A stretch of DNA of 64,000 nt, from the NCBI GenBank assembly GCA_017302655.1, contig JAFLDE010000002.1:21993-85992 (forward strand), given 5' to 3'. The position numbers and the translations under genes were made by a program. Of this stretch, positions 1 to 64,000 are shown in pieces. The notes beneath the pieces were generated by a model. That model was given only the letters and a program-made list of their open reading frames with translations, was not told where the DNA came from and did not search any database. How positions within the stretch are numbered: position 1 is the stretch's first letter; every line of letters begins with the position of its first letter. This stretch comes from Burkholderiales bacterium (GTDB lineage: Bacteria; Pseudomonadota; Gammaproteobacteria; Burkholderiales; Burkholderiaceae_C).

Positions 1-144
1 GAGGACTTCGCCGCCCTGTCCTTCCTGAACGAGACGGCCGAGCAACTTGGCATGGGTGAGTTCGTGGAACTGGTGCCGGACAACCCGGATCCGAAGGATC
101 TGTTCGGTTTGCTGCGCCTTGACAGCATGGCGGTGGCCGCCTGA
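1..144 (+). CDS. 3' end of an unidentified protein, truncated by the window edge
   Basis: Frame 1 is open from base 1 (EDFAALSFLNETAEQLGMGEFVELVPDNPDPKDLFGLLRLDSMAVAA*) with GC3-rich codons; TGA at 142-144; converges on the S8 gene. Confidence 0.6.
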   Translation, partial: EDFAALSFLNETAEQLGMGEFVELVPDNPDPKDLFGLLRLDSMAVAA

Positions 145-210
145 TCGCCCGCTGAGACACAGGCCCAGGCACGCCGTGGTGCACCCGGGCACAGTCCGAG
201 CCTCAATCCC

Positions 211-2103
211 TCAGGGTTGCGCGACCGCCTCGCCGAGGATCCAGGGTTCGTCGGGCCGGAGCACCGGCAAGGGCGCATAGGCCTTCGCCTGCACGATGCC
301 AAGCGCTTGCCGCCACTGTTCGGCGCGGCTGGGGCGCGGACCTTCAGCCAGCGCGTTCACGATCTGCCGCGCCGCCACTGGCGCTGCCACGCTCGTGCCA
401 CGCATGCGTACCCAGGTGCCGGACAACACGCCGGCGCCCAGGAGCCCCGGCGTCAGGACGGCTTCATCGGCCGCCGCAAGCAGGTGCACACCACCGGGCC
501 GCGGCACCTTGCCGTCGACGGGTGCGCTGTACCACGCGGCGCGCTGGTTCTCCAGGCTGCCGGCGCCCACCGAGATCGGGTAGCGGCCGGTGCACAGCAC
601 GTTATGCGCCCCTGCGGCCCCCAGGAACAGCCCACGGGCTTGTTCCAAGTAGGACTGCGACACCGGCACGTTGGGCAGCAAGCTGAAGTCGGGCTGATCG
701 CCTTGCACCATCACCCACAAGGGCACCGGTTCGTCGGATCGATTGCGACACGCGAGCGACCAGCATCCGCCGGGGATCTGGCGCCTGCGCGCTCCCGCCA
801 CGGGCGCCAGCGCCAGGCAAGCCCGCCCGCTGGCCAGCACGCTCAGGCGCGCCAGAGCCACGCCGTCTTGCTCCCAACCGATCTGGTATCCGGCACCCAC
901 CCAGGGGGACGGGGCACCTCCGGGCAAGGTGACGCGGAACTGGAGGTCTGGCCTGGACGCGACCGGCCACCAGGCCTCCAGAAAGCTATCCGTTGGATCC
1001 TCGGGCCGCAAACGCCAGCGCACACTGACTGGCTCGGCTTGCTTGCCGCCTGCAACGCTGCCGCTGGCAATCATCGGCTGCCGGCCGCGGTTCCCGGCCG
1101 CAATGAGCACGAGCAGGCCCGGATCCTTGGCCATCAGTTCGTCGATGGCCCGCACCAGCAGCAGGCTGCCGTCTCGAGGTCCGGCCTGCACGCCCAGGCT
1201 GATGTTCACGACCACCAAGGCCTTGGGCGCATGCCGACGCGCCACGCGTCGAATGTGGTGCAGGGCATCGAGCACTTGCAGTGCCGACGGAGCGCCGGTC
1301 GCCTGCCCGGGGAGCCCCCCCGGGACCGACACCAGCACCAGGGCTGCTCGGGAGGCCGCGTCGGCCAGCGCCGGCTTGGCCGCCCCGGGGAAGGCCGCCT
1401 TGAGCGGCAGCCCGGCCAAGGTGTCCAACACATGTGTGGCGTGATCGACCCCGCCTTGATCCGCGGTCCAAGCCCGGTCCGACATGTCGAGTTCGCCGAG
1501 GTACAGCGCGCGTTCCTGGCTTGCATCGCGCGCGCGCCCGCACAGGGCCTTCAGCGCGGCAGCGTCAAGCTCCCGGCCGTAGCCGGCCGGAGGGCGCTTC
1601 CATGGGCCTGAACGGGCGGCCTGCGTCTGGTCCCAGTAGCTGAGGAGGCGGGTCGGCGCATCGTCGGCGTCGCTTTCGCGAAACGCGCGGTTCAAGGGAG
1701 CGCCGCCGCTGTCGATCACCCCTACGACGACAGCTGGGGGCGGACCGCCGGACCCCACATCGGCCGACGGCGCTGCGACGGGCTGCGGCGCTTCCGCCAA
1801 GGGCTGCGAAAACTCGATGCGATCAACCAGAGCCGCCAACTCGGGCAAGGCAGAGAGCTGCGCCCAAACGGGCTCGACCGATAGATCGACGGGCCAATCG
1901 TCTTGCCAACGAATCGCCAGTTGGAGTTTCAACACTTGCTGGCGCAGGGTCGAGGCATCGCCTCGATGACGAATGAGCAAGGGCAACCAGGCAGTGGAAG
2001 CCTCCTGTGCGCCAAACACGCCGGCGAAGGCATCCGCCCGCGCCCAATCCATGTAGACGTCGTCTTCAAACGCGCGCGGCGCGCTCCAGCGCGAATCGAT
2101 CAC
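211..2103 (-). CDS. S8 (subtilisin-like) serine peptidase, no signal peptide
   Basis: Catalytic motifs VGVIDSGG (Asp), DHATHVLDTLAG (His), AAGN (oxyanion Asn), GTSVAAP (Ser). Start placed at GTG 2103 because it forms a GTGA overlap with the upstream stop at 2100-2102 (ORF track starts at 2193). Confidence 0.9.
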   Translation of the reverse strand: MIDSRWSAPRAFEDDVYMDWARADAFAGVFGAQEASTAWLPLLIRHRGDASTLRQQVLKLQLAIRWQDDWPVDLSVEPVWAQLSALPELAALVDRIEFSQPLAEAPQPVAAPSADVGSGGPPPAVVVGVIDSGGAPLNRAFRESDADDAPTRLLSYWDQTQAARSGPWKRPPAGYGRELDAAALKALCGRARDASQERALYLGELDMSDRAWTADQGGVDHATHVLDTLAGLPLKAAFPGAAKPALADAASRAALVLVSVPGGLPGQATGAPSALQVLDALHHIRRVARRHAPKALVVVNISLGVQAGPRDGSLLLVRAIDELMAKDPGLLVLIAAGNRGRQPMIASGSVAGGKQAEPVSVRWRLRPEDPTDSFLEAWWPVASRPDLQFRVTLPGGAPSPWVGAGYQIGWEQDGVALARLSVLASGRACLALAPVAGARRRQIPGGCWSLACRNRSDEPVPLWVMVQGDQPDFSLLPNVPVSQSYLEQARGLFLGAAGAHNVLCTGRYPISVGAGSLENQRAAWYSAPVDGKVPRPGGVHLLAAADEAVLTPGLLGAGVLSGTWVRMRGTSVAAPVAARQIVNALAEGPRPSRAEQWRQALGIVQAKAYAPLPVLRPDEPWILGEAVAQP

Positions 2104-3314
2104 CACTCTTCGCAGGCCAGTTGCCACAACAGGCGCCAGTCCTGGCTTGGGTCCACCGCGTGCGCGGAATCCAGGAATCCACACAACGGCCAAGCGCCGA
2201 TCTGATCGATGTCAGGCGCCTCAGCGTCCACCTGTTCCATCCAGGCCCCCAACTCGCTCGCGTCCTCCCCTGGCAAGCCAAAGCGTGCGCAGCAAGCCTG
2301 TGCATCCTTGTCATCACACAGCGTGCGCAAGTGGCGAAAGACAGCCTGCCCCAACAGGCGCCCGGCCATGGAGTCCACCGGGAAGTGAACCCCGGCGACC
2401 ACGCGGTTCTCTGCGATGCGCAGCGCCATCCGATCGAGCATCGCCGGCCGGGGGTCTCGCGTGAAGCGACGGCGCATCCAGTGCCCGATCAGGGCGGCCA
2501 CCAGATGGCTTTCCCCGGCATGTCCACTCGGCAGCGACGCATGCCCGGGGACCTCGACATGCGGCATCAGGTCCGGCCGCAAATGGTGCGGCCGCGCGCA
2601 GCCCAGCATGTGCTTCACACGCTGCTGCAGGGCCTGCTGAAAGGCCAGTGCAGCGGCAAGGAACTCCAGACTGCGCGGTCTGCGCTCCCAAGGCACGGCA
2701 GCCACGGCCAGCAGAAATGGCATGGCGGCCCCGGCCTGGGCAATGATCTCGCCTGACCGGGATTCGCGCAGCGGAAGCAAGGCATCCACCGCTTCGACTT
2801 GCCGCGCGAAAAAGGCCTCGGGGGGACGCTGCATCTCGACCCACGCCACCCAGGCACCAGCTGAAGGGGACCATCGCTCAACGAGTGCCCTGTCTGGTCC
2901 CTCTGCGGCAAGCACGCGCACGCCTGAAAGCGCATCAGCCAGCAGGCTTTGGGCGCGAGGGCTGCTGGCCCAGGTGCGCCAGGACTCGCCATCAAGCTTC
3001 GGGTGCCGCACGGGCTGCGCTTCGGTACCTGCTTCCGGCAGCAAAGCACCGCGCGCCGCAGCAAGCAGGTTGGCCATCGTGTCCAAGCTGGGCTCACCAG
3101 CGGTGCCTGCTGCCTGTGAGGCCTGTCCTTGACCGACCGGAGGGCCGCTGACCACGACCACGTTGGGCCATACACCCGCGTTGGGCCATACACCTGCGTT
3201 CGGCCACACACCCGCGTTGGGCCACACACCTGCGTTGGGCCACACACCCGCGTTGGGCCATACACCTGCGTTGGGCCATACACCCGCAAGAGGAAGCAAA
3301 GGATTGGGCGGCAT
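2100..3314 (-). CDS. PAP2 / vanadium-dependent haloperoxidase superfamily protein with N-terminal (AGVWPN)x7 repeat
   Basis: All three PAP2 motifs: K-HMLGCA-RP, PSGH, NR-VVAGV-H-FPV-D. ATG at 3314 follows GAAAGG RBS-like sequence (ORF track starts at TTG 3332). Confidence 0.85.
   Translation of the reverse strand: MPPNPLLPLAGVWPNAGVWPNAGVWPNAGVWPNAGVWPNAGVWPNAGVWPNVVVVSGPPVGQGQASQAAGTAGEPSLDTMANLLAAARGALLPEAGTEAQPVRHPKLDGESWRTWASSPRAQSLLADALSGVRVLAAEGPDRALVERWSPSAGAWVAWVEMQRPPEAFFARQVEAVDALLPLRESRSGEIIAQAGAAMPFLLAVAAVPWERRPRSLEFLAAALAFQQALQQRVKHMLGCARPHHLRPDLMPHVEVPGHASLPSGHAGESHLVAALIGHWMRRRFTRDPRPAMLDRMALRIAENRVVAGVHFPVDSMAGRLLGQAVFRHLRTLCDDKDAQACCARFGLPGEDASELGAWMEQVDAEAPDIDQIGAWPLCGFLDSAHAVDPSQDWRLLWQLACEEW
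3161..3286 (-). repeat. Seven tandem 18-bp coding repeats encoding A-G-V-W-P-N
   Basis: Plus-strand unit CGTT(G/C)GGCCA(T/C)ACACC(C/T)G repeated head to tail 7 times with no spacers. Confidence 0.97.
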
Positions 3315-3349
3315 GTCGATCGTGCCTTTCAAGGAAAAGGGAAAGCCTC

Positions 3350-5056
3350 TCAGCGCTCAGGAAGCCCTGCGGCGGTCAGCGCCCATGCGAAGTCCGTGGC
3401 ATGCGCCGTCTTCCGTCCGCCATAGGTATCCCAGAAGAGCTTGAGGTTGTACTGAGGCCAAAGCTCCCTGAGTTGCAGCAGGTGTTCGTGAGCCACATGC
3501 AAATTGCCGCTTCGCGCATGCGCGATCGTCAAATAGAAGAGGTTCGGTGCATGCCTTGCGCGCTGGCGCGCAGAGCGCTCTGCAAAGGCCAAGCCTTGAG
3601 GAATGTCGCCACGGGCCAAGTGCACGTGTGCCGCCACGGCATCAAAGAGGTAGCGCCAAGGGTCAAGCGGAGAGAGTGCCAACGCCACCTTGAGCGAGTC
3701 GTGAGCTTCGTCCAGTCGGTCATCAAACGTTGCCTGCAGCGCCGAGAACAGCCAAGCGAAGGCATCGCTCGGATTGGCATCCAGGGCGCGCGCGAGCGCC
3801 GCACGAGCCTCGCTTGGCGGATGCCCCTCCATGATGTGAAGGTAGCCCTGCAAGGCCATTGCCATGGCGCAATAGGGGTCAGCCTCCAAAGCGCGCTGGC
3901 AACAGATGACCGCCTCCGCAACCGCTTCGCGCCGTCGCTGCAAACCCTGCAGTGCAGCCATCACATGCCACTTGGCTGTCCACGCATGCACCAGCGCTTG
4001 GTTCGGTGCTCGCTCACGCAAGCCCTCGAGCAACAGCCGAGACCGCTCAAACGAAGCGGGCGAGAGTCGGTGCATGAGCTGGCTGGCACCGATGAGGAGT
4101 TGGTGATCCTCCAGGCTCTGCCAAGCAGGCAACTGAGCGACGCTTAGGGTCTCGCTCATCAGCGCAGCGTGAGCGTCCGCGATCGCGCGCATGAGACCGT
4201 CCGCGCTGCCGGCCAGGAGATCGTCGAGACGCACGCTGATGCGATCGCTCCAAAGCGCGCGTGACTGCCCCTTGGCCAGGACTTCCAGGTTCAGCAGCAG
4301 GGTGCCGCTGTCTCCAAGATGACCCTTGCCGAGCATCACATGGCTGGCGCCGAGCAGGGTGAAGGCGTCCTGCACGGCTCGTGCGGAGTCGGTCAGGCGC
4401 GACGTCGACTCACGCGCAACGACGCGCAAGAGGGCCGAGCGGGCCAGTGAACCGGTCAATGTGTCTGCAATGAGGTCGGCACAAGCTGCGGCGCGCGCGG
4501 GGTCATTGCCGCCGATCTGCGGGCGCAGCACCACCAGTACGTCGCGCAGCGCCACCGGGTCGGGCTGGCCGCTGGCCCCTTCCAAGGGCAGGGCCAGCAC
4601 CTTCAACGGGTCGCTGGCATCGTGACCGAGGTCCACCAGCGGGAGCTCCCAGGTTCGCGACAGGCGGTCGGCGAGGTCGGCACTCAGTCCCACCGCACCC
4701 AGCGGCGCGCGGCGGGCGGCCCGTTCGGCCGCTCGCAGCTCGCTGGCCTGAGGGTTTTCGGTGTCCCGCACCAGGTGCAGACCCATGTGCACAGGGGTGT
4801 GCACCTGCCAGCCCATGAGCAGGCGGCGGGCGACTGAGAGCAAGGCGTCGGCATCAGGCGCGCTCACGGCGGCCGGCAGGGCCTGACGCCAAGGTGCGTC
4901 CGGCAGGGCCTCCTTGAGAGCGTCGGCGATGCGACGCCACCGCTGCTCGATCTGCACAGGTGGCAGGTCATGCCCAAGCTCAGGACAGACCCAAAGCAAA
5001 GCGCCCGTCTGCACATCAGCAGACGTCAGCACGGACACATCGCTCGCCTCTGGCAT
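3350..5056 (-). CDS. Degenerate adenylate/guanylate-cyclase-like domain + TolB-like domain + TPR repeats (sensor/regulator)
   Basis: TolB-N-like block (ADLIADTLTGSLARSALLRVVARESTS...LWSDRI); TPR helices (ALEADPYCAMAMAL, ALDANPSDAFAWL, ALALSPLDPWRY); N-terminus resembles the end of a class III cyclase domain. Start ATG 5056 is uncertain (ORF open to 5242). Confidence 0.75.
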   Translation of the reverse strand: MPEASDVSVLTSADVQTGALLWVCPELGHDLPPVQIEQRWRRIADALKEALPDAPWRQALPAAVSAPDADALLSVARRLLMGWQVHTPVHMGLHLVRDTENPQASELRAAERAARRAPLGAVGLSADLADRLSRTWELPLVDLGHDASDPLKVLALPLEGASGQPDPVALRDVLVVLRPQIGGNDPARAAACADLIADTLTGSLARSALLRVVARESTSRLTDSARAVQDAFTLLGASHVMLGKGHLGDSGTLLLNLEVLAKGQSRALWSDRISVRLDDLLAGSADGLMRAIADAHAALMSETLSVAQLPAWQSLEDHQLLIGASQLMHRLSPASFERSRLLLEGLRERAPNQALVHAWTAKWHVMAALQGLQRRREAVAEAVICCQRALEADPYCAMAMALQGYLHIMEGHPPSEARAALARALDANPSDAFAWLFSALQATFDDRLDEAHDSLKVALALSPLDPWRYLFDAVAAHVHLARGDIPQGLAFAERSARQRARHAPNLFYLTIAHARSGNLHVAHEHLLQLRELWPQYNLKLFWDTYGGRKTAHATDFAWALTAAGLPER

Positions 5057-5365
5057 GCAGTGCCTCCCTGTTACGGCTCTTGCATTGTGAAGCGCAAGCC
5101 ATGTCGACGCTGTTGCATAGAAACCCCGTCTCCAAGGCCTTTTCTTCATGAGGATCGTGCGCTCCGGCGGGCGGCGTTGGCACGTTGCGACGCAGGTGCC
5201 GCCGTCGCCCCTCGCGACTGGGCGGCCGAGCGGATTCATCACAGGCCGAGTCCCGGTGAGCCTTCCGGCTGTCCCCCGTTTCGTTGGCTGGCTCGCTCTT
5301 GACCTTGGTGCTGCGTCAACGCAGGCCAGACTTCGGCGTTGCTGGCACCTCGGTCATCCCGACCG

Positions 5366-5596
5366 ATGGAGCCGACCTTGAGAATCCCTTTGCGCAGCTT
5401 GTCTGTCGTGCTGTTGGCCGTCGTCGGCCTGTCCGGTTGCATCATCATTCCGGCCCACCGACATCATGGCCCACCGCGTGGCGTCGTCGTCATCGAGAGC
5501 CCGCACGCGCACGGGCATGGCCACCGCGGCGGACGGCACCCCGGTCGGGGCGACGGAGGCTACGACCAGCGCGGCTTCGGTCCATACCGCCGCTGA
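5366..5596 (+). CDS. Small His/Gly-rich lipoprotein
   Basis: Signal peptide ending in lipobox LSG-C, then PAHRHHGPPRG...HAHGHGHRGG. Confidence 0.65.
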   Translation: MEPTLRIPLRSLSVVLLAVVGLSGCIIIPAHRHHGPPRGVVVIESPHAHGHGHRGGRHPGRGDGGYDQRGFGPYRR

Positions 5597-5599
5597 CGC

Positions 5600-6019
5600 T
5601 CAGCGGAAGGAGGCCAGCAGGATGTTGGTCTCGGTGTTGGCGATGCCCTTGATGAGCCGCACACGCTCTAGCACCTGGGACAGCTCGGCCATCGAGCCAG
5701 CGCGCAGTTCTGCCAGCAAGTCCCACCGGCCGTTGGTGTCGTGCAGCGCCATCACGGCGGGTTCGCCAAGCAAGGCGGCGGTCACGGCGCGGGTCTGGTT
5801 GCCCTCCACCAGCACGCCCATCCAGGCGCGGATCTGGTCGGGCTCGGCCTCGGGGCGCAAGCGCACCGTGTAGCCGACGATCATTTGCTCGTCCTCGAGC
5901 TTCTTCAGCCGATTCGTCACCGTGCCGCGGCTCACGCCGAGTTTGGCCGCGAGTTGCGCCACGCCAAGGCGGGCGTTGGCGCGCAGCAGGGCGATCAGCT
6001 TGTGGTCGAGGTCGTCCAT
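5600..6019 (-). CDS. Lrp/AsnC family transcriptional regulator
   Basis: MDDLDHKLIALLRANAR...LGVSRGTVTNRLKKLE HTH plus C-terminal RAM domain (TNGRWDLLAE). Confidence 0.95.
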   Translation of the reverse strand: MDDLDHKLIALLRANARLGVAQLAAKLGVSRGTVTNRLKKLEDEQMIVGYTVRLRPEAEPDQIRAWMGVLVEGNQTRAVTAALLGEPAVMALHDTNGRWDLLAELRAGSMAELSQVLERVRLIKGIANTETNILLASFR

Positions 6020-6537
6020 GCGTGCAATGCCTTGTGAAAAACACGGTTGCGATACGAGACGCCGTCGATTCGGTAATCCGTCTCACCAACGTCTTGGTAG
6101 CCCTGTCGCGCGTAGAAGGCCAGCGCGCGCCCATTCCCTTCCCAGGCACTGAGCCAGGAGCAGGCCGCGCCTTGCCCACGCGCCAAGTCCTCCGCGGCCT
6201 TCAGCAAGCGTGCGCCCAGGCCTTGGCACTGCCGTCTTGGGTGCACGTAGAGCCTGAACAACTCGGCACCCTGCAGCGCAGGTCCAGCGCTAGCGCTCGG
6301 CCCGGTCGCTTGCAGTGTGAGGTCGGCAAAGCCTTCCAGCCATCCTTCGGTCTCTGCCACCAGCACGCGCACCCCTGGGTCCTGCAGCCGTGCCGCCAGC
6401 ACCGGCACAGCGAAGCGCTGCTGCACCTCGCTGGCGATGGCGCGGTTCACCCCTTGCGGCACGTAGGTGTCGAGGAAGACATGGCTCGCCAGCAGGCTCA
6501 GCCGTTCTGCATCCAAGGGCGTGGCCAGTCGAATCAA
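5995..6537 (-). CDS. GNAT family N-acetyltransferase
   Basis: LFRLYVHPRRQCQGLGARLL motif A and N..ALAFYARQGY motif. TTG start at 6537 overlaps the upstream TGA (TTGA); 3' end overlaps the Lrp start by 25 nt. Confidence 0.85.
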   Translation of the reverse strand: MIRLATPLDAERLSLLASHVFLDTYVPQGVNRAIASEVQQRFAVPVLAARLQDPGVRVLVAETEGWLEGFADLTLQATGPSASAGPALQGAELFRLYVHPRRQCQGLGARLLKAAEDLARGQGAACSWLSAWEGNGRALAFYARQGYQDVGETDYRIDGVSYRNRVFHKALHAWTTSTTS

Positions 6538-7490
6538 CGGAAGCGCTCGATGTCGCGCGCCAGGTAGAACCATTCCTGCCCTGCCTGTGCCTTGCTGTTG
6601 GGAAAGACGATGCAGCCCGCCACGGGCGCATGCACCGCCTCGCCGCTGGCGCGATGGCCAATCAATTCCCCTTCCGCCACCCGGTCGAAACTGACCCAGG
6701 GCTTGACGAAGTCGTCGTCCACATGATGCTTGTCCTCCACATGGTGCAGGCGCAAGCCGGCCATGCTGTGCACTGCAGGCACGGCACCGTCGATCAAACC
6801 AAAGTGCGTCAGCGTGTTCACGATCGCCTGGTAGGCCACCTCGGGGGCCTCGGTGTCCTGGTGCTGGCCGCATTCCAGCGTCAGTGCCATGCCCCCGGTG
6901 CTGCGCATGTACTCGGTGCTCCCCACGCCGTACTGCTCATCCAGGTCGACGCTGCTGCCCACCTCCCGACCGGCGAAACGCGAACGGCGCTGCGCCACGC
7001 CACCTGCGTAGGTGTCCAGCCAGCCATCCACGCCACGCTGCACACCCAGCACCTTGGCCCAGGCCACCTCCTCGTCGGCCTGACGGACGGGCTGCAGCGG
7101 GCCATCGTTGTTCTCAGGACCCACCATCACGAAAGGCTTGCCGTTGGCCTGGAATGAATGCAAGTCGAGCAGGATCTCGTGCCGTGCCATCAGCGGACAC
7201 AGCCAGTTGGCCACGTGATCCTCGAACTCCTTGGGCTCGTTCGTCGGGCGCAGGCGGCGGTTCAGGTTGCGGTCGCCGTTGCGTTGTTGCTTCTGGTAAG
7301 CCAGCGGGTTGCAGATGGGCACAAACGTGACGCAGCCACGCAGCAAGCGGCGTTCGTCGCGCTCGAATTCGGCAATCAGGCGGCGAATGGCCTGCGTGCC
7401 GCAAACCTCATTGCCGTGCACGGCCCCGGTGACGAGCAGGCGCCGGCCCGGTTCGACGGCGCTGAATTGGGTGGCTTGGAAAGAGTGCAT
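6534..7490 (-). CDS. M14 metallocarboxypeptidase superfamily (succinylglutamate desuccinylase/aspartoacylase-like)
   Basis: GAVHGNE (HxxE), NLNRR, LLDLHS, LTLECG motifs; start ATG 7490. Confidence 0.85.
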   Translation of the reverse strand: MHSFQATQFSAVEPGRRLLVTGAVHGNEVCGTQAIRRLIAEFERDERRLLRGCVTFVPICNPLAYQKQQRNGDRNLNRRLRPTNEPKEFEDHVANWLCPLMARHEILLDLHSFQANGKPFVMVGPENNDGPLQPVRQADEEVAWAKVLGVQRGVDGWLDTYAGGVAQRRSRFAGREVGSSVDLDEQYGVGSTEYMRSTGGMALTLECGQHQDTEAPEVAYQAIVNTLTHFGLIDGAVPAVHSMAGLRLHHVEDKHHVDDDFVKPWVSFDRVAEGELIGHRASGEAVHAPVAGCIVFPNSKAQAGQEWFYLARDIERFR

Positions 7491-7605
7491 GGCCGCCAGT
7501 CTGCCATCTGGGTCCTGGCGATCCCAACCCCATTCGAGCCGGTTATGGGTCGCGCGAAGGCTGCTATGTCTCCGACCCCAGCCAGCCACGTAGCCTTCGC
7601 CCCCG

Positions 7606-8853
7606 ATGCAATCCAAGAATTTCGTCGTCATTGGCGCCGGTGTGGTGGGCCTGACCAGCGCCTGGGCACTGCTGGAGGCCGGCCACCGCGTGCGCATCGT
7701 CGAACGCGATGCGCCAGGCCAAGGTGCCAGCCATGCCAACGGCGGGCAGCTCAGCTATCGCTATGTGTCGCCCTTGGCCGACGCCGGTGTGCCCTTCAAG
7801 GCCATGCGCTGGCTGATGGACCCCGATGGCCCCTTGCGCTTTCGACTGGAAGCCGACCCGGCGCAGTGGAGTTGGCTCGCGCAGTTCCTGCTGAAGTGCC
7901 GCGCCTCGGTGAACCGCCGGGCCACCCAGCGCCTCCTGGCGCTCGGCAGCTTGAGCCAACAGACTTTCCAGGATTGGGCGGCGCAGCTGGACTGGAATGG
8001 ATCAGTGGCGCTGCGCGAACCCGGAAAGCTGGTGATCTACCGCCAGCCCGGCGAGTTCGCCAAGGTCCGTGCCCGCATGGCCGACACCGGTGTCGAGCAA
8101 GCGCTCGATGCGGACGCCTGCGTCGCGCTCGAGCCCGCCCTGACCCACGCCCGCGGCGTGCTGGCAGGCGGCATCTTCACGCCAGGCGAGGCCGTGGCCG
8201 ACTGCCACGCGCTGTGCCTGCACCTGCTTGGCAAGGTGCAAGCCCATCCCGGCTTTGATGGCCTCATTCAGCAAGCCGCCACCGGCTGGAACGTGGAGGC
8301 TGGGCGGCCGCAGTTGCGCACTTCGGGCGGCGAGTTGAAGGCCGACGCTTACCTGATCGCCGCCGGGCTGCACAGCCGGCCGCTGGCTGCGCCGCTGGGC
8401 ATCCGCCTGCCGCTCTACCCGCTCAAGGGCTACAGCCTCACGGCACCGATCCGCGAAGAACACCGCCCACCTGAAGTCAGCGTGACCGACTTCGAACGCA
8501 AGATCCTCTACGCGCGCATGGGCACCCGTCTTCGCGTGGCGGCCATGGCCGACCTCGTGGGCGAGAACCTCGATCTCGACCCGCATCGCCTGGCCTCGCT
8601 GCACCGCTCGGTGCGCGCCATGTTTCCCGATGCAGCTGACTACGACGCCGCCGAACCCTGGGCTGGCTTGCGCCCCGCCACACCCGGCGGCACGCCTATC
8701 CTGGGCGCGAGCCCTTTGCCTGGCGTGTGGCTGAACGTCGGCCACGGCGCACTCGGCTTTACCTTCTCCTTTGCCTCGGCGCGCATCGTGGCGAGTCTGA
8801 TGTCCGGCTTGCCCAGCCCCCTGGCGCTGGATGGCTTCACGCTCGGCACATGA
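7606..8853 (+). CDS. FAD-dependent D-amino acid dehydrogenase (DadA family; resembles the DguA D-glutamate dehydrogenase subgroup)
   Basis: VIGAGVVG dinucleotide motif, ANGGQLSYRYVSPLADAGVP, WAGLRPATP, NVGHGALGFT. Confidence 0.9.
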   Translation: MQSKNFVVIGAGVVGLTSAWALLEAGHRVRIVERDAPGQGASHANGGQLSYRYVSPLADAGVPFKAMRWLMDPDGPLRFRLEADPAQWSWLAQFLLKCRASVNRRATQRLLALGSLSQQTFQDWAAQLDWNGSVALREPGKLVIYRQPGEFAKVRARMADTGVEQALDADACVALEPALTHARGVLAGGIFTPGEAVADCHALCLHLLGKVQAHPGFDGLIQQAATGWNVEAGRPQLRTSGGELKADAYLIAAGLHSRPLAAPLGIRLPLYPLKGYSLTAPIREEHRPPEVSVTDFERKILYARMGTRLRVAAMADLVGENLDLDPHRLASLHRSVRAMFPDAADYDAAEPWAGLRPATPGGTPILGASPLPGVWLNVGHGALGFTFSFASARIVASLMSGLPSPLALDGFTLGT

Positions 8854-9863
8854 AGCTCGCCGACACCCTGAGCAACCTGCTGGGCGAGCTCGACTGGCGC
8901 GCACAGCTTCATGACAGCTGGATGCAGGGCGCCGCGCCTCGGCAGGCGCCCTCGGTCGATCTTGCGGTCTGCCTGTTCCAGCCCGGGCAAGCACCGCAAG
9001 CAGGCAATGTGCTGCTGTCGCGCGAGGGCCTGGTAAAGGCCCGGTTGCCCGCCCACTTCGGGGCTGCGGAGGGCATCGCCTTCCAGGCTGACGTGCGCGA
9101 CACCGAGTTGAACTCCGTGGCCTGGCTGCCCGACGCCGATTGGTCGCACATCGCCTTCCCCCCGCTGCACGGCGAGGGCTGGCGCTTCGTCGCACCCTAC
9201 CCGGCCTCGCTGCTCAAGCTGATGCTCGCGGCGGGCGTCACGCATTGGCTCGACACGCAGGGCGCGTCCATCGACCAGGCCTGGAGCCACGACGGCGACG
9301 AGCGCTGCCTGCGAAGCTGGCAGCACGACATGCTGGCGCTGAGCTGCAACCGGGCCACCGACGCGCTGGTGGCCTGGGGCCATGCCGTGGGCCTGCTGCC
9401 TGGGGCGCTGCCCGAGTTGCTGCGAAACCTGGGCCTGCCCACCCTGCGCTTCGAGCACACCACGCCACGCGGCGGCTGGCGCAATGCCGATGGAGCGGGC
9501 GTCGGCGCCATCCAGATGACCGCCTGGGACGCCCTGCGCCTGGTCTGGTGGCTGGACCCGACCCTGCCCCCCTGCGCCTGGACCGACCTGCCCCGACTGC
9601 GAGACAGCTCGGCCCTGTGGACTGCCCTGGCGGGCCAGCAATTGCCAGGCCTGATCCGCCGCCCCGGCTTCGCACACAAGACCGGCAACACCGACAACTA
9701 CAGCGCCGACGCGGGGCGCTGGGATTTGGGGCAGGGCCGCGTCGCCCTGGTGGCCGTCACGAGCAGCCTGGGCAAGCGCTTTGCCGAGGGCGACCCGGGC
9801 GGATTCGCTCCGGCCCTGGTGAAGCTGGGTGAGCGCCTGGCATGCCAACTGGAGGCCGCATGA
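8850..9863 (+). CDS. SxxK serine hydrolase (class A beta-lactamase/PBP-like fold), no signal peptide
   Basis: YPASLLKL (SxxK), LSCNRAT (SxN), HKTGNT (KTG); ATGA overlap with the upstream gene. Confidence 0.8.
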   Translation: MKLADTLSNLLGELDWRAQLHDSWMQGAAPRQAPSVDLAVCLFQPGQAPQAGNVLLSREGLVKARLPAHFGAAEGIAFQADVRDTELNSVAWLPDADWSHIAFPPLHGEGWRFVAPYPASLLKLMLAAGVTHWLDTQGASIDQAWSHDGDERCLRSWQHDMLALSCNRATDALVAWGHAVGLLPGALPELLRNLGLPTLRFEHTTPRGGWRNADGAGVGAIQMTAWDALRLVWWLDPTLPPCAWTDLPRLRDSSALWTALAGQQLPGLIRRPGFAHKTGNTDNYSADAGRWDLGQGRVALVAVTSSLGKRFAEGDPGGFAPALVKLGERLACQLEAA

Positions 9864-10750
9864 AGGCGCTGATCGCACCGCTTCCGGTCGGCGCGCAACT
9901 GGCGGTCGTCGCGCCGGCTGGCCCGCCGCGCGAAGGCGTGCTGGCGCAGGTGCCCGGCCTGGTGCATCAGCTGGGCTTTCGCGCCAAGCTGTACCCAGGC
10001 TGCCATGGCCCCGCCCACCTGGGACACCTCGCGGCCAACGACGCGCAGCGTCTGGCCGATCTGCACGACGCGCTTGATGACCCCGAGGTCGCGGCCCTGC
10101 TGGCGTTGCGTGGCGGCTATGGCTGCATCCGCCTGCTGCTAGGCCTGGATCTGGAACGCGTGCGCCGGGCCGGCAAGCCGCTGATCGGCTACTCCGACCT
10201 CACCACCTTGCATGGCGTCTGGGCGCGCTGTGGTGTGCCGGCCTGGCATGGGCCCATGCCGGCCTCCGACTGGGCGCAGCCCGGTGGCCTGGCCGACGCC
10301 TCGCGCCTGGCTCAATGGCTGCAGCGCGGCCTATGGGTGGGCGACGAACAACAGGCACCTGCCCCTCATGCGCTCAGTCACGGCCAGCAGGCGGACGGCA
10401 TCTTGCTGGGCGGCAACCTCTCGGTGCTGGCGTCCAACCTGGGCACCGTGGCCCAACCTGAACTGCGGGGCGCCATCCTGTTCCTCGAAGACATCTCCGA
10501 AGACCCCTACCGGGTGGATCGCTACCTGACGCAACTGCTGCTGGCGGGCGTGCTTGACGGAGTGGCCGGCTTCCTGCTGGGCAGCTTCAGCGAAGCCGAC
10601 AACGCCGACGCGGTGATGGCCGAGCGCCTTCACCCCCTCGGCAAGCCCGTGCTGGCCGGCTGGCCCGCTGGCCATGGCCAGCCCAACCACGCGCTGCCGT
10701 TGGGACTGCCGGTGCAGATGGACGTGCCCTCACGCACCCTGCGCTGGTAG
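9860..10750 (+). CDS. ldcA: S66 muramoyltetrapeptide LD-carboxypeptidase
   Basis: RGGYG, IGYSDLTTL (Ser), LLGGNLSVL, LFLED (Glu), GHG.PN (His); ATGA overlap. Confidence 0.92.
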   Translation: MKALIAPLPVGAQLAVVAPAGPPREGVLAQVPGLVHQLGFRAKLYPGCHGPAHLGHLAANDAQRLADLHDALDDPEVAALLALRGGYGCIRLLLGLDLERVRRAGKPLIGYSDLTTLHGVWARCGVPAWHGPMPASDWAQPGGLADASRLAQWLQRGLWVGDEQQAPAPHALSHGQQADGILLGGNLSVLASNLGTVAQPELRGAILFLEDISEDPYRVDRYLTQLLLAGVLDGVAGFLLGSFSEADNADAVMAERLHPLGKPVLAGWPAGHGQPNHALPLGLPVQMDVPSRTLRW

Positions 10751-11677
10751 CCAGGGGTCGCGCGACTCGCCACCGAATGATTCCAGCAGGAAGTCGATGA
10801 AGGCCTTCGTGCGCATGGGCAAGTACTTGCGCGTAGGCATGGCCACATAAAGCATGTACTGACCCAGGTTCCAGTCGCAGAGCACGCGTTCGAGCTGACC
10901 CTTGCGCAGATCCTCCTGCACCTGGAAGGACAGCGTGGCCGCGATGCCCAGGCCCGCGCGGGCCGCCGCCAACAGCACATCGACCGAGTCCGAGCCCACG
11001 CTGCAGGGCTTGCAGGGCACGTGCACGGAAGGCGGCCCCGGGTGGCGTTCGGCATCGCGGCGGCGCAGCGTCCAGCCTTCGGCCACGTTGGCAAAGCTGG
11101 GCACCAGCACCTCGTGGGCCAGCAGGTCCATCGGCTCCGTCGGCCGGCCGTGCTGGTCGAGGTAAGCAGGGGTCGCGCAGAGCACGATTTCGGCCACCGC
11201 CAACTGGCGGGCCACGAAGTCTCCGTCCAGCGGTTGCTGCCCCACGGCCAACAGCGTCAAATCCGCGTGATCCTCAGGGGCCTGCGTGTGCGGCGCACCG
11301 CACAGGAACAGTTCCACACCCGGATACCGGGCACGGAAGGCGGGCAGCAACGGCACGATGAGCTGTGCGAGCAGCGGCGCCGGCCCCGCCAGGCGCAGGC
11401 TGCCGCGCACCTGGCTCACGGTCTCGGCAGCCAAGGCATTGGCCTCCTCCAGGTCGAGCACGATTTGCCTTGCGCGTTCCAGGTACTGCGCGCCCACGGC
11501 GGTGAGCGTCAGCTTGCGCGTGGTGCGGTGCAAGAGCCGGGCGCCCAGGCTTTGCTCCAGGTCGGAGACCAGCCGCGTGACACCGGCGGGCGCGAGATCC
11601 AGGGCGCGCGCAGCCGCCGCGAAGCCACCGTGGTCGACCACCGCGATGAAGACCTTGAGGGCGCGAAGTTGATCCAT
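10730..11677 (-). CDS. LysR family transcriptional regulator (CrgA/DmlR-like)
   Basis: MDQLRALKVF...GGFAAAARAL HTH, RLLHRTTRKLTLT, substrate-binding domain; AT-rich divergent intergenic region 11678-11820. Confidence 0.95.
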   Translation of the reverse strand: MDQLRALKVFIAVVDHGGFAAAARALDLAPAGVTRLVSDLEQSLGARLLHRTTRKLTLTAVGAQYLERARQIVLDLEEANALAAETVSQVRGSLRLAGPAPLLAQLIVPLLPAFRARYPGVELFLCGAPHTQAPEDHADLTLLAVGQQPLDGDFVARQLAVAEIVLCATPAYLDQHGRPTEPMDLLAHEVLVPSFANVAEGWTLRRRDAERHPGPPSVHVPCKPCSVGSDSVDVLLAAARAGLGIAATLSFQVQEDLRKGQLERVLCDWNLGQYMLYVAMPTRKYLPMRTKAFIDFLLESFGGESRDPWLPAQGA

Positions 11678-11820
11678 GACCGGTTTGTAGCAGCCGAATT
11701 ACCTTCACTTTTCGCAACGATGCATTCTCTGGCAGGTGATTTTTCAAGCATTCAATGATTTTTACAGTGCGAACCACTCACCCGGCATGTCGCCGGATGC
11801 GCACTCAAAAGGAGTCTTCC

Positions 11821-12162
11821 ATGCGCGCCCTTCACACCCTCACCACCGCCGTCCTCGCTTCCTTGCTGCTGGCCTCTGCCGGTCACGCCGCGACCGCCGC
11901 CGAGATCGAGGCGCAGGCCATGGCCTACGAAGGCGTGGCCCACCTGGTGCCCCAGCAGGCCGTTCGCCGGAGCAACGCACTGGCTGAGCGCCAGGCCGCT
12001 GTGCCGACCAGCGCACCCACCCCGGAGCGGACCCGCGCTGCTGTGGTGGCGGAACTGGCGCGAGCTCGCGCCGCCGGCGAGATGGACTTCGTGGCCGCAG
12101 AACTCGGCCAGATCTCGGCCCCTGTCGGTCCGATCACCCGCTCGCGCCTGGCACGCCGCTGA
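11821..12162 (+). CDS. Small secreted protein with DUF4148-like repeat
   Basis: AAAGGAG RBS, signal peptide ending AGHA, motif TRAAVVAELARARAAGE. Confidence 0.7.
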   Translation: MRALHTLTTAVLASLLLASAGHAATAAEIEAQAMAYEGVAHLVPQQAVRRSNALAERQAAVPTSAPTPERTRAAVVAELARARAAGEMDFVAAELGQISAPVGPITRSRLARR

Positions 12163-12402
12163 ACGGCCGCTCACCCGGAACGACCGAAGTGGGTGCTCGC
12201 CCCAGGTCTTCCGGGCGGGTTCAAGCTCAGCGTCCCGCCGCCCATGCGCTGCGGTTATGGGTTGGCGGCAAGCCGGGATGGTGATCCCGCGACATTTGCG
12301 GGGCAACCATAGGTCATGACATGGCCAGCTTCCTGAATGATGGGTTATCAGCTCCTGCCCATGCGGCAGCGGGATCTTGGTTCCACTCAGACAGGAAGTC
12401 CC

Positions 12403-15237
12403 ATGAAACTCCATCGTGTCGCTGCAGCTGTCGCGCTGCTGACCCTGAACCCGGCCCTGATGGCGCAAACGCCAGCGCCGGCCGCACAGCCGCAGAAGCT
12501 GGAGAAGGTCACGATCACCGGCTCGAGCATCAAGCGCCTGGCGGCGCAGAGTGCGTTGCCGATCGAGACCATGACCCGCAGTGAGATCGAGCAGCTGGGT
12601 TTGTCGAACGCCAATGAGCTGGTGGAACTGCTGGCCGCCAACGTGGCGGGCGCCAACAACCCGGTGTCCACCAATACCGTGTTCGGCGCCGACCAGGACC
12701 GCCTGACCGGCGGCGCTGCCAATGCCAACCTGCGTGGCCTGGGCCCCACCGGCACGTTGGTGCTGCTGAACGGCCGCCGTGTCTCCACGCACGGCATGAG
12801 CGGCGGCGCGGTAGACCTGAACGCCATCCCGATGGACGCCATCGAACGCGTCGAGACCCTGAAGGACGGCGCATCCGCAATCTACGGCACCGACGCCATC
12901 GGCGGCGTCATCAACTTCATCACGCGCAGCAACTACAAGGGCATGGCGCTTCGCGCGAGCTACAGCACACCGCAGGCCAGCGGTGGTGGGCAGACCTTCC
13001 GTGCTTCGCTCACAGCCGGTATGGGCGACCTGGCGCGCGACGGTTTCAACCTGATGGCCAGCGTCACCTACGACGACAACAAGATTCTGCGCGGCATCGA
13101 CCGTCCCTGGGCCACGGGCTATCAGCCTGGCAACTACCTGACGCCCGACTCCACCAGCGCCGCGCATGCCAACATCATTGCCGCCGCCAACACCGCGCTG
13201 ACCAGCGCGGGCACCGTGGTCGGGGCCAATGACACGACGCGCTACACCAACCTCAATCTGCTGGCCATCCAGGGCAAGTGCGAAGACCTGCCCTACACGG
13301 TGCCGATGGCGCCGAACATCACCATCTGGGACAAGTTCGGCTACACCAACGCCAACTCGCGCTACCGCTGCACACGCGACTACGGTCGCATGTTCATGCT
13401 GCGCAACCCGCGTGAAGCCACCAACGCCTTGCTCAAGGGTTCGGTGAACCTGGGCGATGGCCACACCGCTGCGCTGGAAGTAGTGGCCTCGCGCACCGAG
13501 GTGGCGGGCGAGTACGCGCCCTTCCAGTTCAGCACCACGTCGAACGCGGTGACGCATTTGCAGCCCAGCAGCCCGCACTACCTCAACATGCGCGACCTGG
13601 TGGGCGCGACGCAGTTCGACCCGACCAAGCCGATCGCCTACCGCCTGAACATGCAGGACTGGGGCTTCCGCCTCAACACCAATCGCTCGGACAACCTGCG
13701 CGTGCAGGCCACCCTGGACGGTCAGGTGTTCGGCTTCGACTACTCGGTGGGCGTGGGCATGGGCAAGGCCGAAGCCTCGACGCTGCTGCGCAACGGTTAC
13801 GCCGACACCAACAAGCTGGTGGCCCTGCTGGCGTCCGGCCAGTACAACCCCTTCCTGCGGGCCGGTCAGACGCAGTCAGCCTCGGTCACCCAAGCCATCG
13901 AGGACATGCAGGTGCGCGGCCGCGTGTTCGGCGGGGAGACCGACGTCAAGCAGGCCGACGCCACGATTTCTGGCAGCCTGGGCAACTTCCTGGCCGGCAG
14001 CCTCGACTTCGCGCTCGGCCTGAACTTCCGGCAGGAGAGCTACTCGTTCTCGGGTTCACAGAACTACACCTGCGTGAGTTCCTTCACGCCGGCCAACATG
14101 GCGCTGCCGAACTCGGTGATGGGCTGCCCGGGCAATGCCGCCTCGCCCAAGCTCACCCGCGACATCGGCGCGGTGTTCGGCGAGTTGCTGATTCGCCCTA
14201 CCAAGGCCCTTGAAGTGACCTTGCAGGTTCGGCACGACGAGTACCAAGGCATCGGCGGCACCACCAATCCCAAGATCGGGCTGAAGTTCACGCCCAACGA
14301 CATGCTGCTGCTCCGCGCCTCGGCCAACACCGGCTTCCGGGCCCCGACGCCGCAGCAAGTCAAGCTGGGCCAGGTGGAGCTGCAACTCACGGGTGCTTTC
14401 CGAGATCCGGTGCTCTGCGCCGACATCAATGCCCCGAAGGACCCGACCCAATGCAACCGCGCCGGCCTGCCCTATCGCCAGGGCGGCAACCCGACGCTGA
14501 CCCCGGAGGAATCCGACCAGGCCACCGCAGGCATCGTGTTCGCCCCCGTGCGCAACGCCCAGTTCTACGCCGACTACTGGCAGGTGCGCTTGAGCGAGCG
14601 GATCCGCCAACTCAGCGTCACGAACATGATCCAGAACTACGATTTGTTCGCCGGCAACTTCATCCGCGACCCGGCTACCGGCGTGGTGCAGTACGTGCAG
14701 GCCGGCTGGGTGAACGCGGCAGAGAGCCAGACCAAGGGTGTCGACTTCGGCGCGCAGTTCGACGGCGAGGCGGCTGGCGGCCGTGTGCGCACCACCATCG
14801 GTGGCACCAAAATGATCAGCAACAAGGAACGCTTGCTGAAGAATGCGCCGCTCAATGAGTTCGTCGGCAAGTGGAGCAACACCAACCTCTACCTGCCCTG
14901 GCGCCTGAACGCCAGCATCGGCTACCGCACCGGCCCCTGGAACACCACCCTGTCCATGGCTTACCGCGACAGCTACGAGGACGAGGACCGCACCAGCTAC
15001 ACGGCGATCTCGCCAACCAAGCGCATGATCGAGGACTACACGACCTTCAACCTGGTCAGCACCTACTCCGGCATCAAGGGCCTGACCCTGACCGGCTCGA
15101 TCATCAATCTGTTCGACAAGCAGCCGCCCTTCACCTGGCACAACGTGGACGGCGTGATCGGTGCGGGCTGGGATCCGCGCGTCGCCGATCCGCGCGGCCG
15201 CACCTTCTCGGTGTCGATGCGCTACGACTTCAAGTGA
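12403..15237 (+). CDS. TonB-dependent outer-membrane receptor
   Basis: Signal peptide; TonB box LEKVTITGS; plug motifs NLRGLG...TLVLLNGRR and IERVETLKDGASAIYGTDAIGGVINFIT; C-terminal aromatic strand RYDFK; AGGAAG RBS before ATG 12403. Confidence 0.96.
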   Translation: MKLHRVAAAVALLTLNPALMAQTPAPAAQPQKLEKVTITGSSIKRLAAQSALPIETMTRSEIEQLGLSNANELVELLAANVAGANNPVSTNTVFGADQDRLTGGAANANLRGLGPTGTLVLLNGRRVSTHGMSGGAVDLNAIPMDAIERVETLKDGASAIYGTDAIGGVINFITRSNYKGMALRASYSTPQASGGGQTFRASLTAGMGDLARDGFNLMASVTYDDNKILRGIDRPWATGYQPGNYLTPDSTSAAHANIIAAANTALTSAGTVVGANDTTRYTNLNLLAIQGKCEDLPYTVPMAPNITIWDKFGYTNANSRYRCTRDYGRMFMLRNPREATNALLKGSVNLGDGHTAALEVVASRTEVAGEYAPFQFSTTSNAVTHLQPSSPHYLNMRDLVGATQFDPTKPIAYRLNMQDWGFRLNTNRSDNLRVQATLDGQVFGFDYSVGVGMGKAEASTLLRNGYADTNKLVALLASGQYNPFLRAGQTQSASVTQAIEDMQVRGRVFGGETDVKQADATISGSLGNFLAGSLDFALGLNFRQESYSFSGSQNYTCVSSFTPANMALPNSVMGCPGNAASPKLTRDIGAVFGELLIRPTKALEVTLQVRHDEYQGIGGTTNPKIGLKFTPNDMLLLRASANTGFRAPTPQQVKLGQVELQLTGAFRDPVLCADINAPKDPTQCNRAGLPYRQGGNPTLTPEESDQATAGIVFAPVRNAQFYADYWQVRLSERIRQLSVTNMIQNYDLFAGNFIRDPATGVVQYVQAGWVNAAESQTKGVDFGAQFDGEAAGGRVRTTIGGTKMISNKERLLKNAPLNEFVGKWSNTNLYLPWRLNASIGYRTGPWNTTLSMAYRDSYEDEDRTSYTAISPTKRMIEDYTTFNLVSTYSGIKGLTLTGSIINLFDKQPPFTWHNVDGVIGAGWDPRVADPRGRTFSVSMRYDFK

Positions 15238-15262
15238 CAGCCTGAGCGAACGCTCGCGCCAC

Positions 15263-15292
15263 AAGGGCCCCTTTCGAGGGGCCCTTTTCTTT
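15263..15292 (+). terminator. Rho-independent terminator
   Basis: AAGGGCCCCT-TTCG-AGGGGCCCTT followed by a T-tract, about 25 nt after the receptor stop. Confidence 0.9.
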
Positions 15293-15397
15293 CGGCTTGG
15301 GGATAACCCGCCGGCATGCCGGCGGCCCCCATTGGCATGGCTCTCGGGGGCAAGGCCCGAGGGGTAGCGCGTCTGGCATCTGTCAGCATGCGCGCCC

Positions 15398-16306
15398 ATG
15401 CAATGGATCACTGAAGCCCAGGTCGCGACCACCCTCACGCCGGAGCGCATGCGCGAGGCGCTGCGCGCCGCCTTTCTCGACCTGGCGGCCGGCCGGGCGA
15501 CGGTGCTGGCCCGTTCGCGCGCTGGCGACCCGCAAGCCGGCATGGTGAGCGCGATGGGCGCCGTGCTTCCGTCCCTGGACGTGCTCGGCACCAAGGTCTA
15601 CTCGACGCGCAAGGGCCAGTTCCAGTTCCTCGTCAACCTGTTCGCCGTGAGCAGCGGCCTGCCACTTGCCACGCTGGAGGCCAACGAGCTGACGCGCCTG
15701 CGCACCGCGGCGACCACGGCGCTGGCCGTTGATCTGCTGGCGAAGCCCGCCGCCCGCACACTGGCCGTGTTCGGCACCGGCGTGCAGGCCCGCGCCCACC
15801 TGGAGGCCGTGGCGCCGCTGCGATCGTTCCAGGAGATCCTGCTCTGCACCCGGGGGGACGGCGCCGAGTGGCTGTCCGCTTGGGCTGGCCGCGGCCTGCG
15901 CCTGGCCTCGGCGGCCGAGGCCGCGCAGGCCGATGTGGTGCTGACCTGCACCCGCGCCACCGAGCCCCTGTTCGACGGCGCGCTGGTGCGCCCCGGCGCG
16001 CTGGTGGCCGCCGTGGGCTCCAGCAAGCCGGTGGCGCGCGAACTGGACGACACCTTGCTGGCCCGCGCCGGGCGCCTGGTGGTCGAATGGAAGACCGCCG
16101 CGCTGGCCGAGGCCGGCGAGTTCTGCCGCGCCGCCCCTGGCGTCGTCGACCCTCGGCGCGTGGTGGAACTCGGGGACTTGCTAGCCGCGCCGCCCGCACC
16201 CAGCGAGGGCATCACCGTGTTCAAGAGCGTGGGCATCGGCCTGGAGGATGTGGCGGTGGCGCACGCCGTGTGGCAGGCGCTGAACGCAGAGGAGGCCCCG
16301 GCATGA
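15398..16306 (+). CDS. Ornithine cyclodeaminase / mu-crystallin family protein
   Basis: LTRLRTAATTALA, FGTGVQA, AVGS, FKSVGIGLEDVAVA. Confidence 0.92.
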   Translation: MQWITEAQVATTLTPERMREALRAAFLDLAAGRATVLARSRAGDPQAGMVSAMGAVLPSLDVLGTKVYSTRKGQFQFLVNLFAVSSGLPLATLEANELTRLRTAATTALAVDLLAKPAARTLAVFGTGVQARAHLEAVAPLRSFQEILLCTRGDGAEWLSAWAGRGLRLASAAEAAQADVVLTCTRATEPLFDGALVRPGALVAAVGSSKPVARELDDTLLARAGRLVVEWKTAALAEAGEFCRAAPGVVDPRRVVELGDLLAAPPAPSEGITVFKSVGIGLEDVAVAHAVWQALNAEEAPA

Positions 16307-17769
16307 GCAAGCGAACGCTGATTTCCGCATCGATGGCGCTGACGGCTCTGCTGCTGGCCGGCTGCGCCAGCGTGCCCCAGCCTGCGGATCCCATTCCCGC
16401 CCCCGTTCGGGAGGCGATGAAGGCGCAAGGCCTGCCCGCCGAATCCCTGGCCTTCGTGGCCTTCCCGCTGGAAGACGCCCAGAACGCCAGCGCGCGGCGC
16501 GCCTGGCAGCCCGATCTCTCGGTGCGACCGGCCTCGACCATGAAGGTGCTGACCGGCATCGTGGCGCTGGACCGCCTGGGCCCGAACTGGCGCGGTCGCG
16601 TCGAGCTGCTGGCCGGCGGGGCGGTGAAGGACGGCGTGCTGGACGGCCCGCTGGTGCTGAGCGGCATGGCCCACGCGGCCTTCGACTGGGGAGCGCTCAG
16701 CACCCTGCTGCGCGAGGCGCGCGACGGCGGCCTGCGCGAGGTGCGCGGCGGCCTGGTGATCGATCGCACGCACTTCCGCCCGGCCCGCGAAGATGTCGGG
16801 CTTCCGCCCTTCGATGAAGCCCCTGAGTTCCCCTACAACGTCATCCCGGACGCGCTGCTGCTCGGCGGCAACCTGCTGCAGTTGCAGATGCAGTCCGACG
16901 CCCAGCAATTGCAAGCCCGCTGGAACCCGGCCTGGCAGGGGTTGGTGGTCGACGCTTCCAAGGTGCAGATCGACCCCGCGCTGCGCTGCGCCCAGTGGGA
17001 AGAAGGCTGGAAGCCGGCGACCGTCGCGGCCGATGCGGGAGCCGTCACCGTGCGCCTGAACGGCCGCTTCCCCGCCAACTGCCGCCACGTGCAGGCGCTG
17101 CAACTGATCGACCGCAGCGTGCTCGCAGCCCAGGCCGTGCGCCAGATCTGGACGGAACTGGGCGGCTGCCTGGACGGCGAGGTGCGCGAAGCCGCTGCGC
17201 CCGAAGGCAGCCGCGTGCTCGCCAGCCATCAGGCGCCGCCGCTGGCCGAATGGCTGCGCGGTGCCATGAAACGCAGCGACAACGCCCTGACCCGCCTGGC
17301 CTTTCTGCAAGTGGGCAGCGTGCACGCCCAAGCCGCACAGTTCCCCAGCACGCGCGCGGCGGCCGACGCGCAGGTGCGCGACTGGCTGCGCACCCACGGC
17401 ATCGCCGATGCCAGCCTGGTCACGGACAACGGCTCGGGCCTGTCGCGCAGCGAGCGCCTGAGCCCGGCCCTGCTAGCCGCCGCCATCCAGGTGGCGCTCA
17501 CCAAGCCCTACGCCCCCGAGCTGGTGGCCGGCCTGCCTTTGGCGGGCGTTGACGGAACCTTGAGCCGACGTTTGCGCGGCACGGCCGCCGAGGCCAACGG
17601 GCGCCTGAAGACCGGCACACTGCGCGACGCGGTCGGCCTGGCCGGCACGCTGAAGGATGCGCGCGGACGACTCTGGGTCGTGGCCGCGCATGTGAACCAT
17701 GACCAAGCCGCCCGCAAGGGGCGCCCGGTGCTTGACGCACTGATGGCCCATCTGGCCGCCTCTCAATGA
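16303..17769 (+). CDS. dacB: PBP4-type D-Ala-D-Ala carboxypeptidase/endopeptidase (S13), lipoprotein
   Basis: Lipobox LAG-C; PASTMK (SxxK), KRSDN (SxN), DNGSGLSR, LKTGTL; ATGA overlap. Confidence 0.9.
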   Translation: MSKRTLISASMALTALLLAGCASVPQPADPIPAPVREAMKAQGLPAESLAFVAFPLEDAQNASARRAWQPDLSVRPASTMKVLTGIVALDRLGPNWRGRVELLAGGAVKDGVLDGPLVLSGMAHAAFDWGALSTLLREARDGGLREVRGGLVIDRTHFRPAREDVGLPPFDEAPEFPYNVIPDALLLGGNLLQLQMQSDAQQLQARWNPAWQGLVVDASKVQIDPALRCAQWEEGWKPATVAADAGAVTVRLNGRFPANCRHVQALQLIDRSVLAAQAVRQIWTELGGCLDGEVREAAAPEGSRVLASHQAPPLAEWLRGAMKRSDNALTRLAFLQVGSVHAQAAQFPSTRAAADAQVRDWLRTHGIADASLVTDNGSGLSRSERLSPALLAAAIQVALTKPYAPELVAGLPLAGVDGTLSRRLRGTAAEANGRLKTGTLRDAVGLAGTLKDARGRLWVVAAHVNHDQAARKGRPVLDALMAHLAASQ

Positions 17770-18653
17770 CGATGCTCAACACCGAAACGCCCAGTACCCT
17801 GCACCCTGACCTCGACCGTTATGCCACCGAACCCTTGGTGCGCGCCTTTGTCGACGACCAACTGAACGCCGTTGCGGCGGTGCAGGCTGCGGCACCGGCC
17901 ATCGCGCGTGCCGTGGATCTGGCCGTGCCACGCATCCGGGCCGGCGGTCGCCTGCTCTACCTGGGCGCCGGCACCTCGGGCCGGCTAGGCCTGCTCGATT
18001 CGGTGGAGTTGCTGCCTACCTTCAGCTGGCCCAGCGAGCGCGCGGTGGCGCGATTGGCCGGTGGTGAGCAGGCGATGTTCGTGGCGGTCGAAGGCGCCGA
18101 AGACGACGGCCCCCAGGGCGCAGCTGACCTGCTCGGCCTGCAACCCACGGCGCAGGACGTGGTGATCCTCATCGCCGCCAGCGGCGCCACGCCCTATGTG
18201 CTGGGCGCGCTGCGCGAGGCCAAGCGCCAAGGCTGCCTGACCATCGGGCTGGCCAACAACCCGGGCGCTCCGGTGGCGGGCGAGGCCGATGTCGGCATCC
18301 TGCTCGACACCGGCGCCGAGATCGTCAGCGGCAGCACGCGCCTGAAGGCCGGCACGGCGCAGAAGATCACGCTCAACACGCTGAGCAGCTCGATCATGGT
18401 CAAGCTGCACAAGGTCTACGGCAACCTGATGGTGGACGTGAAGGCCACCAACGCCAAGCTGCGCAGGCGCTCGGTAGCCCTGGCCCAACGCGCCAGCGGG
18501 GCCGACGAGGCCGCGGCTGCTTCGGCGGTGCAGGCGGCGGGCGGCAGCGTGAAGCTGGCCGTGTTGATGCTGCGTGCGGGCCTCGGTGCCGATGCCGCAC
18601 GCGCTCGTCTTGATGCAACGGACGGCAATCTGCGCGCGGCGCTGGGCGAATGA
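17766..18653 (+). CDS. murQ: N-acetylmuramic acid 6-phosphate etherase
   Basis: GAGTSGRLG, AVEGAED, ASGATPYV, GSTRLKAGTAQK, NLMVDVKATNAKL. Confidence 0.96.
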   Translation: MTMLNTETPSTLHPDLDRYATEPLVRAFVDDQLNAVAAVQAAAPAIARAVDLAVPRIRAGGRLLYLGAGTSGRLGLLDSVELLPTFSWPSERAVARLAGGEQAMFVAVEGAEDDGPQGAADLLGLQPTAQDVVILIAASGATPYVLGALREAKRQGCLTIGLANNPGAPVAGEADVGILLDTGAEIVSGSTRLKAGTAQKITLNTLSSSIMVKLHKVYGNLMVDVKATNAKLRRRSVALAQRASGADEAAAASAVQAAGGSVKLAVLMLRAGLGADAARARLDATDGNLRAALGE

Positions 18654-20002
18654 CTGAAAACCACGAGTTGCCGGCCGAGCGCCGGGCCGCTCCCAAGCCG
18701 GCCGGCGTCCCCTCGGGGGACCGATCGACGTACCCGTCGGGCGAGGGGCAGCGTTCCCCTTGGGCCTGGATCCCCACGCTCTACCTGCTGCAGGGCCTGC
18801 CCTATGTGGTGGTGATGACGCTCAGCGTCGTCATGTACAAGAACCTCGGCATCAGCAACACCGACATCGCGCTCTACACCAGCTGGCTCTACCTGCCCTG
18901 GGTGATCAAGCCGCTGTGGAGCCCGCTCGTCGAGTTGCTGGGCACCAAGCGGCGCTGGATGTGGGCGCTGCAGTTCCTGGTGGGCGCCTTGCTGGCTTGC
19001 GTGGCGCTCACGCTGCCGGTGGACCGCTTTTTCCAGCTTTCGCTCGCGGTGCTGTGGCTGATGGCCTTCGCCAGCGCGAGCCACGACATCGCCGCTGACG
19101 GCTTTTACATGCTGGCACTGCCGACGCACCAGCAGGCGGCGTTCGTGGGCATCCGGTCGACGTTCTACCGCGTCGCCAACATCGCCGGCCAGGGTGGCCT
19201 GGTGTACCTGGCGGGCGAGTTGACGGAGCGAAGCGGCAGCGCGGTGTTCGCCTGGCAGGTGGTGATGGCGGTGCTGGCCGGAGTCTTCGGCCTCGTGGCG
19301 GCCTACCACCTGTTCATGCTGCCCAAGCCGAGCAGCGACCAACCCGCGCCGCGCGGCGATTTCCTGGCCGACTTCTGGACCGTCTTCAAGGCCTACTTCG
19401 CGAAGCCCGGCATCCTCGTCGTCCTGGCCTTCCTGCTGTTCTACCGCTTCCCCGAGGCGCAGTTGCTGAAGCTGGCGACGCCCTTCCTGCTCGACCCCGT
19501 GGATCAGGGCGGGCTTGGGCTGAGCACCAAGCAGGTGGGCATCGCCTACGGCACGGTGGGGCTGATCGCGCTCACGCTGGGCGGCATCTGCGGCGGCCTG
19601 GTCATCAGCCGCATCGGCTTGAAGAAGGCCCTGTGGCCACTCATCCTGGCGATGCACGTGCCCAACCTGGTGTTCCTGGCCATGGCGCTCACGCACCCGA
19701 CCAGCCTGTGGATCGTGTCCAGCGCGCTGGCCGTCGAGCAGTTCGGCTACGGCCTCGGGTTCACCGCCTACCTGATGTTCATGATCCTCGTCGCCGACGG
19801 CCCGCACAAGACGGCGCACTACGCCATCTGCACCGGTTTCATGGCGCTCGGAATGATGCTGCCGGGCATGTGGAGCGGCTGGCTGCAGGACCAGATCGGC
19901 TACGTGAACTTCTTCATCTGGGTGCTGGTGGCGACGATTCCCTCCTTCCTGGTGACGGCGCTCATCCAGGTGCCGGACGGCTTCGGGAAGAAGCAGGCAT
20001 GA
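18650..20002 (+). CDS. ampG: AmpG-like MFS muropeptide permease
   Basis: PWAWIPTLYLLQGLPY, LPWVIKPLWSPLV, FASASHDIAADGFY; about 12 hydrophobic helices; ATGA overlap with murQ. Confidence 0.85.
   Translation: MTENHELPAERRAAPKPAGVPSGDRSTYPSGEGQRSPWAWIPTLYLLQGLPYVVVMTLSVVMYKNLGISNTDIALYTSWLYLPWVIKPLWSPLVELLGTKRRWMWALQFLVGALLACVALTLPVDRFFQLSLAVLWLMAFASASHDIAADGFYMLALPTHQQAAFVGIRSTFYRVANIAGQGGLVYLAGELTERSGSAVFAWQVVMAVLAGVFGLVAAYHLFMLPKPSSDQPAPRGDFLADFWTVFKAYFAKPGILVVLAFLLFYRFPEAQLLKLATPFLLDPVDQGGLGLSTKQVGIAYGTVGLIALTLGGICGGLVISRIGLKKALWPLILAMHVPNLVFLAMALTHPTSLWIVSSALAVEQFGYGLGFTAYLMFMILVADGPHKTAHYAICTGFMALGMMLPGMWSGWLQDQIGYVNFFIWVLVATIPSFLVTALIQVPDGFGKKQA
18670..18749 (-). repeat. Palindromic repeat copy A, in frame inside the AmpG-like N-terminus
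   Basis: Reverse complement reads GCCCCTCGCCC...TCGGTCCCCCGAGGGGACGCCGGCCGGCTTGGGAGCGGCCCGGCGCTCGGCCGGC, matching 53744-53877. Confidence 0.8.
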
Positions 20003-21129
20003 AGGGCCGGCTCCTCAGCCTCGACGCCTTCCGCGGCTTCACCATCGCGGCCATGCTGCTCGTCAACAACCCGGGCGACTGGGGCCATGTCTACCAGCCG
20101 CTGCTGCACGCCGACTGGCACGGCTGGACCTTCACCGACTGGATCTTCCCGTTCTTCGTCTTCATCAGCGGCATCTCGATGACGATGAGCCTGTCTCGCC
20201 GTGCGCAGCTGGGCGACGACCGTTTGAAGCTCATGCTGACGACGATGAAGCGAGGGTTGATCATCATCGGCATCGGCCTGGCCTTGAACCTCATCCCGAG
20301 CTTCAACCTGGACACCCTGCGCTGGCCCGGCGTGCTGCAGCGGCTGGGCCTGTGCACCATCCTGTGCGCGCCGCTGGCGGTGTTCCTGAACTGGCGCCAG
20401 CAGGCGTGGGCGGGCGTCCTCATCCTGGCGGTGTTCAGCGCGCTCATGCTCTGGGTGCCGGTGCCGGGCGCGGACGGCATCGTTCGCACCGGCTCGCTGC
20501 TCGCCGCGCAGGACACGGCTTCGTACATCGACCGACTCCTGATGGACGGACACCTCTGGGCCAAGGTCAAGACCTGGGACCCCGAGGGCCTGCTGACCAC
20601 GCTGCCGGCGGTGGCCAGTCAGATCGCCGGGCTGCTGGTCGGCCAATGGCTGGCGACCGATCGCACACGGCTTGAAAAGACGGTCTGGCTGTTCATCGCC
20701 GGTCTGGCCTGCCTGTGGGTCGGCGAGGTGCTGCACGCCTGGAACATGCCGATCAACAAGAACCTCTGGACGCCGGCCTATGTGTTCGCCATGGCCGGCT
20801 GGGCCTGTCTGGTGTTCGGTGTCTGCCACTGGCTGCTCGACGCCCAACCCAGCGAGGCCGCACGCGAGGCCTGCGCGCGCTGGGCTGCGCCGCTGGTGGC
20901 CTATGGCATGAACGCGCTCTTCCTCTTCGTGCTCTCCGGCCTGGTGGCCAAGATGCTCGGCTTCATCCAAATCAACGGCCAGCCGCTGAAGGCGCTGGTC
21001 TACGCGCCGCTGCGCGACTCCGGGCTCGCGCCCATCAACGCTTCGCTGCTCTTTGCGGTCGGCTTCGTGCTGACGTTCTGGGGCGTGGCCGTCTTCATGC
21101 AGAAACGCCAATGGTTCATCAAGGTCTGA
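19999..21129 (+). CDS. HGSNAT/NagX-like (DUF5009) transmembrane acetyltransferase
   Basis: RLLSLDAFRGFTIAAMLLVN, HADWHGWTFTDWIFPFF, PGVLQRLG, WDPEGLL, PINKNLWT. Confidence 0.88.
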   Translation: MKGRLLSLDAFRGFTIAAMLLVNNPGDWGHVYQPLLHADWHGWTFTDWIFPFFVFISGISMTMSLSRRAQLGDDRLKLMLTTMKRGLIIIGIGLALNLIPSFNLDTLRWPGVLQRLGLCTILCAPLAVFLNWRQQAWAGVLILAVFSALMLWVPVPGADGIVRTGSLLAAQDTASYIDRLLMDGHLWAKVKTWDPEGLLTTLPAVASQIAGLLVGQWLATDRTRLEKTVWLFIAGLACLWVGEVLHAWNMPINKNLWTPAYVFAMAGWACLVFGVCHWLLDAQPSEAAREACARWAAPLVAYGMNALFLFVLSGLVAKMLGFIQINGQPLKALVYAPLRDSGLAPINASLLFAVGFVLTFWGVAVFMQKRQWFIKV

Positions 21130-22673
21130 GTCGACGCTCCCTGCTGGCGGCGCTACCGCTGCTTCCCGCCTGCGCGCAGCTCGTCGGTCCGCAGCCCACG
21201 GCGGCGCTTGCGGCGTCGGCACCCGCCATCCCGCGCGAGTTCCGCGCCGCCTGGGTGGCCACGGTGGCCAACATCGACTGGCCCAGCCGCAAGGGCCTCT
21301 CCGACGCCGAGCAGCAGCAGGAGGTGCGCGCCATCGTGGCGCGTGCGCGCGAGGTGGGCTTGAACGCGCTCATCCTGCAAGTGCGCACCAGTGCCGACGC
21401 GCTGTACGCCAGCCGCCTGGAGCCCTGGAGCGAGTACCTGAGCGGCACGCAAGGGCAGGCGCCGGGCTATGACCCGCTGGCCTACTGGATCGAGCAGACG
21501 CATGGCGCCGGTCTGGAACTGCACGCCTGGTTCAACCCTTACCGTGCGCGGCAGCTCAACGCCAAGAGCGACGAAGCGCCCAGCCACTTGGCGAACACGC
21601 AGCCCGGCTGGGTGAAGCGCTACGGCAAGCAGCTTTGGATCGACCCGGGCGAGCCAGGTGCCGCACAGCACTCGCTGGCGGTGTTCCGCGACGTGCTGGA
21701 ACGCTACGCGGTGGACGGCATCCACATCGACGACTACTTCTACCCCTACCCGGAGAAGAACCCCGACGGCACGGAACTGGACTTCCCCGATGAAGCCAGC
21801 TACGCCGCCCACGGCGAGGGCCTGCCCAAGGCCGACTGGCGCCGGCGCAATGTGGACCGCCTGGTGCAGGCCATGCATGCGCTGGTGCGCGAGGTGCGCC
21901 CGGCCGCCCGCCTGGGTATCAGCCCCTTCGGCCTGATGAAGCCCAGCGAGCGCCCCGAGGGCATCCTGGGCTTCAGCCAGTACGACAAGCTCTACGCCGA
22001 CGTGGAGCTGTGGCTGCGCGAGGGCTGGCTGGACTACCTGGTGCCGCAGCTCTACTGGCCGCGCGCCCAGACGGCGCAGGCCTTCGGCCCGCTGCTGCAG
22101 GGCTGGATGCGACTGAACGCGAAGGCCAAACCCATCTGGCCCGGGCTCTACACCAGCCGCATCACGCAGGGGCAAGCCGGCGGCGAGCTGCAGGGCGGCG
22201 GCGACACCCGCGGCTGGCAGCCCGAGGAGGTCAGCGGCCAGATTGCGCTCACGCGCGAGCTGAACCCAGGCAGCGGTCACGTGCACTTCAGCATGGCGGC
22301 ACTGAACCAGGACCGGCGCGGCGTGGTGGGACACCTGCGCGCGCAGAGCTACCCCGAACCCGCGCTCCCACCCGCCTTCGCCGAACTGCCCGACTTGCCC
22401 GCCCCGGCCCTGGCGCTGCGAGCGGTCGACGGCGGCTGGCGTTTGGAGCCCGCGCACGAACCAGCCGGGCCCCTGGTCAGCTGGATTCAAGACCCGCAGA
22501 GCGCGCACAGCCTGCAGCGCGTTTGGCTGTGGTGGCGTGAAGGCGGCCGTTGGCGTGGCGAGTGGCATGCGGCCAGTGCGACCTTTCAGCGGCCCTCAGC
22601 GGCGGACGCCCTGGTGGCCAGCGGCATCAATCGGATCGGAATGGAAGGCCCGCGCCGGGCTTGGAAGCTATGA
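21111..22673 (+). CDS. GHL10 (DUF187/YddW-like) glycoside hydrolase, predicted Tat lipoprotein
   Basis: SRRSLL Tat motif plus LPA-C; REFRAAWVATVANIDWPS, LELHAWFNPYR, DGIHIDDYFYPY, WLDYLVPQLYW. Confidence 0.88.
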   Translation: MVHQGLSRRSLLAALPLLPACAQLVGPQPTAALAASAPAIPREFRAAWVATVANIDWPSRKGLSDAEQQQEVRAIVARAREVGLNALILQVRTSADALYASRLEPWSEYLSGTQGQAPGYDPLAYWIEQTHGAGLELHAWFNPYRARQLNAKSDEAPSHLANTQPGWVKRYGKQLWIDPGEPGAAQHSLAVFRDVLERYAVDGIHIDDYFYPYPEKNPDGTELDFPDEASYAAHGEGLPKADWRRRNVDRLVQAMHALVREVRPAARLGISPFGLMKPSERPEGILGFSQYDKLYADVELWLREGWLDYLVPQLYWPRAQTAQAFGPLLQGWMRLNAKAKPIWPGLYTSRITQGQAGGELQGGGDTRGWQPEEVSGQIALTRELNPGSGHVHFSMAALNQDRRGVVGHLRAQSYPEPALPPAFAELPDLPAPALALRAVDGGWRLEPAHEPAGPLVSWIQDPQSAHSLQRVWLWWREGGRWRGEWHAASATFQRPSAADALVASGINRIGMEGPRRAWKL

Positions 22674-23539
22674 AGTTGAACCTGCAAAGATTGACCGCGC
22701 TCTGCGCCGCCTTGCTGCTGGCGGCTTGCCAGAGCACCGGCGTGAGGATCGACAAGACCTACACGAGCGAGAACCAGGACAGCCGCGTGCTCTTCCTGGT
22801 GCTGCACTACACGGTGGGCAATTTCGAGTCTTCGCTGAAGGTGCTCTCGCAGGCCAAGCACGGCCAGGTGAGCAGCCATTACCTGGTGGCCGAGGAACCG
22901 GTGCGCACCTTCCAGTTGGTGGACGAGACGCGCCGGGCCTGGCACGCCGGTCCCAGCTACTGGAAGGGCCATGCGCAGCTCAATGCCAGCTCGGTGGGCA
23001 TCGAGATCGTCAACCGCGGCTGGGTCAAGGGGGACGACGGCGTGGTGCGCTACACGCCCTTCCCCGAGGCGCAGATCGACGAGGTGGTGGCGCTGAGCGC
23101 CGAAATCGTCAAGCGTCACAACATCCGCCCGGAGCGCATCGTCGGCCACAACGAGATCCAGCCCCGCACCAAGCAGGACCCCGGTCCGCTGTTCCCCTGG
23201 AAGCGCCTGTACGAAGCCGGCCTGATCGCCTGGCCCGACGAGGCCTTCGTGGAAGCGCGCAAGGCCGAGTACAGCCTGCAACTGCCCGACCTCGCCTGGT
23301 TCCAGGACCGCCTGACCCGCCACGGCTATGCACCCGCCGTGATGCCCAACCCGGACGGTCAGCTTGACCCCTACACCCGCGACTGCCTGTCCACCTTCCA
23401 GATGCGCTACCGGCCGAGCAATTACGACGGCCAGATGGACGCCGAGACCGCCGCCCTGCTGCACGCGGTGACGACGCCCGAGGCCATGAAGACCAAGCAG
23501 CTGCCGCCGGCCACGAAGCCCTACACCTCGCGCTGGTGA
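22670..23539 (+). CDS. amiD: AmiD-like N-acetylmuramoyl-L-alanine amidase lipoprotein (Amidase_2 + PG-binding domain)
   Basis: Lipobox LAA-C; LVLHYT, SSHYLV, AWHAG, SVGIEIVN, VGHNEI, KQDPGPLFPW; FQMRYRP..DG..D tail. Confidence 0.88.
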   Translation: MKLNLQRLTALCAALLLAACQSTGVRIDKTYTSENQDSRVLFLVLHYTVGNFESSLKVLSQAKHGQVSSHYLVAEEPVRTFQLVDETRRAWHAGPSYWKGHAQLNASSVGIEIVNRGWVKGDDGVVRYTPFPEAQIDEVVALSAEIVKRHNIRPERIVGHNEIQPRTKQDPGPLFPWKRLYEAGLIAWPDEAFVEARKAEYSLQLPDLAWFQDRLTRHGYAPAVMPNPDGQLDPYTRDCLSTFQMRYRPSNYDGQMDAETAALLHAVTTPEAMKTKQLPPATKPYTSRW

Positions 23540-23572
23540 TCACGATGCCCCCAGTCTCGCGATCGCTCGCCA

Positions 23573-23619
23573 CCCCCCGAGGGGGCGCGCAGTGGCTTCG
23601 GGCGGCCGTGTGCCACTGC
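23573..23619 (+). repeat. Palindromic repeat copy B (shorter, intergenic)
   Basis: CCCCCCGAGGGGG hairpin, then stem GCAGTGGC/GCCACTGC enclosing TTCGGGCGGCC; same two-hairpin layout and loop motif as copies A and C. Confidence 0.6.
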
Positions 23620-23624
23620 AGCCC

Positions 23625-24628
<1,004 letters not shown>

Positions 24629-24632
<4 letters not shown>

Positions 24633-25462
24633 GGCCGCCAGCCTTTCCGAACTCTTTGAAGCTGCCGCTGGCGGTGTTGGTGCTACTCGTGCTGGCGGCG
24701 CTGCTCGCGCCCTGGATCGCACCGCACTCCCCCGTCGAACAGAACCGCGCGCTGCTGCTGGCTCCGCCGGTGTGGGTGGAAGGCGGCAGCAGCGCGCACT
24801 GGCTCGGCACCGACGAACTGGGCCGCGACATCCTGTCGCGGCTGCTGCATGGCGCGCGCATCAGCCTGGGCATCGGCGCAGCGGCGGTAGGGCTGGCGCT
24901 CATCCCTGGCGTGGTGCTGGGCCTGCTCGCCGCCTTCTACCAGCGCTGGCTGGGCACGGTGGTGCTGCGCCTGATGGACCTGCTGCTCGCATTGCCGGGG
25001 CTGCTGCTCGCCATCTGCGTGCTGGCGGTTCTAGGCCCCGGGCTGGTGAACACGGTGATCGCGATCGCCATCGGCGCCCTGCCCGGCATGACCCGCCTGA
25101 CCCGCGCCACCGCGCTGGCCGAGATGAGCAAGGGCTATGTGATGGCCTCGCAAGCGGCCGGTGCCAGCACGGTGCGCCTGATGTTCCGCACCGTGTTGCC
25201 GAATTGCACGGCGCCGCTCACGGTGAGCGCCACCCTGGCCTTCTCGGGCGCCATTCTGGAGGCCGCCGGACTGGGCTTCCTGGGCCTTGGGGTGCAGGCC
25301 CCGCTGCCCGAATGGGGTGCCATGCTGGCCGCCGCCCGCGACTACCACGAGCGCGCGCCCTGGACCGTGTTGCTGCCCGGTCTGGCCATCCTTGTGACCG
25401 TGCTGTGCGTGAACCTGCTGGGCGACGGCCTGCGCGACTGGCTGGATCCGAAGCTGCGCTGA
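24629..25462 (+). CDS. dppC: Dipeptide/oligopeptide ABC transporter permease
   Basis: HWLGTDELGRDILSRLLHGARISL, VLPN, EAAGLGFLGLG...PEWGAML, NLLGDGLRDWLDPK. Confidence 0.92.
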
Positions 25463-25475
25463 ACCGCTGCAAGGA

Positions 25476-26597
25476 TCAGATTGGCGGCACGGGTTCCGGC
25501 AGGCCGCACAGACGCGAGAACAGCACCTCGTAGCGGTGGCGCATCAGCGTCAGGCTGTGCTGTTCGAGCGCCTGCGCGCGGGCAGCAGCACCCAGGCGCT
25601 CCGCCTCCTCGGGGTCCTCCAGCAGTCGCTTGAGCGCCAAGGCTAGCGCGGGAGGATCGGCGGGGGGCACCAAGAGCCCGGTGCGGCCATGCTCCAGCAC
25701 CCCTTCCACGCCTGGCACCAGCGAGGCCACGCAGGCGCAACCGGCGGCCATGGCCTCCACCAGCGCCAGGGGCATGCCCTCCCAGCGCGTGGACAGCACG
25801 AAGATGCGCTGGCTCATCAAGAGCTCGGCCACGCGCGGTTCGTAGCCCAGGAAGCGGACCTGTCCGTCCAGCTTGAGCCGCTGCGCCAGACCTTCCGCCG
25901 CGCGCTGGTAGCTGGCTTTGCCGGAGCCAGCCAGGTGAAGGGTCGGCATGAGCTCGTACTCGTCGCGCAGCAGGGCCAGCGCGCGGATCAGGGTCAGGTG
26001 GTCCTTCTGACGCGCAAAGCGCGCGCTCATCACCAGCCCCGCTTCGCGTGTGCCCAGGCGCGGTGCCGCAGCGAAACGCGAAAGGTCGATGCCATTCGGA
26101 ATGCTCTGCGTGATCTCGGCCGGCATGCCCAGGCGCAGCAGGCTCTGCGCCACGCCCTGGCTGACACCGACCACCGCATCGCTGCGCTGGGCCAGCCAGC
26201 GCGCATGCGCCAGGCGCCAGCGCGTGTAACGCTCGCGCGAGTTGTGCTCAATGTGCACCAAGTGCGGCACGCCAGCCCACAGGGCAGCCTGCCGCCCCAG
26301 CAGGTGCTCGGGGAAGCCATGCGCCACCATCAACGCCGGCTTGAACGCACGGCAAAGTCGCCACAGCGACCAGAGCGTGGCGGCATGGCTCCAGCCCGGC
26401 ACCACCTCGACCGCCAGTCCGGACTCGCGCAGCTTGGCCACCCGCTCGTCGTCGGTGTTGCGCTTGCGGCGCAGCACCAGCATGGGCTCGAAGTGGCCGG
26501 CCGCGAGGTTCGCACGCGCCAGATCGATCGCCACCTGGGTGGCACCGGAAAAGCCACCGGTGACGAAGTGGATGACGCGCGGCAAGGGAGCTGGCAT
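25476..26597 (-). CDS. GT4 family glycosyltransferase
   Basis: IPNGID, ARFARQKDHLTLIRA, STRWEGMPLALVEAMAAG. Confidence 0.92.
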   Translation of the reverse strand: MPAPLPRVIHFVTGGFSGATQVAIDLARANLAAGHFEPMLVLRRKRNTDDERVAKLRESGLAVEVVPGWSHAATLWSLWRLCRAFKPALMVAHGFPEHLLGRQAALWAGVPHLVHIEHNSRERYTRWRLAHARWLAQRSDAVVGVSQGVAQSLLRLGMPAEITQSIPNGIDLSRFAAAPRLGTREAGLVMSARFARQKDHLTLIRALALLRDEYELMPTLHLAGSGKASYQRAAEGLAQRLKLDGQVRFLGYEPRVAELLMSQRIFVLSTRWEGMPLALVEAMAAGCACVASLVPGVEGVLEHGRTGLLVPPADPPALALALKRLLEDPEEAERLGAAARAQALEQHSLTLMRHRYEVLFSRLCGLPEPVPPI

Positions 26598-26632
26598 CGC
26601 CCCAGTTTAGGAGGGCTGAGAATGCGCCCCCC

Positions 26633-28378
26633 ATGAGTGAGCCCGCGCGCGAACCCCTCAAGCAGACCGCCCGTCGCCTGCTGCCCTTCATCCGGCCGCA
26701 CCAGCGTGGCTTCTGGGCGGCGGTGCTGGCCTATGTGGCGGCGGCGTGCACCGAGCCGCTCATTCCGCAACTGCTGAAGGTCGTGCTCGACGAGGGCTTC
26801 GCCAAGCAGGACGCTTTCCCGCTGTGGATGGTGCCGGCGGTGCTGATCGGGCTCTTCGCGCTGCGTGGGCTGTTCGGCTTCCTGGGCCAATACCTGTTGC
26901 ACTGGACGATCGGCCGCACCGTGCAGAGCCTGCGCGAGGCGTTGATGGCGGCGCTGACGCGCGCCGATGCGCGGCTCTTCACCGGCATGGCCGGCGGCAC
27001 GGCGGTGACGAAGATCGTGAGCGACCCGCTGCAGGCCGTGCACCTGCTCGGCACCGCCTCGGTGACGGTGCTGCGCGATGGCCTGCCGGCCCTCGCCATG
27101 CTGGGCTACCTGCTGCTGATCAACTGGCAGCTGACCATGCTGACCCTGGTCATCCTGCCGGTGATGGCCCTGGTCCTGAGCCAGGTGAACCGGCGCGTGC
27201 GCCGCGCCGGCACGGCGGCCTACGACTCGCAGATGGCGCTCTCCAGCGTCACCGACGACATCGCCCGCGCGTGGAAGCTGATCCGCAGCTTCAATGCCAG
27301 GGAGTTCGAGCTGCGCCGCTTCGCCGAGGCCGCCTACCGGCTGCGCCAGAACGCGCTGAAGCAGACGGCAGCCAACGCGATGGCGCAACCCTTGTCGCAG
27401 ATGGTGGCTTCGGTGGGAATTTCGGTCATCGTCAGCATGGCCTTGCTGCAGGGCCGCCAGACGGGCAGCACGCCTGGGGAGTTCGTCGCCTTCATCGGCG
27501 CGCTGATGCTCCTGATGAGCCGGGCGCGCCACCTGGCCGACGTGGCGCAACCGATCACCAATGGCTTGATCGTGGCGCGCGGCTGCATGGAACTGCTGGA
27601 CACCGAGCCCGAAGTGGACCAGGGCACGCGCGAGTTGGGCCGCGCGCGCGGCGACATCGAGCTGGACGGGGTGCGCCTGCAGTACCCCGGTGCCAGCGGG
27701 CCGGCACTGGATGGGCTGAGCCTGAGCATCCGCGCCGGGCAGACCGTGGCCCTCGTCGGCCCCTCAGGCGCGGGCAAGAGCAGCGTGATCCACTTGCTGC
27801 AAGGCTTCGCGGCGCCGGACGCCGGGCGCATCCTGATCGACGGTGCCGACAGCGCTGAACTGAGCCGCTCCTCCCTGCGTGCCCAGTTCGCCGTGGTCAG
27901 CCAGGACATCGTGCTCTTCGACGACAGCGTGCTGGCGAATGTGGCCTACGCACAGGCACAACCCGAGCTCGAGCGCGTTGAGCGCTGCTTGCGCGACGCG
28001 GCGCTGTGGGACTTCGTGCAGACCTTGCCGCAGGGCCTGCAGTCGCGCATCGGCAGCAATGGCAGCACGCTCTCGGGCGGCCAGCGCCAGCGCCTGGCGA
28101 TCGCCCGCGCGCTGTATCGCGACGCGCCGATCTGGATCTTCGACGAGGCCACCTCGGCACTGGACACCGAGAGCGAGCGCGCCGTGCAGGAGGCGCTGAC
28201 CCGGCACCAGGGCCACAAGACGGTGATCCTGATCGCGCACCGGCTGTCCACCGTGCGCGGCGCCGACTGCATCCACGTGCTGCAAGCCGGCCGGGTGGTG
28301 GAGAGCGGCACGCACGCCGAGCTCAGCGCCCGAGGCGGCGTGTACGCCACGCTGGTGCAGATGAACGAGTTGGAGTGA
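26633..28378 (+). CDS. msbA: MsbA-like ABC exporter (TMD + NBD)
   Basis: Six-TM domain; [39 protein letters not shown]. Confidence 0.85.
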
Positions 28379-28404
28379 TACGACGCCCTTCAGGGCGGCA
28401 ATGG

Positions 28405-28428
28405 AAAAGGCGCCCGGAGGCGCCTCTC
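28405..28428 (-). terminator. Rho-independent terminator for ilvC (possibly bidirectional)
   Basis: Plus strand AAAAGGCGCC-CGGA-GGCGCCTCTC; gives stem plus T-tract on the minus strand, between converging genes. Confidence 0.75.
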
Positions 28429-28448
28429 GATGAGACGGTGAGTCGCGT

Positions 28449-29981
<1,533 letters not shown>

Positions 29982-31748
29982 TCAGAGCTCCTCAGAGCCG
30001 AGCAGCATCTCGGTGATGCCCTTGCCGGCCTGCACCATGGGCCAGACGTTTTCGCCCGGGTCGGTGCGCACGTCCAGGAACACGGTGCGGTCCTTCAGGC
30101 GCATGGCTTCACGCAGCGCACCCTCCACGTCCTGCGGCTTTTCCACCAGCAGCCCGACATGGCCGTAGGCCTCGGCGAGCTTGACGAAGTCGGGCAGCGC
30201 GTCCATGTAGCTGTGGCTGTAGCGACCGCCATAGTCCAGCTGCTGCCATTGCCGCACCATGCCCAGGTAGCGGTTGTTCAGCGCGACGATCTTCACCGGC
30301 GTCTTGTACTGCTGGCAGGTGGAGAGTTCCTGGATGCACATCTGGATGGAGCCTTCGCCAGTGATGGCGAAGACGTCCGCCTCGGGCTTGGCGAGCTTGA
30401 TGCCCATGGCGTAAGGCAGGCCCACGCCCATGGTGCCCAGGCCACCCGAGTTGATCCAGCGACGCGGCTGGTCGAACTTGTAGAACTGCGCCGCCCACAT
30501 CTGGTGCTGGCCGACATCCGAGGTGATGTAGGTCTCGCGATCGCGCGTCAGCTCCCAGAGCTTCTCCACCACCATCTGCGGCTTGATCAGGGTGCTGCTC
30601 GGCTTGTAGGCCAGGCAGTTGCGCCCCTGCCATTCCTTGATCTGGCGCCACCAGGCATTGATGTCCTCGGGGCGGGCTCGCTCGTTCGAGGCCTTGATCT
30701 GAGCGATGAGTTCGAGCAGCACGTCCTTGACGTCGCCGACGATGGGAATGTCGACCTTGACGCGCTTGGAGATCGAGCTGGGGTCGATATCCACATGAAT
30801 GATCTTTCGCTCGACGCTGGCGAAGTGCCTGGGATTGCCGATCACCCGGTCGTCAAAGCGAGCCCCCACGGCCAGCAAAACGTCGCAGTTCTGCATGGTC
30901 ATGTTGGCTTCGTAGGTGCCGTGCATGCCCAGCATGCCCAGGAAGCGAGGGTCGGTGGCCGGCATGGCGCCCAAGCCCATCAGGGTGTTGGTGACCGGGT
31001 AGCCAAGCAGATCGACCAGCTCACGCAACTCGGCCGCGGCATTGCCCAGCACCACGCCCCCGCCGGTGTAGATGTAGGGGCGCTTGGCCGAGAGCAGCAA
31101 CTGCACGGCCTTGCGAATCTGGCCCGAGTGGCCCTTCTTCACCGGCTGGTAGCTGCGCAGCGAGATGGTCTCGGGGTAGTGGAAGTCGGCCTTGTGCAGG
31201 GACACGTCCTTGGGAATGTCCACCACCACCGGACCTGGCCGGCCGGTGCGCGCGATGTGGAAGGCCTTCTTGATCGTCACCGCCAGATCGCGCACGTCCT
31301 TGACCAGGAAGTTGTGCTTGACGACAGGGCGGGTGATGCCCACGGTGTCGCACTCCTGGAAGGCATCGAGGCCGATGGCCGGCGTCGGCACCTGGCCGGT
31401 GATGATCACCATCGGGATGGAATCCATGTAGGCCGTCGCGATGCCGGTGATGGCATTGGTGACACCTGGACCCGAGGTCACCAGCGCGACGCCTACCTCG
31501 CCGGTGGCGCGGGCGTAGCCGTCGGCAGCGTGGATGGCAGCCTGTTCGTGGCGCACCAGCACATGCTGAATCGTTTCTTGTTTGTAGAGGGCGTCGTAGA
31601 TGTAGAGCACGGCACCGCCGGGATAGCCCCACAAATACTTCACACCTTCGGCCTGCAGGCAGCGCACCATGATTTCGGCGCCCATCAACTGCTGCGGCTC
31701 GGCGGCTGCGGTGTTGGCACCGGCCGCTGCGGTCGTCATGACGGTCAT
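29982..31748 (-). CDS. ilvI: Acetolactate synthase large subunit
   Basis: GYPGGAVL, VRHEQAAIH, TSGPGVTN, GEGSIQM ThDP motif; AGGAG RBS before ATG 31748. Confidence 0.96.
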   Translation of the reverse strand: MTVMTTAAAGANTAAAEPQQLMGAEIMVRCLQAEGVKYLWGYPGGAVLYIYDALYKQETIQHVLVRHEQAAIHAADGYARATGEVGVALVTSGPGVTNAITGIATAYMDSIPMVIITGQVPTPAIGLDAFQECDTVGITRPVVKHNFLVKDVRDLAVTIKKAFHIARTGRPGPVVVDIPKDVSLHKADFHYPETISLRSYQPVKKGHSGQIRKAVQLLLSAKRPYIYTGGGVVLGNAAAELRELVDLLGYPVTNTLMGLGAMPATDPRFLGMLGMHGTYEANMTMQNCDVLLAVGARFDDRVIGNPRHFASVERKIIHVDIDPSSISKRVKVDIPIVGDVKDVLLELIAQIKASNERARPEDINAWWRQIKEWQGRNCLAYKPSSTLIKPQMVVEKLWELTRDRETYITSDVGQHQMWAAQFYKFDQPRRWINSGGLGTMGVGLPYAMGIKLAKPEADVFAITGEGSIQMCIQELSTCQQYKTPVKIVALNNRYLGMVRQWQQLDYGGRYSHSYMDALPDFVKLAEAYGHVGLLVEKPQDVEGALREAMRLKDRTVFLDVRTDPGENVWPMVQAGKGITEMLLGSEEL

Positions 31749-31957
31749 TTCAAGCTCCTGAGTCTTCCGGCAGGAAGACCGTTTGCCACCCTCCGCGCGA
31801 CTCATGGCCGCGACTTGGGACTTACCCTCCGGACTCCAAGCCGAAGGAGACTGCACTCTAGCGCCTTAGCCTCTGTTGATCGCGAAGGCAGGCCGCGCCG
31901 AGTCAAGAGGCCCATGGGCTGGTCATAATCCGCGCCCCCGCCACCTCGCCCCGTCTC

Positions 31958-32524
31958 TTGGCCCAAGAACCCGAACTCGAAGCCTTCTTGCGCTCGATTG
32001 AGCGACGGGCCTTCAAGCGCACGGCCTACATGGTGCGTGACGATGATGCGGCACTGGACATCGTGCAGGACGCCATGATCCGTCTGGCCCAGCACTATGC
32101 GCACCGGCCGGCCGAAGAATGGCCCATGCTTTTTCAGCGCATCCTGTCCAACGCGACCATGGATCACTTCCGCCGACTGCGCGTGCGTAACGGCGTGATG
32201 GTCAACCTCTCCGACTTCGAGGGCGAGGATCCGGACGACGGCTTTGACCTGTTGGCGGCGATCACCGGTGGCGAAGGTGCTCTGGGCGCCTTGAGCGCCG
32301 CAGACGAAGTCGAACGAGCGCAAGTCGTCGCCCTGATCGAAGAAGAAGTGCAGAAGTTGCCCGCGCGTCAACGGGAAGCTTTTTTGTTACGTTACTGGGA
32401 AGAATTCGATACCGCAGAGACCGCCAGCGTGATGGGATGCTCGGAAGGCAGCGTGAAAACGCATTGCAGCCGAGCCGTCCATGCGCTGGCCAAAGCCTTG
32501 AAAGCACGGGGAATCCAACGATGA
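31958..32524 (+). CDS. ECF RNA polymerase sigma factor
   Basis: DAALDIVQDAMIRL region 2; LPARQREAFLLRYWEE...ETASVMGCSEGSVKTHCSRA region 4. Confidence 0.93.
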   Translation: MAQEPELEAFLRSIERRAFKRTAYMVRDDDAALDIVQDAMIRLAQHYAHRPAEEWPMLFQRILSNATMDHFRRLRVRNGVMVNLSDFEGEDPDDGFDLLAAITGGEGALGALSAADEVERAQVVALIEEEVQKLPARQREAFLLRYWEEFDTAETASVMGCSEGSVKTHCSRAVHALAKALKARGIQR

Positions 32525-32973
32525 GCCAGCCCGACAAGACGACCGCCGCCGACCGCCTGGGCAAGGATCTGGGCCGCCTGTTGGCCACGCGGGCTGAGCA
32601 GCTCGAACCGAGCATCGAGGAACGGCTGGCAACGGCGCGTAAGACGGCGCTTCAGGCTGCTGCGGACGCCCGCCTGGTCAGCGAAGCCGCCCTGGTGCCT
32701 GCCGTGGCTGGCGCAGGACGTGGCAAGCGACAAGGCGGGCGCTGGTCTCTGCTTCTCCCGGCGGGAGTGCTGCTGGCCGGCCTGCTGGCCCTGGCCCACA
32801 GCCAGTGGATGCAGGAGACCCTGGGCCTCGCCGACCGTGACGCTGCCGTGCTGCGTGACCGCCTGCCGCCCAACGCCTACGGGGACCCGGGCTTCAACGA
32901 GTACCTCGACGAGAAGACCGAGGACGAATTGCCCAAGCCCGACGAGGAAGAGGAAGGAGCAGAGGGCCGATGA
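32521..32973 (+). CDS. DUF3619-like membrane protein (putative anti-sigma factor)
   Basis: ERLATARKTAL, single TM, DRLPPNAYGDPGF; ATGA overlap with the ECF gene. Confidence 0.75.
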   Translation: MSQPDKTTAADRLGKDLGRLLATRAEQLEPSIEERLATARKTALQAAADARLVSEAALVPAVAGAGRGKRQGGRWSLLLPAGVLLAGLLALAHSQWMQETLGLADRDAAVLRDRLPPNAYGDPGFNEYLDEKTEDELPKPDEEEEGAEGR

Positions 32974-33491
32974 GAGCGCTGCTGCCAGCGCTGCTTGCGA
33001 CCGCCCTGCTGCTCGCCAGTTTCGGCGCAACGGCCCAGTTGCCGGGGCTGGCTGGAAAGTCTTGGGACGGGCTGACTGCTGCCCAACGCGAGGTTCTTGC
33101 GCCCTTGGCCAGCCAATGGGGGCAAATGGACGCCAGCTCCCGCGACACCTGGGCTGCGCTGGCGCTGCGCTACCCCCGGCTTGAAGCCAACGAACAAGAA
33201 CGCCTGCGCGAACGGATGCGTGATTGGGCCGCCCTCAGCCCCGCCGAACGCCAGCGCGTTCACCAGGGCTTTTTGGCGGCGCAACGCATCAGCGCAGCCG
33301 AGCGTCAGGCAAAGTGGGCGAGGTACCAGGCTCTGCCCGCTGAACAACGCCAGGCCTTGCAGGAGCGTGCAGCGCAGCGTTCACACGCACTGCCCACGCC
33401 TGCGACGCCAGGCTCTGCCCCGGCACGCAGACCGGGCATGGACCGCCTGGACACGCAGACCCTGCTGCCCCGCCCCAAGCAGACGCCGTGA
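32970..33491 (+). CDS. DUF3106-like secreted helical-repeat protein
   Basis: Signal peptide; repeated W..L...Q/E units (WDGLTAAQR, WAALSPAER, YQALPAEQR). Confidence 0.8.
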   Translation: MRALLPALLATALLLASFGATAQLPGLAGKSWDGLTAAQREVLAPLASQWGQMDASSRDTWAALALRYPRLEANEQERLRERMRDWAALSPAERQRVHQGFLAAQRISAAERQAKWARYQALPAEQRQALQERAAQRSHALPTPATPGSAPARRPGMDRLDTQTLLPRPKQTP

Positions 33492-33994
33492 GCACACCGC
33501 CACCGGTGCGGGTGCGGATCGCCTGCGGGATCTACGAAGGCCTGTTGCTCTTTGGCGTGTTGGCGGGTGCCGGCCTGCTTTACGGCGTTTTGATGCGGCC
33601 GAGTGGGAGCAGCAGTTGGGGCTGGGGTTTCTCGGTGTTCACGCTGGCGGTGACGGCCATCTATTTCAGCTGGTTTTGGTCCAAGGGCGAGACCCTGGCC
33701 ATGGCTACTTGGCATTTGCGGCTGCAGCGGCGCGGCGAAGCCCAGCCCCCGCGACCGGCTCAAGCCCTGCTGCGCTTTGCGATCAGCTTGCTGGCCGTTC
33801 TACCAGCCTTGGCCGCCGTTGGCTGGACCGGCCTGACCAGCCAAAAAGCGGCCGCCTGGACCGTGCTGCTGGTGAACGTGCTGGGTTACGCCCTGCTGGC
33901 CCGGCTGCACCCGAGCCGCCAGTTCCTGCACGACCTGGTGTCAGGCACCGAGATGGTGACCTTGCGACGCACCATCCAGAAAAGGCCGGGCTGA
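33488..33994 (+). CDS. RDD family membrane protein
   Basis: RIACGIYEGLLL, GETLAMATWHLRL, QFLHDLVSGT. Confidence 0.85.
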   Translation: MSTPPPVRVRIACGIYEGLLLFGVLAGAGLLYGVLMRPSGSSSWGWGFSVFTLAVTAIYFSWFWSKGETLAMATWHLRLQRRGEAQPPRPAQALLRFAISLLAVLPALAAVGWTGLTSQKAAAWTVLLVNVLGYALLARLHPSRQFLHDLVSGTEMVTLRRTIQKRPG

Positions 33995-34026
33995 AGCGAA
34001 GCCAACCCGGACCGGGCGTGGGGCGA

Positions 34027-35996
<1,970 letters not shown>

Positions 35997-36107
35997 CTTG
36001 AATGACTCTCCAGAAACAGAAACGGCGGCCCGCCGGGCTGCGGAGCCGCCGTCATCATGCCCGAGGCCGCGTCACCCCGAGGGGCCGCCGCCGAGGCGCT
36101 CAGCCCA

Positions 36108-36644
36108 TCAGGCCTTTCGCGACTTCCACGCAGCAATACCGTCGACGATTTCCTTCTTCGCGCCTTCCACCCCCTCCCAGCCGATCACCTTCACCCACTT
36201 GCCCTCTTCGAGGTCCTTGTAGTGCTCGAAGAAGTGCTGGATGGCGCGCAGGCGGGAGGGGTTCAAATCCTCATAGCTCTGCCAGCGGGAATACAGCGGC
36301 AGGATCTTGCTGGTCGGCACGGCTACCAGCTTGTTGTCGCCTCCGGCTTCATCCTGCATCTTCAGCATGCCCAGGGGCCGGCAGGTGACGACCACACCGG
36401 GAATCAGCGGCACCGGGGTGACCACCAGCACGTCCACCGGATCGCCGTCGTCGGCCAGGGTTTGCGGCACATAGCCGTAGTTGCACGGGTAGTGCATGGC
36501 GGTGCCCATGAAGCGGTCGACGAACAGCGCGCCGCTGTCCTCGTCCACCTCGTACTTGATGGGATCGCCGTTCATCGGGATCTCAATGATGACGTTGAAC
36601 TCGTCGGGCGCCTTCGCGCCGGGGGTCACGTTGTGCAGGCTCAC
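36108..36644 (-). CDS. ppa: Family I soluble inorganic pyrophosphatase
   Basis: [45 protein letters not shown]. Confidence 0.97.
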
Positions 36645-36815
36645 TGGGCGGCTTTCTATTGCTGGAAAACCCGCAGTCTAGGGGCAATCCTTCAGCGGGT
36701 TGACCCTGTAGCGCTTGGGCAAACCCGCAAGAGTGCTGAAAGAGAGCGTCCCTAGCATGCGCCGCGCCGGATACCCGCCGGGTGTCCCTTTACTTCAATC
36801 GACGGAGTGGTTCGC

Positions 36816-39005
36816 ATGACAACGGAAATGGCGCTGTACTTCGCGCTGGCTTGCGGAGTGGCGGCGGTTCTTTATGGCTTCATCCAGCGCAGCTGGATCA
36901 TGAGCCAGGACGCGGGCAACGCCCGCATGCAGGAGATTGCCCTGGCGGTGCAACAGGGTGCGGCGGCCTACCTGGGCCGGCAGTACCGCACCATCGGCAT
37001 CGTCGGCGTGGTGCTGGCGGTCCTCATCGCGGTGTTCCTCGGCACCAAGACGGCCATCGGCTTTGTCGTGGGTGCCGTGCTCTCGGGCGCCTGCGGCTTC
37101 ATCGGCATGAAGGTGTCGGTGAGTGCCAACGTGCGCACCGCGCAGGCGGCCACCAAGGGCATCGCCGCCGCGCTGGACGTCGCGTTCAAGGGCGGCGCCA
37201 TCACCGGCATGCTGGTCGTCGGCCTCGGTCTGCTGGGTGTCGTCGGCTTCTACATGGCCATCGGCGGCGGCAGCAGCTCTGAAGCGCTCAAGCCCATGCT
37301 GGGCCTGGCTTTCGGCTCCTCGCTGATCTCGATCTTCGCCCGCCTGGGCGGTGGCATCTTCACCAAGGGTGCTGACGTCGGCGCCGACCTCGTCGGCAAG
37401 GTCGAGGCCGGCATTCCGGAAGACGACCCGCGCAACCCGGCGGTGATTGCCGACAACGTGGGCGACAACGTCGGCGATTGCGCCGGCATGGCCGCCGATC
37501 TGTTCGAGACCTACGCGGTGACCCTGATCGCCGCCATGGCCCTGGGCGCCTTGATGCTCACCGGCCCGAGCCAGCTCACCGGCGTGATCTACCCGCTCGC
37601 GCTCGGCGGCGTGTCCATCATTGCGTCGATCATCGGCTGCTACTTCGTGAAGGCCAGCAACGGCATGAAGAACGTCATGCCGGCGCTCTACAAGGGCCTG
37701 ATCGTGGCGGGCGTGCTGAGCCTCATCGCCTTCTTCTTCGTGACCAAGGCCATGTTCCCCGGTGCCGTCGAACTGACCGGCGGCGGCACGACCAACGCAA
37801 TGGCCCTGTTCGGCGCTTGCGTCGTCGGCCTGGTGCTGACGGCGGCCATGGTGTGGATCACCGAGTACTACACCGGCACGCAGTACAAGCCGGTGCAGCA
37901 TGTGGCGCAGGCCAGCACCACCGGCCATGGCACCAACGTGATCGCCGGTCTGGGCGTGAGCATGAAGTCCACGGCCTGGCCGGTGCTCTTCGTCTGTGCG
38001 GCCATCTGGGTGTCCTTCGAGCTCGCGGGCCTGTACGGCATCGCCGTCGCCGCCACCTCGATGCTGAGCATGGCCGGCATCATCGTCGCGCTGGACGCCT
38101 ACGGCCCCATCACCGACAACGCCGGCGGCATCGCCGAGATGAGCGAGCTGCCGCAGAGCGTGCGCGATGTCACCGACCCGCTGGATGCCGTGGGCAACAC
38201 CACGAAGGCGGTGACCAAGGGCTACGCCATCGGCTCGGCCGGCCTGGCGGCGCTGGTGCTGTTCGCCGACTTCACGCACGCGCTGGAAGCGCGCGGCATG
38301 CATGTCGCCTTCGATCTGTCCGACCACAAGGTGATGCTGGGCCTCTTCATCGGCGGCCTCATCCCCTTCCTGTTCGGCGCCATGGCCATGGAAGCCGTCG
38401 GTCGCGCGGCCGGCTCGGTGGTGGTGGAAGTGCGCAAGCAATTCGCCGACGGTCAGATCATGGCCGGCAAGCGCCAGCCCGACTACGGCGCGGCCGTCGA
38501 CATGCTGACCGCCGCCGCGATCAAGGAAATGATCGTCCCCTCGCTGCTGCCTGTCGTCGTGCCTATCCTGGTCGGCATGGTGCTCGGCCCAGCCGCACTG
38601 GGTGGCCTCTTGATGGGCACCATCGTCACCGGCCTCTTCGTCGGCATCAGCATGTGCACCGGCGGTGGCGCTTGGGACAACGCCAAGAAGCTCATCGAGG
38701 AAGGATTCACGGATGACGCCGGCGTGATGCACAAGAAGGGCGGCGAGGCGCACAAGGCCGCCGTCACCGGCGACACCGTGGGTGACCCCTACAAGGACAC
38801 CGCCGGCCCTGCCGTCAACCCGCTGATCAAGATCATCAACCTGGTCGCGCTGCTGATCGTGCCGCTGCTGCCCATGACAGCCACGTCGCAGAAGGTGGAG
38901 GCGCCGGTCGCCGTCAGCGCACCTGCCGCCATCGTGCAGACCGCGTCGGAACCCGCGACTGCCGATGCGGCCAGCGCAGTAGCCAGCGCGGCCTCGCAGC
39001 CTTGA
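36816..39005 (+). CDS. hppA: Membrane H+-translocating pyrophosphatase (K+-independent type)
   Basis: [43 protein letters not shown]; [10 protein letters not shown] (Lys at the K+-dependence site); [14 protein letters not shown]. Confidence 0.96.
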
Positions 39006-39053
39006 GTCGCCGCTAGTCACAGCGGCCTGAGCGCCAGACCGCTCGCTCCTCGC

Positions 39054-39080
39054 AAGGCCCGCCCACCGGCGGGCCTTTTT
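39054..39080 (+). terminator. Rho-independent terminator
   Basis: AAGGCCCGCC-CACC-GGCGGGCCTT followed by TTT. Confidence 0.88.
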
Positions 39081-39081
39081 C

Positions 39082-40002
39082 ATGCCGACGGCTGGCGACA
39101 ATGCCCGCTCGATGACCCCCGATCTCTCCAAGGCCCTGCTCAACCCCCAGCTCTGGCGGCTGGAAGCGGCGCGCCGGCGCCGGCAGTTGGAGGATCTGCA
39201 GACTTTCCTTGCCACGCTCGAGCGCGAATACGCGCAACTCGAAGCGCAGGTGCGCGGCTTTGAGGAGCGTTATGGGGCATGGCTGGGTCGCGGCTGGGCG
39301 CAGGTCGAGACCTTGCAAGGGGAGTTGCTGCGCGCACTCGAGGTCTTGGCCCGAGCGGGCGGCAATCAGCCGCCGTCACCGCCCCCGCAGCGTCGGCGTC
39401 AAGCGCTGCCCGAGTTGCCGGCCGCCCTGCCCTTTCCTGCACCACCGGCCAGCGAACTGGCCAACAGCGCGCCCACGCTCAAGGAGTTGCACCGCCGCGC
39501 GGCCATGCGCCTGCATCCCGACCGCGCCCACGATCCAGCCGACCGCGAACGTCGCGAGGCGCTGATGCGCGACGCCAACCTCGCCTACGCAGATGCCGAC
39601 CGCGCCACGCTGGAAGCGCTGCTGATCGCCTCCGGCGAGAGCCCACAGCGCCTGGGCGGCTTCGATGTACACGCCCATTGGCGCTGGCTCGAACGCTGCG
39701 AGCACATCGCCCAGGGCCGCCTGCGCGTGCTGCGCGCTCACCTGGTGCTGCTGCGCCAGCACCCCTTGACCGTGCTCGCCGAGGCCGTGGAACGCGCCGA
39801 AGCGCGAGGCCTGGCGCCGCTGGCCGTCATGGCTGCCCGGCTGGCTGCCCAGCAGCAGGAGCTGCAGCAGCAGCTCTACATCGGTGCGCGCCTTCAGCCC
39901 GGCTCGGCGCTATCGGCGGCCTTTCTCGCGCAGTGGCAGCAGCGCTGGGGCGCCGAGCCGCCGCCAAAGTTCGCCCAACCCAGCTGCCTGTCAGGCTCTT
40001 GA
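39082..40002 (+). CDS. Coiled-coil protein with central J-domain-like (HPD) segment
   Basis: LKELHRRAAMRLHPDRAHDPADRERREALMRDANLAY; flanking heptad-rich helices. Start may be ATG 39112. Confidence 0.75.
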   Translation: MPTAGDNARSMTPDLSKALLNPQLWRLEAARRRRQLEDLQTFLATLEREYAQLEAQVRGFEERYGAWLGRGWAQVETLQGELLRALEVLARAGGNQPPSPPPQRRRQALPELPAALPFPAPPASELANSAPTLKELHRRAAMRLHPDRAHDPADRERREALMRDANLAYADADRATLEALLIASGESPQRLGGFDVHAHWRWLERCEHIAQGRLRVLRAHLVLLRQHPLTVLAEAVERAEARGLAPLAVMAARLAAQQQELQQQLYIGARLQPGSALSAAFLAQWQQRWGAEPPPKFAQPSCLSGS

Positions 40003-42891
40003 GCCGGCGCGTCCGCCACGGCGCAAGCTCAGCCAGCCCAGTCCCAGCAACAGCAGGCTCGCTGCATCCGGCTCAGGCACCGCGCTCACGCTCAGCACCC
40101 CGTCGATCAGCAGGCGCGAGCGGTCCCAGACCCACCCCGCCCGCAGACTCGGTAGATCCAGCAAGCCGAACTGGCCGTCCAGACTGCCGAAGTCCAACAG
40201 GTCGAAGCGATCACCCGGTCGGGCGCTGAAGCCTTCGGCGAAAGTCACGGACAACGCTCCGCCGCGGAGGCTGAGGCGTCCGGAAACCCGCAACGCGTCG
40301 TGGCCGCTGCCAGCCTGCAGCCCGCCCACCTCCATGAAGAGGGTCTGAGCACCTAGCGTCGCCTCGCCGTCGATCGATAGCAGGCTGGCGCCTTGGCCCG
40401 TTCGCAGATCGCCCTCGAAGAAGAAGGCGCCGCCGCCGGTGAATGCGCCATCCCCCTGCACATTCCCGAAGAACACCATGGTGTTTCCCTTGCTGGCGCG
40501 CATCTCCAGGCCGTTGTGCAGCAGGTCGCCGAACAGGGTCAGCGTCGCGCCGCCCGAGACCAGCACGCGGCCGTCCTTGGCGTTGTCCATGGTGGTCACC
40601 AGATCGGTGTCGTCGCTGAAGGCCAGCAGCCCTTCGTTGCGCAGCGAGCCGGCCTCTACCAGGCCGCGCCCACCCAGTGTGGCGCCGGCGCCGTTCAGCA
40701 GCTTGCCATCCACCTGCAGCGCCCCGCCCAGCACCAGCAGCGATCCTTCGTTGTCCAGCGCACCGTCGAGCTGCAACAACTGGCCCGCGCCGACGCGCAC
40801 CTGCCCCTGCTTGGCGTTCTGCAGCGAGCCGCTGAGCAGGCCTTCGCCCTGCAGGCGCCCCTCGTTGAGCAGGCTGCCCACCTCGATGCGCGCCCCGCCA
40901 GGCTGCATCTGCAGCGTGCCCTGGTTGCGCAGGCTGCGTGCGGCCAGTCCGTCGCCTGACACGCTCAGCAGCCCAGCGCTCACCACTTCGAGGCTGCCCA
41001 GCACCTCCACGCGGCGTTCGGCGCTCAGTGCCAGCGAGGCCCCCAGCAACCCACCGCTGCCCACCACCAGCGTGTCACGCGTGAGTCCCAGCACGCCGCT
41101 CTGGAAGCTGAAGCGCCCGGCACCTTGCAGGCCCCCCAGGTTCAGGCGCCCGCCGTCCAGCGTCAGGTTGGACAGTGGCGCGAGTTGCAGGATGCCGTCG
41201 ACGCTCAGCTGACGGCCATGGCTCAGTGTCAAGCTGTTGCCCAGCAGCGCTGTGCTGCCCAGCGCCAGATCGCTGCGCACGCGCAGATACCCATGCTCGA
41301 AGTCGAGCGTCCCCGTGAAGCCGTCGATGCGCCCTACGTCGAGCGTGCCGCCGGACAGCGTCACCGTCACCGGTCCGCTGCTGCGCAACGCGCCCGTAAC
41401 GGCCAGCGTCGCCTCGCTCTCGATGGCCACAAGCGTGGAGAAGGTGACTCCGGAGCCGGAAAAGCCCGAGAGCTCGGCATCGCCATTGACCCGCCAGGCA
41501 CTGCCTGCACCGGTTAGCAGCACATTGGCACTGCCCGTACCGACCTGCATATCGCCGCTGGTGAGCACCGAGCCCGACTCGATGCGCAGATCGACCACAC
41601 CCTGGCGGCCCGCAATCACTCGGCCCGCCTGCAAGCTGGCGCCGTTGCGCATCAAGAGCTGCGAGCCGTTGGGCACGTAGTTGCAGAACGGCACGCAGCC
41701 CCCGTCCGGGACCGAAACGAAGTAAAGCGTCCCCACCTGCATGTGCCCGTCGTCGAGCGTGATGCGCGCCACCGACTCTGAGCGGTTCGCCACCTCCAGG
41801 TCGCCGGCGATGGTCCAGCGTCCGTCCGAGCGGATATCGACGGTGGCGGCCGCATTGCGGCTGCCCAATACGCGAGCGCCGGCGCTGTTCAGCTGCCCGC
41901 CCTCGGACACCTCGAGCGCGCTGCCCCCGCCCACCACCGACATCGCTCCCTCCACGCGCACCGCGCCGCCGGCCACATGGAAATGCCGGCTCGCACTGGG
42001 CGTGGTGATCGAGGAAAAAGTCGCCGGCCCCACCGACAGGCTGCCCAACTCCACCACACCGCCACGCTCCACCGCCACCGTGGCGCTGCCCCGCGCAACG
42101 CCCCCATAAATGGCTTCCATGAACAGTTGCTGCGCGCGCAGGGTGCCGCCATCGCCCACCGTCAGGCGGGCGACTTGGTTCTGCTCGGTCATGGTGATCG
42201 TGCTGGCATGCAACACCCCACCGGAGCGGATGTCCACCGTGGCGTGACCGCTGCGCGCCAGCGACAGCTGGCCGGCGTCGAAGTAGCCGCTGTTTCGCAG
42301 GGTCAGTGCGCCCTCGCCGAACGACTCCCCGATGACGCTGCGCTGGGCCGAGGCGGCGCCGCCGTCAATGTCCAGCAAGCCGCTGTAGCCCGTGCCGACC
42401 TGGATCTGCTGCACCGACAGACGCCCGTCGTCCGCCACACGCAGGGTGGCCAGCCGGGCGCCGGCCACATCGAGCGTCGGCGCCGACAGCTCCGAGCCCG
42501 CCCCCAGGTGCAGGGTGCCCGCATCGTTCACCCAGACCCGCCCCGAGGACTGCATCAGGCCCTGCTGCAACTCGATGCGACCGGTCTGCACATCCACATC
42601 GCTGTTGACGAACCAGTCGTTGAACTCCAGGTTCACCGTGGTGTTGCCGGCCAGCACGGCCAGCCCGGCCGTGTAGGCGCGGCTCGAGACATAGACGAAG
42701 GAACCAACCGCCGCATTGAAAACCACACGATCGAACTCTGAGGGAACCCGCCCGCCCTGCCAAGCACCCGGATCGAAAAAGTCGCCATCGTCGCCCAGCC
42801 AGGCAACGTCAGCGGCACCAGCGGGGGCCAGCAGGAGGGCCGCAGCCAGGGCCACTGCAGGGCGGCGAAATCGTGTCGTGAGTAGGCGCAT
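39991..42891 (-). CDS. Large secreted beta-strand-repeat protein with C-terminal PEP-CTERM sorting signal
   Basis: Signal peptide; Gly-rich passenger-like beta repeats; C-terminus VPEPDAASLLLLGLGWLSLRR. Confidence 0.88.
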   Translation of the reverse strand: MRLLTTRFRRPAVALAAALLLAPAGAADVAWLGDDGDFFDPGAWQGGRVPSEFDRVVFNAAVGSFVYVSSRAYTAGLAVLAGNTTVNLEFNDWFVNSDVDVQTGRIELQQGLMQSSGRVWVNDAGTLHLGAGSELSAPTLDVAGARLATLRVADDGRLSVQQIQVGTGYSGLLDIDGGAASAQRSVIGESFGEGALTLRNSGYFDAGQLSLARSGHATVDIRSGGVLHASTITMTEQNQVARLTVGDGGTLRAQQLFMEAIYGGVARGSATVAVERGGVVELGSLSVGPATFSSITTPSASRHFHVAGGAVRVEGAMSVVGGGSALEVSEGGQLNSAGARVLGSRNAAATVDIRSDGRWTIAGDLEVANRSESVARITLDDGHMQVGTLYFVSVPDGGCVPFCNYVPNGSQLLMRNGASLQAGRVIAGRQGVVDLRIESGSVLTSGDMQVGTGSANVLLTGAGSAWRVNGDAELSGFSGSGVTFSTLVAIESEATLAVTGALRSSGPVTVTLSGGTLDVGRIDGFTGTLDFEHGYLRVRSDLALGSTALLGNSLTLSHGRQLSVDGILQLAPLSNLTLDGGRLNLGGLQGAGRFSFQSGVLGLTRDTLVVGSGGLLGASLALSAERRVEVLGSLEVVSAGLLSVSGDGLAARSLRNQGTLQMQPGGARIEVGSLLNEGRLQGEGLLSGSLQNAKQGQVRVGAGQLLQLDGALDNEGSLLVLGGALQVDGKLLNGAGATLGGRGLVEAGSLRNEGLLAFSDDTDLVTTMDNAKDGRVLVSGGATLTLFGDLLHNGLEMRASKGNTMVFFGNVQGDGAFTGGGAFFFEGDLRTGQGASLLSIDGEATLGAQTLFMEVGGLQAGSGHDALRVSGRLSLRGGALSVTFAEGFSARPGDRFDLLDFGSLDGQFGLLDLPSLRAGWVWDRSRLLIDGVLSVSAVPEPDAASLLLLGLGWLSLRRGGRAGSRA

Positions 42892-43028
42892 GCAAGCTCC
42901 GTGGAGGCATTGAGGGAGGCAACTTTCGCCAGCGCAGGGCCGTCATCACGTCACCGCGAAGGGCCGCCAATGCCTTGGGCCGCCCGGCTGAAGGCAATCT
43001 AGCCGGCCACCGACGGACGGCAGACTTG

Positions 43029-43050
43029 TTGTCCCGTATTCACGGGACAA
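43029..43050. promoter_or_regulatory. Perfect 9-bp inverted repeat (possible operator or hairpin)
   Basis: TTGTCCCGT-ATTC-ACGGGACAA, about 140 nt upstream of the PEP-CTERM start and 53 nt past the FemAB-like stop; no T-tract. Confidence 0.4.
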
Positions 43051-43103
43051 GCGTTCCCAGCTCAATCAGGGGAACCAGCGATCGGCGGCGGTCCTGTTGC
43101 GCC

Positions 43104-44231
43104 TCAACGGAAAGGCGTTCGAGCCACCAACTCTGCCTCGTATACCTGCACGGCGGCTTGTTCCTGCACGCTGAAGCGCCGCACCGCATCGGCGAAGCGA
43201 TCGTCGGCCAAGCAATGGAAGCTGTGGGTGGCCACCGGCAGCAGGCCCCGCGCCATCTTGTGCTCGCCCTGCGCGCCGCCCTCGAAGCGCTGCGCTCCTT
43301 CGGCGAGGCACCAGACCAGCGGCGCGTAATAGCAGAGCTCGAAGTGCAGGGAGCGAATCTCGCGCAGGCAGCCCCAGTGGCGGCCGTAGAGCACGCCGCG
43401 TTCGGCGTCCCAGGCGCACAGGCTGGCCGCCACGCGTTCGCCATCCAGCTCCGCGCTGAACAGCAGCCACTCCACCCCGCACGCGGCGAAAAAGTCATCG
43501 GCCAGATAAGGCGTCTGCCCGCGCACCGCGTAAGTGGCGGCGTAGCAGCGTGCCCAGAAGGCCCAATCCGCCGCGCCGATCTCGTGGCCGCGCTGCACCC
43601 TCATCTGAGCGCCCGACTCGCGCACCTGGCGGCGCTCCTGCAGGATCTTCTTGCGCTTGTCGGCCCGCAAGCTGGCCAGAAAGTCCTCGAAGCTGGACCA
43701 CGCCGGCTGACGCTGCCAATGAAACTGCGGCTGCTCGCGCCGCGCCCACTCGTTCGCGGGCATGGCGGCGGCATCGGCGGCGCTGCCGAACAGCAGGTGC
43801 AAGCCGCTCAGCCCCAGTTCGCTCGCCAGCAACGGCAACTGCCTCACCAGCGTGGCACGCGCCAAATCGTCCTCGGCCAGCAACCGACTGCCCGGCACCG
43901 GTGTGAAGGGCACGGCCAGCACGCCCTTCGGGTAGTAGCGCAGCCCATGCTGGGCGTAGGCGCGCGCCCAGGCCTGGTCAAACACGTACTCGCCCCAGGA
44001 ATGCGCCTTGATCCACAGCGGCGCGGCGGCGCACAGGCGGTCGCCCGCCTCCAGCAGCACGAAGCAGGCCTGCCAGCCGCTTTCGGCCACCGCACTGCCG
44101 CTGGCCTGCAACTGCTGCAAAAAATCCCGGCGCATGAAGGGGGTCGGCGCATCCTGCCGCGCCAGCAAGTCATCCCACGCGTCCGGCAGCGAAGCCAGGT
44201 CTTGCACGCAGCGCAGTTGAAACCTCGACAT
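43104..44231 (-). CDS. FemAB-like / DUF482 GNAT-fold protein
   Basis: KAHSWGEYVFDQAWA, YYPKGVLAVPFTPVPG, LYGRHWG, HFELCYY, FEGGAQGEHKMARG. Confidence 0.9.
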   Translation of the reverse strand: MSRFQLRCVQDLASLPDAWDDLLARQDAPTPFMRRDFLQQLQASGSAVAESGWQACFVLLEAGDRLCAAAPLWIKAHSWGEYVFDQAWARAYAQHGLRYYPKGVLAVPFTPVPGSRLLAEDDLARATLVRQLPLLASELGLSGLHLLFGSAADAAAMPANEWARREQPQFHWQRQPAWSSFEDFLASLRADKRKKILQERRQVRESGAQMRVQRGHEIGAADWAFWARCYAATYAVRGQTPYLADDFFAACGVEWLLFSAELDGERVAASLCAWDAERGVLYGRHWGCLREIRSLHFELCYYAPLVWCLAEGAQRFEGGAQGEHKMARGLLPVATHSFHCLADDRFADAVRRFSVQEQAAVQVYEAELVARTPFR

Positions 44232-44242
44232 GGGCCGGCATC

Positions 44243-44617
44243 ATGCCGGGCATGCTGTACCGCCTGGCCGCCGAGGGCATCTTGCTGCTGCACCTGGCGT
44301 TCATCGTCTTCGCCGTCGGTGGCGGCTGGCTGGCTCTGCGCTGGCGCCCGGTGCTCTGGCTGCAATTGCCGGCCTGTGCCTGGGCGGTGTGGATCATGGC
44401 CAGCGGCCGCATCTGCCCGCTCACGCCTTTGGAGAACCGCCTGCGCCAACTGGCCGGCGAGCAGGGCTACACGGGTGGTTTCATCGAGCACTACGTGCTC
44501 GCGCTGATCTACCCGGAGGGCATCACGCGCGAGGTGCAGATCGCCCTGGCCATGGTGGTCCTGGGCCTCAATCTGCTGGTCTGGGTGATCCTGCTGCGGC
44601 GCTCGCATCGCGCCTAG
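44243..44617 (+). CDS. DUF2784 family membrane protein
   Basis: LLLHLAFIVF...ICPLTPLENRLR...GYTGGFIEHYV..LIYP. Start may be ATG 44252. Confidence 0.85.
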   Translation: MPGMLYRLAAEGILLLHLAFIVFAVGGGWLALRWRPVLWLQLPACAWAVWIMASGRICPLTPLENRLRQLAGEQGYTGGFIEHYVLALIYPEGITREVQIALAMVVLGLNLLVWVILLRRSHRA

Positions 44618-44691
44618 GAACCGGGGCGGAAGCAGCCGCTCCGGCAAGCCGGTCTCTCGCCAAAACGACTGGCGATGCTTGGCACCCGGTG

Positions 44692-45153
44692 TCAGCTCTT
44701 GGCCATGCTCAGGCCTTCGTGCGAGACCACCAAGCTCTCGATGGCGAATTCGTTGCCACTGACCTTGAATTCACTGCTCTGCACCCTGCTGGGCCAGGCA
44801 TCGGCCAGGGTCCAGACCATGACGGCGGCGCCCGACTCGTCGAGCAGGCGGATGGTCAGCGGCTTGCGCTGGATGGTGGTCGTCTTGGCCTCGTTGAACC
44901 AGTCCCAGAACTGGCGCTCGCCCTTGAAGAGGCCGCGCTTCAGGGTCACGTCGCCGAACTTCTTCACGCCGGGCATCTTGAGCACCGAGAACTGCGGGCT
45001 GTTGCCCGCTCGGTATTCGATGGGCTGAGCCTCCATGCCGAGGCCGGAGACCTCCTGGAAACGCATCTCGGCGCCGCCCCACTGGACATGGAACTGGAAC
45101 TTGGGCTGCGGCCAGACGGCTTCACCGGAGCTGGGGGCAGATGGATCAGGCAT
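44692..45153 (-). CDS. T4-gp19-like tail tube protein (eCIS Afp1/5 type)
   Basis: PKFQFHVQW, FQEVSGL, IEYRAG, KMPG.KKFGDVTLKRG, FWDWFN, W.L.DAWP, AIESLVVSHEGL. Confidence 0.9.
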   Translation of the reverse strand: MPDPSAPSSGEAVWPQPKFQFHVQWGGAEMRFQEVSGLGMEAQPIEYRAGNSPQFSVLKMPGVKKFGDVTLKRGLFKGERQFWDWFNEAKTTTIQRKPLTIRLLDESGAAVMVWTLADAWPSRVQSSEFKVSGNEFAIESLVVSHEGLSMAKS

Positions 45154-45166
45154 GGCGCAACTCCTT

Positions 45167-46651
45167 TCAGGACACTTGCATGGGCTGCTGGAAGGTGATC
45201 TCGATGAACTCCGCCGGCCGGCTCACCGCCACCTGCACGGTGACCCGCAGGATCCCTTGCTGCACGTCTTCCGCAGTCATCGTCTCACCCAGTCCGCACT
45301 GCACGCTGAAGGCCTGCTCGGGCACTGCACCAGCCAGGCCACCCCGCTTCCACAGGATGGTGAGGAAGTCGCCGAGCATGGACTGGATCGCCACCCAGGT
45401 GTGGGCGACATGGGGCTCGAACACCAGCGCCTTGCAGGCGAGTCGGCAGCTCTCCTCCACCATCATCAAGGTTCGTCGCACGTTGACATAGCGCCCATCC
45501 AAGCTGTTGCCGTCCAGCGTGCGGGCGCCCCACACCAACACGCCCTCGCCGACGAAGCTGCGGATGGCGTTGATGCTCTGGCCCTGAGGGGACAGGTTCA
45601 GACCTTCCTGCTGTTCTTGCGAAACGGGCACCGCTGGCTTGACCACGCCGGCCACGCGGACATTGGCCGGCGCCTTCCACACGCCGCGCTCGTGGTCCAC
45701 CCAGGCGTAGACGCCGGCCATGGCGGCGCACGGGCCCAGGCGGTTCATCTGGCGGCAGATTTCGGCCATCAAGGCCCCGTAGGCGGGCGAACCGGCAATC
45801 AAGGCCTCGTGCAGTTCCGCGGCGCCTGCGGGCCTGGCCGTCTGGTCGCCGAGTTCGGCCGCATCAAGCAGCCGCTTCACGTCCTTGGAGGCCTGCGCAT
45901 CGGCGCGCACCATGGCTGCCACGGTGCCGGTCAGCGATGCGTGTTCGATGTGCCTCCAGTCGACCTCGTGCGGGTCAACGACCGTAGTGTCGAGGTAAGG
46001 GAAGTAGGCGGCACCGTTGATCAGCCCGGTCTGGCCCAGCCGCCTGCAGAAGTCGTTCACCGGGTCGCGCGGCGAGTCGAGTTCCTGGTCGCCGTTGGGC
46101 ACGTCGAGGATGGCAAAGCGCTGGCGCTGTCTCGCGTCCGAGCCTTGCCTCAGCATCTGCTGCTGCAAACCGATGCAAGCTTCAAGCGCCAACGACACGG
46201 CGTCGGGAACGACGAGCAGGCTCGATTCCCGCTCGCCCTGCAGCGCGGAGATTCCCCTCACCAGCGCTTCCTCCGAAGGTGCGTGGGTGTAGTCGCCCAC
46301 CGAGACGACCCAGCACGCTCCCCCGCCATTGGTGAAGTAATGGCGCATGCCGTGGTACAGGCGGAAGCGCGGACCGGTCTGCGCCACGGTGTAGCGCTGG
46401 GCGCCAACCCGAAAAGCGCCGTCAGCGGCCTCGGTGAGGCTGAAGCGAGCCGGAGGCGCACCGCCGAAGAAGCGCTCGAACTCGGCCATCGAGCCGATGC
46501 GCCAGGGCACGCCGAAAAGGGACTTGCCACCGTCCTCGGCTCTGGCGGTGTAGCCGATGAAGGCGGGCACCGCCGTGGCCACCTCGACCACCGCCCCGGC
46601 CAAAGGGTTCCTCTCGGCGATGTAGACGCCCGGGGTCTTCATGTCGCTCAT
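45167..46651 (-). CDS. Contractile tail sheath protein (eCIS Afp2/3/4 type)
   Basis: KTPGVYIAE, TAVPAFIGYT, RGVWKAPAN, WGARTLDGNS, YVNVRRT, LVFEP, RPAEFIEITFQQ. Confidence 0.92.
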   Translation of the reverse strand: MSDMKTPGVYIAERNPLAGAVVEVATAVPAFIGYTARAEDGGKSLFGVPWRIGSMAEFERFFGGAPPARFSLTEAADGAFRVGAQRYTVAQTGPRFRLYHGMRHYFTNGGGACWVVSVGDYTHAPSEEALVRGISALQGERESSLLVVPDAVSLALEACIGLQQQMLRQGSDARQRQRFAILDVPNGDQELDSPRDPVNDFCRRLGQTGLINGAAYFPYLDTTVVDPHEVDWRHIEHASLTGTVAAMVRADAQASKDVKRLLDAAELGDQTARPAGAAELHEALIAGSPAYGALMAEICRQMNRLGPCAAMAGVYAWVDHERGVWKAPANVRVAGVVKPAVPVSQEQQEGLNLSPQGQSINAIRSFVGEGVLVWGARTLDGNSLDGRYVNVRRTLMMVEESCRLACKALVFEPHVAHTWVAIQSMLGDFLTILWKRGGLAGAVPEQAFSVQCGLGETMTAEDVQQGILRVTVQVAVSRPAEFIEITFQQPMQVS

Positions 46652-46681
46652 GGCGGCACCTTCAGAGGTCGCGACGGATCG

Positions 46682-47788
46682 TCACTCACCTGCCGCCGGC
46701 AATCCATTCGCCACGGCGTCGGCGATGGCAGCGCCCACCTGCGCACAACTGGCGCTGCCGCTGAGGTCGGGCGTGCGCGGCGCGCGGGGGTCGGACAGCA
46801 CCTGCTCGATGGCGGCCAGCACGGCGTCGTGCGCAGCGCGGTGGCCCAGGAAGTCCAGCATCATGGCGCCGGCCCAGATCTGCCCGATGGGGTTGGCGAT
46901 GCCCTTCCCTGCGATATCCGGGGCCGAACCATGCACCGGCTCGAACAGGCTGGGCCAGCGCCGCGTCGGGTTCAGGTTGGCCGAGGGCGCGATGGCGATG
47001 GTGCCGGTGCAAGCCGGCGCGAGGTCGGAGAGGATGTCTCCGAACAGATTGCTGCCCACCACCACATCGAAATGGCCGGGCCGCTGCACGAAATGCGCGC
47101 ACAGGATGTCGATGTGGAACTGCTCCACCGTCACATCCGGGTAGCGCGCGGCCATGGCCTGCACCCGCTCGTCCCAATAGGGCATGGTGATGGAGATGCC
47201 GTTGCTCTTCGTGGCCGAGGTGAGCTTGCGTCGCGGCCGACTGGCGGCGAGTTCAAAGGCGAAGGCCAGCACGCGATCCACGCCGACACGGCTCATCACC
47301 GTCTCCTGAATCACCAGTTCCCGCTCGGTGCCGGCGAACATGCGCCCGCCGATGCTGCTGTACTCGCCCTCGGTGTTCTCGCGCACGATCCACAGGTCGA
47401 TGTCGCCGGGCTTGAGCGGCTCTCCCTGGCGGTTCACCAGCGGCGAACGCACGCCCGGCAGCAGGCGGGCCGGGCGCAGGTTCACGTACTGGTCGAACTC
47501 GCGGCGGAACTGGAGCAGCGAGCCCCAGAGCGAGACATGGTCGGGCACCGTGGCCGGCCAGCCGACCGCACCGAAGTAGATCGCATCGTGCCCGCCGATC
47601 TGCGTCTTCCAGTCCGGCGGCAGCATGCTGCCGTGGCGCTCGAAGTAAGCGCAGTGGGCAAAGTCGAATTCGTCGAACTGCAGTGCCAAGCCGAAGCGCT
47701 GCGCGGCGGCACGGAGCACACGCAGGCCTTCGGGCATCACCTCCTGGCCGATGCCGTCGCCGGCGATCACGGCAATGCGCTGCGTCAT
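46682..47788 (-). CDS. Tartrate / D-malate dehydrogenase (decarboxylating), IDH/IMDH family
   Basis: IAVIAGDGIG.EV, HVSLWGSLL..RREFDQYVNLRP, VRENTEGEYS, TSATKSNG, SNLFGDILSDL, FEPVHGSAPDI; ATGA overlap at 47785-47788. Confidence 0.92.
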   Translation of the reverse strand: MTQRIAVIAGDGIGQEVMPEGLRVLRAAAQRFGLALQFDEFDFAHCAYFERHGSMLPPDWKTQIGGHDAIYFGAVGWPATVPDHVSLWGSLLQFRREFDQYVNLRPARLLPGVRSPLVNRQGEPLKPGDIDLWIVRENTEGEYSSIGGRMFAGTERELVIQETVMSRVGVDRVLAFAFELAASRPRRKLTSATKSNGISITMPYWDERVQAMAARYPDVTVEQFHIDILCAHFVQRPGHFDVVVGSNLFGDILSDLAPACTGTIAIAPSANLNPTRRWPSLFEPVHGSAPDIAGKGIANPIGQIWAGAMMLDFLGHRAAHDAVLAAIEQVLSDPRAPRTPDLSGSASCAQVGAAIADAVANGLPAAGE

Positions 47789-48672
47789 TCGGACTCCTCG
47801 TTGAAGAAGGGCAGCGCCTCGGCCAGCAGCGCCTCGGGGGCTTCCTCGGCGATGTAGTGGCCACAGTCCAGCGCGCGGCCGCTCACGTTCGTGGCCGCGG
47901 CCTGCCACAACGCCAGCGGGTCGAAGCACCTTGCCACCACACCCTTCGCGCCCCAGAGCACGCGCAAGGGTTGAACCAGCCGCCGGCCAGCCGCCCGGTC
48001 GGCGCGATCGTGTTCAAGGTCCACCCCGGCACTGGCGCGGTAGTCGCTGCAGATGGCCTGGGCACTGCCGGGGCGTGCGATGCAGCGCGCGTACTCGGCC
48101 CAGGCTTCCGGAGCGAAAGCGTCCGAGCCCGCCAGGCGTCGACCCACGCTTTCGCGCAGATAGGCCGCCGGGTCGGCCTCGATCAAGCGCTCGGGCAAAG
48201 GCGCCGGCTGAATGAGGAAGAACCAGTGCCAGTACGCCCGCGCGAAGGCCTCGCCGGTGGCCTCGTACATCGCCAGCGTGGGTGCGATGTCGAGCAGCAT
48301 GGCGCGCGAGACAGCATCGGGGTGGTCGAGCATCAGGCGGTGGGCCACGCGAGCGCCACGGTCGTGCGCCAGCACCGCAAAGCGCTCATGACCGAGGCTG
48401 CGCATCAGGTGCAAGGCATCTCGCGCCATCTCGCGCTTGCTGTAAGCCGCGTGCCCAGGTCCCGGCTCAGGTCGACCGCTGTCGCCATAGCCCCGCAGGT
48501 CCAGCAGGATGACGCGATGCTGCCGCGCCAAGCGCGGCGCCACGCGATGCCACATCGCCATGGTCTGCGGATGCCCATGCATCAGCAGCAGCGGCGACCC
48601 CGCGCCGCCTTGCCGCCACACCAGTTCCACGCCATCCCGTTGAAGGCGTCGGCGATCGAAGTCTTGCCACAT
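47785..48672 (-). CDS. Alpha/beta hydrolase, haloacetate (fluoroacetate) dehalogenase-like
   Basis: LLMHGHPQT, AHDRGARVAHRL (Asp nucleophile + 2 Arg), AYWHWFF, SDYRA, CGHYIAEE. Confidence 0.85.
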   Translation of the reverse strand: MWQDFDRRRLQRDGVELVWRQGGAGSPLLLMHGHPQTMAMWHRVAPRLARQHRVILLDLRGYGDSGRPEPGPGHAAYSKREMARDALHLMRSLGHERFAVLAHDRGARVAHRLMLDHPDAVSRAMLLDIAPTLAMYEATGEAFARAYWHWFFLIQPAPLPERLIEADPAAYLRESVGRRLAGSDAFAPEAWAEYARCIARPGSAQAICSDYRASAGVDLEHDRADRAAGRRLVQPLRVLWGAKGVVARCFDPLALWQAAATNVSGRALDCGHYIAEEAPEALLAEALPFFNEESE

Positions 48673-48766
48673 GGGCAGGGATTGTGGCGAGAGGCTTCAG
48701 AGATCGCCGGACCGGCGATCGGGTACGCCTCCAACTTCAGGAATGGCGCACTGCGGGGTCAGAGGC

Positions 48767-50173
48767 CTAGAACCACCAGGGTGCAGGATGACCGTTGCTG
48801 ACCAGGAATACCTGCTGTCGGTAAAAGCGCTGAATGCTCTGCGCGCCCATGCGGGTACCGCCAAGGCCGGACAGACCGAAGCTCTGCTTTGCGCCCTCAT
48901 GCACAAGCGCGGTGAGCGAGCAGTCGTTGATGGACACCGCGCCCGCCCGCAGGGCAGAGGCCACACGGCGGGCGCGTTCGACATCCGCACTGAAGACGGC
49001 GCCGCTGAGGCCGTACTCGCTGTCGTTGGCCAAATGCAAGGCCTCGGCTTCATCGGCGAACGCCTGCAGGGGAAGGATGGGACCGAAAGTCTCCTCGCGC
49101 ATGACACGCATGCTCGGCTTCACGTCCACCAGCACCGTCGGTTGGCACCAGATGCCGCCGCCGTGTTCAACGAGGCGCCCACCGCACAAGGCGCGGGCAC
49201 CCTGTGCAAAAGCGTCGTCAAGCTGCGCCTGAATCAGCCTTGCCTGAGCCGCTGCAATGACGGGACCGATGTGGCCCTCACGCGGGTCGGACGTGTTCAG
49301 GCCCAAAGCTGCTACCCGCTCGGTCAAGAGCTGGGCAAAGGCTTCAAAGACCGGCTGCTGCACGTAGCAGCGCTCCAGCGACATGCAGCTTTGCCCGGCA
49401 TTGACCATGCTGCCCCAAGCCAGCGATCGCGCGGTGCGTGGCAGGTCGGCGTCGGCAAAGACCAAGGCGGCGTCCTTGCCACCCAGTTCGAGCTGTGCCG
49501 GGATGAAGCGCCGCGCCGCCTGTTCGGCCACCTTGCGGCCGGTGGCCATGCTGCCGGTGAAGGCGATGGTGTCGACGCAGTCGATCAGGGCCTGACCGGT
49601 GGCGCCGGCACCGGTCACGAAGTCGATGGGCAGCTCGGACGTCAAGCCTGCCAAGCTGGCGCGCAGGGGTTCGACGAAGCGCGGCGTGATCTCGCTCGGC
49701 TTGACGAGCACCGCGCAGCCCGCCATCAAGGCCGGGATGGCGTCGATCAGGGAAAGCAGCAGCGGGAAGTTCCAAGGGCTGATGACGCCGACCAGCGGAT
49801 AGGGCTGCATGCCCTGCTCGATCGTGAGGAAGGGAATCGAGGCACGTTGCTGGCTCGGCGCCAGCAGGCCTGGCCCCTGGGAAGCCCAGCGCGCCAGGGA
49901 TGCGGCGCAGGCCTGGATCTCCAGCAAGCCTTCTTGCCAGCGGCCGGTGTCGGCCAGCAAGGCTTCGGCCAGAGCAGACTCCTGGCCCAGCAAGCGCTCG
50001 CGCCAGGCCAGCAGGGCCTCGGCTCGCTGTGGCGCCGTCCGCGCCGCCCACGCAGGCTGGCGTGCACGCAGTTGCGCGGCCACTGCAGCCACTTCTGTGG
50101 CGTCGTGCACAGGCATGAAGTGGTCCAGCCGGCCTGTGCGCGGATTGCGCGTGTTCGGCAGCGCCTCAGTCAC
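48767..50173 (-). CDS. NAD(P)+-dependent aldehyde dehydrogenase
   Basis: ISPWNFP, KPSEITP, FTGS, LELGGKD, GQSC, EETFGP. GTG start 50173 overlaps the upstream stop. Confidence 0.93.
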   Translation of the reverse strand: MTEALPNTRNPRTGRLDHFMPVHDATEVAAVAAQLRARQPAWAARTAPQRAEALLAWRERLLGQESALAEALLADTGRWQEGLLEIQACAASLARWASQGPGLLAPSQQRASIPFLTIEQGMQPYPLVGVISPWNFPLLLSLIDAIPALMAGCAVLVKPSEITPRFVEPLRASLAGLTSELPIDFVTGAGATGQALIDCVDTIAFTGSMATGRKVAEQAARRFIPAQLELGGKDAALVFADADLPRTARSLAWGSMVNAGQSCMSLERCYVQQPVFEAFAQLLTERVAALGLNTSDPREGHIGPVIAAAQARLIQAQLDDAFAQGARALCGGRLVEHGGGIWCQPTVLVDVKPSMRVMREETFGPILPLQAFADEAEALHLANDSEYGLSGAVFSADVERARRVASALRAGAVSINDCSLTALVHEGAKQSFGLSGLGGTRMGAQSIQRFYRQQVFLVSNGHPAPWWF

Positions 50174-51206
50174 GGCGAAGCACACCCCGCGTCAGCAGCT
50201 TCTCGATGCTGGCCCGCTGCTGCTCCAGGAAATGGGCGCGACCGGGAACCTGCAACTCACCATCCTTGAGCATGCTGTTCGGGCTGACCACGCTGTCCGC
50301 GTACTGCGCGGCGAACAACTCCAGGCGCTGGCGCGCCAGCAGATTGCCCATGCCCGGCTTGAGCCGCTGGCGGCGCAGGGCTGCGATGTCGATGACGGCG
50401 TGGGCGACCATGCTCTCACCATAGCCGGCCTCGGCCCGCACCTCGCCCAGGGGGTCGACGATCTTGCTCATGCCGTCCACGGACTCGCCGGGGATGTCCA
50501 CGTCGACGATGCCCGCCGAGTTGGCGCTCACCACCCAGCAACTGTTCTCGTAGGCACGCGCGCGCTTGGCCACATCCTTGGGGGTGAAGCGCGGGCTGGC
50601 CACTTCGGAACTGCTGTGCAGCAGCACCTCGGCACCGCGAAGCGCTAGGCCACGAGCAATCTCCGGGTAGAGGATTTCCTCGGACGCGACGCAGCCCAGG
50701 CGGCCGAGCGGCGTGTCAGCGACCGGGAAGACACCTTCGAGCCCGTACAGCTCCAGGTACCGGTCCCAGACATCGTGCGGCGTGGGCGCAAACAGCGAGA
50801 CCAGGCGGCGGTAGCGCAGCACGCAGGCGCCTTGGTCGTCCAGCACGAAGCTGGTCTGGAAGTAGAGACCGGGAAAGTGAGCGTCGGTCTCGTACACATT
50901 GCCACTGAGGTAGACACCCGCCTGCCTTGCGACCTGGCCGAGCAGCTCGTACTCGACCCCGTCGGGCGCCAACGCCGCCTTGCTCGCCCAAGCCGGCAAC
51001 GCGTCACCCAGCGGGTAGCCGCTCAGGAAGTACTCGGGCAGCACCACCAACTTCAGGTCGGGGCCGATGAAGGCCTTGGAGCCCAGCACCTGACGCCCCA
51101 CGCGTTCGATGTTGGCGCGCATGCGCTCCCGCGCCTCGGCGTCGCTGACACAACGGTTGACGGCGTGACACCGGGTTTGCAACGCGAGGGCGGTATAGGC
51201 GCTCAT
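50166..51206 (-). CDS. Nitrilase / carbon-nitrogen hydrolase fold protein with atypical triad
   Basis: VVLPEYFL; YFQTSFVLD; YRRL; GCVASEEILYPE.ARGLALRGAEVL; RARAYEN..WVVSAN. Confidence 0.82.
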   Translation of the reverse strand: MSAYTALALQTRCHAVNRCVSDAEARERMRANIERVGRQVLGSKAFIGPDLKLVVLPEYFLSGYPLGDALPAWASKAALAPDGVEYELLGQVARQAGVYLSGNVYETDAHFPGLYFQTSFVLDDQGACVLRYRRLVSLFAPTPHDVWDRYLELYGLEGVFPVADTPLGRLGCVASEEILYPEIARGLALRGAEVLLHSSSEVASPRFTPKDVAKRARAYENSCWVVSANSAGIVDVDIPGESVDGMSKIVDPLGEVRAEAGYGESMVAHAVIDIAALRRQRLKPGMGNLLARQRLELFAAQYADSVVSPNSMLKDGELQVPGRAHFLEQQRASIEKLLTRGVLRRD

Positions 51207-51209
51207 GGT

Positions 51210-51890
51210 TCAGAAGGGCTTGACGGCGCCAAAGTAGGCGACGGTGGCAATGGACACCCAGTACACATAAGCGATGTTGCGGCCGAAGCGGATGCTCTTG
51301 TCCAGCTTGGCCTCCACGTCGGCGTTGGGGCCCTGTGCCAGCAGGCGGAACATGGCCGTCCACTCCCGCATGATGAAGCGCAGCTTCAGGCCAATGATCA
51401 GCGTCCAGGCGTACACGAGCATCTTGGCCGCGTACCAACGCGTGCCCGGATCGGCCACCAGCGGGCCATGCCCCATCAAGGACGCGATGCTGACGAGGAA
51501 CAGCAGCGGGATCAGCACGAAGCGCACGCTCTCGTCGACCTTCGTCAGGCGAACGCCGGTGTCGGTCTCACGCTTGATGAAGGCGCCCCAGCACAGGCCC
51601 AGCCACAGCGCCGTGAGCACCCACATGCCAGTTAGCCAAGCGCCGCCCAGGGGCTGCAGATTCCACAAATGCCCCATGTGCAGGCCCAGGGGCAGCAGCA
51701 GGATGATGCCGGTGCGGGCCAGGATGTCGATGCGGTAGGCCGTCTCCATGTGGCGACGGCGCTCGTCCAGCGGCAGCTTGCGGTTGATGACGTTGTAGGA
51801 GGTCTGGAATACCCCCCACTCGCCACCCAACCAATAGACCATGCAGATGATGTGCAGCCAGCGCAGCACGGCGAGCTCGTTGAAGTCCAT
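51210..51890 (-). CDS. Uncharacterised multi-pass membrane protein
   Basis: About 6 hydrophobic helices (WLHIICMVYWLGG...), GAGAG RBS-like sequence, first gene after the leftward sigma54 promoter. Confidence 0.8.
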   Translation of the reverse strand: MDFNELAVLRWLHIICMVYWLGGEWGVFQTSYNVINRKLPLDERRRHMETAYRIDILARTGIILLLPLGLHMGHLWNLQPLGGAWLTGMWVLTALWLGLCWGAFIKRETDTGVRLTKVDESVRFVLIPLLFLVSIASLMGHGPLVADPGTRWYAAKMLVYAWTLIIGLKLRFIMREWTAMFRLLAQGPNADVEAKLDKSIRFGRNIAYVYWVSIATVAYFGAVKPF

Positions 51891-51922
51891 GTGGGCTCTC
51901 GATTCAGCGGATGCCGTGCGGC

Positions 51923-51938
51923 TGCAAGACCTGTGCCA
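51923..51938 (-). promoter_or_regulatory. Sigma54 -24/-12 promoter (leftward operon)
   Basis: Minus strand TGGCAC-AGGTC-TTGCA; GG-N10-GC spacing exact; 32 nt upstream of ATG 51890. Confidence 0.85.
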
Positions 51939-51957
51939 TTCGGTCGGCGGCCCTCGA

Positions 51958-52006
51958 TGTTTCAACATGGAACGCATCGGGCAGCATCTGAAACCGACTT
52001 GAAACA
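51958..52006. promoter_or_regulatory. Candidate enhancer (UAS) for a PrpR-like sigma54 activator
   Basis: Imperfect palindrome TGTTTCA-ACA-TGGAACG (51958-51974) plus TGAAAC (51989) and TGAAACA (52000) half-sites between the two sigma54 promoters. Confidence 0.5.
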
Positions 52007-52025
52007 CTCGGCGCAGCCCATCACT

Positions 52026-52041
52026 TGGCACGCCGATTGCA
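52026..52041 (+). promoter_or_regulatory. Sigma54 -24/-12 promoter (rightward operon)
   Basis: TGGCAC-GCCGA-TTGCA; GG-N10-GC exact; AGGAG RBS and ATG 52080 follow. Confidence 0.88.
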
Positions 52042-52079
52042 CCAAGCCCTGAGCTCACCAACGCTCAGGAGACTCAGGC

Positions 52080-52967
52080 ATGCGCCCCCATGTGGAATTG
52101 ATCGACGAGAAGGACCTCATCTGGCACGTGGCCGAGTTGCCACATGGCGTGGGCGCGGCACGCCAGCGCCATCTGAACTACTGTGAAGAGAAGGGTGAGG
52201 CCTCGCTGTCCGTCGAGTTCACCAGCGACTGGAGCCGCCCGGCGGGCTGCCATGCGGCCCAGACCGAGTGGTTCGTCCTCGAAGGCGAACTCACGCTGGG
52301 CGAGCAGGCCATGACCAAGGACGACTACTTCATGGCGCCGGCCGGTGTGCTCACGCCGGCGCTGCATGTGAAGGCAGGCACCCGCGTGCTGCTCTTCCGC
52401 GAGTTCGGCGACTGGGGCTTCACGCCCGCCAGTCAGAGCGAAAAGGAGGGCGAATTGGTGGTCATGCGCGCCAGCCAGATGGCTTGGTTCGACATCACCG
52501 ATCCGCACAACGGCAGCCCGATGGACTTCAGCCGCGGCGGCACCCCGGTGCCAGGCCTGAGCATCAAGCTGCTGTATCACAACAAGCAGACGGGCTTCTA
52601 CACCCGGCTGATTCGCGCCAAGGCCGACTGGGTGGAGCATCCGCTGGCCCACCACCCCTGCTATGAAGAGGCCTACTGCCTGGATGGCAGCTTTGAGTAC
52701 AACTACGGCTCGATGTGGCCGGGCACCTACTTCTTCCGGCCGGCCGGCGTGCGTCACGGCGACTTCAAGAGCGGGCCCACCGGCACCACCTGGCTGCTGC
52801 GATGCGACGGCCGCCTGGTGGACTGGTACACCGAAGGCGCCCGCGTGGAAATGCAGGGCAAGGCGCTCAACTGGGGCCCGGAGTACCCCGGCACCGAGCC
52901 GCCCGTGCTGCTGCAACCGACCCGTAGCCGCTCGATCGGTCCGATGAAAGACCCGGCCTACCAGTGA
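52080..52967 (+). CDS. Bicupin protein (DUF4437 / ChrR-like)
   Basis: Two cupin barrels; EWFVLEGEL in the first, HHPCYEEAYCLDG and YFFRPAGVRHG in the second. Confidence 0.75.
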   Translation: MRPHVELIDEKDLIWHVAELPHGVGAARQRHLNYCEEKGEASLSVEFTSDWSRPAGCHAAQTEWFVLEGELTLGEQAMTKDDYFMAPAGVLTPALHVKAGTRVLLFREFGDWGFTPASQSEKEGELVVMRASQMAWFDITDPHNGSPMDFSRGGTPVPGLSIKLLYHNKQTGFYTRLIRAKADWVEHPLAHHPCYEEAYCLDGSFEYNYGSMWPGTYFFRPAGVRHGDFKSGPTGTTWLLRCDGRLVDWYTEGARVEMQGKALNWGPEYPGTEPPVLLQPTRSRSIGPMKDPAYQ

Positions 52968-53734
52968 TGCAGCCCAGTCACCGCGATGCACTGGGCTGGC
53001 GCCGCGTCTTCGCGGTGTTCGGCCCCAGCACCAACACCATCGTCGAGCCGGAGTTCGCCGCCATGCGACCGGCCGGCGTCACCAACCAGTACCGCGACCT
53101 GTACATCGAGAACGCCAAGGCGCTCAGCGACGAAGCCTTCATGGCCGGTGCCGAGTTGATCGACGCCGCCGTGGAGCAAGCGCTGCGCACCGCGATGACG
53201 GCCGAGCCCGACTACTACGTGATGGGTGTGTCGGCCATCAGCTTCATCGGCGGCGCGCCCGCCTGCGAGCGCCTGCTGCAGCGCATTCGCGACCTCACCG
53301 GCAAGGACGTGAGCGTCGGCTCGATGAGCTGCGTGGAGGCCATGAAGGCCTACGGCAACATCCGGCGCATCGCCGTGCTCTCGCCCTATTACCCGGCGGC
53401 CAACGCGCATGTGAAGCACTTCTTCAGCGACCACGGCTTGAGCACCGTGCGCGACCTGCCGCTTCGCTGCACCAGCTGGACGAACATCAGCCGCGTCACC
53501 GAGCGGCAGATCGCCGACGCGCTCAAGCAGCTCGACGGCGACGACATCGACGCCATCGTGCAGGTGGGCACCAACCTGCAGATGGCCCGCATGGCGCCCT
53601 ACGCCGAAGCCTTCCTGGGCAAGCCGGTGATCGCCATCAACACCGCCACCTACTGGCACGCGCTGCGCCGCAATGGCATCCGCGACGCCGTCGACGGCTT
53701 CGGCTCCCTGCTGCAACACATGGACCTGGCCTGA
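52967..53734 (+). CDS. Asp/Glu racemase superfamily protein (maleate isomerase / arylmalonate decarboxylase-like)
   Basis: GPSTNTIVEPEF, IAVLSPY, AIVQVGTNL, GKPVIAINTATYWHALR; TGATG overlap. Confidence 0.85.
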   Translation: MQPSHRDALGWRRVFAVFGPSTNTIVEPEFAAMRPAGVTNQYRDLYIENAKALSDEAFMAGAELIDAAVEQALRTAMTAEPDYYVMGVSAISFIGGAPACERLLQRIRDLTGKDVSVGSMSCVEAMKAYGNIRRIAVLSPYYPAANAHVKHFFSDHGLSTVRDLPLRCTSWTNISRVTERQIADALKQLDGDDIDAIVQVGTNLQMARMAPYAEAFLGKPVIAINTATYWHALRRNGIRDAVDGFGSLLQHMDLA

Positions 53735-53743
53735 CATGAATCG

Positions 53744-53877
53744 GCCCCTCGCCCAAACTCGCCGCGCTGAACGCGGGCGAGTCCGGTCGGTCCCCCAAGG
53801 GGACGCGCCTGCACGCGGCATGGAGCCGCAAGCAGGCGCAGGCGGGCCGGCTTGGGGCGGCCCGGCGCTCGGCCCGC
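53744..53877 (+). repeat. Palindromic repeat copy C (intergenic, longest)
   Basis: GCCCCTCGCCC...TCGGTCCCCCAAGGGGACGC + extra hairpin + GCGGGCCG-GCTTGGGGCGGCCCGGCGCT-CGGCCCGC. Confidence 0.8.
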
Positions 53878-53931
53878 AACGCCCCGTTTTCATGCGTCGC
53901 GGGTGCCGCGAATCTGCAATGGACAACTGAC

Positions 53932-54591
53932 ATGGAACAGAGCAACAAGACGGCACGCGAGATCTGGAACGAGCTGAAAGCCAACCCGACGCGCGCGCGC
54001 TTCGGCTTTGGCCTGAAGGCCGCGCTGGTCAACATCGACTTCCAGTGTGCCTACACAAGGGTTGATGAATTCAAGACCGCGTACGAAACCGATCCGCAGC
54101 AGATCCAGTACGTGAACCAGCTCGCGACTGCCTTCCGCGCCAAGGGCTGGCCGGTGGTCTGGACGCATGTTGCATATGCCGACTCGGGGGAGGACTGCGG
54201 CGTCTGGGGCACGCGGACGAACACGCCGGACTCGCTGCAGAACATCAAGCATGGCTCTCGCCGAGCCCAGTTCGACGAGCGCTGCGACATCCGGCACGGC
54301 CTCGACATGGTCTATTGCAAGCGAATGCCCTCGGTGTTCTTCGAAACGCCCCTGCACTCGCTCTTGACCTTTCATCGGGTGGACACCGTGGTGCTGACCG
54401 GCGGGTCCACCAGCGGCTGCGTGCGCGCCAGCGCGGTGGACTCCCTTTCGCGCAGCTTCCGCACCATCGTTCCTGAGCAGTGCGTGGCCGACAAGCACGA
54501 GAGCTATCACTTCGCCAACCTGACCGACATGCAGCTGAAGTACGCCGACGTGCTTGACGTTCAGCAGGTGCTGGACTGGCTGAAGGCCTGA
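53932..54591 (+). CDS. Isochorismatase-family cysteine amidohydrolase (NicF / N-carbamoylsarcosine amidase-like)
   Basis: NIDFQ (Asp), KRMPSVFFET (Lys), GGSTSGCVRASAVD (Cys). Confidence 0.9.
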   Translation: MEQSNKTAREIWNELKANPTRARFGFGLKAALVNIDFQCAYTRVDEFKTAYETDPQQIQYVNQLATAFRAKGWPVVWTHVAYADSGEDCGVWGTRTNTPDSLQNIKHGSRRAQFDERCDIRHGLDMVYCKRMPSVFFETPLHSLLTFHRVDTVVLTGGSTSGCVRASAVDSLSRSFRTIVPEQCVADKHESYHFANLTDMQLKYADVLDVQQVLDWLKA

Positions 54592-54595
54592 GCCC

Positions 54596-55480
54596 ATGAA
54601 AGCCGATCCAGGCGTCTACGCGCATCGGCCGTATCGGGGCCGACCCAAGATCGAATGGCCGGGTGGGAAGCGCGTCGCCTTCTGGGTAGCGCCCAACATC
54701 GAGTTCTACGAACTGCAGCCGCCCGCCAACCCGCATCGCGCGGCCTGGCCGCATCCCTACCCGGCCGTGCCCGGCTACAGCATCCGGGACTGGGGCAACC
54801 GTGTCGGCCACCAGCGTCAGATGGCCCTGCTCGACAAGTACGGTATCCGAGGCTCGATCTCGTTGAGCGCTGCCCTGTGCGAGCACCACCCCGAGATCAT
54901 TGCCATGTGCAAGGAGCGGGACTGGGAGTTCTTCAGCCACGGCATCTACAACACGCGCTACGTGTACGGCATGAGCGAGGCCGAGGAGCGGGCGATGCTG
55001 CTGGACTCGATGGACACCATCGAGCGTGCTTGTGGTCGCCGCCCGGCCGGATACCTGGCGCCGGCGCTTTCGCACAGCGAGGTCACGCTCGACCTGTTCG
55101 CCGAACTAGGCGGGCTCTACACCTGCGACCTGTTCCACGACGACCAGCCGACGGCCGTGGACGTGCGCGGCGGGCAGCGCTTCTGCTCCGTGCCGTACTC
55201 GCTGGAATTGAACGACACGATTGCCTACGTGGTGAACAAGGTCGAGCCGCGTCGCTACGGCCAGATGATCTGTGACGCCTTCGACCAGCTGCGCCTGGAA
55301 GGCGGCACGGTGATGTGCATCCCCACGCACAACTACCAGGTGGCGAATCCGCATCGGCTGGCTGCCTTTGAGCGGGCGCTGGACTACATCACGTCGCATG
55401 ACGATGTTTGGGTCACGACGGGGCGTGAGATTGCTGAGTGGTACTTGGCTTCGTCTGCCGAAGCTGGAGAGTTGAAGTGA
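54596..55480 (+). CDS. Polysaccharide-deacetylase-fold hydrolase (PuuE allantoinase-like) 1
   Basis: WPGGKRVAFWVAPNIEFY, DWGNRVG, WEFFSHG, GYLAPA, DDQP, VPYSLELND, CDAFDQL. Confidence 0.88.
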   Translation: MKADPGVYAHRPYRGRPKIEWPGGKRVAFWVAPNIEFYELQPPANPHRAAWPHPYPAVPGYSIRDWGNRVGHQRQMALLDKYGIRGSISLSAALCEHHPEIIAMCKERDWEFFSHGIYNTRYVYGMSEAEERAMLLDSMDTIERACGRRPAGYLAPALSHSEVTLDLFAELGGLYTCDLFHDDQPTAVDVRGGQRFCSVPYSLELNDTIAYVVNKVEPRRYGQMICDAFDQLRLEGGTVMCIPTHNYQVANPHRLAAFERALDYITSHDDVWVTTGREIAEWYLASSAEAGELK

Positions 55481-55538
55481 GAGCCCTTGGGGCGCTTCGC
55501 CCCCAAATCCCCGCGGGCTCTTGCATAGGGAGCACTCC

Positions 55539-56435
55539 ATGAGCCAACCGCCCTACCCCATGCGCCGCTACGGCATGGACCACGAGCGCTACACGTGGTC
55601 CATGCTCCAGGACCGGCCGCCCATCCAATGGCCCGGCGGCAAGCCGCTGGCGGTCTGGATCAACGTTTCACTCCAGCACTTCCCGCTGAACCCGGCGGCC
55701 AAGGTCAAGCTGCCCGGCAGCATGACCATGCCGTATCCCGACCTGCGCCACTTCACGCTTCGCGACCACGGCAACCGGGTCGGCATCTGGCGATTGCTGT
55801 CGGAGCTGGACCAGGCCCAACTCCCCGCCAGCTTCGCCATGAACGCCGAGCTGGTGCTGCGCGCGCCCGAGCTGCTGGCCGAGATCCGCCAGCGCGGCGC
55901 CGAGCTCATCGGCCACAGCTGGAACATGGACACCCCGCATGCGGGCTCCCTGGACAACGAACGAGCGCTCATCCAGCGCAGCCTGGAGCATCTTGGCGGC
56001 GGCATCAGCACCTGGCTCAGCCCCGGCCGCCTGCAAACCGCGCACACCCCCGAGTTGCTCCGCGAACAGGGCATCACCGCCTGCGCCGACTGGGTGAACG
56101 ACGAACTGCCCTACCGCTTTCACACGCAGCAGGGCGATTTGTGGAACCTGCCCCTGCCCACCGAGACCGAGGATCGCTTCGTCATCCTCGACAACCTGCA
56201 CAGCGAAGCCAGCTGGGCCGAGCAGGTCATCGACGCCTTCGAGTTCCAGCTCGCCGAGGCCCGGGCCGCTCATGCCGGGCGGCTCTTCAGCCTCTCGCTG
56301 CATCCCTGGGTGACCGGCCAGGCGCACCGCGTCAAGCACCTGCGCCGCGTGCTCGCGCACATCGCCGCGGCGCGTGCTGATTGCTGGTTCTGCATGCCGC
56401 GCGATCTCGTCCAGCACATGGAATCCCTCGCGTGA
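55539..56435 (+). CDS. Polysaccharide-deacetylase-fold hydrolase (PuuE allantoinase-like) 2
   Basis: WPGGKPLAVWIN, RDHGNRVGIWRL, ELIGHSW, WLSPG, DWVNDELP, LSLHPWVTGQAHR; GGGAG RBS before ATG 55539. Confidence 0.88.
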   Translation: MSQPPYPMRRYGMDHERYTWSMLQDRPPIQWPGGKPLAVWINVSLQHFPLNPAAKVKLPGSMTMPYPDLRHFTLRDHGNRVGIWRLLSELDQAQLPASFAMNAELVLRAPELLAEIRQRGAELIGHSWNMDTPHAGSLDNERALIQRSLEHLGGGISTWLSPGRLQTAHTPELLREQGITACADWVNDELPYRFHTQQGDLWNLPLPTETEDRFVILDNLHSEASWAEQVIDAFEFQLAEARAAHAGRLFSLSLHPWVTGQAHRVKHLRRVLAHIAAARADCWFCMPRDLVQHMESLA

Positions 56436-57337
56436 TCCTCGTCTCCGAAGTCGGTCCGCGCGACGGACTGCAGTCCATTTCCACCGTGATGCCCACGGCG
56501 GCCAAGTTCGCGTGGATCGACGCCCTGGTTGCTGCAGGCGTTCGCGAGATCGAAGTCGGCTCCTTCGTGCCGGCCAAGCTCTTGCCGCAGCTGGCCGACA
56601 CCGCCGACGTGGTCGCGCATGCACGCCGGCATGCAGGCCTCACCGTGGCCGTGCTCGTGCCCAATGCGAAGGGCGCCGAGGCGGCGCTTGCTGCGGGTGC
56701 CCACAAGCTCACCCTGCCGCTGTCCTGCAGCGAGACGCATAGCCTGAAGAACCTGCGCAAGACCCACGCCCAGGTGCTGGACGAAGCACGTGCCATCGCC
56801 GCCCTGATCGCTGCGCAGCCCATCGGTCAACGCCCGCACTTCGAGGGCAGCCTGTCCACCGCCTTCGGTTGCACGCTGGAAGGCAGCGTGCCCGAAGCCC
56901 AGGTGCTGCGTTTGGGCGAGGCGCTGCTGAAAGCCGGCTGCGACGAGGTCGGCCTAGCCGACACCACCGGCTACGCCAACCCCACCCAGGTGCGCCGCCT
57001 GATCCGCCAGCTCTGGGACGCACTGGGGCAAGACAAGCTCACAGGCATCCACCTGCACAACACGCGTGGGCTGGGCCTGGCCAATGCCTTGGCCGCGCTG
57101 GACACGGGCCTGAGCACCTTCGACAGCAGCCAGGCCGGCCTGGGCGGCTGCCCCTTCGCGCCGGGCGCCAGCGGCAACATCGTCACCGAGGACCTGGTCT
57201 TCATGCTGCAGAGCATGGGCCTGGACACCGGCATCGACTTCGACCGCCTCATGCAGGCGCGCCAGGTGCTGGCGGCCGCGCTTCCCGGTGAGCCGCTCTA
57301 CGGCATGACCCCGCAGGCAGGACTTCCCAAGCCATGA
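56432..57337 (+). CDS. HMG-CoA lyase family (DRE-TIM) acyl-CoA lyase
   Basis: EVGPRDGLQ, IEVGSFV, LADTTG, HLHNTRGLG, GGCPFAPGASGNIVTED; GTGA overlap. Confidence 0.92.
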   Translation: MILVSEVGPRDGLQSISTVMPTAAKFAWIDALVAAGVREIEVGSFVPAKLLPQLADTADVVAHARRHAGLTVAVLVPNAKGAEAALAAGAHKLTLPLSCSETHSLKNLRKTHAQVLDEARAIAALIAAQPIGQRPHFEGSLSTAFGCTLEGSVPEAQVLRLGEALLKAGCDEVGLADTTGYANPTQVRRLIRQLWDALGQDKLTGIHLHNTRGLGLANALAALDTGLSTFDSSQAGLGGCPFAPGASGNIVTEDLVFMLQSMGLDTGIDFDRLMQARQVLAAALPGEPLYGMTPQAGLPKP

Positions 57338-58479
57338 CACCCTTGCAAGGCCTCAAGGTCATCGAGTTCACCCACATGGTGATGGGCCCGAGCATGGGCC
57401 TCATCCTGGCCGATCTCGGGGCCGAGGTGCTGAAGATCGAACCGCCGGGCGGCGACAACACGCGGCGCCTGACCGGCTCGGGCGCCGGCTACTTCGCCAT
57501 GTACAACCGCAACAAGGCCAGCCTGCAATTGGACCTGAAGACCGAAGCCGGCAAGGCGGCGGCGCTGGCCCTGATCGACGGCGCCGACATCGTCATCGAG
57601 AACTTCCGTCCCGGCGGCATGGCCGCGCAGGGCCTCGGGTACGAGCAGTTGTCGGCGCGCAATTCCGGCCTCATCTACTGCAGCGGCAAGGGCTTTCTGT
57701 CCGGTCCCTACGCCCACCGCACCGCGCTCGACGAAGTGGCGCAAATGATGGGCGGGCTGGCCTACATGACCGGTCTGCCTGAGCGCCCGATGCGGGCCGG
57801 CGCGTCGGTGATCGACGTGGGGGGCGCGATGTTCGGCGTCATCGGCATCCTGGCCGCGCTGCACGAGCGCCAGCGCACCGGCCGTGGCCAGGCCATCACC
57901 ACCTCGCTGTATGAGACCTGCGCCTTCTTCGTCGGCCAGCACATGGCGCAAACCGCAGCCACCGGCGAAGCGCCACCGCCGATGTCGGTGCGCCGGTCCG
58001 CCTGGGCGGTGTACGACGTGTTTGACTGCGCCGACCCCGGCGAGAAGGTCTTCGTGGGCGTGGTCAGCGACACGCAGTGGCGCGTGTTCTGCGAGGCCTT
58101 CGCGCTGCCCGAGCTGGCCGCCGATGCCAGCCTGGCGCAGAACAACGAGCGTGTGCGACAGCGCGAGCGCATCCTGCCGCTCATCCAGGCACGCTTCGCT
58201 CAGCTGACCAAGGCCGAGCTGATGGCCAAGCTGGAACACAGCGGCCTGCCCTTTGCCCCGGTGGCCAAGCCGGCGCAACTGTTCGACGACCCGCAGCTCC
58301 GGGCCGGCGGCCTGCTGCCCATCACCCTGCCGGGCGGCCAGCGCACCGCGCTGCCGGCACTGCCGCTGGAGATGAACGGCCAGCGTGGGCAGCTTCGCCA
58401 CGACCTGCCCGCCCCAGGCGACGGCGGCGACGCCTGGCTGCGCGCGGCCGGCATCGACCCCGACTCGGTGCGTTGCTGA
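57334..58479 (+). CDS. Family III (CaiB/BaiF) CoA-transferase
   Basis: GPSMGLILADLGAEVLKIEPPGGD, NRNKASL.LDLK, ENFRPG, ALDEVAQ, LHERQRTGRGQ. Confidence 0.93.
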   Translation: MTPLQGLKVIEFTHMVMGPSMGLILADLGAEVLKIEPPGGDNTRRLTGSGAGYFAMYNRNKASLQLDLKTEAGKAAALALIDGADIVIENFRPGGMAAQGLGYEQLSARNSGLIYCSGKGFLSGPYAHRTALDEVAQMMGGLAYMTGLPERPMRAGASVIDVGGAMFGVIGILAALHERQRTGRGQAITTSLYETCAFFVGQHMAQTAATGEAPPPMSVRRSAWAVYDVFDCADPGEKVFVGVVSDTQWRVFCEAFALPELAADASLAQNNERVRQRERILPLIQARFAQLTKAELMAKLEHSGLPFAPVAKPAQLFDDPQLRAGGLLPITLPGGQRTALPALPLEMNGQRGQLRHDLPAPGDGGDAWLRAAGIDPDSVRC

Positions 58480-59870
58480 TGGTGGCGCCGCAGAGCCTGT
58501 TCGACAAGCTCTGGCAGGGCCGGCGGGTGGCCAGCCTGCCCGGCGGCAGCGACCTGCTGCATATCGACCGCGTGATGCTGCACGAACGCACCGGCGGCGT
58601 GGCATTGGCCGCGTTGGCATCACGCGGCCTGAAGCCGCGCCGGCCCCGCCAGGCCTTCGCCACCTTCGACCACATCGTCGACACCTTTCCGGGCCGGGGG
58701 GACCAGACCCTGATGCCCACCGGCCAGGCCTTCATCACCACCACGCGACGCGAGGCACGGGCCGCCGGCATCCAACTCATCGACCTGCCCGACCCCCGCC
58801 AGGGCATCGTGCACGTCATCTCGCCGGAACTGGGCATCGTGCTGCCCGGCGCCACGCTGGTCTGTCCGGACAGCCACACCTGCACGCAGGGCGCTTTTGG
58901 CGCGCTGGCCTGGGGCATCGGCTCCAGCGAAGCCGAGCACGCGTTGGCCACTGGTGCCTTGCGTGTGCGCCGACCGCCCAGCATGCGCGTGTCCTTCAGC
59001 GGCCGCCTGCCCAAGGGCAGCACGGCCAAGGACATGGCGCTGGCGCTGATAGCCCGCCACGGCGCCGGCGGTGGCCAGCGCTGCGCCATCGAGTTCGCCG
59101 GCGAGGCGGTTCGCGCGCTCGGCATCGAGGCGCGGCAGACCCTGTGCAATCTCGCCGTCGAATTCAGTGCCTGGGGCGCCTGCATCGCGCCGGATGACAC
59201 CGTCTTCGGCGCACTGCACGGCAAGGCCTTCGCCCCTCAAGGTGCCGCCTGGGAAGCCGCCCTGCCGCATTGGCGCCGCCTGGCCAGCGACGCGGACGCG
59301 TCCTTTGACCACGAACTGAGCCTGGACGTGAGCCGCCTGGCTCCGCAGTTGAGCTGGGGCACCAGCCCTGGCCATGGGGGCGACATCGACGCAGCCGTGC
59401 CAGCGCCACGTGACGACAGCGAACGGGCCGCCCTGGACTACATGGGCATCGAGCCCGGCCGCCCCCTGCTCGGCCTGCCCATCCAGGCCGCTTTCATCGG
59501 CTCCTGCACCAATGCCCGCCTGAGCGACCTGCGTGCCGCCGCCGCCCTGCTTCGCGGTCGGCGCATCGCGCCGGGCGTGCGTGCGCTGTGCGTGCCGGGC
59601 TCGGGCAGCGTCAAGCGCGCGGCCGAAGCCGAGGGGCTGCACGAGGTCTTCCAGGCCGCGGGTTTCGAGTGGCGCGAGGCTGGCTGCTCGCTGTGCTTCC
59701 ATGCCGGCGGCGAGCGCTTCGAAGCGCAGTGGCGCGTGGCCTCCACCACCAACCGCAACTTCGAAGGGCGCCAAGGGCCTGGTGTGCGCACGCACCTGGC
59801 CAGCCCCATCACCGTGGCGGCCAGCGCACTGGCGGGCTGTCTGGCAGATCCCCGCCCCCTGCTGCCATGA
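58479..59870 (+). CDS. LeuC-like [4Fe-4S] hydro-lyase large subunit
   Basis: GIVHVISPE, CPDSHTCTQGAFG, GIGSSE, FIGSCTNAR, GCSLC, STTNRNFEGRQG; TGATG overlap. Confidence 0.92.
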   Translation: MVAPQSLFDKLWQGRRVASLPGGSDLLHIDRVMLHERTGGVALAALASRGLKPRRPRQAFATFDHIVDTFPGRGDQTLMPTGQAFITTTRREARAAGIQLIDLPDPRQGIVHVISPELGIVLPGATLVCPDSHTCTQGAFGALAWGIGSSEAEHALATGALRVRRPPSMRVSFSGRLPKGSTAKDMALALIARHGAGGGQRCAIEFAGEAVRALGIEARQTLCNLAVEFSAWGACIAPDDTVFGALHGKAFAPQGAAWEAALPHWRRLASDADASFDHELSLDVSRLAPQLSWGTSPGHGGDIDAAVPAPRDDSERAALDYMGIEPGRPLLGLPIQAAFIGSCTNARLSDLRAAAALLRGRRIAPGVRALCVPGSGSVKRAAEAEGLHEVFQAAGFEWREAGCSLCFHAGGERFEAQWRVASTTNRNFEGRQGPGVRTHLASPITVAASALAGCLADPRPLLP

Positions 59871-60454
59871 ACCCGCCCTTCCACCAGCACGAGGGCCTGG
59901 CCGTGGGCCTGCTGCGCGACCACATCGACACCGACGCCATCATCCCGTCGCGCGAAATGAAGGGTGTGGGCAAGACCGGGCTGGCCGAAGGTCTGTTCGC
60001 CAACTGGCGCTACCGCGACCCGGCCACGCGCGAGCCCGAGCCCGGCTTCGTGCTCAACCAGCATCCGCAGGCGAGCATCCTGCTGGCCGGTCGCAACTTT
60101 GGCTGCGGCTCCTCGCGAGAACACGCCGTCTGGGCGCTGAAGGAATGGGGCATCCGCGTGGTCATCGCACCCAGCTTCGGCGCGATCTTTTTCGACAACT
60201 GCATCCGCAACGGCCTGCTGCCCCTGGTGCTCACCGCGCCGCTGGCCACGCCCCAGCGCCTTCGCATCGACCTGGACGCGCTCACCGTGCAGGAAGCCGA
60301 CGGCAGCCTGCACCGTTTCAGCCTGGACGACGAGCCGCGCGACCTGCTGCGCAGCGGCCTGGACCCGGTGGCCCTGACCCTGGCCCAACAGGGCGATGCC
60401 CTGGCCGCGTTCGAAGCCCATGACCGCCAGCAGCAACCCTGGCTCTACCTGTGA
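59867..60454 (+). CDS. LeuD-like hydro-lyase small subunit
   Basis: IDTDAIIP, NFGCGSSREHAVWAL, APSFGAIFFDNCIRNGLLP. Confidence 0.92.
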   Translation: MNPPFHQHEGLAVGLLRDHIDTDAIIPSREMKGVGKTGLAEGLFANWRYRDPATREPEPGFVLNQHPQASILLAGRNFGCGSSREHAVWALKEWGIRVVIAPSFGAIFFDNCIRNGLLPLVLTAPLATPQRLRIDLDALTVQEADGSLHRFSLDDEPRDLLRSGLDPVALTLAQQGDALAAFEAHDRQQQPWLYL

Positions 60455-61305
60455 CTGCCCTCGCCCCCGGCTTGAATCGCCCGCACATCGAGTTCCTGCA
60501 AGCCCAGCACCTGCCCTGGCGTCGCCTGCCGCCTGGCGCAGCGCGGCCCGATGCGCAGTACAAGTTCCTGAGCCGCGACGCCGCCACAGGCGCCTGCAGC
60601 TGCCTGATCCGCTACCCCAAGGGCTGGATGCGCGAGGGCGACGAAACCCTGGCCGTGGCCGAGACGGTCTACGTGCTCGAAGGATGTTTCGAGGTGGACG
60701 GCCACCCAATGAGGGCTGATCACTTCGGCCACTGGCCCGCCGGTTGTGCCCGCCAAAGCCTGAAGGCGCCCGAGGGCGCGGTGGTGCTGAGCTTCTTCGA
60801 TGCTGCCCCTGAGTTCGGCCCTGTCGACCCCGCCGCACAGCCCCTGCTGACCGACGTGCTGCACATGGCGTGGGACATGAAGCTCAACGACCCCAAGCTG
60901 GCGCACCTGGGTTTGGCTCGCAAGAACCTGCTGGCCGGCGCGGATGGTTCGCGCACCTTTCTCTCCATGATGCTTCCGCACGCCGAGCCGCTGGGCTCAC
61001 GTGGACCGCGCGAGAGCCATCCGGTCGTCGAGGAGTGCTACGTGCTGGCCGGTTCGCTGGTCGGTCCGCACGGCGAGATGCAGGCAGGGGCCTACTTCTG
61101 GCGCCCGCCCGGCATTCCCCATGGCCCCTTCGGCACCCGCTGGGGCTGCGTGGCGCTGATTCGCTTCCTGGGTGGCAACCATGTGAACGTGTGGAGCGAA
61201 GACGAAGCCCCGTTTCGCTTCGACGCTCCCTACGCGCCGGTGCTGCCCGCTGAGTTGGAAGGGCTGCGCGCCTTGGGGGCGGTGGAAGGCGCGCCAAGAT
61301 ATTGA
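60451..61305 (+). CDS. Second bicupin protein (DUF4437 / ChrR-like)
   Basis: SCLIRYPKGW, ETVYVLEG, SHPVVEECYVLAG, YFWRPPGIPHGPF; paralogous to 52080-52967. Confidence 0.75.
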   Translation: MTALAPGLNRPHIEFLQAQHLPWRRLPPGAARPDAQYKFLSRDAATGACSCLIRYPKGWMREGDETLAVAETVYVLEGCFEVDGHPMRADHFGHWPAGCARQSLKAPEGAVVLSFFDAAPEFGPVDPAAQPLLTDVLHMAWDMKLNDPKLAHLGLARKNLLAGADGSRTFLSMMLPHAEPLGSRGPRESHPVVEECYVLAGSLVGPHGEMQAGAYFWRPPGIPHGPFGTRWGCVALIRFLGGNHVNVWSEDEAPFRFDAPYAPVLPAELEGLRALGAVEGAPRY

Positions 61306-61348
61306 GCGTGCGCGCCCTGGGCCTGGACCGCACCGATAGAGTCAAGGC

Positions 61349-62095
61349 GTGCGTCTCCTCTTCACCCTGCTGCTGGCCGCGGCCTTGAGCCCCACCTGGG
61401 CTTGCTCGCGCATGCTCGTGGTGCCCTTGGCCCAAGCGAATCGGGAGACCTCCGGCTATGACTTCGCCGAGGTGCTCCGCGAGCAGGGCCTCAAGCGCGG
61501 CTGTCGTTTCGAGTTCCCGGTGGTGCCCAGGGCCAGGCTTCAGATGATGTTGAGCACGGGCCAGGCGGACCTGATGATTCCCGCCACACGCACTGCCGAA
61601 CGCGACGCCCTCGCCCGCTTCGTGCCGCTGCTGTCGATGCGCCCGGAATTGGCGTGGGTGCCTGGCCGCGGCGCCATGCCCGAAAGCCTGGCGGCTCTCA
61701 CAGCGCAAGGGGCCGTACGAGGCGCGTTCGTGCGCGGCCAGTCCTGGGGACCCAGCTACGAAGCCATGATCGACACGCTGCGCCGCGCGAACCGGGTCGA
61801 TCTGGTGGCCGATTTGGCCACCGTGCTGCGCATGTTGGCAGCCGAGCGCGCCGAGTTCACGATCTCGATGCCCGGCATCCTAAAAGCCGCGGCGGCGCAA
61901 GATGCCTCGTTGACCGCGGTGGTGAACCAACTGCAGTTCAAACCCCTGCCGGATCTGGCCCCTGTAGAGACCGGCATTTACCTTTCGCGGCGCAGCCTCA
62001 GTGAAGCTGAACAGGATGCGCTTGCGGCTTGGTTGAAGGAGATCTTCGACCCGGCCACGCTCCAGCGCGTAAGGGGAGGCAGAGCGGGCCAATGA
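61349..62095 (+). CDS. Periplasmic substrate-binding protein (family 3-like)
   Basis: Signal peptide; VPRARLQMML.TGQADL, RTAERD, RGQSWG, MLAAERAEF. Confidence 0.75.
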   Translation: MRLLFTLLLAAALSPTWACSRMLVVPLAQANRETSGYDFAEVLREQGLKRGCRFEFPVVPRARLQMMLSTGQADLMIPATRTAERDALARFVPLLSMRPELAWVPGRGAMPESLAALTAQGAVRGAFVRGQSWGPSYEAMIDTLRRANRVDLVADLATVLRMLAAERAEFTISMPGILKAAAAQDASLTAVVNQLQFKPLPDLAPVETGIYLSRRSLSEAEQDALAAWLKEIFDPATLQRVRGGRAGQ

Positions 62096-62142
62096 GCGCG
62101 TCACATCCGCGCGCAGTTGAAGCGCGGCAGCCCCGTACCGGC

Positions 62143-64000
62143 TCAAGCATCTCCCTCTCGTAGGCGCCGCCAAAGCGTCGTTCGGCTCACGCCCAGCAAC
62201 TGCGCCGCCAATTGACGGTTGCCCCCGGTGCGACGAAGGGCTTCCTGGATGGCGGCGTCACTGGGCAAGCCGCTGAGCGAGAGCGGAGCGTCTGGCGGGT
62301 GGCTGGCCTCTGCAGCGATGCTCCCCTGCAGCGGTGGCGCCTCGGACGCACGCAGCTCCGGCGCTTCCAGCAGAAATTGCTGCACGTCGATGCCCCCCAA
62401 CTCGCGCGCGCCGCTGACGAAGACGGCAAAACGCTCCATCAGGTTCTCCAACTCGCGGATGTTGCCCGGCCAGCGGTAGGCCAGCAGAGTGGGCAGCAAG
62501 GGCTCGAGCAGGCGGCGGCCCTGGGCCGCCTGGCCCAGTTCGCGCAGCTTGGCGTCGAGCAAGTGGGCGGCCAAAAGCGGCAGGTCGGCCCCACGCTCGC
62601 GCAAAGGGGGCAGCGCGATGTGCAGGATGTTGAGGCGGTAGTAGAGGTCGGCGCGGAAGCTGCCTTCGGCGATGCGCTCCGTCAGGCGCTGATGGGTGGC
62701 GGCGATGACGCGCACGTCGATCTGCACCGGTTGATGCGAGCCCAGGCGCACCACCTCGCGTTCCTGCAGCACACGCAGCAGGCGGGTCTGCAGGCTGATC
62801 GGCATGTCGCCGATCTCATCGAGGAACACAGTGCCGGTATGCGCGGCCTCGAAGAGACCCGGCTTGCCGCCTTTGCGGGAGCCCGTGAAGGCGCCTTCCT
62901 CGTAGCCGAACAACTCGCTCTCGAGCAGGCTCTCAGGGAAGCTGGCGCAGTTCAAGGCCACGAAGGGGCCAGCGCGGCGCGCGCTCTCGTTGTGGATGGC
63001 CTGGGCGAAGAGTTCCTTGCCGGTGCCGGTTTCTCCGGTGATGAGCACGGTGCTGTGCGTGGCGGCACAGCGCTTGGCCACCTGCCGGGCAAAGGCCAGC
63101 GGTGCGCTGCTGCCGGCGATGCCGTCGAAGCGGTGGCGCGCCGCGCGGCTTTGCGTGCGGCGCTGGGCCCGGATGGCCGAGTCGGCACGCTGGATGGCGG
63201 CGGTCTCGCGCAAGGTGATGAGCGCACCGGTGAGCAGGCCCCGCTCGCGCAGGCTGCTGCGATTCATCAGATAGGTGCCGCGCCGCAAAGCCAGCACGAC
63301 TTCGTCCGGACCTTCGTCGACCTGGCCCGCCAGCACGGCGGCCAGACTCAGCTCCTGCGCCACATCGGGCAGGCGCTGGCCGATCACGTCCCGGTCCTGC
63401 AGGTCCAGGATACGGCGCATCAAGGGATTCAGCGCCGTGATGCGGTGCTGGGTGTCCACCGCCAGGATGGCTTCGTGCAGGTGCGACAGCACGGTGTTGA
63501 GTTGCTCGAAGCGAGCGGCCTGGCGCAGCACGTTCTCGCCCAATTCCACGGCCTTCTCCAGCGCCCGCTCCACCGACGCGGCGGTGTAGTACAGGACGCC
63601 CCGCAAGCCCAATTGCTCCGCAATGCCGACGATGAGGCTGGAGCCCACCACCACCTGGATGCCCTGGTCGCGCAGCCGGAGCACGCATTCGCGCGCTTCG
63701 GCCAGCGTGGTGTAGCTGAGTTGCTCCAGGTCCACCTGCAACAGGCCGCGCACCGGCTCCAGTTCGCGGATGCTGCCGGCGTACACCACCAGACCGAAGC
63801 GACGGCTGATGCCACTGGCGGACTTGAAGGCGTTCAGCAGATCGAAGCCGGTGACCTCGATGCTGGCCACCGGCAGGTCCACCTGCGAGCGCAGCACGGC
63901 GGCGTTGTAGCCGGCACTGACCAGCACATCCACTTGCCCCTGCTGCTGCAGTTGGCGGCCGCGGAACACTGCGTCGTCCAGCACGTACTCGTCCACGGCG
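62143..64000 (-). CDS. prpR: PrpR-family sigma54-dependent activator (5' end truncated)
   Basis: PrpR_N-like domain (VLVSAGYN...EVTGFDLL), [45 protein letters not shown], Fis HTH ([12 protein letters not shown]). Confidence 0.8.

Follow-up and report, generated by a model that had tools for sequence, protein, structure and literature searches.

Three adjacent genes in the window analyzed here, a 64,000-nucleotide stretch of a Burkholderiales genome, raise the question of what links a TPR protein, a subtilase, and a PAP2-fold enzyme bearing seven copies of one hexapeptide near its N-terminus, and of what purpose the hexapeptides serve.

Organization and distribution of the three-gene module

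The TPR, PAP2, and S8 genes are three co-oriented open reading frames (ORFs), all on the minus strand of the window (Table 1). The ORFs and a direct reading of the sequence confirmed the 35-nt gap and the GTGA overlap reported in a preliminary description of the locus, the latter being shared by the GTG start of the S8 gene and the stop codon of the PAP2 gene. A longer ORF of the TPR gene starts at a GTG and extends to position 5242, with an extension that is not conserved; the start was assigned to the ATG at position 5056, where similarity to L002, a syntenic relative, sets in. The earlier impression that A/T-ending codons are more frequent in the three genes than in others was correct, GC3 being 0.75, 0.73, and 0.80, below the median for ORF proxies across the window (0.85). 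By the sole criterion of a Kyte-Doolittle scan (maxima of 1.1 to 1.85), neither a signal peptide nor a transmembrane helix was apparent in the three proteins, in agreement with the earlier statement that none has a clear signal peptide. Judged from their sequences, the three proteins look cytoplasmic.

Table 1. Coordinates of the module and of its features in the window.
Feature	Position	Strand	Details or basis
Gene 1, TPR signal-transducer-like protein	3350..5056	-	568 aa; ATG start; N-terminal degenerate class III cyclase-like domain (predicted), middle region, C-terminal TPRs
Putative degenerate cyclase-homology domain, ~residues 1-160	4577..5056	-	hhalign versus cyclase domains of relatives; BLAST versus cyclase domain of the paralogue
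Last ~100 residues of TPR protein	3353..3652	-	Segment changing together with the tail unit in relatives
Spacer, TPR stop to PAP2 ATG	3315..3349	-	35 nt; RBS-like GAAAGG 10 nt upstream of PAP2 ATG
Gene 2, soluble PAP2-fold enzyme (predicted) with N-terminal repeat tail	2100..3314	-	404 aa; ATG start
Tail (AGVWPN)x7, residues 10-51	3162..3287	-	TRF; 3 nucleotide columns vary among the copies, each synonymously
Follower helix LDTMANLLAAARGAL	3042..3086	-	Helix 77-91 in AF2 model; alignment consensus
PAP2 catalytic helical core	2310..2819	-	Invariant alignment columns; codon positions checked
Gene 3, Csp-like S8 serine protease (predicted)	211..2103	-	630 aa; GTG start; prodomain, subtilase domain, beta-rich insert
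Catalytic codons of S8	Ser571 (GTSVAAP) 391..393; Asp131 1711-1713; His221 1441-1443; Asn338 1090-1092	-	Invariant in 71 sequences; codons checked

Of 85 related loci, about 75 have the genes in the order TPR-PAP2-S8, separated by -4 to about 50 nt; the check proposed in the preliminary description thus found both neighbors of the PAP2 gene conserved. These loci come from Alpha- and Betaproteobacteria, with single Anaerolineae and Myxococcota MAGs in addition, and the window's own family contributed 30 more loci with this order. Species-representative genomes with the module number at least 527, and the phosphatase family comprises approximately 1,100 protein clusters at 50% identity. Inspection of the neighborhoods of the loci revealed no conserved exporter, transporter, immunity, or further tailoring gene beside the trio. 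Neither the databases Pfam, NCBIfam, and PADLOC nor the literature that could be searched names or describes the module, in keeping with its initial designation as uncharacterized. The conclusion that the three genes form an uncharacterized, functionally linked system holds.

Within the window's family, the module is patchily distributed (51 of 301 genomes) and is not syntenic within the genus. This distribution, a GC3 lower than that of the neighboring genes, and a weak PADLOC match to IetS (E 0.017, 11 bits) would fit a module of anti-phage defence or abortive infection, with infection leading to the release of an effector triggered by the protease. However, the IetS match is the sole PADLOC match and is not significant, the module is flanked by metabolic genes rather than defence islands, and the cyclase and wHTH outputs of the TPR proteins described below point to ordinary signaling. 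A role in phage defence has only the slimmest chance of being correct.

Predicted folds of the three proteins

The product of gene 2 matched Pfam PAP2 above the cut-off (4.5e-14) and contains all three PAP2 signatures, KxxxxxxRP, PSGH, and SRxxxxxHxxxD. The motif residues (K234, R241, P242, S263-G264-H265, R304, H310, and D314) mostly occupy invariant columns in an alignment of 78 relatives. The core was confidently modeled by AF2 (pLDDT >90), and its best PDB matches in a Foldseek search were class A acid phosphatases (7f17, 7f18, 1d2t, and 2a96; E 2e-6, TM 0.6-0.67). The match to vanadium haloperoxidases was much weaker, chains 4cit, 9l8x, 8cxl, and 1qi9 ranking 35th or lower (E 4e-3 to 5e-2, TM 0.2-0.33). 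The VCPO_2nd Pfam domain, which is on record for many relatives, was not found in the window protein. Neither the closest structural similarity nor a two-bundle architecture pointed to a vanadium haloperoxidase, acid phosphatases matching far better. According to the model, gene 2 encodes a predicted soluble enzyme of the PAP2 superfamily, of the histidine acid-phosphatase type, that resembles class A NSAPs in its fold. Class A non-specific acid phosphatases (PhoN, PhoC, EB-NSAP) and vanadium haloperoxidases share with it the PAP2 fold and the KxxxxxxRP, PSGH, and RxxxxxHxxxD residues. In contrast to both, the window enzyme shows no signal peptide and has an additional N-terminal alpha/beta subdomain, a follower helix, and the repeat tail. 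The follower helix, LDTMANLLAAARGAL, is the counterpart of a family motif, AL(I/L)TxRDGIVG, present after every tail.

The product of gene 3 matched Pfam Peptidase_S8 (7.5e-7, 29.2 bits for a cut-off of 21.8). Residues D131, H221, S571, and the oxyanion N338 were invariant in 71 aligned relatives, confirming that the triad is intact, as initially described. The AF2 model (pLDDT 89.6) comprises an alpha/beta prodomain (residues 1-98) and a beta-rich region (residues ~345-520). The top Foldseek matches were CspB, CspA, and CspC (E 4e-21 to 9e-18, TM 0.64-0.70), which lead the next subtilases (4e-8) by 13 orders of magnitude; PatG was among the weak matches (E 1e-5). On the basis of this model, the protein folds like the clostridial Csp convertases and is assigned to a Csp-like S8 subgroup. 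The clostridial enzymes, its best structural match, similarly combine an S8 domain, a prodomain that is retained, and a beta-rich insert, and the action of CspB on pro-SleC follows the logic of a convertase dedicated to one partner enzyme, whose N-terminal pro-region it cuts, a cleavage that is predicted for the module. The differences are that the hosts of the module are Gram-negative and non-sporulating, that the setting is cytoplasmic, and that sequence identity is only 14-17%. In addition, the protease is paired with a PAP2-fold phosphatase bearing a repeat tail rather than with a cortex lytic enzyme, and a TPR transducer belongs to the unit. No motif common to the end of the S8 prodomain and to the PAP2 junction was found.

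For gene 1, TPR matches in Pfam were weak and generic. The N-terminus of the window clade aligned with the cyclase domains of relatives (hhalign probability 94%, E 1.4e-7). In that clade, the metal-binding Asp of GD and the Asn of VN are replaced; a Pfam search of this stretch returned no match, even at E 10. By homology, the N-terminal domain is a putative degenerate class III cyclase homologue rather than an active cyclase. In relatives, the N-terminal output domain varies, being Guanylate_cyc (cyclase), Trans_reg_C (wHTH), or degenerate. The protein had been described as combining degenerate cyclase, TolB, and TPR regions; the first and last of these were recovered, whereas the TolB-like region is a motif resemblance that the tools did not confirm.

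The repeat tail

TRF detected an 18-bp repeat present in 7.1 copies at positions 3161-3287 (score 205) and, together with the Pfam match and the motif residues, bore out the initial account of a PAP2 enzyme with a complete active site preceded by (AGVWPN)x7. Residues 1-72 of the protein are predicted to be disordered (AF2 pLDDT below 50). A clear N-terminal tandem repeat was present in 110 of 116 homologues (median copy number 9; 69 distinct units), providing the variation among genomes that the preliminary description had proposed to look for. Tripeptides are the units of 81 of the 110 arrays, typical units being GGF, GGA, SGD, AKT, and SKS. In a more diverse sample, a tripeptide occurred at least three times in 26 of 38 tails, versus none of 38 control segments.

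Within the arrays, 272 variable nucleotide columns were synonymous-only, versus 48 non-synonymous, and one (GGA)x13 array was spelled by 12 different DNA units. Since the peptide units are identical and the synonymous sites are scrambled, selection acts on the peptide and the arrays are not the product of fresh slippage. The whole array nevertheless changes its unit between close relatives, as found for the window (AGVWPN) and L125, which harbors (AGLWPN)x8 at 73% identity, and for L045 (GAF) and L053 (GAY) at 99% core identity. The most unusual feature of the module is this perfect peptide repeat, kept by selection over scrambled DNA, with a unit that differs between close relatives. Such a repeat points to a recognition code, with no described parallel in proteobacterial signaling.

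Fused repeat-core precursors are known elsewhere, in BURP-domain cyclases and borosins. The tail could likewise be the core of a RiPP-like precursor, modified by the PAP2 or haloperoxidase domain to which it is fused and released by the S8 protease as a natural product. The preliminary description had offered a related scheme as one of two alternatives, in which the protease excises Trp-containing hexapeptides modified by a haloperoxidase domain. S8 enzymes do process RiPPs, PatG was recovered among the weak fold matches, VCPO_2nd is found in many relatives, and the array is core-like. However, Trp is rare, being absent from most units, many units are built only of G, A, and S, and no modifiable residue is common to the units. 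The prevalence of tripeptides and the likeness of the core to acid phosphatases also argue against both versions, as does the cytoplasmic appearance of the proteins against a released natural product. No known RiPP tailoring family was found at the locus, and conserved transporter, exporter, immunity, or tailoring genes were likewise not found. The hexapeptide scheme lacked support in its details, and a RiPP-like function is very improbable.

Firmicutes TPR receptors bind short peptides. By analogy, the S8 protease may cut up the array to yield one tri- to hexapeptide in many copies, and the TPR domain may sense the free peptide and switch a cyclase or DNA-binding output. Identical units would yield a single product, the output domain varies on a constant sensor, and modules with distinct units reside together in one genome. 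However, the S8 protease does not covary with the unit, tripeptides such as GGA would be poor specific ligands, and neither an exporter nor an importer was found. We consider signaling by free peptides improbable. Membership of the RRNPP receptors themselves was rejected: the TPR matches were only generic, and no signal peptide, exporter, or Opp genes were found at the locus. The TPR protein may nevertheless work like an RRNPP receptor. In RRNPP cassettes (Rap-Phr, PlcR-PapR, NprR-NprX, AimR-AimP), as in the module, a TPR sensor gene adjoins the gene of the presumed short-peptide ligand, the peptides are lineage-specific, and subtilisin-type proteases participate in peptide maturation. In contrast, the peptide of the module is a tandem array fused to an enzyme in place of a pro-peptide that is small and secreted, steps of export and import are lacking, the hosts are Proteobacteria, and the outputs are class III cyclases or OmpR-type wHTH domains.

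A possible switch linking the tail to the TPR end

Our preferred reading, to which we assign a probability of about 0.4, is that the module may be a cytoplasmic switch in which a tail label is matched to the TPR end and processed by the Csp-like protease. The PAP2 tail, which strings together identical short units (AGVWPN, seven times, in the window), would act as a lineage-specific recognition label, matched by putative contact to the final TPR repeats of the transducer, whose gene lies immediately upstream. The output domain of the transducer would be variable: relatives have an active cyclase or a DNA-binding wHTH, and the window has a degenerate cyclase; this degeneracy counts against the reading in the window. 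The S8 protease would remove or trim the tail from the N-terminal region of the phosphatase, irreversibly altering what the TPR domain holds and probably freeing or activating the phosphatase. Signaling would presumably run in this direction. The second alternative in the preliminary description, a sensor-protease-effector cascade, is compatible with the Csp-like fold and the variable output domain, its cleavage step being predicted.

Comparison of L045 and L053 at the DNA level revealed 92-98% identity over the operon except in one block of approximately 450 bp (65-76%), located from -300 to +150 around the PAP2 start. The block takes in the TPR end and stops exactly at the end of the tail. 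Accordingly, dS reached 2.08 over the final 107 codons of the TPR gene and 1.95 over the tail, versus 0.15-0.22 elsewhere. The S8 protease is 97% identical across this GAF/GAY switch and does not visibly track the unit. Among independent sister pairs, the last 100 TPR residues were relatively less conserved when the units differed (median -0.05 versus 0.00; p 0.003 and 0.007), whereas the first 100 PAP2 residues after the tail, which are equally adjacent, displayed only a trend (p 0.098). This asymmetry (0.007 versus 0.098) is only suggestive. By nearest neighbor, the TPR end grouped by unit against the rest of the operon in three cases: L053 (GAY) with other GAY loci, L059 (FSG) with L022 (FGG), and L050 (GLS) with L080 (AGL). 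A mutual-information scan with coarse unit classes detected no excess for TPR columns over PAP2 or S8 columns, and parsimony required almost the same number of unit changes on each of the four trees (62 versus 64). Because the TPR end adjoins the tail in the DNA, co-inheritance by recombination could yield the block, the sister-pair difference, and the groupings without physical interaction.

This adjacency and the two negative tests leave room for zymogen activation, in which the tail and linker form an inhibitory propeptide removed by the Csp-like protease, as CspB does for pro-SleC. The TPR protein would regulate the operon or act downstream without ever touching the tail, and its covariation with the tail would reflect linkage. 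The Csp-like fold with its intact triad and the N-terminal, disordered position of the tail suit this explanation. A propeptide, however, requires neither identical units under purifying selection nor 69 different units, and both the exact limit of the L045/L053 block, with its inclusion of the TPR end, and the three groupings by unit speak against it. Zymogen activation is unlikely, if still a serious contender.

A bolder version of the preferred switch, which we regard as rather doubtful, would be a natural "repeat reads repeat" system. The TPR solenoid would bind the tail in register, one unit per structural repeat; new specificity would arise by swapping a cassette of approximately 450 bp (TPR end and tail); several modules could coexist in one cell without cross-talk; and the Csp-like protease would erase the address, making the switch irreversible. 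Designed helical repeat proteins have nM-pM affinity for 4-6 tandem repeats of a tripeptide (PMC10115654), which makes a solenoid reading a repeat tail physically plausible. These solenoids, which read one unit per repeat, correspond to the model proposed for the tail and the TPR end, except that they are man-made whereas binding in the natural module is putative. If the tail is read in register, each module would have a private, evolvable address code. Signal insulation inside bacterial cells would then follow a new principle, and the designed binders would have a natural counterpart. More generally, a real tail-TPR pairing would offer synthetic biology orthogonal protein-peptide pairs of a new class, would open a new route from proteolysis to a cNMP or transcriptional output, and would give Csp-type convertases a role outside spore germination.

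The agr and comQXP loci contain the hypervariable specificity cassettes of quorum sensing. In staphylococcal agr (agrB-agrD-agrC) and Bacillus comQXP, as in the L045/L053 pair, a contiguous divergent DNA block covers the ligand-coding segment and the adjacent receptor part between conserved flanks, and allelic types differ between close relatives; the hypervariable regions of agr are mentioned in PMC6834553. The proteins are unrelated, and, in the module, the sensor gene contributes its 3' end and the enzyme gene its 5' end to the block.

Two full modules with different units are present in the window genome (AGVWPN and QPH[R/L]) and in genome G144 (SAT and HSS). In genome G098, one copy harbors an imperfect NPPV-containing repeat and the other has neither an obvious repeat nor an S8 neighbor. 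Gene callers often miss the tail, and the feature is therefore largely invisible in databases. The window genome's own gene call for PAP2 covers 244 of the 404 residues.

Organization and distribution of the module

The genes for the TPR protein, the PAP2-fold enzyme and the S8 protease (genes 1, 2 and 3) are arranged head to tail on the minus strand. A spacer of 35 nt separates genes 1 and 2, with GAAAGG preceding the ATG of gene 2, and the stop codon of gene 2 overlaps the GTG start of gene 3 within the tetranucleotide GTGA. On sequence comparison, the start of gene 1 was placed at the ATG at 5056. An alternative GTG start at 5242 was rejected because similarity to the syntenic locus L002 begins exactly at the ATG, the 62 intervening codons showing no conservation with that locus.

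Coordinates of the genes, the repeat array and the second module of the same genome
Feature	Position	Strand	Basis or details
Gene 1, TPR protein	3350-5056	minus	ORF, 568 aa
Gene 2, PAP2 protein	2100-3314	minus	ORF, 404 aa
Gene 3, S8 protease	211-2103	minus	ORF, 630 aa, GTG start
Tail repeat, 18-bp unit x 7.1 copies	3161-3287	minus	Tandem Repeats Finder
Second complete module, own genome (L089)	contig C201, 3005-8039

Pfam assigned gene 2 to PAP2 (4.5e-14) and gene 3 to Peptidase_S8 (7.5e-7, exceeding the cut-off), and detected weak TPR matches in gene 1. The NCBIfam search returned a specific family for none of the three genes. The PADLOC search of the trio gave no significant match, and a defence module is a weak, very unlikely reading. 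The impression, gained by eye in the preliminary description, that A/T-ending codons are more frequent in the trio was borne out by GC3 values of 0.75, 0.73 and 0.80 for genes 1, 2 and 3, versus a median of 0.85 for the ORF proxies of the window. The hydropathy scan of the three proteins found no signal-peptide-like or membrane-spanning segment. The trio is flanked upstream by an AsnC-type regulator gene and downstream by a convergent ornithine cyclodeaminase gene; a fourth conserved gene was sought beside it and not found. Scanning for promoters and terminators revealed nothing exceeding chance. At 86-102 (plus strand), a terminator-like hairpin separates the ornithine cyclodeaminase gene from the end of the S8 gene; hairpins of this kind are no more numerous than chance would give.

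With each species represented by a single genome, relatives of the PAP2 protein were found at 527 or more loci, chiefly in Alpha- and Betaproteobacteria; 1,132 proteins (E <= 1e-10) were retrieved when 1.84 billion cluster representatives were searched exhaustively. Matches to the three proteins of the window followed the order TPR, PAP2, S8 on one strand at about 75 of 85 loci (the best 80 of the at least 527 loci and five from protein look-ups), the exceptions being mostly at contig ends. Intergenic gaps in these modules are typically -4 to 50 nt. The distribution is patchy in the window's own family, where the module occurs in 51 of its 301 genomes and 43 of its 201 genera. G221 and G031, both from the window's genus, have copies that are only about 43% identical and lie in different neighbourhoods; synteny within the genus was sought and not found. 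Comparison with the syntenic locus L002 did not reveal faster evolution of the module than of its neighbours (46-62% identity for the module proteins, 43-86% for the neighbours). No description of the module was found by full-text literature search. Two PAP2 homologues, at L026 (5653-6894) and L040 (5830-6978), contain one in-frame stop codon each and may be pseudogenes or sequencing errors.

The N-terminal repeat of the PAP2 protein

Residues 10-51 of the PAP2 protein consist of seven copies of AGVWPN; at the DNA level, three positions vary among the copies, each time synonymously. When tails were read from the first start codon of each PAP2 ORF, a clear tandem peptide repeat was present at the N-terminus in 110 of 116 loci, most of the remainder being truncated by contig ends. 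Tripeptide arrays numbered 81, tetrapeptide arrays 11 and hexapeptide arrays 14; 69 distinct units were counted, and the median copy number was 9. Perfect repeats were rarer in a more diverse sample of 38 tails, 26 of which contained a tripeptide at least 3 times, versus 0 of 38 control segments of equal length. In most lineages, the tail is followed by a conserved segment, AL(I/L)TxRDGIVG, which in the window is the helix LDTMANLLAAARGAL, as judged from the alignment consensus and the AlphaFold model. The tail is the hallmark of this particular family of PAP2 proteins.

Of the variable nucleotide columns in the whole set of arrays, 272 were purely synonymous and 48 were not. Wobble positions were scrambled almost throughout, as illustrated by L042, in which (GGA)x13 is encoded by 12 different DNA units. 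This pattern of variation argues that the tail is selected as a peptide and that the arrays are not slippage debris. Synonymous codons were near-maximally scrambled in the perfect repeats of L042, L069, L022, L034 and most other loci, with rare Gly codons used in high-GC genomes, and repetition looks as if it were selected against at the DNA level. The arrays of the window and of L125 are less scrambled than most; five identical adjacent DNA units in the latter suggest recent expansion.

The public gene call for the window PAP2 protein (P0001, 244 aa) starts at an internal Met and leaves out the tail, the following segment and the N-terminal subdomain. The tail is likewise missing from the gene call in 39 of 77 representative proteins of the family, and databases therefore under-report the feature.

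The whole unit switches between relatives. Instead of AGVWPN, loci L126 and L125 (67% and 73% identity to the window) have AGVWP[N/S] and (AGLWPN)x8, respectively, L002 has (ATVWPx)x6, L010 has (AGLWGQ)x5, and two genomes of the window's genus have ASLWPR and AGIGRT. Two of the genomes checked contain two full modules, and units differed within each of these genomes. The second module of the window's own genome (TPR protein P0078, PAP2 protein P0077 and S8 protease P0079) has a tail, (QPH[R/L])x13, entirely unlike AGVWPN. A third genome, G098, has one copy with an imperfect repeat only and another copy without an obvious repeat or an S8 neighbour. An extreme tail, (LQG)n with more than 30 copies, is found in a Polaromonas MAG (L016, 4692-6128), the S8 match being 3 kb off and not adjacent. 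A sub-group (L014, L018, L036, L051 and L065) has acidic tails, (SGD)n or (GGE)n, and its sole TPR-like match is weak, upstream and on the opposite strand. This sub-group may represent an architectural variant that could allow function to be told apart from linkage.

Predicted functions of the three proteins

The PAP2 signature residues are all present and almost all invariant in 78 sequences. The AlphaFold model has a confident core preceded by disordered residues 1-72 (pLDDT below 50). Its best matches among solved structures are class A acid phosphatases (E 2e-6 to 1e-3, TM 0.6-0.67), which outrank the vanadium haloperoxidases (rank 35 onward, E 4e-3 or worse) in the fold search, so that gene 2 more likely encodes a phosphatase than a halogenase. 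The preliminary description offered, as one of two alternatives, a fused precursor-enzyme system in which the PAP2 domain would modify excised Trp-containing hexapeptides; this RiPP-like Trp-halogenation reading is weak and highly unlikely.

Asp131, His221, Asn338 and Ser571 of the S8 protease are invariant in 71 sequences, and the model is confident (pLDDT 89.6, pTM 0.93). Its fold matches Clostridium CspB, CspA and CspC above all other subtilases: they account for all of the top ten PDB matches (E 4e-21 to 9e-18), the next-best subtilase being at 4e-8. Csp proteins are dedicated convertases, and CspB activates pro-SleC. By analogy, a single-substrate processing role would fit the S8 protease. 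No convincing cleavage motif was common to the end of the S8 prodomain (LGxP or LSQP) and the PAP2 junction.

The TPR protein is transducer-like, and its output domain varies among relatives. The N-terminal domain is an OmpR-type wHTH in a Pelagimonas relative and Guanylate_cyc in Bradyrhizobium-like loci, in Polaromonas loci and in the second module of the window's genome, where it is detectable by Pfam. The N-terminus of the window protein had no Pfam match even at E 10. Profile-profile comparison linked it to the cyclase domains of the relatives (94% probability, E 1.4e-7). Other residues stand in place of the GD-motif metal-binding Asp and the VN-motif Asn. The initial designation of this domain as a degenerate cyclase was therefore right; 'TolB-like' is a resemblance only.

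Co-variation of the TPR end with the repeat unit

The operons of L045, with a (GAF)n tail, and L053, with a (GAY)n tail, are nearly identical (99% for the PAP2 core, 97% for S8). DNA identity is 92-98% operon-wide versus 65-76% in a block from about -300 to +150 around the PAP2 start, and dS is 2.08 for the last 107 TPR codons and 1.95 for the tail versus 0.15-0.22 in the flanks. The block has the signature of a swapped cassette comprising the TPR end and the tail, and ending exactly at the end of the tail. Apart from this cassette, two small divergent blocks (dS 0.43-0.55, dN/dS about 0.4) are present in the TPR gene at codons 1-45, the extreme N-terminus of the transducer, and 201-260, the linker that follows the wHTH domain.

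A comparison of independent closest pairs (24-26) showed that, where units differed, conservation of the final 100 TPR residues was lower relative to that of the 230 before them (medians of about -0.05 versus 0.00; one-sided p 0.003 and 0.007). In three cases, clustering of the TPR end followed the unit and conflicted with the rest of the operon. We tentatively favour, with a probability of about 0.42, a reading in which the tail would serve as a label specific to the lineage and match the C-terminal TPRs of its partner transducer, and the Csp-like protease would cut the N-terminal region of the phosphatase. Reading of a tandem tripeptide by a solenoid is physically plausible since designed repeat proteins do so with nM-pM affinity (PMC10115654).

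The TPR end and the tail are physically adjacent, and linkage alone could therefore generate the pattern of co-variation. The main rival combines this linkage with plain zymogen activation by the protease, and we regard it as less likely than the favoured reading. The PAP2 N-terminus, which is equally adjacent to the tail, showed a weaker, non-significant trend (p 0.098), an asymmetry that is suggestive, not decisive. Coarse unit classes shared no more mutual information with alignment columns of TPR than with those of the PAP2 core or S8 (means of 0.21, 0.24 and 0.23, respectively). Parsimony required 62, 64, 64 and 64 changes of unit label on the trees of the TPR end, TPR middle, PAP2 core and S8, respectively, a comparison without power because there are 57 units among 91 loci. 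A free-peptide, RRNPP-like code, in which the TPR protein would read peptides released from the tail, ranks next and is rather improbable. The S8 protease gave no indication of tracking the unit.

Follow-up and report, generated by a model that had tools for sequence, protein, structure and literature searches.

What purpose could be served by seven identical copies of a hexapeptide at the N terminus of a soluble phosphatase-like protein, and what keeps the residues of these copies constant while their codons vary? The question is raised by a locus within a 64,000-nucleotide stretch of DNA from a Burkholderiales bacterium (the window), in which the array-bearing PAP2 gene lies between a gene for a TPR-containing protein and one for an S8 protease. 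The features of this locus are as follows.

211..2103, minus strand: downstream gene, cytoplasmic Csp-like S8 subtilase (Pfam PF00082); the GTG start codon and the PAP2 stop codon overlap (GTGA)
2100..3086, minus strand: soluble PAP2-like domain, residues 77-404 plus stop codon (Pfam PF01569, AlphaFold2 and Foldseek)
3087..3161, minus strand: linker from the array to the folded domain, residues 52-76 (VVVVSGPPVGQGQASQAAGTAGEPS...) (AlphaFold2 pLDDT <50 for residues 1-73)
3162..3287, minus strand: array of 7 x 18 nt, (AGVWPN)x7, residues 10-51 of the PAP2 protein
3288..3314, minus strand: ATG start codon (3314..3312) and nine-residue leader MPPNPLLPL (from the sequence; orthologues also have a short leader)
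3325..3330, minus strand: Shine-Dalgarno-like GAAAGG, 10 nt 5' of the ATG (read from the sequence)
3350..5056, minus strand: upstream gene, 568 aa from MPEASD, in which an N-terminal domain resembling a degenerate class III cyclase is followed by a middle domain and a C-terminal TPR domain (alignment; weak TPR_2 match)

The hexapeptide array and its translation

Tandem Repeats Finder placed the array at positions 3161-3287 (period 18, 7.1 copies), and the minus-strand open reading frame resolves it into GCG/GCA GGT GTA/GTG TGG CCC/CCG AAC, read seven times. The seven AGVWPN units described in an earlier note on this DNA are real, the coordinates given there being off by one base relative to 3287..3162. 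Its observation that only synonymous third positions vary also held, with differences between copies occurring at unit columns 3, 9 and 15 and nowhere else, and changes at these columns do alter residues on the opposite strand and in the other frames. Random single-base changes in an AGVWPN unit would be synonymous in approximately 24% of cases, and three such events give a P of ~0.014 for the window alone. However, GCG and GCA alternate along the array with a 36-nt period, which suggests a recent duplication of a double unit, and for this reason the window array is by itself weak and only suggestive evidence for selection on the peptide.

The source annotation cuts the PAP2 gene to 244 aa, its start having been placed 160 codons too late, and the gene is likewise miscalled in two close relatives. 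Every orthologue carries an ATG located 5 to 12 codons 5' of the array and preceded by a Shine-Dalgarno-like sequence (GGAGG, AAGGAG or GAAAGG at the equivalent site), and residues conserved throughout the family are found upstream of the annotated 244-aa start. These features support translation from the ATG at position 3314, by which the array would be included in the product. It is of practical relevance that gene callers shorten these genes, with the result that the repeat is overlooked.

Selection on the exact peptide

Seven orthologues of the Inhella clade harbor differing hexapeptide arrays, each of which is perfect internally (ASLWPR, GSTVWP, QAGLWG, AGIGRT, GGIGRT and AGLWPN). Among the internal copies of these arrays, at least 46 substitution events were counted, none of which was non-synonymous (neutral P ~1e-26), and the synonymous events include first-position changes in Leu (CTT/TTG) and Arg (AGG/CGC) codons. 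Deviations from the peptide are confined to terminal copies (SGIGRT, YSTVWP and QAGATG). The earlier note had named orthologues with non-synonymously scrambled repeats as evidence against its proposal; the peptides do differ between species, but none is scrambled in this manner, since each orthologous array is perfect internally. Copy orthology between the arrays of I. crocodyli and Inhella sp. was also considered, where one unit pair differs solely at a non-synonymous site; we estimate the probability of a chance match at ~0.15, and this assignment was not relied on.

Of 80 loci in other bacteria, 76 likewise encode an N-terminal array, in most cases consisting of tripeptides (GGV, GGF, NAY and SGL, for example), and 78 arrays from more distant loci contained at least 460 synonymous events inside runs of exact peptide. 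The period is 3, 4 or 8 rather than 6 in most relatives, and periods of 5 and 7 also occur. Codons are strongly scrambled in the arrays of the distant loci, and in many arrays almost every copy possesses its own DNA sequence (10 of 10 units being distinct in one case) with the peptide unchanged. As the third-position difference inside arrays (~0.6) approximates the dS of the two closest species (0.58), the identity of the copies does not derive from recent slippage. Together, the two sets of synonymous events extend the original proposal, namely, that selection acts on an exact peptide and that slippage is not the sole cause, to the whole protein family and, on the basis of codon comparison, demonstrate that the AGVWPN peptide itself is under purifying selection. 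Perfect peptide repeats with drifting codons are among the few cases in which the evidence points directly to a short peptide as the functional unit.

The PAP2-like protein

The match of the array-bearing protein to PF01569 (E 4e-14) scored 52.8 bits against a gathering cut-off of 27.2, and AlphaFold2 modeled residues 120-404 with a pLDDT of >90. Its catalytic motifs are K234-x6-R241-P242, P262-S263-G264-H265 and R304-x5-H310-x3-D314. Across 75 homologues, K234, R241, P262, S263, G264, H265, R304, H310 and D314 are invariant and P242 is retained in at least 90%, while the Ser of the (S)RX5HX3D motif is replaced by Asn303 in the window protein. Foldseek returned as best matches the class A acid phosphatases 7f17/7f18, 1d2t and PhoN (E 1e-6, probability 1.0, target-normalized TM 0.6-0.67), and matches to vanadium haloperoxidases were weak (TM 0.2-0.3 overall; 4usz, E 2.6e-3, TM 0.32; 3w36 and 1vne, E 0.06-0.17). 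The active-site motifs are common to vanadium haloperoxidases and phosphatases and do not discriminate between them at the sequence level; the predicted structure has a class-A-acid-phosphatase-like fold, which is nearer to the phosphatases than to the haloperoxidases.

No evident signal peptide was seen in the PAP2, TPR or S8 proteins when their translations were judged by eye, and the PAP2 protein is, for this reason, probably cytoplasmic. The single-chain AlphaFold2 model leaves the array, which lies within the low-pLDDT region of residues 1-73, without structure, and the N-terminal tail is predicted to be disordered. PDB entry 5vj4 was matched solely through a low-complexity (E[SA]GVGP)n stretch of no relation to the array and was discarded.

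A conserved three-gene module

The sole Pfam match of the window upstream protein is a weak one to TPR_2, with no match to Guanylate_cyc, and in the alignment members of the Inhella clade have other residues in place of the D...GDG...VN cyclase motifs, which supply the Asp pair for metal binding and the transition-state Asn. Among 65 upstream proteins of the family, Pfam detected Guanylate_cyc in 31, Trans_reg_C (a winged helix-turn-helix [wHTH] domain) in 15 and TPR families in up to 52; the cyclase motifs are present in the 31 Guanylate_cyc members and in a second module of the source genome. This second module, on contig C201, combines its intact cyclase with a different repeated peptide, or "word," (QPHx)x14.

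In the S8 protease encoded downstream, D131, H221, N338 (the oxyanion Asn) and S571 are invariant across 69 homologues; the catalytic residues of both the PAP2 and the S8 protein are intact. The AlphaFold2 model of the protease (pLDDT 86) resembled most closely 4i0w CspB (E 2.7e-20, target-normalized TM 0.67), followed by 6mw4 CspC and 9pr9 CspA, with E values spanning 1e-20 to 1e-15. A sequence-level search of the PDB with the S8 protein gave no match, and its likeness to Csp is one of fold rather than of demonstrated orthology.

The order TPR protein, repeat-PAP2 and S8 was found in 76 of the 80 loci, which represent Alpha- and Betaproteobacteria, Anaerolineae and Myxococcota, and is identical in five genomes of the same genus. 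A relative is encoded by 544 of the 599 stretches retrieved with the search pattern, and the module thus occurs in hundreds of genomes. When the flanking open reading frames of the 80 loci were clustered, the only recurring products were Crp-like (12 loci) and LuxR-like (10 loci) regulators, and no radical SAM, YcaO, Lan or P450-type enzyme and no transporter cluster was conserved. The PADLOC anti-phage defense libraries gave no significant match, NCBIfam matches were all far below threshold, and no paper describing the three-gene module was found in the searchable literature.

Covariation of the TPR protein with the repeat unit

In partial Mantel tests controlling for PAP2-domain distance, TPR-protein distance correlated with repeat unit (r ~0.3, p <= 0.0015), while S8 distance did not (r = -0.02, p = 0.63). 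The same distinction was apparent among disjoint close pairs, for which the ratio of TPR to PAP2 distance was 0.49 where the unit is the same and 0.99 where it differs (p = 0.0015), the corresponding S8 ratios being 1.45 and 1.41 (p = 0.74). At the level of sequence divergence, the TPR protein therefore tracks the repeat unit and the S8 protease does not, the latter finding arguing against recognition of each word by the protease. Both comparisons correct for phylogeny only in part. Because the TPR gene directly adjoins the array, co-inheritance through linkage, or joint transfer, could produce such a signal with no contact between the two proteins.

Proposed function of the array

We tentatively favor, at a probability somewhat short of even, a mechanism in which the partner TPR domain reads a lineage-specific array of peptide words, with the subtilase as the processing enzyme. 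The tail of the soluble PAP2-type phosphatase would display several identical copies of the lineage word, AGVWPN in the present case, and this word would most likely be the ligand of the TPR domain in the regulator encoded directly upstream. This regulator is a pseudo-cyclase in Inhella and is elsewhere either a DNA-binding protein of the winged-helix type or a class III cyclase in its active form. Identical copies would permit multivalent binding, by which the regulator may be clustered or tethered to the phosphatase. The Csp-like subtilase probably cuts at a specific site; such a cut could detach the tail, in the manner of CspB acting on the pro-SleC propeptide, or release the words, and either event would switch the module. 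The occurrence of a second module with another word in the same genome fits the notion of orthogonal private codes. Points which sit less comfortably with this mechanism are that the window TPR protein is devoid of the cyclase catalytic residues, that divergence of the S8 protease is independent of the unit, and that single-chain AlphaFold2 merely leaves the tail disordered.

A more far-reaching version, which we consider doubtful enough to be offered as speculation, is that of private peptide-code signaling in Gram-negative bacteria, whereby a species-specific word array on a phosphatase would be read by its cognate TPR domain alone, with a cyclic-nucleotide or transcriptional output, and would be written or erased by the Csp-like subtilase. 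If this were so, several orthogonal modules could operate in one cell without cross-talk. Should the TPR domain indeed read the repeat, the module would represent a new class of bacterial signaling based on programmable orthogonal peptide codes, as well as a source of naturally matched TPR-peptide pairs on which synthetic biology could draw.

Alternative explanations

The array may instead be a signaling-peptide polyprotein, which the subtilase would cut into unit peptides (hexapeptides here and tripeptides elsewhere) acting as diffusible TPR ligands in an RRNPP-like manner, with the PAP2 protein serving as carrier. Identical copies under strong purifying selection, a TPR regulator which covaries with the unit, a dedicated protease within the operon, and the hydrophobic or aromatic final residue of many units, suited to the P1 site of a subtilisin, would all be expected of such a system. 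We nevertheless regard it as unlikely, given that the S8 protease diverges independently of the unit and that its fold resembles that of single-site, Csp-type processing proteases. Moreover, inspection of the three proteins by eye revealed no obvious signal sequence, the flanks do not share an exporter or Opp-like importer, and GGA, GGS and SGD would make poor specific ligands once freed as tripeptides. A tripeptidyl-peptidase rule, requiring periods to be multiples of three, was rejected, since periods of 4, 5, 7 and 8 occur and the S8 fold is Csp-like instead.

A structural or material role is considered improbable. The period-3 or period-6 tail would here form a polyproline-II- or polyglycine-II-like, beta-helical, elastin-like or sticker-and-spacer element promoting oligomerization or condensation of the phosphatase, which agrees with the predicted disorder of the tail and with the small-small-hydrophobic, period-3 character of most units. 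The Inhella units, by our own reading of the sequences, fit the hexapeptide pattern [LIV]-G-x2-[STAV]-x loosely, and Gly- and aromatic-rich units such as GGF, GGY and SAY resemble low-complexity repeats of the FG or GGX type, a similarity which also counts in favor of such a role. However, repeats of this kind normally tolerate changes at exposed positions, whereas here positions are fixed within a species and free between species, and SGD, SGE and GGS contain no sticker residues. Self-assembly, which the earlier note had listed, does not account for the exact-sequence constraint, and any structural role leaves the covariation with the TPR protein unexplained. As to a beta-helix or other folded repeat, no hexapeptide-repeat match (PF00132) to the array was obtained in the Pfam search, AlphaFold2 gave the tail no fold, and periods of 3, 4 or 8 predominate among relatives; this candidate was rejected.

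Only a slight chance is given to the array being the multi-core portion of a RiPP precursor to which the tailoring enzyme is fused, as in plant burpitides and fungal borosins. The PAP2/haloperoxidase-like domain would then modify the cores, by halogenating or oxidizing Trp for instance, and the subtilase would set free a natural product. Identical cores that precede an enzyme domain, next to a protease gene, are necessary, although not sufficient, for such a system, and a "core" that changes strongly from species to species is joined to a conserved enzyme; repeated short motifs have a precedent among RiPP precursors in the TVGG repeats of TvgA (PMC9062424). The resemblance to multi-core precursors that had been drawn from identical Trp/Pro cores does not extend to the orthologues, in which Trp and Pro are not conserved (Trp being missing from AGIGRT, GGIGRT and GGVGPx), and most members of the family repeat simple tripeptides such as GGA, GGS and SGD. 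The units share no common chemistry, many of them (GGA, GGV and AGI, for example) offering no hydroxyl, aromatic or sulfur residue, and the module is headed by a signaling protein. Halogenation fares no better: agreement of the fold is far closer with class A acid phosphatases (E 1e-6) than with haloperoxidases (E 3e-3 to 0.1). For this reason, and because Trp is not kept among orthologous units, a vanadium haloperoxidase acting on Trp is disfavored. Given these findings and the absence of a conserved known tailoring enzyme or exporter from the flanks of the 80 loci, the RiPP and halogenation reading is unlikely. Metal binding, also raised previously, is unsupported, since the AGVWPN unit contains no ligand residues.

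Finally, a functionless in-frame microsatellite, generated by slippage and kept uniform by recent expansion, would suit the window, with its three variable sites and its 36-nt periodicity, the closest relative, in which five units are identical in DNA, and the variation in copy number from 3 to 19 among relatives, but is effectively refuted by sequence comparison, as synonymous sites in most arrays are heavily diverged without amino acid change, to a degree that is already decisive in the Inhella clade, and arrays recur in 76 of the 80 loci across phyla.

Comparison with known systems

The module shares with the RRNPP systems of Firmicutes (Rap-Phr, NprR-NprX, PlcR-PapR and PrgX) a cytoplasmic TPR regulator and an adjacently encoded, lineage-specific oligopeptide and, if the proposed mechanism holds, maturation of the peptide by a protease and a specificity which diverges among close relatives; the sequence feature in common is the presence of TPR repeats. 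In contrast to RRNPP peptides, that of the module is repeated 3 to 19 times and fused to a PAP2 enzyme, with neither an evident signal peptide nor an exporter or Opp importer conserved in the searched flanks; for output it relies on either a class III (pseudo)cyclase or a wHTH domain of the OmpR type, and its hosts are mainly Proteobacteria.

The S8 model matches the clostridial proteases CspB, CspC and CspA. These intracellular subtilases keep their N-terminal prodomain and carry an inserted beta domain, an architecture which the S8 protein shares at the level of fold, and CspB activates a hydrolase (pro-SleC) via a single cut that removes its N-terminal pro-region. Sequence identity to these proteases is, however, only 13-16%, the putative substrate is a repeat-tailed PAP2 phosphatase rather than a cortex lytic enzyme, and the hosts are not spore-forming. 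Class A acid phosphatases (Pseudomonas aeruginosa 7f17, E. blattae 1d2t and Salmonella PhoN) have in common with the window protein the PAP2 core and the KX6RP, PSGH and (S)RX5HX3D motifs, yet they are periplasmic enzymes of ~230 aa with a signal peptide, whereas the window protein has no evident one and adds beta elements (residues 132-162 and 341-382) and the N-terminal repeat tail.

Fused multi-core RiPP precursors (BURP-domain burpitides, borosins and TvgA) likewise carry identical short units in one polypeptide, with hypervariable units alongside a conserved enzyme; in burpitides, the units lie N-terminal to the enzyme domain acting on them. The PAP2 phosphatase fold is, however, not a known class of RiPP tailoring enzyme, and the module differs further in that its units have no modifiable chemistry in common, its flanks lack a conserved exporter, and the operon begins with a signaling regulator.

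An analogy may also be drawn with the RNA polymerase II CTD, in which a disordered array of YSPTSPS heptads on an enzyme is read by partners as a multivalent code. The CTD lies at the C terminus of a eukaryotic enzyme and is controlled through phosphorylation, while the module array is bacterial and N-terminal, and the CTD unit is conserved across species, whereas that of the module is species-specific.

A tandem hexapeptide array in a PAP2 phosphatase-like protein

Tandem Repeats Finder delineated a repeat with an 18-nt unit and 7.1 copies (window positions 3161-3287), which is read as follows:

3287..3162, minus strand: (AGVWPN)x7 array, in frame with the long ORF 3314..2100

Apart from an offset of one base, the repeat had been correctly described in the earlier note: only unit columns 3 (G/A), 9 (A/G), and 15 (C/G) vary, each a synonymous change at the third base of a codon (Ala, Val, and Pro, respectively), and the same sites alter residues in the other frames and on the opposite strand. 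Because approximately 24% of random changes in the AGVWPN unit are synonymous, giving a P of ~0.014 for three events, the window's array by itself is weak evidence for selection. Strict alternation of GCG and GCA along the array (36-nt period) suggests that it grew recently through duplication of double units. GTA, which on expectation rather than from a codon-usage table should be rare for Val in a genome of 68% G+C, is used in four of the seven units (3162-3287, minus strand); synonymous diversity within the array may itself be favored, as it reduces both the identity of the DNA repeats and slippage.

The ORF starts at ATG 3314, preceded by GAAAGG, and an ATG with a Shine-Dalgarno-like sequence is located 5 to 12 codons ahead of the array in every ortholog. 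The source annotation (P0001; ORF at 2100-3314, minus strand) specifies a 244-aa product beginning at residue 161, missing the array, the linker, and some 85 residues of the folded domain. Since family-invariant residues (R120, G131, R133, V134, and W155) lie ahead of the annotated start and AlphaFold2 predicts a confident fold from residue 77 onward, the true product is 404 aa. The two closest relatives (P0002 and P0003) are likewise called short, the contig of P0003 breaking inside the repeat. The product comprises a 9-residue leader, the 42-residue array, a 25-residue linker, and a soluble PAP2 domain, with residues 1 to 73 predicted to be disordered. The KX6RP, PSGH, and RX5HX3D motifs are intact, and in structure the model best matches class A acid phosphatases (7f17/7f18 with an E of 1e-6, along with 1d2t and PhoN), its matches to vanadium haloperoxidases being only weak. 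The N-terminal (E[SA]GVGP)n of an "uncharacterized protein" (PDB 5vj4, chain A, residues 4-73) matches the array with an E value of 7e-11, probably as an unrelated low-complexity repeat.

Selection on the peptide in orthologous arrays

A search of 40 related genomes located the gene in 5 of 10 genomes of the same genus, Inhella, including I. crocodyli CCP-18. Each ortholog carries an N-terminal hexapeptide array, the peptide differing from one to the next.

N-terminal arrays of orthologs and relatives
Same-genus genome G007: (ASLWPR)x5
Same-genus genome G003 (I. crocodyli): (AGIGRT)x3-4
Same-genus genome G006: (GSTVWP)x4-5
Same-genus genome G001: (GGIGRT)x5
Same-genus genome G002: (QAGLWG)x5
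Inhella MAG, closest relative (73% identical): (AGLWPN)x8
Metagenome contig (67% identical): AGVWPN and AGVWPS units
Paucibacter and metagenome proteins: (GGVGPx)x5, (AGVGPN)x3, (LLHGIGPR)x3

The units of any one array spell exactly the same peptide in DNA that has drifted apart: third positions vary in all six codons of GGIGRT x5, and ASLWPR x5 has seven variable columns, some with synonymous changes at the first position of Leu and Arg codons. The earlier proposal of selection on an exact peptide is borne out by the internal copies of the Inhella-clade arrays, in which all 46 substitution events (counted as minimum substitutions per column) are synonymous (P ~1e-26 under random change). The peptide deviates in terminal copies only (SGIGRT, YSTVWP, and QAGATG), beyond which the flanks are unrelated. 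Raw third-position difference within arrays reaches 0.5 to 0.6 in four of the seven arrays of the Inhella clade (0.24 for that of the window), against a dS of 0.58 between the two closest species, and recent slippage therefore does not explain the identity of the copies. These sequence comparisons indicate that purifying selection on every residue keeps the copies identical, while the word, i.e., the repeated peptide, itself shifts between species.

A conserved three-gene module

The product of the upstream gene, which is separated from the PAP2 gene by 35 nt, is 568 aa long and carries TPR repeats at its C terminus, while the downstream gene encodes an S8 subtilase, lacking an evident signal peptide, whose GTG start overlaps the PAP2 stop. 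This TPR-PAP2-S8 order is retained in all five same-genus orthologous loci and in Paucibacter. Scanning one genome per species yielded 544 related loci, the best 80 of which were examined (Alpha- and Betaproteobacteria, Anaerolineae, and Myxococcota). Both neighbors are present in 76 of these 80, contig ends interrupting the other four, and order and strand are uniform except in about eight Bradyrhizobium-type loci with the upstream TPR match on the opposite strand. Such loci (L052, L058, L065, L068, L071, L082, and L089) carry SGE, SGD, SSD, SAG, or GGE repeats and a much weaker TPR match (E ~1e-16), and look like a subtype with a different partner, possibly of the winged-helix (wHTH) type.

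An N-terminal tandem array is present in the PAP2 ORF of 76 of the 80 loci. Most units are small-small-X tripeptides (GGV, GGF, GGL, GGA, GGY, SGL x19, SGV x15, NGY, TGW, NAY, NSF, GSF, SGM, NAH, AGI, LEG, SGD, and SGE); hexapeptide units set the Inhella/Paucibacter clade apart. Codons are heavily scrambled, (GGA)x10 being encoded by ten distinct DNA units, and at least 460 synonymous events fall inside exact-peptide runs, which were chosen for exactness yet cover nearly the whole arrays. In a Polaromonas MAG (L034), the open frame of 531 aa has a very long array of the (LQG)n type that includes several variant units (LQL, LQA, and TQG); because its S8 match is split over two ORFs, it may be a decaying or misassembled copy.

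In the tripeptide relatives (L026-L101), a conserved Gly-Pro-Glu directly precedes many arrays (e.g., MSGTGPE-GGVGGV and MGIGPE-SAYSAY) and an SPL..ALI..RDGIVG motif is conserved after the array, both being possible caps or processing sites. Gly-Pro-Glu is missing in the Inhella clade, where the counterpart of the post-array motif is a helix (residues 77-91).

Among the upstream proteins, a class III cyclase domain is present in 31 of 65 and an OmpR-type winged helix in 15 of 65, with TPR families matching most (up to 52 of 65). The window's upstream protein and its Inhella/Paucibacter relatives are pseudo-cyclases, since the cyclase metal-binding and Asn motifs are lost. Recurrent flanking genes of the 80 loci (L022-L101) are limited to Crp/Fnr-type regulators near the cassette (12 loci) and LuxR-type HTH regulators downstream on the opposite strand (10 loci), which is consistent with a cyclic-nucleotide output of the cyclase-bearing modules.

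The S8 subtilase has invariant D131, H221, N338, and S571 and a well-supported model (pLDDT 86, pTM 0.91). No PDB match was obtained by sequence; the best structural matches are the clostridial proteases CspB, CspC, and CspA (E 1e-20 to 1e-15), site-specific processing enzymes which retain their prodomain and which it resembles in predicted fold.

The same genome harbors a second module (contig C201, locus L102):

3005-4849: cyclase-TPR gene, Guanylate_cyc match (Pfam) intact
4861-6069: repeat-PAP2 gene
6066-8039: S8 gene

Its PAP2 tail is (QPHx)x14 with scrambled codons, in the order (QPHR)x5 (QPHL)x3 QPHR (QPHL)x3 QPHW QPHI; QPH is fixed and the fourth residue is R, L, W, or I, which shows that a unit may leave one position free. 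The presence in one cell of two modules whose words are unrelated is consistent with orthogonal private codes.

Co-variation and proposed role of the array

Across 67 complete loci, protein distances were compared with repeat-unit differences. In partial Mantel tests controlling for PAP2-domain distance, with phylogeny not fully corrected, the TPR protein co-varied with the unit (r = 0.29-0.32, p <= 0.0015) and S8 did not (r = -0.02, p = 0.63). For seventeen disjoint close pairs, again with phylogeny not fully corrected, the ratio of C-terminal TPR-repeat distance to PAP2 distance was 0.49 in same-unit and 0.99 in different-unit pairs (one-sided Mann-Whitney p = 0.0015), the S8 ratios being 1.45 and 1.41 (p = 0.74). 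As the TPR gene abuts the array, joint inheritance could contribute to this signal; in individual pairs the effect reaches as far as the N-terminal region of the TPR protein, which counts against a simple linkage artifact.

The best-supported reading is that the array presents a lineage-specific peptide word, in multiple exact copies along a disordered tail, which the partner regulator would recognize through its TPR domain. The multivalent array could cluster the cyclase or the wHTH domains, each type acting as a dimer, or alternatively tether the regulator to the phosphatase. In this reading the Csp-like subtilase would make a specific cut, more probably in conserved sequence beside the array than inside each unit, as divergence of S8 does not follow the word. 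A serious rival is a polyprotein from which ligands are released. The RiPP precursor, with or without halogenation, entertained in the earlier note is unlikely: the units share no modifiable chemistry, and the flanks of the 80 loci contain no recurrent transporter or RiPP tailoring enzyme. A structural or phase-separation tail does not explain why each position is fixed within a species and free between species, nor the TPR co-variation. Neutral slippage is excluded by heavy synonymous divergence between copies with the peptide unchanged (46 plus at least 460 events).

Full-text literature searches returned no description of the TPR/repeat-PAP2/S8 module. Of published systems, the nearest are RiPP precursors built from repeated motifs (e.g., the TVGG repeats of TvgA; PMC9062424), an HxS-repeat antiphage effector (PMC13128918), and plant BURP-domain precursors (PMC11253845), from all of which the module differs in enzyme, regulator, and architecture.

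Follow-up and report, generated by a model that had tools for sequence, protein, structure and literature searches.

An isolated SalCIS-like sheath and tube gene pair in a Burkholderiales genome, probably left over from a complete injection-machine operon

The window, a stretch of 64,000 nucleotides from a Burkholderiales genome, carries adjacent, intact genes for a contractile sheath and an inner tube. Searches of the whole genome for the sheath, tube, baseplate, spike, and cap components of a contractile injection system (CIS) matched these two genes and nothing else, and annotation of a sheath and a tube does not imply a working CIS. We consider it probable that the pair is all that remains, as one contiguous piece, of a complete SalCIS-like operon, and that it is now in slow decay.

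The gene pair and its surroundings

The coordinates of the genes and the intervals between them are listed in Table 1. The earlier note had described an intact sheath gene of 494 aa and an intact tube gene of 153 aa, 13 nt apart and flanked by DUF2784 and dehydrogenase genes, and the open reading frames were exactly as described. Its label "Afp-type" had to be replaced, as the pair is closer to SalCIS, AlgoCIS, and tCIS, which have a single sheath, than to Afp/PVC.

Table 1. Features of the sheath-tube locus in the window
Feature	Coordinates	Strand	Description
DUF2784 gene	44243-44617	+	Convergent with the tube gene
Spacer 3' of the tube stop	44618-44691	-	74 nt; faces the convergent DUF2784 gene
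Inner tube gene	44692-45153	-	153 aa, intact; gp19/Cis1-type (tube1)
Sheath-tube spacer	45154-45166	-	13 nt; AAGGAG Shine-Dalgarno at 45161-45166; direct sequence reading
Sheath gene	45167-46651	-	494 aa, intact; single-sheath SalCis2-like
Junction from tartrate dehydrogenase stop to sheath ATG	46652-46681	-	30 nt; GAAGG at 46659-46663
Tartrate dehydrogenase gene	46682-47788	-	TIGR02089, 526 bits vs cut-off 470; upstream same-strand neighbour; gene limits from same-species locus L051

The sheath protein matched the Pfam profiles PF04984 (E 2e-8) and PF17482 (E 5e-8), each above its gathering score, and aligned over its full length with the solved SalCIS sheath 9r9h_T (E 1e-143, residues 2-493, 53% identity). 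This full-length collinear homology includes both donor-strand termini (N-terminal MKTPGVYI and C-terminal RPAEFIEITFQQ) and places the protein in the SalCis2-like family. We then compared it with 63 sheaths from complete clusters at the 211 columns that are near-invariant, that is, at least 90% conserved across these sheaths. The window sheath kept 171 columns and departed at 40 (~19%), whereas the complete-cluster sheaths departed at a median of 3 and a maximum of 34. Among the changed residues are four in the N-terminal linker (A16P, F17L, P18A, and S20A) and two at the C-terminal end (Q490P and K493V); in SalCIS, the C-terminal end of the sheath pairs with the gp25-like initiator (PMC13266070). 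The salt-bridge residues of the SalCis2 X-loop were dropped as a test, since this insertion is missing from the nearest complete clusters as well.

The tube protein matched PF06841 (E 9e-42) and TIGR02241, as well as the SalCis1 structure chain 9r9h_B (E 3e-51), and shared 67% identity with tube1 from the nearest complete cluster. It departed at 12 of 66 near-invariant columns (~18%), compared with a median of 0 and a maximum of 8 for complete clusters. In two complete clusters, tube1 was 100% identical although the sheaths were just 74% identical, and the window tube was 67% identical to both.

Around the pair lie genes for catabolic enzymes, for DUF2784, and for a FemAB-like protein, and defence genes are absent beside it. 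As the earlier note had stated, the sheath gene starts 30 nt past the dehydrogenase stop on the same strand with no terminator in between; the sequence bears this out, and no intrinsic terminator was predicted between the genes. A hairpin in the junction scored z -2.1 but is not followed by a T-run. Further upstream, the tartrate dehydrogenase gene overlaps the preceding alpha/beta-hydrolase gene by ATGA. The 30-nt gap, the absence of a terminator, and this overlap are consistent with co-transcription of dehydrogenase, sheath, and tube, as far as the sequence can indicate. Both the sheath and tube genes retain their own ribosome-binding sites. The 13-nt spacer is the same in all same-species samples and resembles that of cluster L013 (AAGGGGATGAGCC), and the 74-nt spacer, in which a hairpin was not significant (z -1.65), differs among the strains of this species both in its length and in its sequence. 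No remnants of neighbouring cluster genes, including tube2, were found in the 30-nt and 74-nt boundaries by tblastn, profiles, or sequence comparison. The GC content of the pair (0.64-0.67) and its GC3 (0.86-0.88) equal those of the genome, which points to a long-standing resident rather than a fresh fragment.

Search of the genome for the remaining components

We searched the draft assembly (4.43 Mb, 203 contigs, 99.96% complete) for the components of a working CIS. Sheath and inner tube were present, and gp25, baseplate, spike/PAAR, and cap, adaptor, and initiator were not found. The gp25-like sheath initiator PF04965 was absent genome-wide in a search in which the controls gave matches, and a profile from 66 clusters was also negative. 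Baseplate_J (PF04865) was likewise absent genome-wide, but this absence is weak alone, since no Pfam match is recorded for the large baseplate protein in the reference clusters; tblastn and custom profiles were therefore added, and the large baseplate protein (1238 aa) gave no match in the whole genome by tblastn or with a 58-sequence profile. The VgrG spike was not found in the genome by tblastn or profiles, and the best match for PAAR had an E value of only 0.2. Profiles from 67-74 clusters for the cap/terminator (Pvc16_N, DUF4255), the tube2/Cis5 adaptor, and the LysM-type tube initiator (PF19266) found none of these in the whole genome; the one match among them was cross-recognition of the single tube gene.

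When the 16 proteins of the nearest complete cluster were compared with the genome by tblastn, the sheath and the tube were matched and nothing else. The same outcome was obtained with custom HMMs built from ~60-80 complete clusters (cap, unk240, tube2, LysM-tube, VgrG, PAAR, gp25, large baseplate protein, and unk306), for which the sheath and tube genes were the sole matches among 57,017 six-frame ORFs. The flanks covered for the reference clusters did not include an AAA+ ATPase gene (Cis15/Afp15-type). The genome contains no second sheath or second tube gene. The claim that the pair stands without baseplate, spike, and cap is thus upheld genome-wide by Pfam, tblastn, and custom profiles.

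Two other assignments of the pair were considered and rejected. A type VI secretion system (T6SS) does not fit, as there is no gp25-like (TssE) or VgrG gene and the sheath belongs with those of phages and eCIS rather than with VipA/B. For a contractile prophage or R-type tailocin, the gp25/W and J baseplate genes do not adjoin the pair.

Related loci and selection on the pair

The nearest sheaths, P0007 (65% identity) and P0008 (61%), both lie in full clusters with the same gene order. This order is cap, 240-aa protein, sheath, tube1, tube2, DUF5908, LysM-tube, VgrG, PAAR, gp25, and large baseplate proteins, and the window pair has the order from sheath to tube1 and the short spacer seen in its complete relatives. 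A full cluster is also present in a genome of the same family (G013). As tblastx synteny in a genome of 68% GC was mostly noise, high-identity blocks alone were used. Judged from these sequence comparisons, the pair almost certainly descends from a complete SalCIS-like cluster.

A survey of other genomes, which the earlier note had proposed for isolated sheath-tube pairs, gave 11 intact orphan sheaths in several lineages, including two orphan clades with support of 98-99. Of 62 SalCIS-like sheath loci for which 8 kb or more of downstream sequence was available, 60 were complete. The orphan count covers context-checked loci only, since taking the absence of gp25 as the mark of an orphan gives 25 of the 68 single-sheath genomes in the order, which is an over-count, several of these being other phage types or atypical clusters. 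The orphan sheaths departed at 8-63 near-invariant columns, an excess over complete-cluster sheaths (Mann-Whitney p 6e-7). On this sequence measure, the strong excess of changes that orphaned sheaths carry at sites invariant in complete systems is a usable rule. No partner or neighbour gene common to the orphan loci was found when one was looked for, and literature searches on orphan or remnant sheath-tube pairs returned nothing specific.

Within the genus, the locus forms a series: the pair in the window species, a sheath only at the same site, an 82-aa fragment, and nothing. The lone sheath of G002 lies directly beside the orthologous FemAB gene, and a tube is absent from that genome; the fragment, in G006, has an internal stop; in eight other genus members the site is empty. 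The earlier note had allowed that the missing eCIS genes might adjoin the pair in close relatives, and this is not so in the same species or genus. The sheaths of the window, G002, and the metagenomic P0010 form one group (SH-aLRT 98), and those of the window and G002 have derived changes in common, e.g., W386G. The end branches of the three are long (0.52, 1.19, and 0.40, vs a median of 0.11). The G002 and P0010 frames are nevertheless intact, which would be difficult to explain if function had been lost completely for so long. Another genome with an orphan sheath, G212, resembles G002 in lacking gp25 and any tube. In genus g22, two species carry an orphan sheath and tube, with a dN/dS of 0.21 for each gene at dS 0.3-0.4. 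Between the g22 tube and sheath genes is a variable interval with a Schlafen-like helicase and an M78 peptidase, a defence-island-like cargo.

We also evaluated selection on the window pair in nine samples of the same species, of which two were genomes and seven were metagenome contigs. The tube frame was open in 9/9 samples, and the sheath frame was open in all parts that were read. Pooled polymorphism comprised 18 synonymous and 26 non-synonymous changes, corresponding to a pN/pS of ~0.46, below 1 (binomial p 0.01), compared with 0.16 in the flanking genes (Fisher p 0.001). Pooled polymorphism was used because the pairwise sheath dN/dS between the window and L051 (0 synonymous, 1 non-synonymous) was uninformative owing to mosaic divergence in the region; dN/dS against the nearest complete clusters was unusable, as synonymous sites are saturated at 61-65% amino acid identity and a GC3 of ~0.87. 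The pair is under clearly weakened yet non-zero purifying selection, ~3-fold weaker than that on its neighbours, and not at the dN/dS near 1 with which the earlier note had associated a relic.

Origin of the pair and comparison with known systems

The following course of events is proposed for the loss of the operon. The ancestral full operon would have lain beside the FemAB-like gene in the ancestor of the lineage. Deletions or replacements on both sides, whose order we infer, may then have removed all other operon genes; the 30-nt junction would be the upstream deletion or rearrangement boundary and the 74-nt spacer the downstream one. The pair now stands between a catabolic island ending in the tartrate dehydrogenase upstream and DUF2784 and FemAB downstream. 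Read-through from the upstream operon probably still yields a transcript of sheath and tube1, and both are probably translated. Lacking baseplate, spike, tube initiator, and cap, they cannot build or fire an injection machine, and the pair presumably has no role in the cell. Its decay would be slow, with many normally invariant residues changed and the frames still open. A relic had been among the options of the earlier note, and it is the best supported one, by the complete-cluster relatives, the loss series in the genus, and the excess of changes at conserved sites; the decay, however, is non-neutral. Observations counted against a relic are the open frames, also those of G002 and P0010, the pN/pS below 1, the dN/dS of 0.21 in g22, the good ribosome-binding sites, and boundaries no more than 30 and 74 nt away from the ends of the genes.

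A baseplate-free polymer with a new role had also been suggested. It is possible, but we found no positive evidence for it, and the lack of a partner gene common to the orphan loci does not help it. Such an exapted module, in which sheath and tube are selected for a baseplate-free function, e.g., as self-assembled filaments, is a doubtful though serious alternative; the filaments could have a structural, storage, or stress-related role and be expressed with the catabolic operon. The intact frames and the pN/pS of 0.46 in nine samples, the g22 dN/dS of 0.21 for both genes, the 11 intact orphan sheaths with their two supported clades, the Shine-Dalgarno sequences kept in both genes, and the fully ameliorated composition all agree with it. 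So does the SalCis16b (cap adaptor) deletion mutant of SalCIS, in which low-energy sheath assemblies arise from free SalCis2 away from the baseplate and the tube also polymerises (PMC13266070). However, at residues invariant in working systems the window proteins deviate more than any complete-cluster homologue compared, the closest orphan-sheath relatives have no tube (G002 and probably P0010) or lack the whole gene, a conserved partner gene or context is absent, and constraint is three times weaker than in the neighbouring genes. The apparent special retention of sheaths is itself an ascertainment effect, because the orphans were found by searching with sheath queries. A broader version, that leftover SalCIS-like sheaths with or without tube1 have been weakly selected long-term in several Burkholderiales lineages (the window species, G002 and P0010, genus g22, and G212) because they still self-assemble into baseplate-free filaments not used for injection, seems to us unlikely.

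It is very improbable that the products act in interference, poisoning the tails of incoming contractile phages or tailocins by co-assembly or exploiting phage baseplates as decoys. The weak but non-zero selection and the defence-island-like cargo of the g22 loci would suit such a role, but the window pair has catabolic enzymes and not defence genes as neighbours, its proteins are distant from the phage types, and no precedent was found in the literature searched. The earlier note had further proposed a satellite that swaps into a complete eCIS elsewhere. For this genome the proposal is refuted, and a spare part for any eCIS, tailocin, T6SS, or prophage tail in the cell can hardly be credited: a 99.96%-complete assembly is without gp25, Baseplate_J, VgrG, PAAR, cap, tube initiator, and a second tube or sheath; the same lack of gp25 and tube in G002 and G212 also speaks against it, and the analogy with orphan Hcp/VgrG islands of T6SS is its sole support.

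We favour descent by loss from a complete operon. As a relic, the pair is an ordinary outcome of genome erosion, yet it offers a clean, datable case of the dismantling of a ~20-kb injection-machine operon. What remains odd is that several independent orphans have kept open frames, with dN/dS values of 0.2-0.5. Should the proteins be shown to be expressed and to assemble, this would point to a use of sheath and tube that does not depend on a baseplate, which to our knowledge has not been described so far.

The closest solved system to the pair is SalCIS of Salmonella enterica subsp. salamae (PDB 9R9H/9R9I/9R9N/9RCE; Ejaz et al. 2026, PMC13266070). Compared with it, the window genome is without cap, cap adaptor, Cis5-type tube2, LysM-tube, VgrG, PAAR, gp25-like initiator, cage/baseplate, and membrane protein. 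AlgoCIS (PDB 7ADZ) and Anabaena tCIS (PDB 7B5H), single-sheath systems of clade Ib, took second and third place among the solved structures for both proteins, with E values of 5e-90 and 6e-86 for the sheath and of 3e-43 and 5e-47 for the tube. Their sheath matches cover mainly the C-terminal half, and unlike the window pair both are complete machines. Afp of Serratia entomophila and PVC of Photorhabdus belong to the same fold families, with Afp1/Pvc1 matching the window tube at E 1e-20 to 1e-21 and Afp2-4/Pvc2-4 matching the C-terminal domain of the window sheath at E 1e-39 to 1e-52; they have three sheath paralogues of 350-450 aa, whereas the window has one sheath of 494 aa from another clade. 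Pyocin and T4 sheaths matched at E 1e-6 to 1e-3, with partial coverage only.

Defective prophage or tailocin remnants and orphan Hcp/VgrG islands are likewise isolated contractile-machine genes amid unrelated chromosomal genes. Orphan Hcp/VgrG genes serve a complete T6SS of the same cell, so that these islands have their machine in the cell, whereas the window genome has none. Typical pseudogenised prophage remnants differ in another respect, as both frames of the window pair are intact and under weak purifying selection.

The sheath-tube pair and its surroundings

Both ORFs of the earlier note were confirmed at their positions (table below). The two genes are separated by 13 nt, with AAGGAG within the spacer. 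The sheath ATG, preceded by GAAGG, lies 30 nt after the stop codon of a same-strand tartrate dehydrogenase gene (TIGR02089 match above cut-off). The tartrate dehydrogenase and alpha/beta-hydrolase genes overlap by ATGA, and aldehyde dehydrogenase and CN-hydrolase genes come before them on this strand. Downstream of the pair, a convergent DUF2784 gene is followed by a FemAB-like gene. The flanks described previously, DUF2784 and a dehydrogenase 30 nt before the sheath, were both found. The lack of a visible terminator before the sheath also held: no intrinsic terminator was predicted around the pair on its strand within 44000-52500, and folding of both pair boundaries gave no convincing one. 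Judging from the spacing and terminator absence, the pair probably shares a transcript with the upstream catabolic operon, with sheath and tube probably translated from their own ribosome-binding sites. The GC and GC3 of the pair equal the genome values, indicating that it is an old resident.

Features of the window and of compared loci
Feature	Location	Coordinates	Strand	Description
Sheath gene	window	45167-46651	-	494 aa; both tail-sheath Pfam domains above cut-offs
Tube gene	window	44692-45153	-	153 aa; strong gp19/Cis1-type tube, E 9e-42
966-aa ORF	window	39991-42891	-	no Pfam match
DUF2784 and post-tube spacer	window	44243-44691		divergent between strains
tube1	L013	11520-11981		complete cluster
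tube1	L015	5731-6192		complete cluster
Tandem repeat	L018 (G002)	11285-11344		GGCAAGTACC x3
Orphan tube and sheath with cargo	L019 (g22)	4986-10062		convergent genes
Orphan tube and sheath with cargo	L029 (g22)	1774-5409		convergent genes
Sheath, then VgrG fragment	L067	11743-12600		Burkholderiales MAG

Within the species, strain divergence across DUF2784 and the post-tube spacer (dS 0.29; spacer of 74 versus 96 nt) was far above that of the adjacent sheath (0 synonymous differences), indicating that a recombination mosaic boundary coincides with the tube gene end. The 966-aa ORF is an insertion that separates the FemAB-like gene from the H+-pyrophosphatase side; it is 99.7% identical in the same-species genome and 90% identical in the related genome G002, and is missing at that site in the other eight genus members.

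Isolation in the genome and origin from a complete cluster

The assembly (4.43 Mb, 203 contigs) is rated 99.96% complete. No match to gp25 (PF04965) or Baseplate_J (PF04865) was obtained in the whole assembly, whereas control genomes matched, and no paralogue of either gene was detected in it. When 16 proteins from the nearest complete cluster served as tblastn queries, the sheath and tube were the sole matches. Profile HMMs of eleven components, built from about 60-80 complete clusters, likewise matched only the sheath (E 1e-196) and tube (E 2e-62) among 57,017 six-frame ORFs. These results indicate that the pair is alone genome-wide and not merely locally, upholding its description as a stand-alone pair without baseplate, spike, or cap.

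The closest sheaths in a 5.8-billion-protein collection (65% and 61% identity) both lie inside complete clusters, in the order Pvc16_N cap, 240-250-aa protein, sheath, tube1 (153 aa), tube2, DUF5908, CIS_tube, VgrG, PAAR, gp25, and large baseplate proteins. The full cluster is also present in one genome of the same family. Of 80 SalCIS-like sheath loci taken from species-representative genomes, 62 had a downstream flank of 8 kb or more, and 60 of these were complete clusters. The pair matches the neighbouring sheath and tube1 genes of such a cluster and is similarly spaced. In the two nearest complete clusters, L013 and L015, the tube1 proteins are 100% identical although the sheaths share only 74% identity, an unusually strong conservation of the inner tube; the window tube reaches only 67% identity to them, a further sign of weakened constraint.

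Loss series, weakened constraint, and remaining selection

Across ten other species of this genus, synteny reaches the FemAB-like gene and ends there. In G002, an intact 477-aa sheath directly adjoins the orthologous FemAB gene, and no tube gene was found anywhere in the genome. In G006, only an 82-aa C-terminal sheath piece is present, carrying deletions and an internal stop, and the remaining eight species have no sheath or tube at the site. The window and G002 sheaths have derived substitutions in common at otherwise invariant sites (e.g., W386G) and, with the metagenomic sheath P0010, form a supported clade (SH-aLRT 98) sister to complete-cluster sheaths. Its end branches are 0.52, 1.19, and 0.40 versus a median of 0.11. 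A histidine kinase flanks P0010, and no tube start follows its sheath. A tandem repeat lies directly upstream of the G002 sheath.

Elsewhere in the order, we found sheath-only loci (G212, L112, L103, and L134), a second sheath-tube pair (L086), and two species of one genus (G031 and G187) in which variable cargo separates sheath from tube. Since the sheath was the search query, the seeming preference for sheath retention is an ascertainment effect. In L067, a SalCIS-like sheath is directly followed by the N-terminal 350 residues of VgrG, with both tube genes and the one for the LysM-tube deleted; this locus is another intermediate of cluster decay. Across the order, 25 of 68 genomes with a single Phage_sheath_1C match had no PF04965 gp25 match anywhere; among those inspected, several carried true orphan sheaths and others phage or atypical types. 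Two g22 species have a convergent orphan tube and sheath that enclose differing cargo (M78 peptidase and Schlafen-like helicase in one species, a pair of unknown 452-460-aa ORFs in its counterpart), and this interval looks like a variable insertion hotspot, possibly defence-related. In three species of one genus (L030, G054:C3; L031, G109:C1; and G325), a sheath that shares 34% identity with the reference is directly followed by VgrG and PAAR, with no PF04965 gp25 or PF06841 tube in their genomes; these may be atypical or reduced CISs with unrecognised parts.

Near-invariant sheath columns (211) were defined from 63 sheaths with verified complete context. Complete-cluster sheaths departed at a median of 3 columns (maximum 34) and eleven orphan sheaths at 8-63 (Mann-Whitney p 6e-7); deriving the columns from the complete set slightly favours that set, but the gap far exceeds this bias. 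The window sheath departed at 40 columns, above every complete-cluster sheath (24/185 versus a mean of 2.1 in an earlier version with 116 database homologues), and the tube at 12 of 66 (59 complete clusters: median 0, maximum 8). Some of the substituted sheath residues map to the N-terminal linker that follows the first donor strand, others to the very end of the C-terminus. The sheath C-terminus of SalCIS pairs with a gp25-like initiator (PMC13266070), and the C-terminal changes may be tied to such a partner no longer being present.

The same arrangement occurs in a second same-species genome (98.1% nucleotide identity over 21.5 kb) and, across different samples, in seven metagenome contigs. 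All of these have an open tube frame, and the sheath parts read are likewise all open. Pooled variants (18 synonymous, 26 non-synonymous) gave a pN/pS of ~0.46, below neutrality (binomial p 0.01) and roughly threefold that of flanking genes (0.16; Fisher p 0.001-0.004). The g22 orphan sheath and tube gave dN/dS values of 0.215 and 0.212 (dS 0.31-0.43), and two flanking genes 0.03 and 0.17. Intact frames in G002 and P0010, despite their very long branches, agree with this. These results indicate that some protein-level selection persists and that decay of the pair is not neutral. On the dN/dS check proposed in the earlier note, the pair is less constrained than its flanks, and its pN/pS is not 1.

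Interpretation and relation to known injection systems

In contractile systems, the extended sheath is built on baseplate and tube and stabilised by the cap. SalCIS mutants show the same dependence, and without baseplate, tube, and cap the sheath protein gives only low-energy assemblies (PMC13266070). We favour, with moderate confidence, the reading that the pair is a remnant no longer able to form an injection machine, in which loss of the other cluster components would have left only sheath and tube. The decay series and site changes favour the relic option raised earlier, with the qualification that selection on the pair is not neutral. The persisting selection may be due to a role, residual or new, or only to the purging of harmful variants of proteins still made. 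The main rival reading, in which a baseplate-independent function such as filament formation keeps this pair and orphans like it in place, is possible but doubtful.

Anti-phage interference by the pair has little or no support, and we regard it as very unlikely. Satellite use, for which support is equally slight, is the most improbable: the proposed module swapping into a complete eCIS elsewhere is contradicted by the genome-wide lack of other cluster components and was ruled out for this genome. No paper dealing with a stand-alone sheath-tube pair turned up in the literature searched. The case is mostly ordinary genome erosion; the point of note is that orphaned sheath and tube genes remain under weak purifying selection.

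Among solved structures, the best matches are to SalCIS from Salmonella enterica subsp. salamae (PDB 9r9h): SalCis2 for the sheath (E 1e-143, full length) and SalCis1 for the tube (E 3e-51). These are followed by AlgoCIS and Anabaena tCIS, with Afp and PVC much more distant, so the original label "Afp-type" was imprecise. A distinct cluster of single-sheath CIS operons is described in the SalCIS paper (PMC13266070). The sheath and tube of the window add new members to an already known CIS clade, and their locus represents a known system in degraded form.

Follow-up and report, generated by a model that had tools for sequence, protein, structure and literature searches.

A divergent, sigma54-driven gene island of a freshwater Burkholderiales bacterium may allow its host to break down pyrrole-ring (imide) fragments of chlorophyll- or haem-type pigments. 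The island lies in the window (the whole 64,000-nt stretch analysed, positions 21,993 to 85,992 of contig JAFLDE010000002.1) and continues beyond its end. The preliminary description of this DNA had reported twin sigma54 promoters driving three genes leftward and ten rightward, with several C-N hydrolases, two cupins, a racemase/isomerase-fold protein, an aldehyde dehydrogenase (ALDH), a LeuCD-like hydratase, a CoA-transferase and a lyase. We found this observation to be correct. Its interpretation, the degradation of an N-heterocycle or cyclic imide/amide by an undescribed route resembling the maleamate branch of nicotinate degradation, was partly supported. The supported parts are one sigma54-driven divergent catabolic unit, a logic parallel to the maleamate branch (ring-opened amide, deamidation, unsaturated diacid), the absence of NicX, NicC and a molybdo-hydroxylase from this genome's island and a cyclic imide/amide as substrate of an undescribed route. 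No such bacterial route, and no published downstream pathway, was found in our literature searches.

Promoters and limits of the island

Two perfect sigma54 promoters are located back to back between the leftward and rightward genes:
51923..51938 (-), sigma54 promoter P1 (-24/-12 elements) for the leftward operon
51958..52008 (no strand), enhancer-like repeats between the two promoters
52026..52041 (+), sigma54 promoter P2 for the rightward operon

P1 (TGGCACAGGTCTTGCA) and P2 (TGGCACGCCGATTGCA) are the only two perfect TGGCAC-N5-TTGCW sites in the 64 kb, with 0.15 expected. P1 ends 32 nt upstream of the ATG at 51890 and P2 lies 38 nt upstream of the ATG at 52080. In orthologous intergenic regions of two other genomes (L008 and L002; L numbers denote the related genomes or loci compared here), P2 is conserved in both, while P1 is conserved in L008 and near-conserved in L002. 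The repeats between the promoters (TGTTTCAAC, TGGAACG, TGAAAC and TTGAAACA) recur in the orthologous regions of L008 and L002 and are the presumed binding site of a PrpR-like activator. The genome encodes rpoN.

Three corrections to the preliminary description are required. First, the order at the 3' end is lyase, CoA-transferase, LeuC, LeuD and cupin, rather than hydratase, CoA-transferase and lyase. Second, the membrane protein gene starts at 51890 and not at 52061. Third, the island does not end at 61305, but continues through a binding-protein gene and the sigma54 activator gene into a third operon outside the window. The rightward promoter drives 10-11 genes. As this third operon carries a TonB-dependent receptor and an MFS transporter, the statement that no transporter is present (except possibly the membrane and binding proteins) is true only of the window.

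The leftward operon

Gene content was assigned using Pfam, NCBIfam and PDB comparisons, and the reading frames are supported by GC3. The leftward genes and the two genes that follow them are:
51210..51890 (-), 226-aa polytopic membrane protein, first gene of the operon
50166..51206 (-), nitrilase-superfamily protein with Glu-Arg-Ser in place of the Glu-Lys-Cys triad
48767..50185 (-), NAD(P)-dependent ALDH, succinate-semialdehyde-dehydrogenase-like
47785..48672 (-), alpha/beta-fold hydrolase
46682..47782 (-), tartrate/D-malate dehydrogenase (LeuB family)

The membrane protein has no Pfam hit even at an E-value of 5, but orthologues with 58-85% identity accompany the cluster in Burkholderiales, Denitratisoma and L027. 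The nitrilase-fold protein matches CN_hydrolase (E-value: 1.1e-29), but alignment to the aliphatic amidase 2uxy shows Lys replaced by Arg and Cys by Ser, and the same residues are present in four orthologues. The ALDH (Aldedh, E-value: 9e-104) has PRK09407 as its best NCBIfam hit, below the cut-off of that model, and its orthologues follow the CN_hydrolase gene in L008, L025 and L037. The alpha/beta hydrolase gene (Abhydrolase_1, E-value: 1.6e-24) lies 95 nt downstream of the ALDH gene and its membership of the operon is uncertain, although an Abhydrolase_1 gene also lies in the Denitratisoma cluster. The tartrate/D-malate dehydrogenase (TIGR02089, 525.9 bits; cut-off 470.4) abuts the hydrolase gene on the same strand and is a possible tail of the operon, but was not found next to the cluster in the relatives examined. 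Its true start is near 47782, because the ORF as listed overlaps the upstream gene.

The rightward operon

The rightward genes, including one spacer, are:
52080..52967 (+), DUF4437/Cupin_7 bicupin (cupA)
52964..53734 (+), arylmalonate-decarboxylase/maleate-isomerase-fold (Asp-Glu-racemase-fold) protein lacking both catalytic cysteines
53735..53931 (+), GC-rich, strongly structured 197-nt spacer
53932..54591 (+), isochorismatase-family cysteine amidohydrolase, proposed (substituted) maleamate amidase
54596..55480 (+), PuuE-like deacetylase-fold hydrolase 1 (PuuE1), proposed cyclic-imide or lactam ring-opening enzyme
55539..56435 (+), PuuE-like paralogue 2 (PuuE2)
56432..57337 (+), HMG-CoA-lyase-family lyase, proposed to cleave a 3-substituted citramalyl- or malyl-CoA
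57334..58479 (+), family III CoA-transferase
58479..59870 (+), LeuC-like large subunit of an aconitase-family hydratase
59867..60454 (+), LeuD-like small subunit
60451..61305 (+), second bicupin (cupB)
61349..62095 (+), signal-peptide protein with a weak SBP_bac_3 match

CupA (DUF4437, E-value: 2.3e-33) has 732 homologues, about 65% identical across Beta- and Gammaproteobacteria. H187, H191, H192, E196, E197 and H226 are invariant, and a His/Glu metal site is conserved in the C-terminal barrel. The best PDB match of its AF2 model (pLDDT 82) is the uncharacterised 2qdr, followed by ureidoglycine aminohydrolases, ChrR and quercetinase. In marine genomes, cupA orthologues often stand alone with a LysR gene, so cupA may serve another, more general role. 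CupB (Cupin_7, E-value: 8.7e-13) is 29% identical to CupA, and its orthologues follow LeuD in Pelomonas. The racemase-fold protein (Amdase, E-value: 3.8e-16) is always encoded adjacent to cupA in the island-type clusters. Gly occupies both the AMDase Gly74 and Cys188 positions, and this holds in six orthologues; both catalytic Cys positions being Gly, it cannot be a NicE-type isomerase. The spacer that follows has a predicted fold of -108.9 kcal/mol with several hairpins, and a partial copy lies at window positions 18667-18703.

The isochorismatase (E-value: 1e-26) has an intact Asp-Lys-Cys triad. Its best PDB relatives are 4l07/4l08, N-carbamoylsarcosine amidase (the second-best hit and almost as close) and 3ot4/3uao; 4l07/4l08 and 3ot4/3uao are maleamate amidases of nicotine and nicotinate pathways. 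Both PuuE-like proteins match Polysacc_deac_1, but their scores against PuuE (TIGR03212), 111 and 77 bits for PuuE1 and PuuE2, are far below the cut-off of 424.6. More than 3000 relatives of PuuE1 were found, of which the best 120 are 76-90% identical. PuuE1 retains the Glu and His of the PuuE triad while Trp is replaced by Asn; PuuE2 lacks the catalytic Glu, is always next to PuuE1 and may be a partner subunit. PuuE-family enzymes are documented imidases (PMC11424739).

These assignments also bear on a hydantoin- or ureide-type pathway, in which the PuuE-like enzymes would open a 5-substituted hydantoin- or allantoin-like ring, the isochorismatase would act as an N-carbamoyl amidase, the bicupins would act like ureidoglycine aminohydrolase and the racemase-fold protein like a hydantoin racemase. 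PuuE is an allantoinase and the PuuE models are the best hits, N-carbamoylsarcosine amidase and ureidoglycine aminohydrolases are among the closest structural matches, and hydantoinase B genes flank the cluster in Pelomonas and Denitratisoma. We consider this reading very unlikely, however, given the low PuuE scores, the altered PuuE triad and the absence of a catalytic Cys in the racemase-fold protein. Furthermore, the core has nothing to remove the second nitrogen of an amino-acid product, and the branched-acid module (LeuCD, CoA-transferase, lyase) and bilin-related neighbours would be left unexplained.

In this branched-acid module, the lyase (HMGL-like, E-value: 4.9e-49) scores 297 bits against PRK05692 (cut-off 246) and its best PDB hits are HMG-CoA lyases. 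The CoA-transferase (CoA_transf_3, E-value: 4.6e-111) is nearest in NCBIfam to succinate-glutarate and succinyl-CoA:mesaconate CoA-transferases, both below cut-off, and its PDB hits include succinate-hydroxymethylglutarate CoA-transferase. LeuC scores 635.8 bits against PRK12466 (cut-off 531) and LeuD 196 bits against PRK01641 (cut-off 167), while the housekeeping LeuCD is located on another contig (C119) at 48% identity. The signal-peptide protein at 61349 has an SBP_bac_3 match below the Pfam cut-off (E-value: 7.4e-4), and no orthologue was seen in the related clusters.

The activator and the third operon

62143..64000 (-), sigma54 enhancer-binding protein with PrpR_N, PAS, AAA+ and HTH_8 domains

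The full protein is 659 aa in length, with its first 40 codons beyond the window end (start at contig position 86111). It has intact GAFTGS and Walker A (GETGTGKE) motifs, and a 62%-identical orthologue closes the cluster in L008. The gene faces a third sigma54 operon encoding a TonB-dependent receptor, two CpcT/CpeT bilin-lyase-fold lipoproteins, DUF1838, a second CoA-transferase/lyase pair, a second isochorismatase and an MFS transporter. A third sigma54 site, TGGCAAGCCAATTGCT, lies upstream of the TonB receptor gene with the same TGTTTCAAC and TGGAACG motifs. The stretch first described (48767-61305) is the central two-thirds of a roughly 25-kb island of three sigma54-dependent operons under one PrpR-like activator.

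Conservation in related genomes

The core (isochorismatase, PuuE1 and PuuE2, LeuCD and two CoA-transferase/HMG-CoA-lyase-like pairs) recurs with shuffled order in Burkholderiales, Denitratisoma, Microbulbifer, Haliea and uncultured Gammaproteobacteria, and the isochorismatase-PuuE1-PuuE2 triad is conserved in every related locus examined. No aminotransferase or deaminase belongs to the core, which fits a substrate with a single amide nitrogen. It is also possible that the lower module simply catabolises free branched unsaturated dicarboxylates such as citraconate, dimethylmaleate or maleate/D-malate, with the C-N hydrolases as a loosely attached side entry or a detoxification of electrophilic imides, and no single natural nitrogenous substrate. 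LeuCD, a family III CoA-transferase and an HMGL-like lyase match, at the family level only, the enzymes of the Chloroflexus D-citramalate steps. In addition, a tartrate/D-malate dehydrogenase lies at the left flank, the PrpR-type sensor suggests an organic-acid inducer and the blocks are shuffled between genomes. This explanation is unlikely, as the triad is linked to the acid module in nearly every genome examined and shares the same sigma54 promoter here, while the third operon joins an isochorismatase to a CoA-transferase/lyase pair.

Several neighbouring genes suggest a link to tetrapyrroles, a context that could not have been seen in the preliminary description. The only two CpeT-family genes of this genome are in the island, and the second (CpeT2) matches only the bilin-binding CRL and CpcT in the PDB. 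CpeT genes lie in or beside the cluster in L003, L004 and L027; in the L008 genome they are on a separate short contig, so adjacency there is unproven. In marine relatives, a homologue of red chlorophyll catabolite reductase (RCCR) and a Rieske oxygenase lie adjacent to the core in L027 and are in one operon with CoAT2-HMGL2-LeuC in L039. The pair sits with CN_hydrolase, ALDH and MFS genes in L035 and L038. RCCR is present in 5 of 9 tested non-Burkholderiales genomes that carry cupA or the core, plus the L027 contig. In a class sample of 400, by comparison, CpeT was found in 4 and RCCR in 1, and the one RCCR-positive genome also carries CpeT. These counts are small and not corrected for phylogeny. 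Furthermore, this genome itself has no RCCR and no PAO-like Rieske oxygenase, and no Burkholderiales relative has RCCR, so that the tetrapyrrole link for this island rests on the CpeT-fold proteins and on analogy with distant relatives. CpeT/DUF1001 members also occur in proteins with no known bilin role, such as rice SSG7. Maleimides and hematinic acid, however, are documented natural chlorophyll and haem breakdown products (PMC7318184, PMC10343206).

This context points away from a pyridine. In a maleamate-type pathway for a methyl- or alkyl-substituted pyridine or other monocyclic N-heterocycle, a cupin dioxygenase would replace NicX, a PuuE-like enzyme would act as deformylase, the isochorismatase would act as maleamate amidase and the LeuCD/CoA-transferase/lyase module would dispose of citraconate-type products. 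Besides the relatives of the isochorismatase, this reading is favoured by the molybdopterin hydroxylase, FAD_binding_4 oxidase and hydantoinase B of the Pelomonas versions, by the FAD_binding_3 monooxygenase of the NicC class in Microbulbifer, Haliea, L006 and L011 and by the presence of small-solute transporters (SSF, MFS). We regard it as unlikely, although more plausible than the other alternatives. The racemase-fold protein lacks both Cys residues needed by NicE, and two CoA-transferase/lyase pairs are not needed for a maleate or citraconate product. As the preliminary description stated for NicX, NicC and a molybdo-hydroxylase, this genome's island has no hydroxylase. Finally, the CpeT-fold lipoproteins, TonB receptors and repeated RCCR plus Rieske association would remain unexplained.

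Proposed pathway

Our preferred explanation, held with moderate confidence, is that the island imports and mineralises pyrrole-ring fragments of tetrapyrrole pigments: chlorophyll catabolites or bilins, or their monopyrrolic oxidation products such as methyl-ethyl- or methyl-vinyl-maleimide and hematinic acid. While the gene families, promoters, shared enhancer motifs and patterns of conservation and co-occurrence are demonstrated by the sequences, the substrate, the induction and every enzymatic step are inferred from family, context and analogy. The outer membrane receptor and bilin-lyase-fold lipoproteins would capture the pigment or fragment, and the MFS transporter would carry small products inward. 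No enzyme that would cut a tetrapyrrole into monopyrroles was identified in this analysis. Oxidative or tailoring steps, to which the two bicupins, the Cys-less racemase-fold protein, the Glu-Arg-Ser nitrilase-fold protein, the membrane protein and the ALDH might contribute in as yet unresolved roles, would yield 3,4-disubstituted cyclic imides. The PuuE-like pair, despite the departure of both paralogues from the PuuE triad, would open the imide ring to a substituted maleamate, from which the isochorismatase-type amidase would release ammonia to leave a 2,3-disubstituted maleate. The LeuCD-like hydratase would hydrate this to a substituted citramalate or malate, the family III CoA-transferase would activate the product and the HMG-CoA-lyase-family enzyme would cleave it to pyruvate plus an acyl-CoA, or to acetyl-CoA plus a 2-oxo acid. 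The two transferase/lyase pairs would fit the two side-chain classes of pyrrole rings. The activator, whose N-domain is of the type that in PrpR senses 2-methylcitrate, would sense a polycarboxylate intermediate and fire all three promoters. In this view, the island would allow a freshwater bacterium to take up fragments of chlorophyll- or haem-type pigments, open their nitrogen rings, release ammonia and burn the carbon.

Gene content of the island

GC3 analysis combined with Pfam and NCBIfam scans of the window gave the following map, listed outward from the divergent intergenic region.

51210-51890, minus strand, 226-aa membrane protein
50166-51206, minus strand, nitrilase-fold protein
48767-50185, minus strand, ALDH
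47785-48672, minus strand, alpha/beta hydrolase, 95 nt beyond the ALDH gene
46682 to about 47782, minus strand, tartrate/D-malate dehydrogenase (above its NCBIfam cut-off)
52080-52967, plus strand, DUF4437 bicupin (cupA)
52964-53734, plus strand, arylmalonate-decarboxylase/maleate-isomerase-fold protein (the racemase-fold protein)
53735-53931, plus strand, structured 197-nt spacer
53932-54591, plus strand, isochorismatase
54596-55480, plus strand, PuuE-like protein 1 (PuuE1)
55539-56435, plus strand, PuuE-like protein 2 (PuuE2)
56432-57337, plus strand, HMG-CoA-lyase-family protein (HMGL)
57334-58479, plus strand, family III CoA-transferase
58479-59870, plus strand, LeuC-like protein
59867-60454, plus strand, LeuD-like protein
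60451-61305, plus strand, second bicupin (cupB)
61349-62095, plus strand, weakly SBP_bac_3-like secreted protein
62143 to beyond the window end, minus strand, PrpR_N-PAS-AAA+-HTH_8 sigma54 activator

Every protein family named in the preliminary description of this locus is present, and only its order of the last genes was wrong. The observation of a sigma54-driven divergent catabolic island is confirmed. The true start of the membrane-protein gene was read at 51890. The 226-aa membrane protein, the partners of the DUF1838 protein described below and several small conserved ORFs had no significant Pfam hit even at an E-value of 5, with only a faint, non-significant UPF0093/SirB hint for one orthologue. 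The spacer inside the rightward operon is GC-rich and has a very stable predicted multi-hairpin fold (-108.9 kcal/mol). A 37-nt piece of it recurs at window positions 18667-18703 and shorter pieces recur on other contigs. It may be a REP-like element or a site of mRNA processing or stability. A scan for intrinsic terminators found no more than expected by chance. Directly downstream of the tartrate dehydrogenase gene and on the same strand (44692-46651) are genes for a contractile-injection-type sheath (494 aa) and tube (153 aa; TIGR02241 above cut-off), with no other injection-system genes nearby.

Promoters and regulation

The sequence TGGCAC-N5-TTGCW occurs exactly twice in the 64-kb window, against 0.15 occurrences expected by shuffling. 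Both sites are perfect matches to TGGCAC-N5-TTGCA. They lie 88 nt apart on opposite strands and end 32 and 38 nt upstream of the two divergent start codons, with GTTTCA/TGAAAC-type repeats and TGGAACG between them. The sequence was then read beyond the window (C112:21993-85992, where C112 is the contig in a 4.43-Mb, 99.96%-complete assembly). The activator is 659 aa in length, carries GAFTGS and GETGTGKE motifs and is divergent from a third promoter, TGGCAAGCCAATTGCT, which has one mismatch and is preceded by the same TGTTTCAAC and CGTTCCA motifs. The twin promoters and the motif cluster are conserved in the orthologous intergenic regions of a Comamonadaceae MAG (L008) and a Betaproteobacteria MAG (L002). 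The activator matches Sigma54_activat (E-value: 5.4e-69) and HTH_8, and rpoN is present in the genome (Sigma54_DBD on contig C9). Based on these results, we treat the three operons and the activator as one regulon, an inference that is made from sequence alone.

The closest regulatory precedent is PrpR/sigma54 control of the prpBCDE propionate operon. In both cases the activator has PrpR_N, AAA+ and HTH_8 domains, the sigma54 promoters are divergent and the enhancer half-sites are GTTTCA/TGAAAC-like. The activator identified here differs in having an added PAS domain and in its inferred control of three operons of unrelated content.

The third operon and evidence for mobility

The third operon lies outside the window, in a downstream stretch of C112 designated L016. 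It encodes, in order, a TonB-dependent receptor, two CpcT/CpeT-family (PF06206) proteins with lipoprotein signal peptides (CpeT1 and CpeT2), a secreted DUF1838 protein, a second family III CoA-transferase (CoAT2), a second HMG-CoA-lyase-family enzyme (HMGL2), a second isochorismatase and an MFS transporter. Directly after the MFS gene that ends the island is a phage-type integrase (L016 11618-13177; C112:95617-97176), followed by a type I restriction R subunit. No tRNA attachment site was found next to the integrase. The three same-genus genomes in the sample lack a PuuE1 orthologue, and only 12 of 400 same-family genomes have any relative. The island is therefore patchily distributed, probably mobile, and looks to have been horizontally acquired.

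Conservation of the gene set

A scan of the genome collection with cupA identified 15 loci. When all island proteins were mapped onto these loci, the same gene set was found in shuffled blocks: cupA plus the racemase-fold gene, isochorismatase-PuuE1-PuuE2-HMGL, CoA-transferase-LeuC-LeuD-cupB, and membrane protein-CN_hydrolase-ALDH. The carriers include Rhodoferax, Ideonella, Rubrivivax, Pelomonas and Pseudorhodoferax, among them the culturable Pelomonas cellulosilytica P8 and Pseudorhodoferax sp. Leaf274. PuuE1 has more than 3000 relatives, the best 120 of which are 76-90% identical, while cupA has 732 relatives at about 65% identity across classes. Neighbourhoods retrieved by exact-protein look-up extend the core to Microbulbifer bruguierae, Denitratisoma oestradiolicum, Haliea sp. 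E17 and uncultured Gammaproteobacteria. The invariant core consists of the isochorismatase-PuuE1-PuuE2 triad, LeuCD and two CoA-transferase/lyase pairs. In contrast, the entry enzymes vary (FAD_binding_3, FAD_binding_4, FAD_binding_2 plus VOC, molybdopterin hydroxylase, hydantoinase B, AMP-ligase), as do the transporters (SSF, MFS, TonB receptors).

Simple citraconate or itaconate catabolism was considered as the function of the island but was rejected as the sole explanation, because the C-N hydrolase triad shares the promoter and is linked to the acid module across genomes. Similarly, a plain alkyl-maleate/D-malate pathway with loosely attached hydrolases is contradicted by the tight linkage of the triad.

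In several marine genomes (loci L018-L021, marine Gammaproteobacteria), cupA orthologues (63-68% identical) often stand alone next to a divergent LysR gene, in one case with the racemase-fold gene. These neighbourhoods were uninformative as a guide to the pathway, but they indicate that cupA may have a self-contained function independent of the rest of the island. In addition, a paralogous isochorismatase-PuuE-PuuE triad (about 59% identical) is found in a different setting (L036; G794:C1:3561000-3580999), where its neighbours are a Dpp-type ABC importer, an OYE/2,4-dienoyl-CoA-reductase-type flavoprotein, a PrpD/MmgE-family protein, a SnoaL-like protein, an Asp/Glu racemase and a TctC binding protein.

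Active sites and related enzymes

The isochorismatase retains the Asp-Lys-Cys triad. Its best solved relatives are 4l07/4l08 and 3ot4/3uao, the maleamate amidases Ami and NicF, with N-carbamoylsarcosine amidase scoring nearly as well. In the maleamate branch of aerobic nicotinate/nicotine degradation (NicX-NicD-NicF-NicE; Ami of Pseudomonas putida S16), a ring-derived amide is deamidated by an isochorismatase-family Cys hydrolase to an unsaturated C4-type diacid, as is proposed for the island, and an alpha/beta hydrolase and an isomerase-fold gene are also present in both systems. The island differs from this pathway in four respects. First, Pfam scans of the ORFs of the window and L016, rather than searches with the NicX and NicC sequences themselves, found no molybdopterin hydroxylase or flavin monooxygenase; homologues of the Moco protein of the relatives lie on other contigs, and the FAD_binding_4 and FAD_binding_3 proteins of the relatives had no counterpart in the genome. 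Second, the isomerase-fold protein lacks both catalytic Cys residues of NicE. Third, the diacid is apparently hydrated by a LeuCD-type enzyme and cleaved as a CoA ester, not isomerised to fumarate. Fourth, two PuuE-like hydrolases take the place of the deformylase. A substituted-pyridine maleamate pathway fits the amidase and the hydroxylases seen in some relatives, but it does not fit the bilin-related neighbours described below, the lost Cys residues or the doubled CoA module.

The two PuuE-like proteins share the deacetylase fold without a metal triad with PuuE allantoinase and the PuuE-clade cyclic imide hydrolases BpIH and AfIH, for which hydrolysis of cyclic amides and imides is documented (PMC11424739). 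Their best PDB hits are 3cl6, 1z7a and 3s6o. However, they score only 111 and 77 bits against the PuuE model TIGR03212 (cut-off 424.6), and about 47-84 bits in hits against PuuE. Of the Glu-His-Trp triad described in PMC11424739, PuuE1 retains the Glu and His but has Asn for Trp, while PuuE2 has Met at that position and also lacks the Glu. The two proteins always occur as a tandem pair with an isochorismatase. A hydantoin/ureide pathway would fit the PuuE and bicupin folds, but it leaves a second nitrogen and the branched-acid module unexplained.

The racemase-fold protein has Gly at both the AMDase Gly74 and Cys188 positions, as do six orthologues. This is conserved from Burkholderiales to marine Gammaproteobacteria, and the gene is fused in order with the DUF4437 bicupin gene. 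Ectoine EutA, arylmalonate decarboxylase and maleate isomerase were each rejected as identities for this protein because the scores are far below cut-offs and the catalytic Cys residues are missing. The nitrilase-fold protein belongs to the CN_hydrolase family (E-value: 1.1e-29), but alignment to aliphatic amidase 2uxy shows Glu-Arg-Ser in place of the Glu-Lys-Cys triad. As the same residues are found in orthologues from four genomes, this variant is selected and is not the result of decay. CupA is a confident bicupin with a conserved His/Glu site. Its AF2 model (pLDDT 82) was compared with solved structures using Foldseek, but this returned only an uncharacterised protein (2qdr) and a mixture of aminohydrolases, anti-sigma ChrR, quercetinase and oxalate decarboxylase, from which no assignment was possible.

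The HMGL, CoA-transferase, LeuC and LeuD genes are encoded together in that order with overlapping stop and start codons. At the level of enzyme families, rather than by direct sequence comparison, they match the D-citramalate module of the Chloroflexus 3-hydroxypropionate bi-cycle (succinyl-CoA:D-citramalate CoA-transferase and R-citramalyl-CoA lyase) and the dimethylmaleate hydratase/dimethylmalate lyase of nicotinate fermentation: a family III CoA-transferase, an HMG-CoA-lyase-family enzyme and a LeuCD-type hydratase acting on alkyl-maleates. The predicted products, pyruvate plus an acyl unit, are the same. The module described here differs in its inferred catabolic role, tied to C-N hydrolases, and in having two transferase/lyase pairs.

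Association with bilin-related protein families

Two protein families that handle linear tetrapyrroles were found repeatedly with this gene set. The first is CpcT/CpeT. This genome has exactly two such genes, both in the island (C112:89029-90560), with scores of 104 and 146 bits against a cut-off of 21. CpeT2 matches only the bilin-binding CRL (6lix) and the phycocyanobilin lyase CpcT (4o4o) in the PDB, although both island proteins carry lipoprotein signal peptides, unlike cytoplasmic lyases. Further CpeT genes lie with a TonB receptor directly upstream of cupA in the Ideonella and Rubrivivax MAGs, and between LeuC and the second lyase pair in L027, a locus from a marine relative. In the L008 genome they lie on a separate short contig. 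In the same-family genome G465, a TonB receptor and a CpeT1-like gene follow the triad, but this genome has no PF06206 match, so the likeness probably lies in the C-terminal part of CpeT1. The class-level base rate is 4/400, and one of those four genomes is among the only three with a PuuE1 orthologue. As PuuE1 orthologues are too rare in this class sample (3/400) for good statistics on co-occurrence, the sample served only for base rates.

The second family is RCCR (PF06405, ferredoxin-dependent bilin-reductase superfamily), found with a VanA-type Rieske oxygenase. This pair lies about 5 kb from the triad in L027. In L039, another marine locus, the RCCR gene runs in the same direction as two ORFs (x334 and x323), CoAT2, HMGL2 and LeuC, apparently as one operon, with the Rieske gene divergent upstream. 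In Haliea (L035) and in the marine locus L038, the pair lies with MFS, CN_hydrolase and ALDH genes. In Microbulbifer, two RCCR genes, with no Rieske oxygenase detected nearby, lie with two TonB receptors, an ALDH, an ICL/PEP-mutase-type lyase and a racemase-fold gene. Two conserved ORFs without Pfam families always follow the bacterial RCCR gene (L027 18720-20710 and equivalents in L035, L038 and L039): one encodes an alpha/beta-hydrolase-like protein with a GHSAGG elbow, while the other encodes a 323-aa protein that shares a GTWHG motif with a 194-aa neighbour. At the genome level, RCCR is present in Microbulbifer, Haliea, Oceanicoccus and both Actinomycetota genomes that carry cupA, and absent from all Burkholderiales tested. 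Neither RCCR nor the PAO-like Rieske oxygenase was found in the genome studied here. The base rate of RCCR in the class sample is 1/400. That single genome (G386; C21:31471-31851 and C23:33108-33665) is also one of the four with a CpeT-family gene, but it has no PuuE1 orthologue. Although these counts are small and uncorrected for phylogeny, two independent bilin-related families converging on one gene set is hard to credit to chance.

Proposed pathway

The gene families, promoter sites and neighbourhoods are read directly from sequence, while the substrate, every catalytic step, bilin binding or lyase activity of the CpeT-fold proteins and uptake are inferred, with nothing shown biochemically. 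By analogy with the plant PAO/RCCR step, the marine clusters would open a chlorin macrocycle and reduce the product. The Burkholderiales island lacks those genes and would instead import already linear or fragmented pigment through the TonB receptor and CpeT-fold lipoproteins, with the MFS transporter carrying small products. Monopyrrolic maleimides (methyl-ethyl, methyl-vinyl, hematinic acid) are documented chlorophyll and haem degradation products (PMC7318184, PMC10343206). For such imides, the core would give a complete, chemically ordinary route: imide opening by the PuuE-like pair, deamidation by the isochorismatase, hydration of the 2,3-disubstituted maleate by LeuCD (as by dimethylmaleate hydratase), CoA transfer, and retro-aldol-type cleavage by the HMGL family to give pyruvate plus butyryl-, propionyl- or glutaryl-type CoA esters. 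The two transferase/lyase pairs, two PuuE paralogues and two isochorismatases would fit the two side-chain classes of pyrrole rings. This route accounts for neither the cutting of the methine bridges nor cupA, cupB, the Cys-less racemase-fold protein, the Glu-Arg-Ser protein, the membrane protein and DUF1838. Imide-type, single-nitrogen substrates are consistent with the lack of an aminotransferase or deaminase in the core, with the OYE-family ene-reductase in one paralogous context and with a lipocalin in another context.

The interpretation in the preliminary description, degradation of a substituted N-heterocycle or cyclic imide/amide by an undescribed route, is partly supported and is sharpened here. 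We are reasonably confident in the general logic (cyclic amide or imide, then amic acid, then alkyl-maleate, then CoA-dependent cleavage, as one sigma54 regulon), but the assignment of a tetrapyrrole-derived substrate is tentative.

Relation to known chlorophyll breakdown

Plant PAO/RCCR (phyllobilin) chlorophyll breakdown and its prokaryotic homologues (bioRxiv 10.64898/2026.03.19.712979) concern the same proposed substrate class. In marine relatives, the same lower-pathway genes are adjacent to, or operonic with, a Rieske oxygenase, an RCCR homologue and an alpha/beta hydrolase. The 2026 preprint reports prokaryotic structural homologues of plant chlorophyll catabolic enzymes up to RCCR, but does not mention maleimides, operons or downstream steps, and Rockwell et al. 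2023 (PMC10151467) place RCCR relatives in heterotrophs. Both the plant pathway and the preprint stop at linear tetrapyrroles, whereas the steps proposed here are downstream and, as far as we could find, undescribed. Literature searches on cyclic imides and imidases, degradation of hematinic acid and maleimides, citraconate catabolism, bilin catabolism, DUF4437, DUF1838 and DUF1001, and bacterial chlorophyll degradation found no paper describing bacterial catabolism of maleimides or hematinic acid, or this gene set. The present analysis adds the physical link between the RCCR/Rieske module and the CoA-transferase/lyase/LeuCD genes, the CpeT/TonB operon with its inferred role in uptake, and the inferred three-promoter sigma54 regulon.

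In the broadest reading, which is possible but somewhat less likely than not, the island and its relatives are the missing bacterial lower pathway for tetrapyrrole pigments. Chlorophyll catabolites, bilins or their photo-oxidation products would be taken up through a TonB receptor and bilin-lyase-fold lipoproteins, cut to monopyrrolic maleimides by an as yet unidentified activity and then fully mineralised. This would explain where the pyrrole nitrogen and carbon of the biosphere's most abundant pigments go after the linear-tetrapyrrole stage.

Even if the substrate proves different, three features are candidates for new enzymology: the tightly conserved isochorismatase plus tandem PuuE-like triad, relatives of which number in the thousands in public data, the Cys-less racemase-fold protein and the Glu-Arg-Ser nitrilase-fold protein. 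In this genome, the gene set comes with one activator and three sigma54 promoters that can be used as reporters. Chlorophyll is among the most abundant pigments, and haem and phycobilins are also widespread, yet monopyrrolic maleimides and hematinic acid are known only as chemical end products. A conserved bacterial gene set that opens these rings and feeds them into central metabolism would supply the missing mineralisation steps, and would also provide new imidase, amidase and alkyl-maleate hydratase activities.
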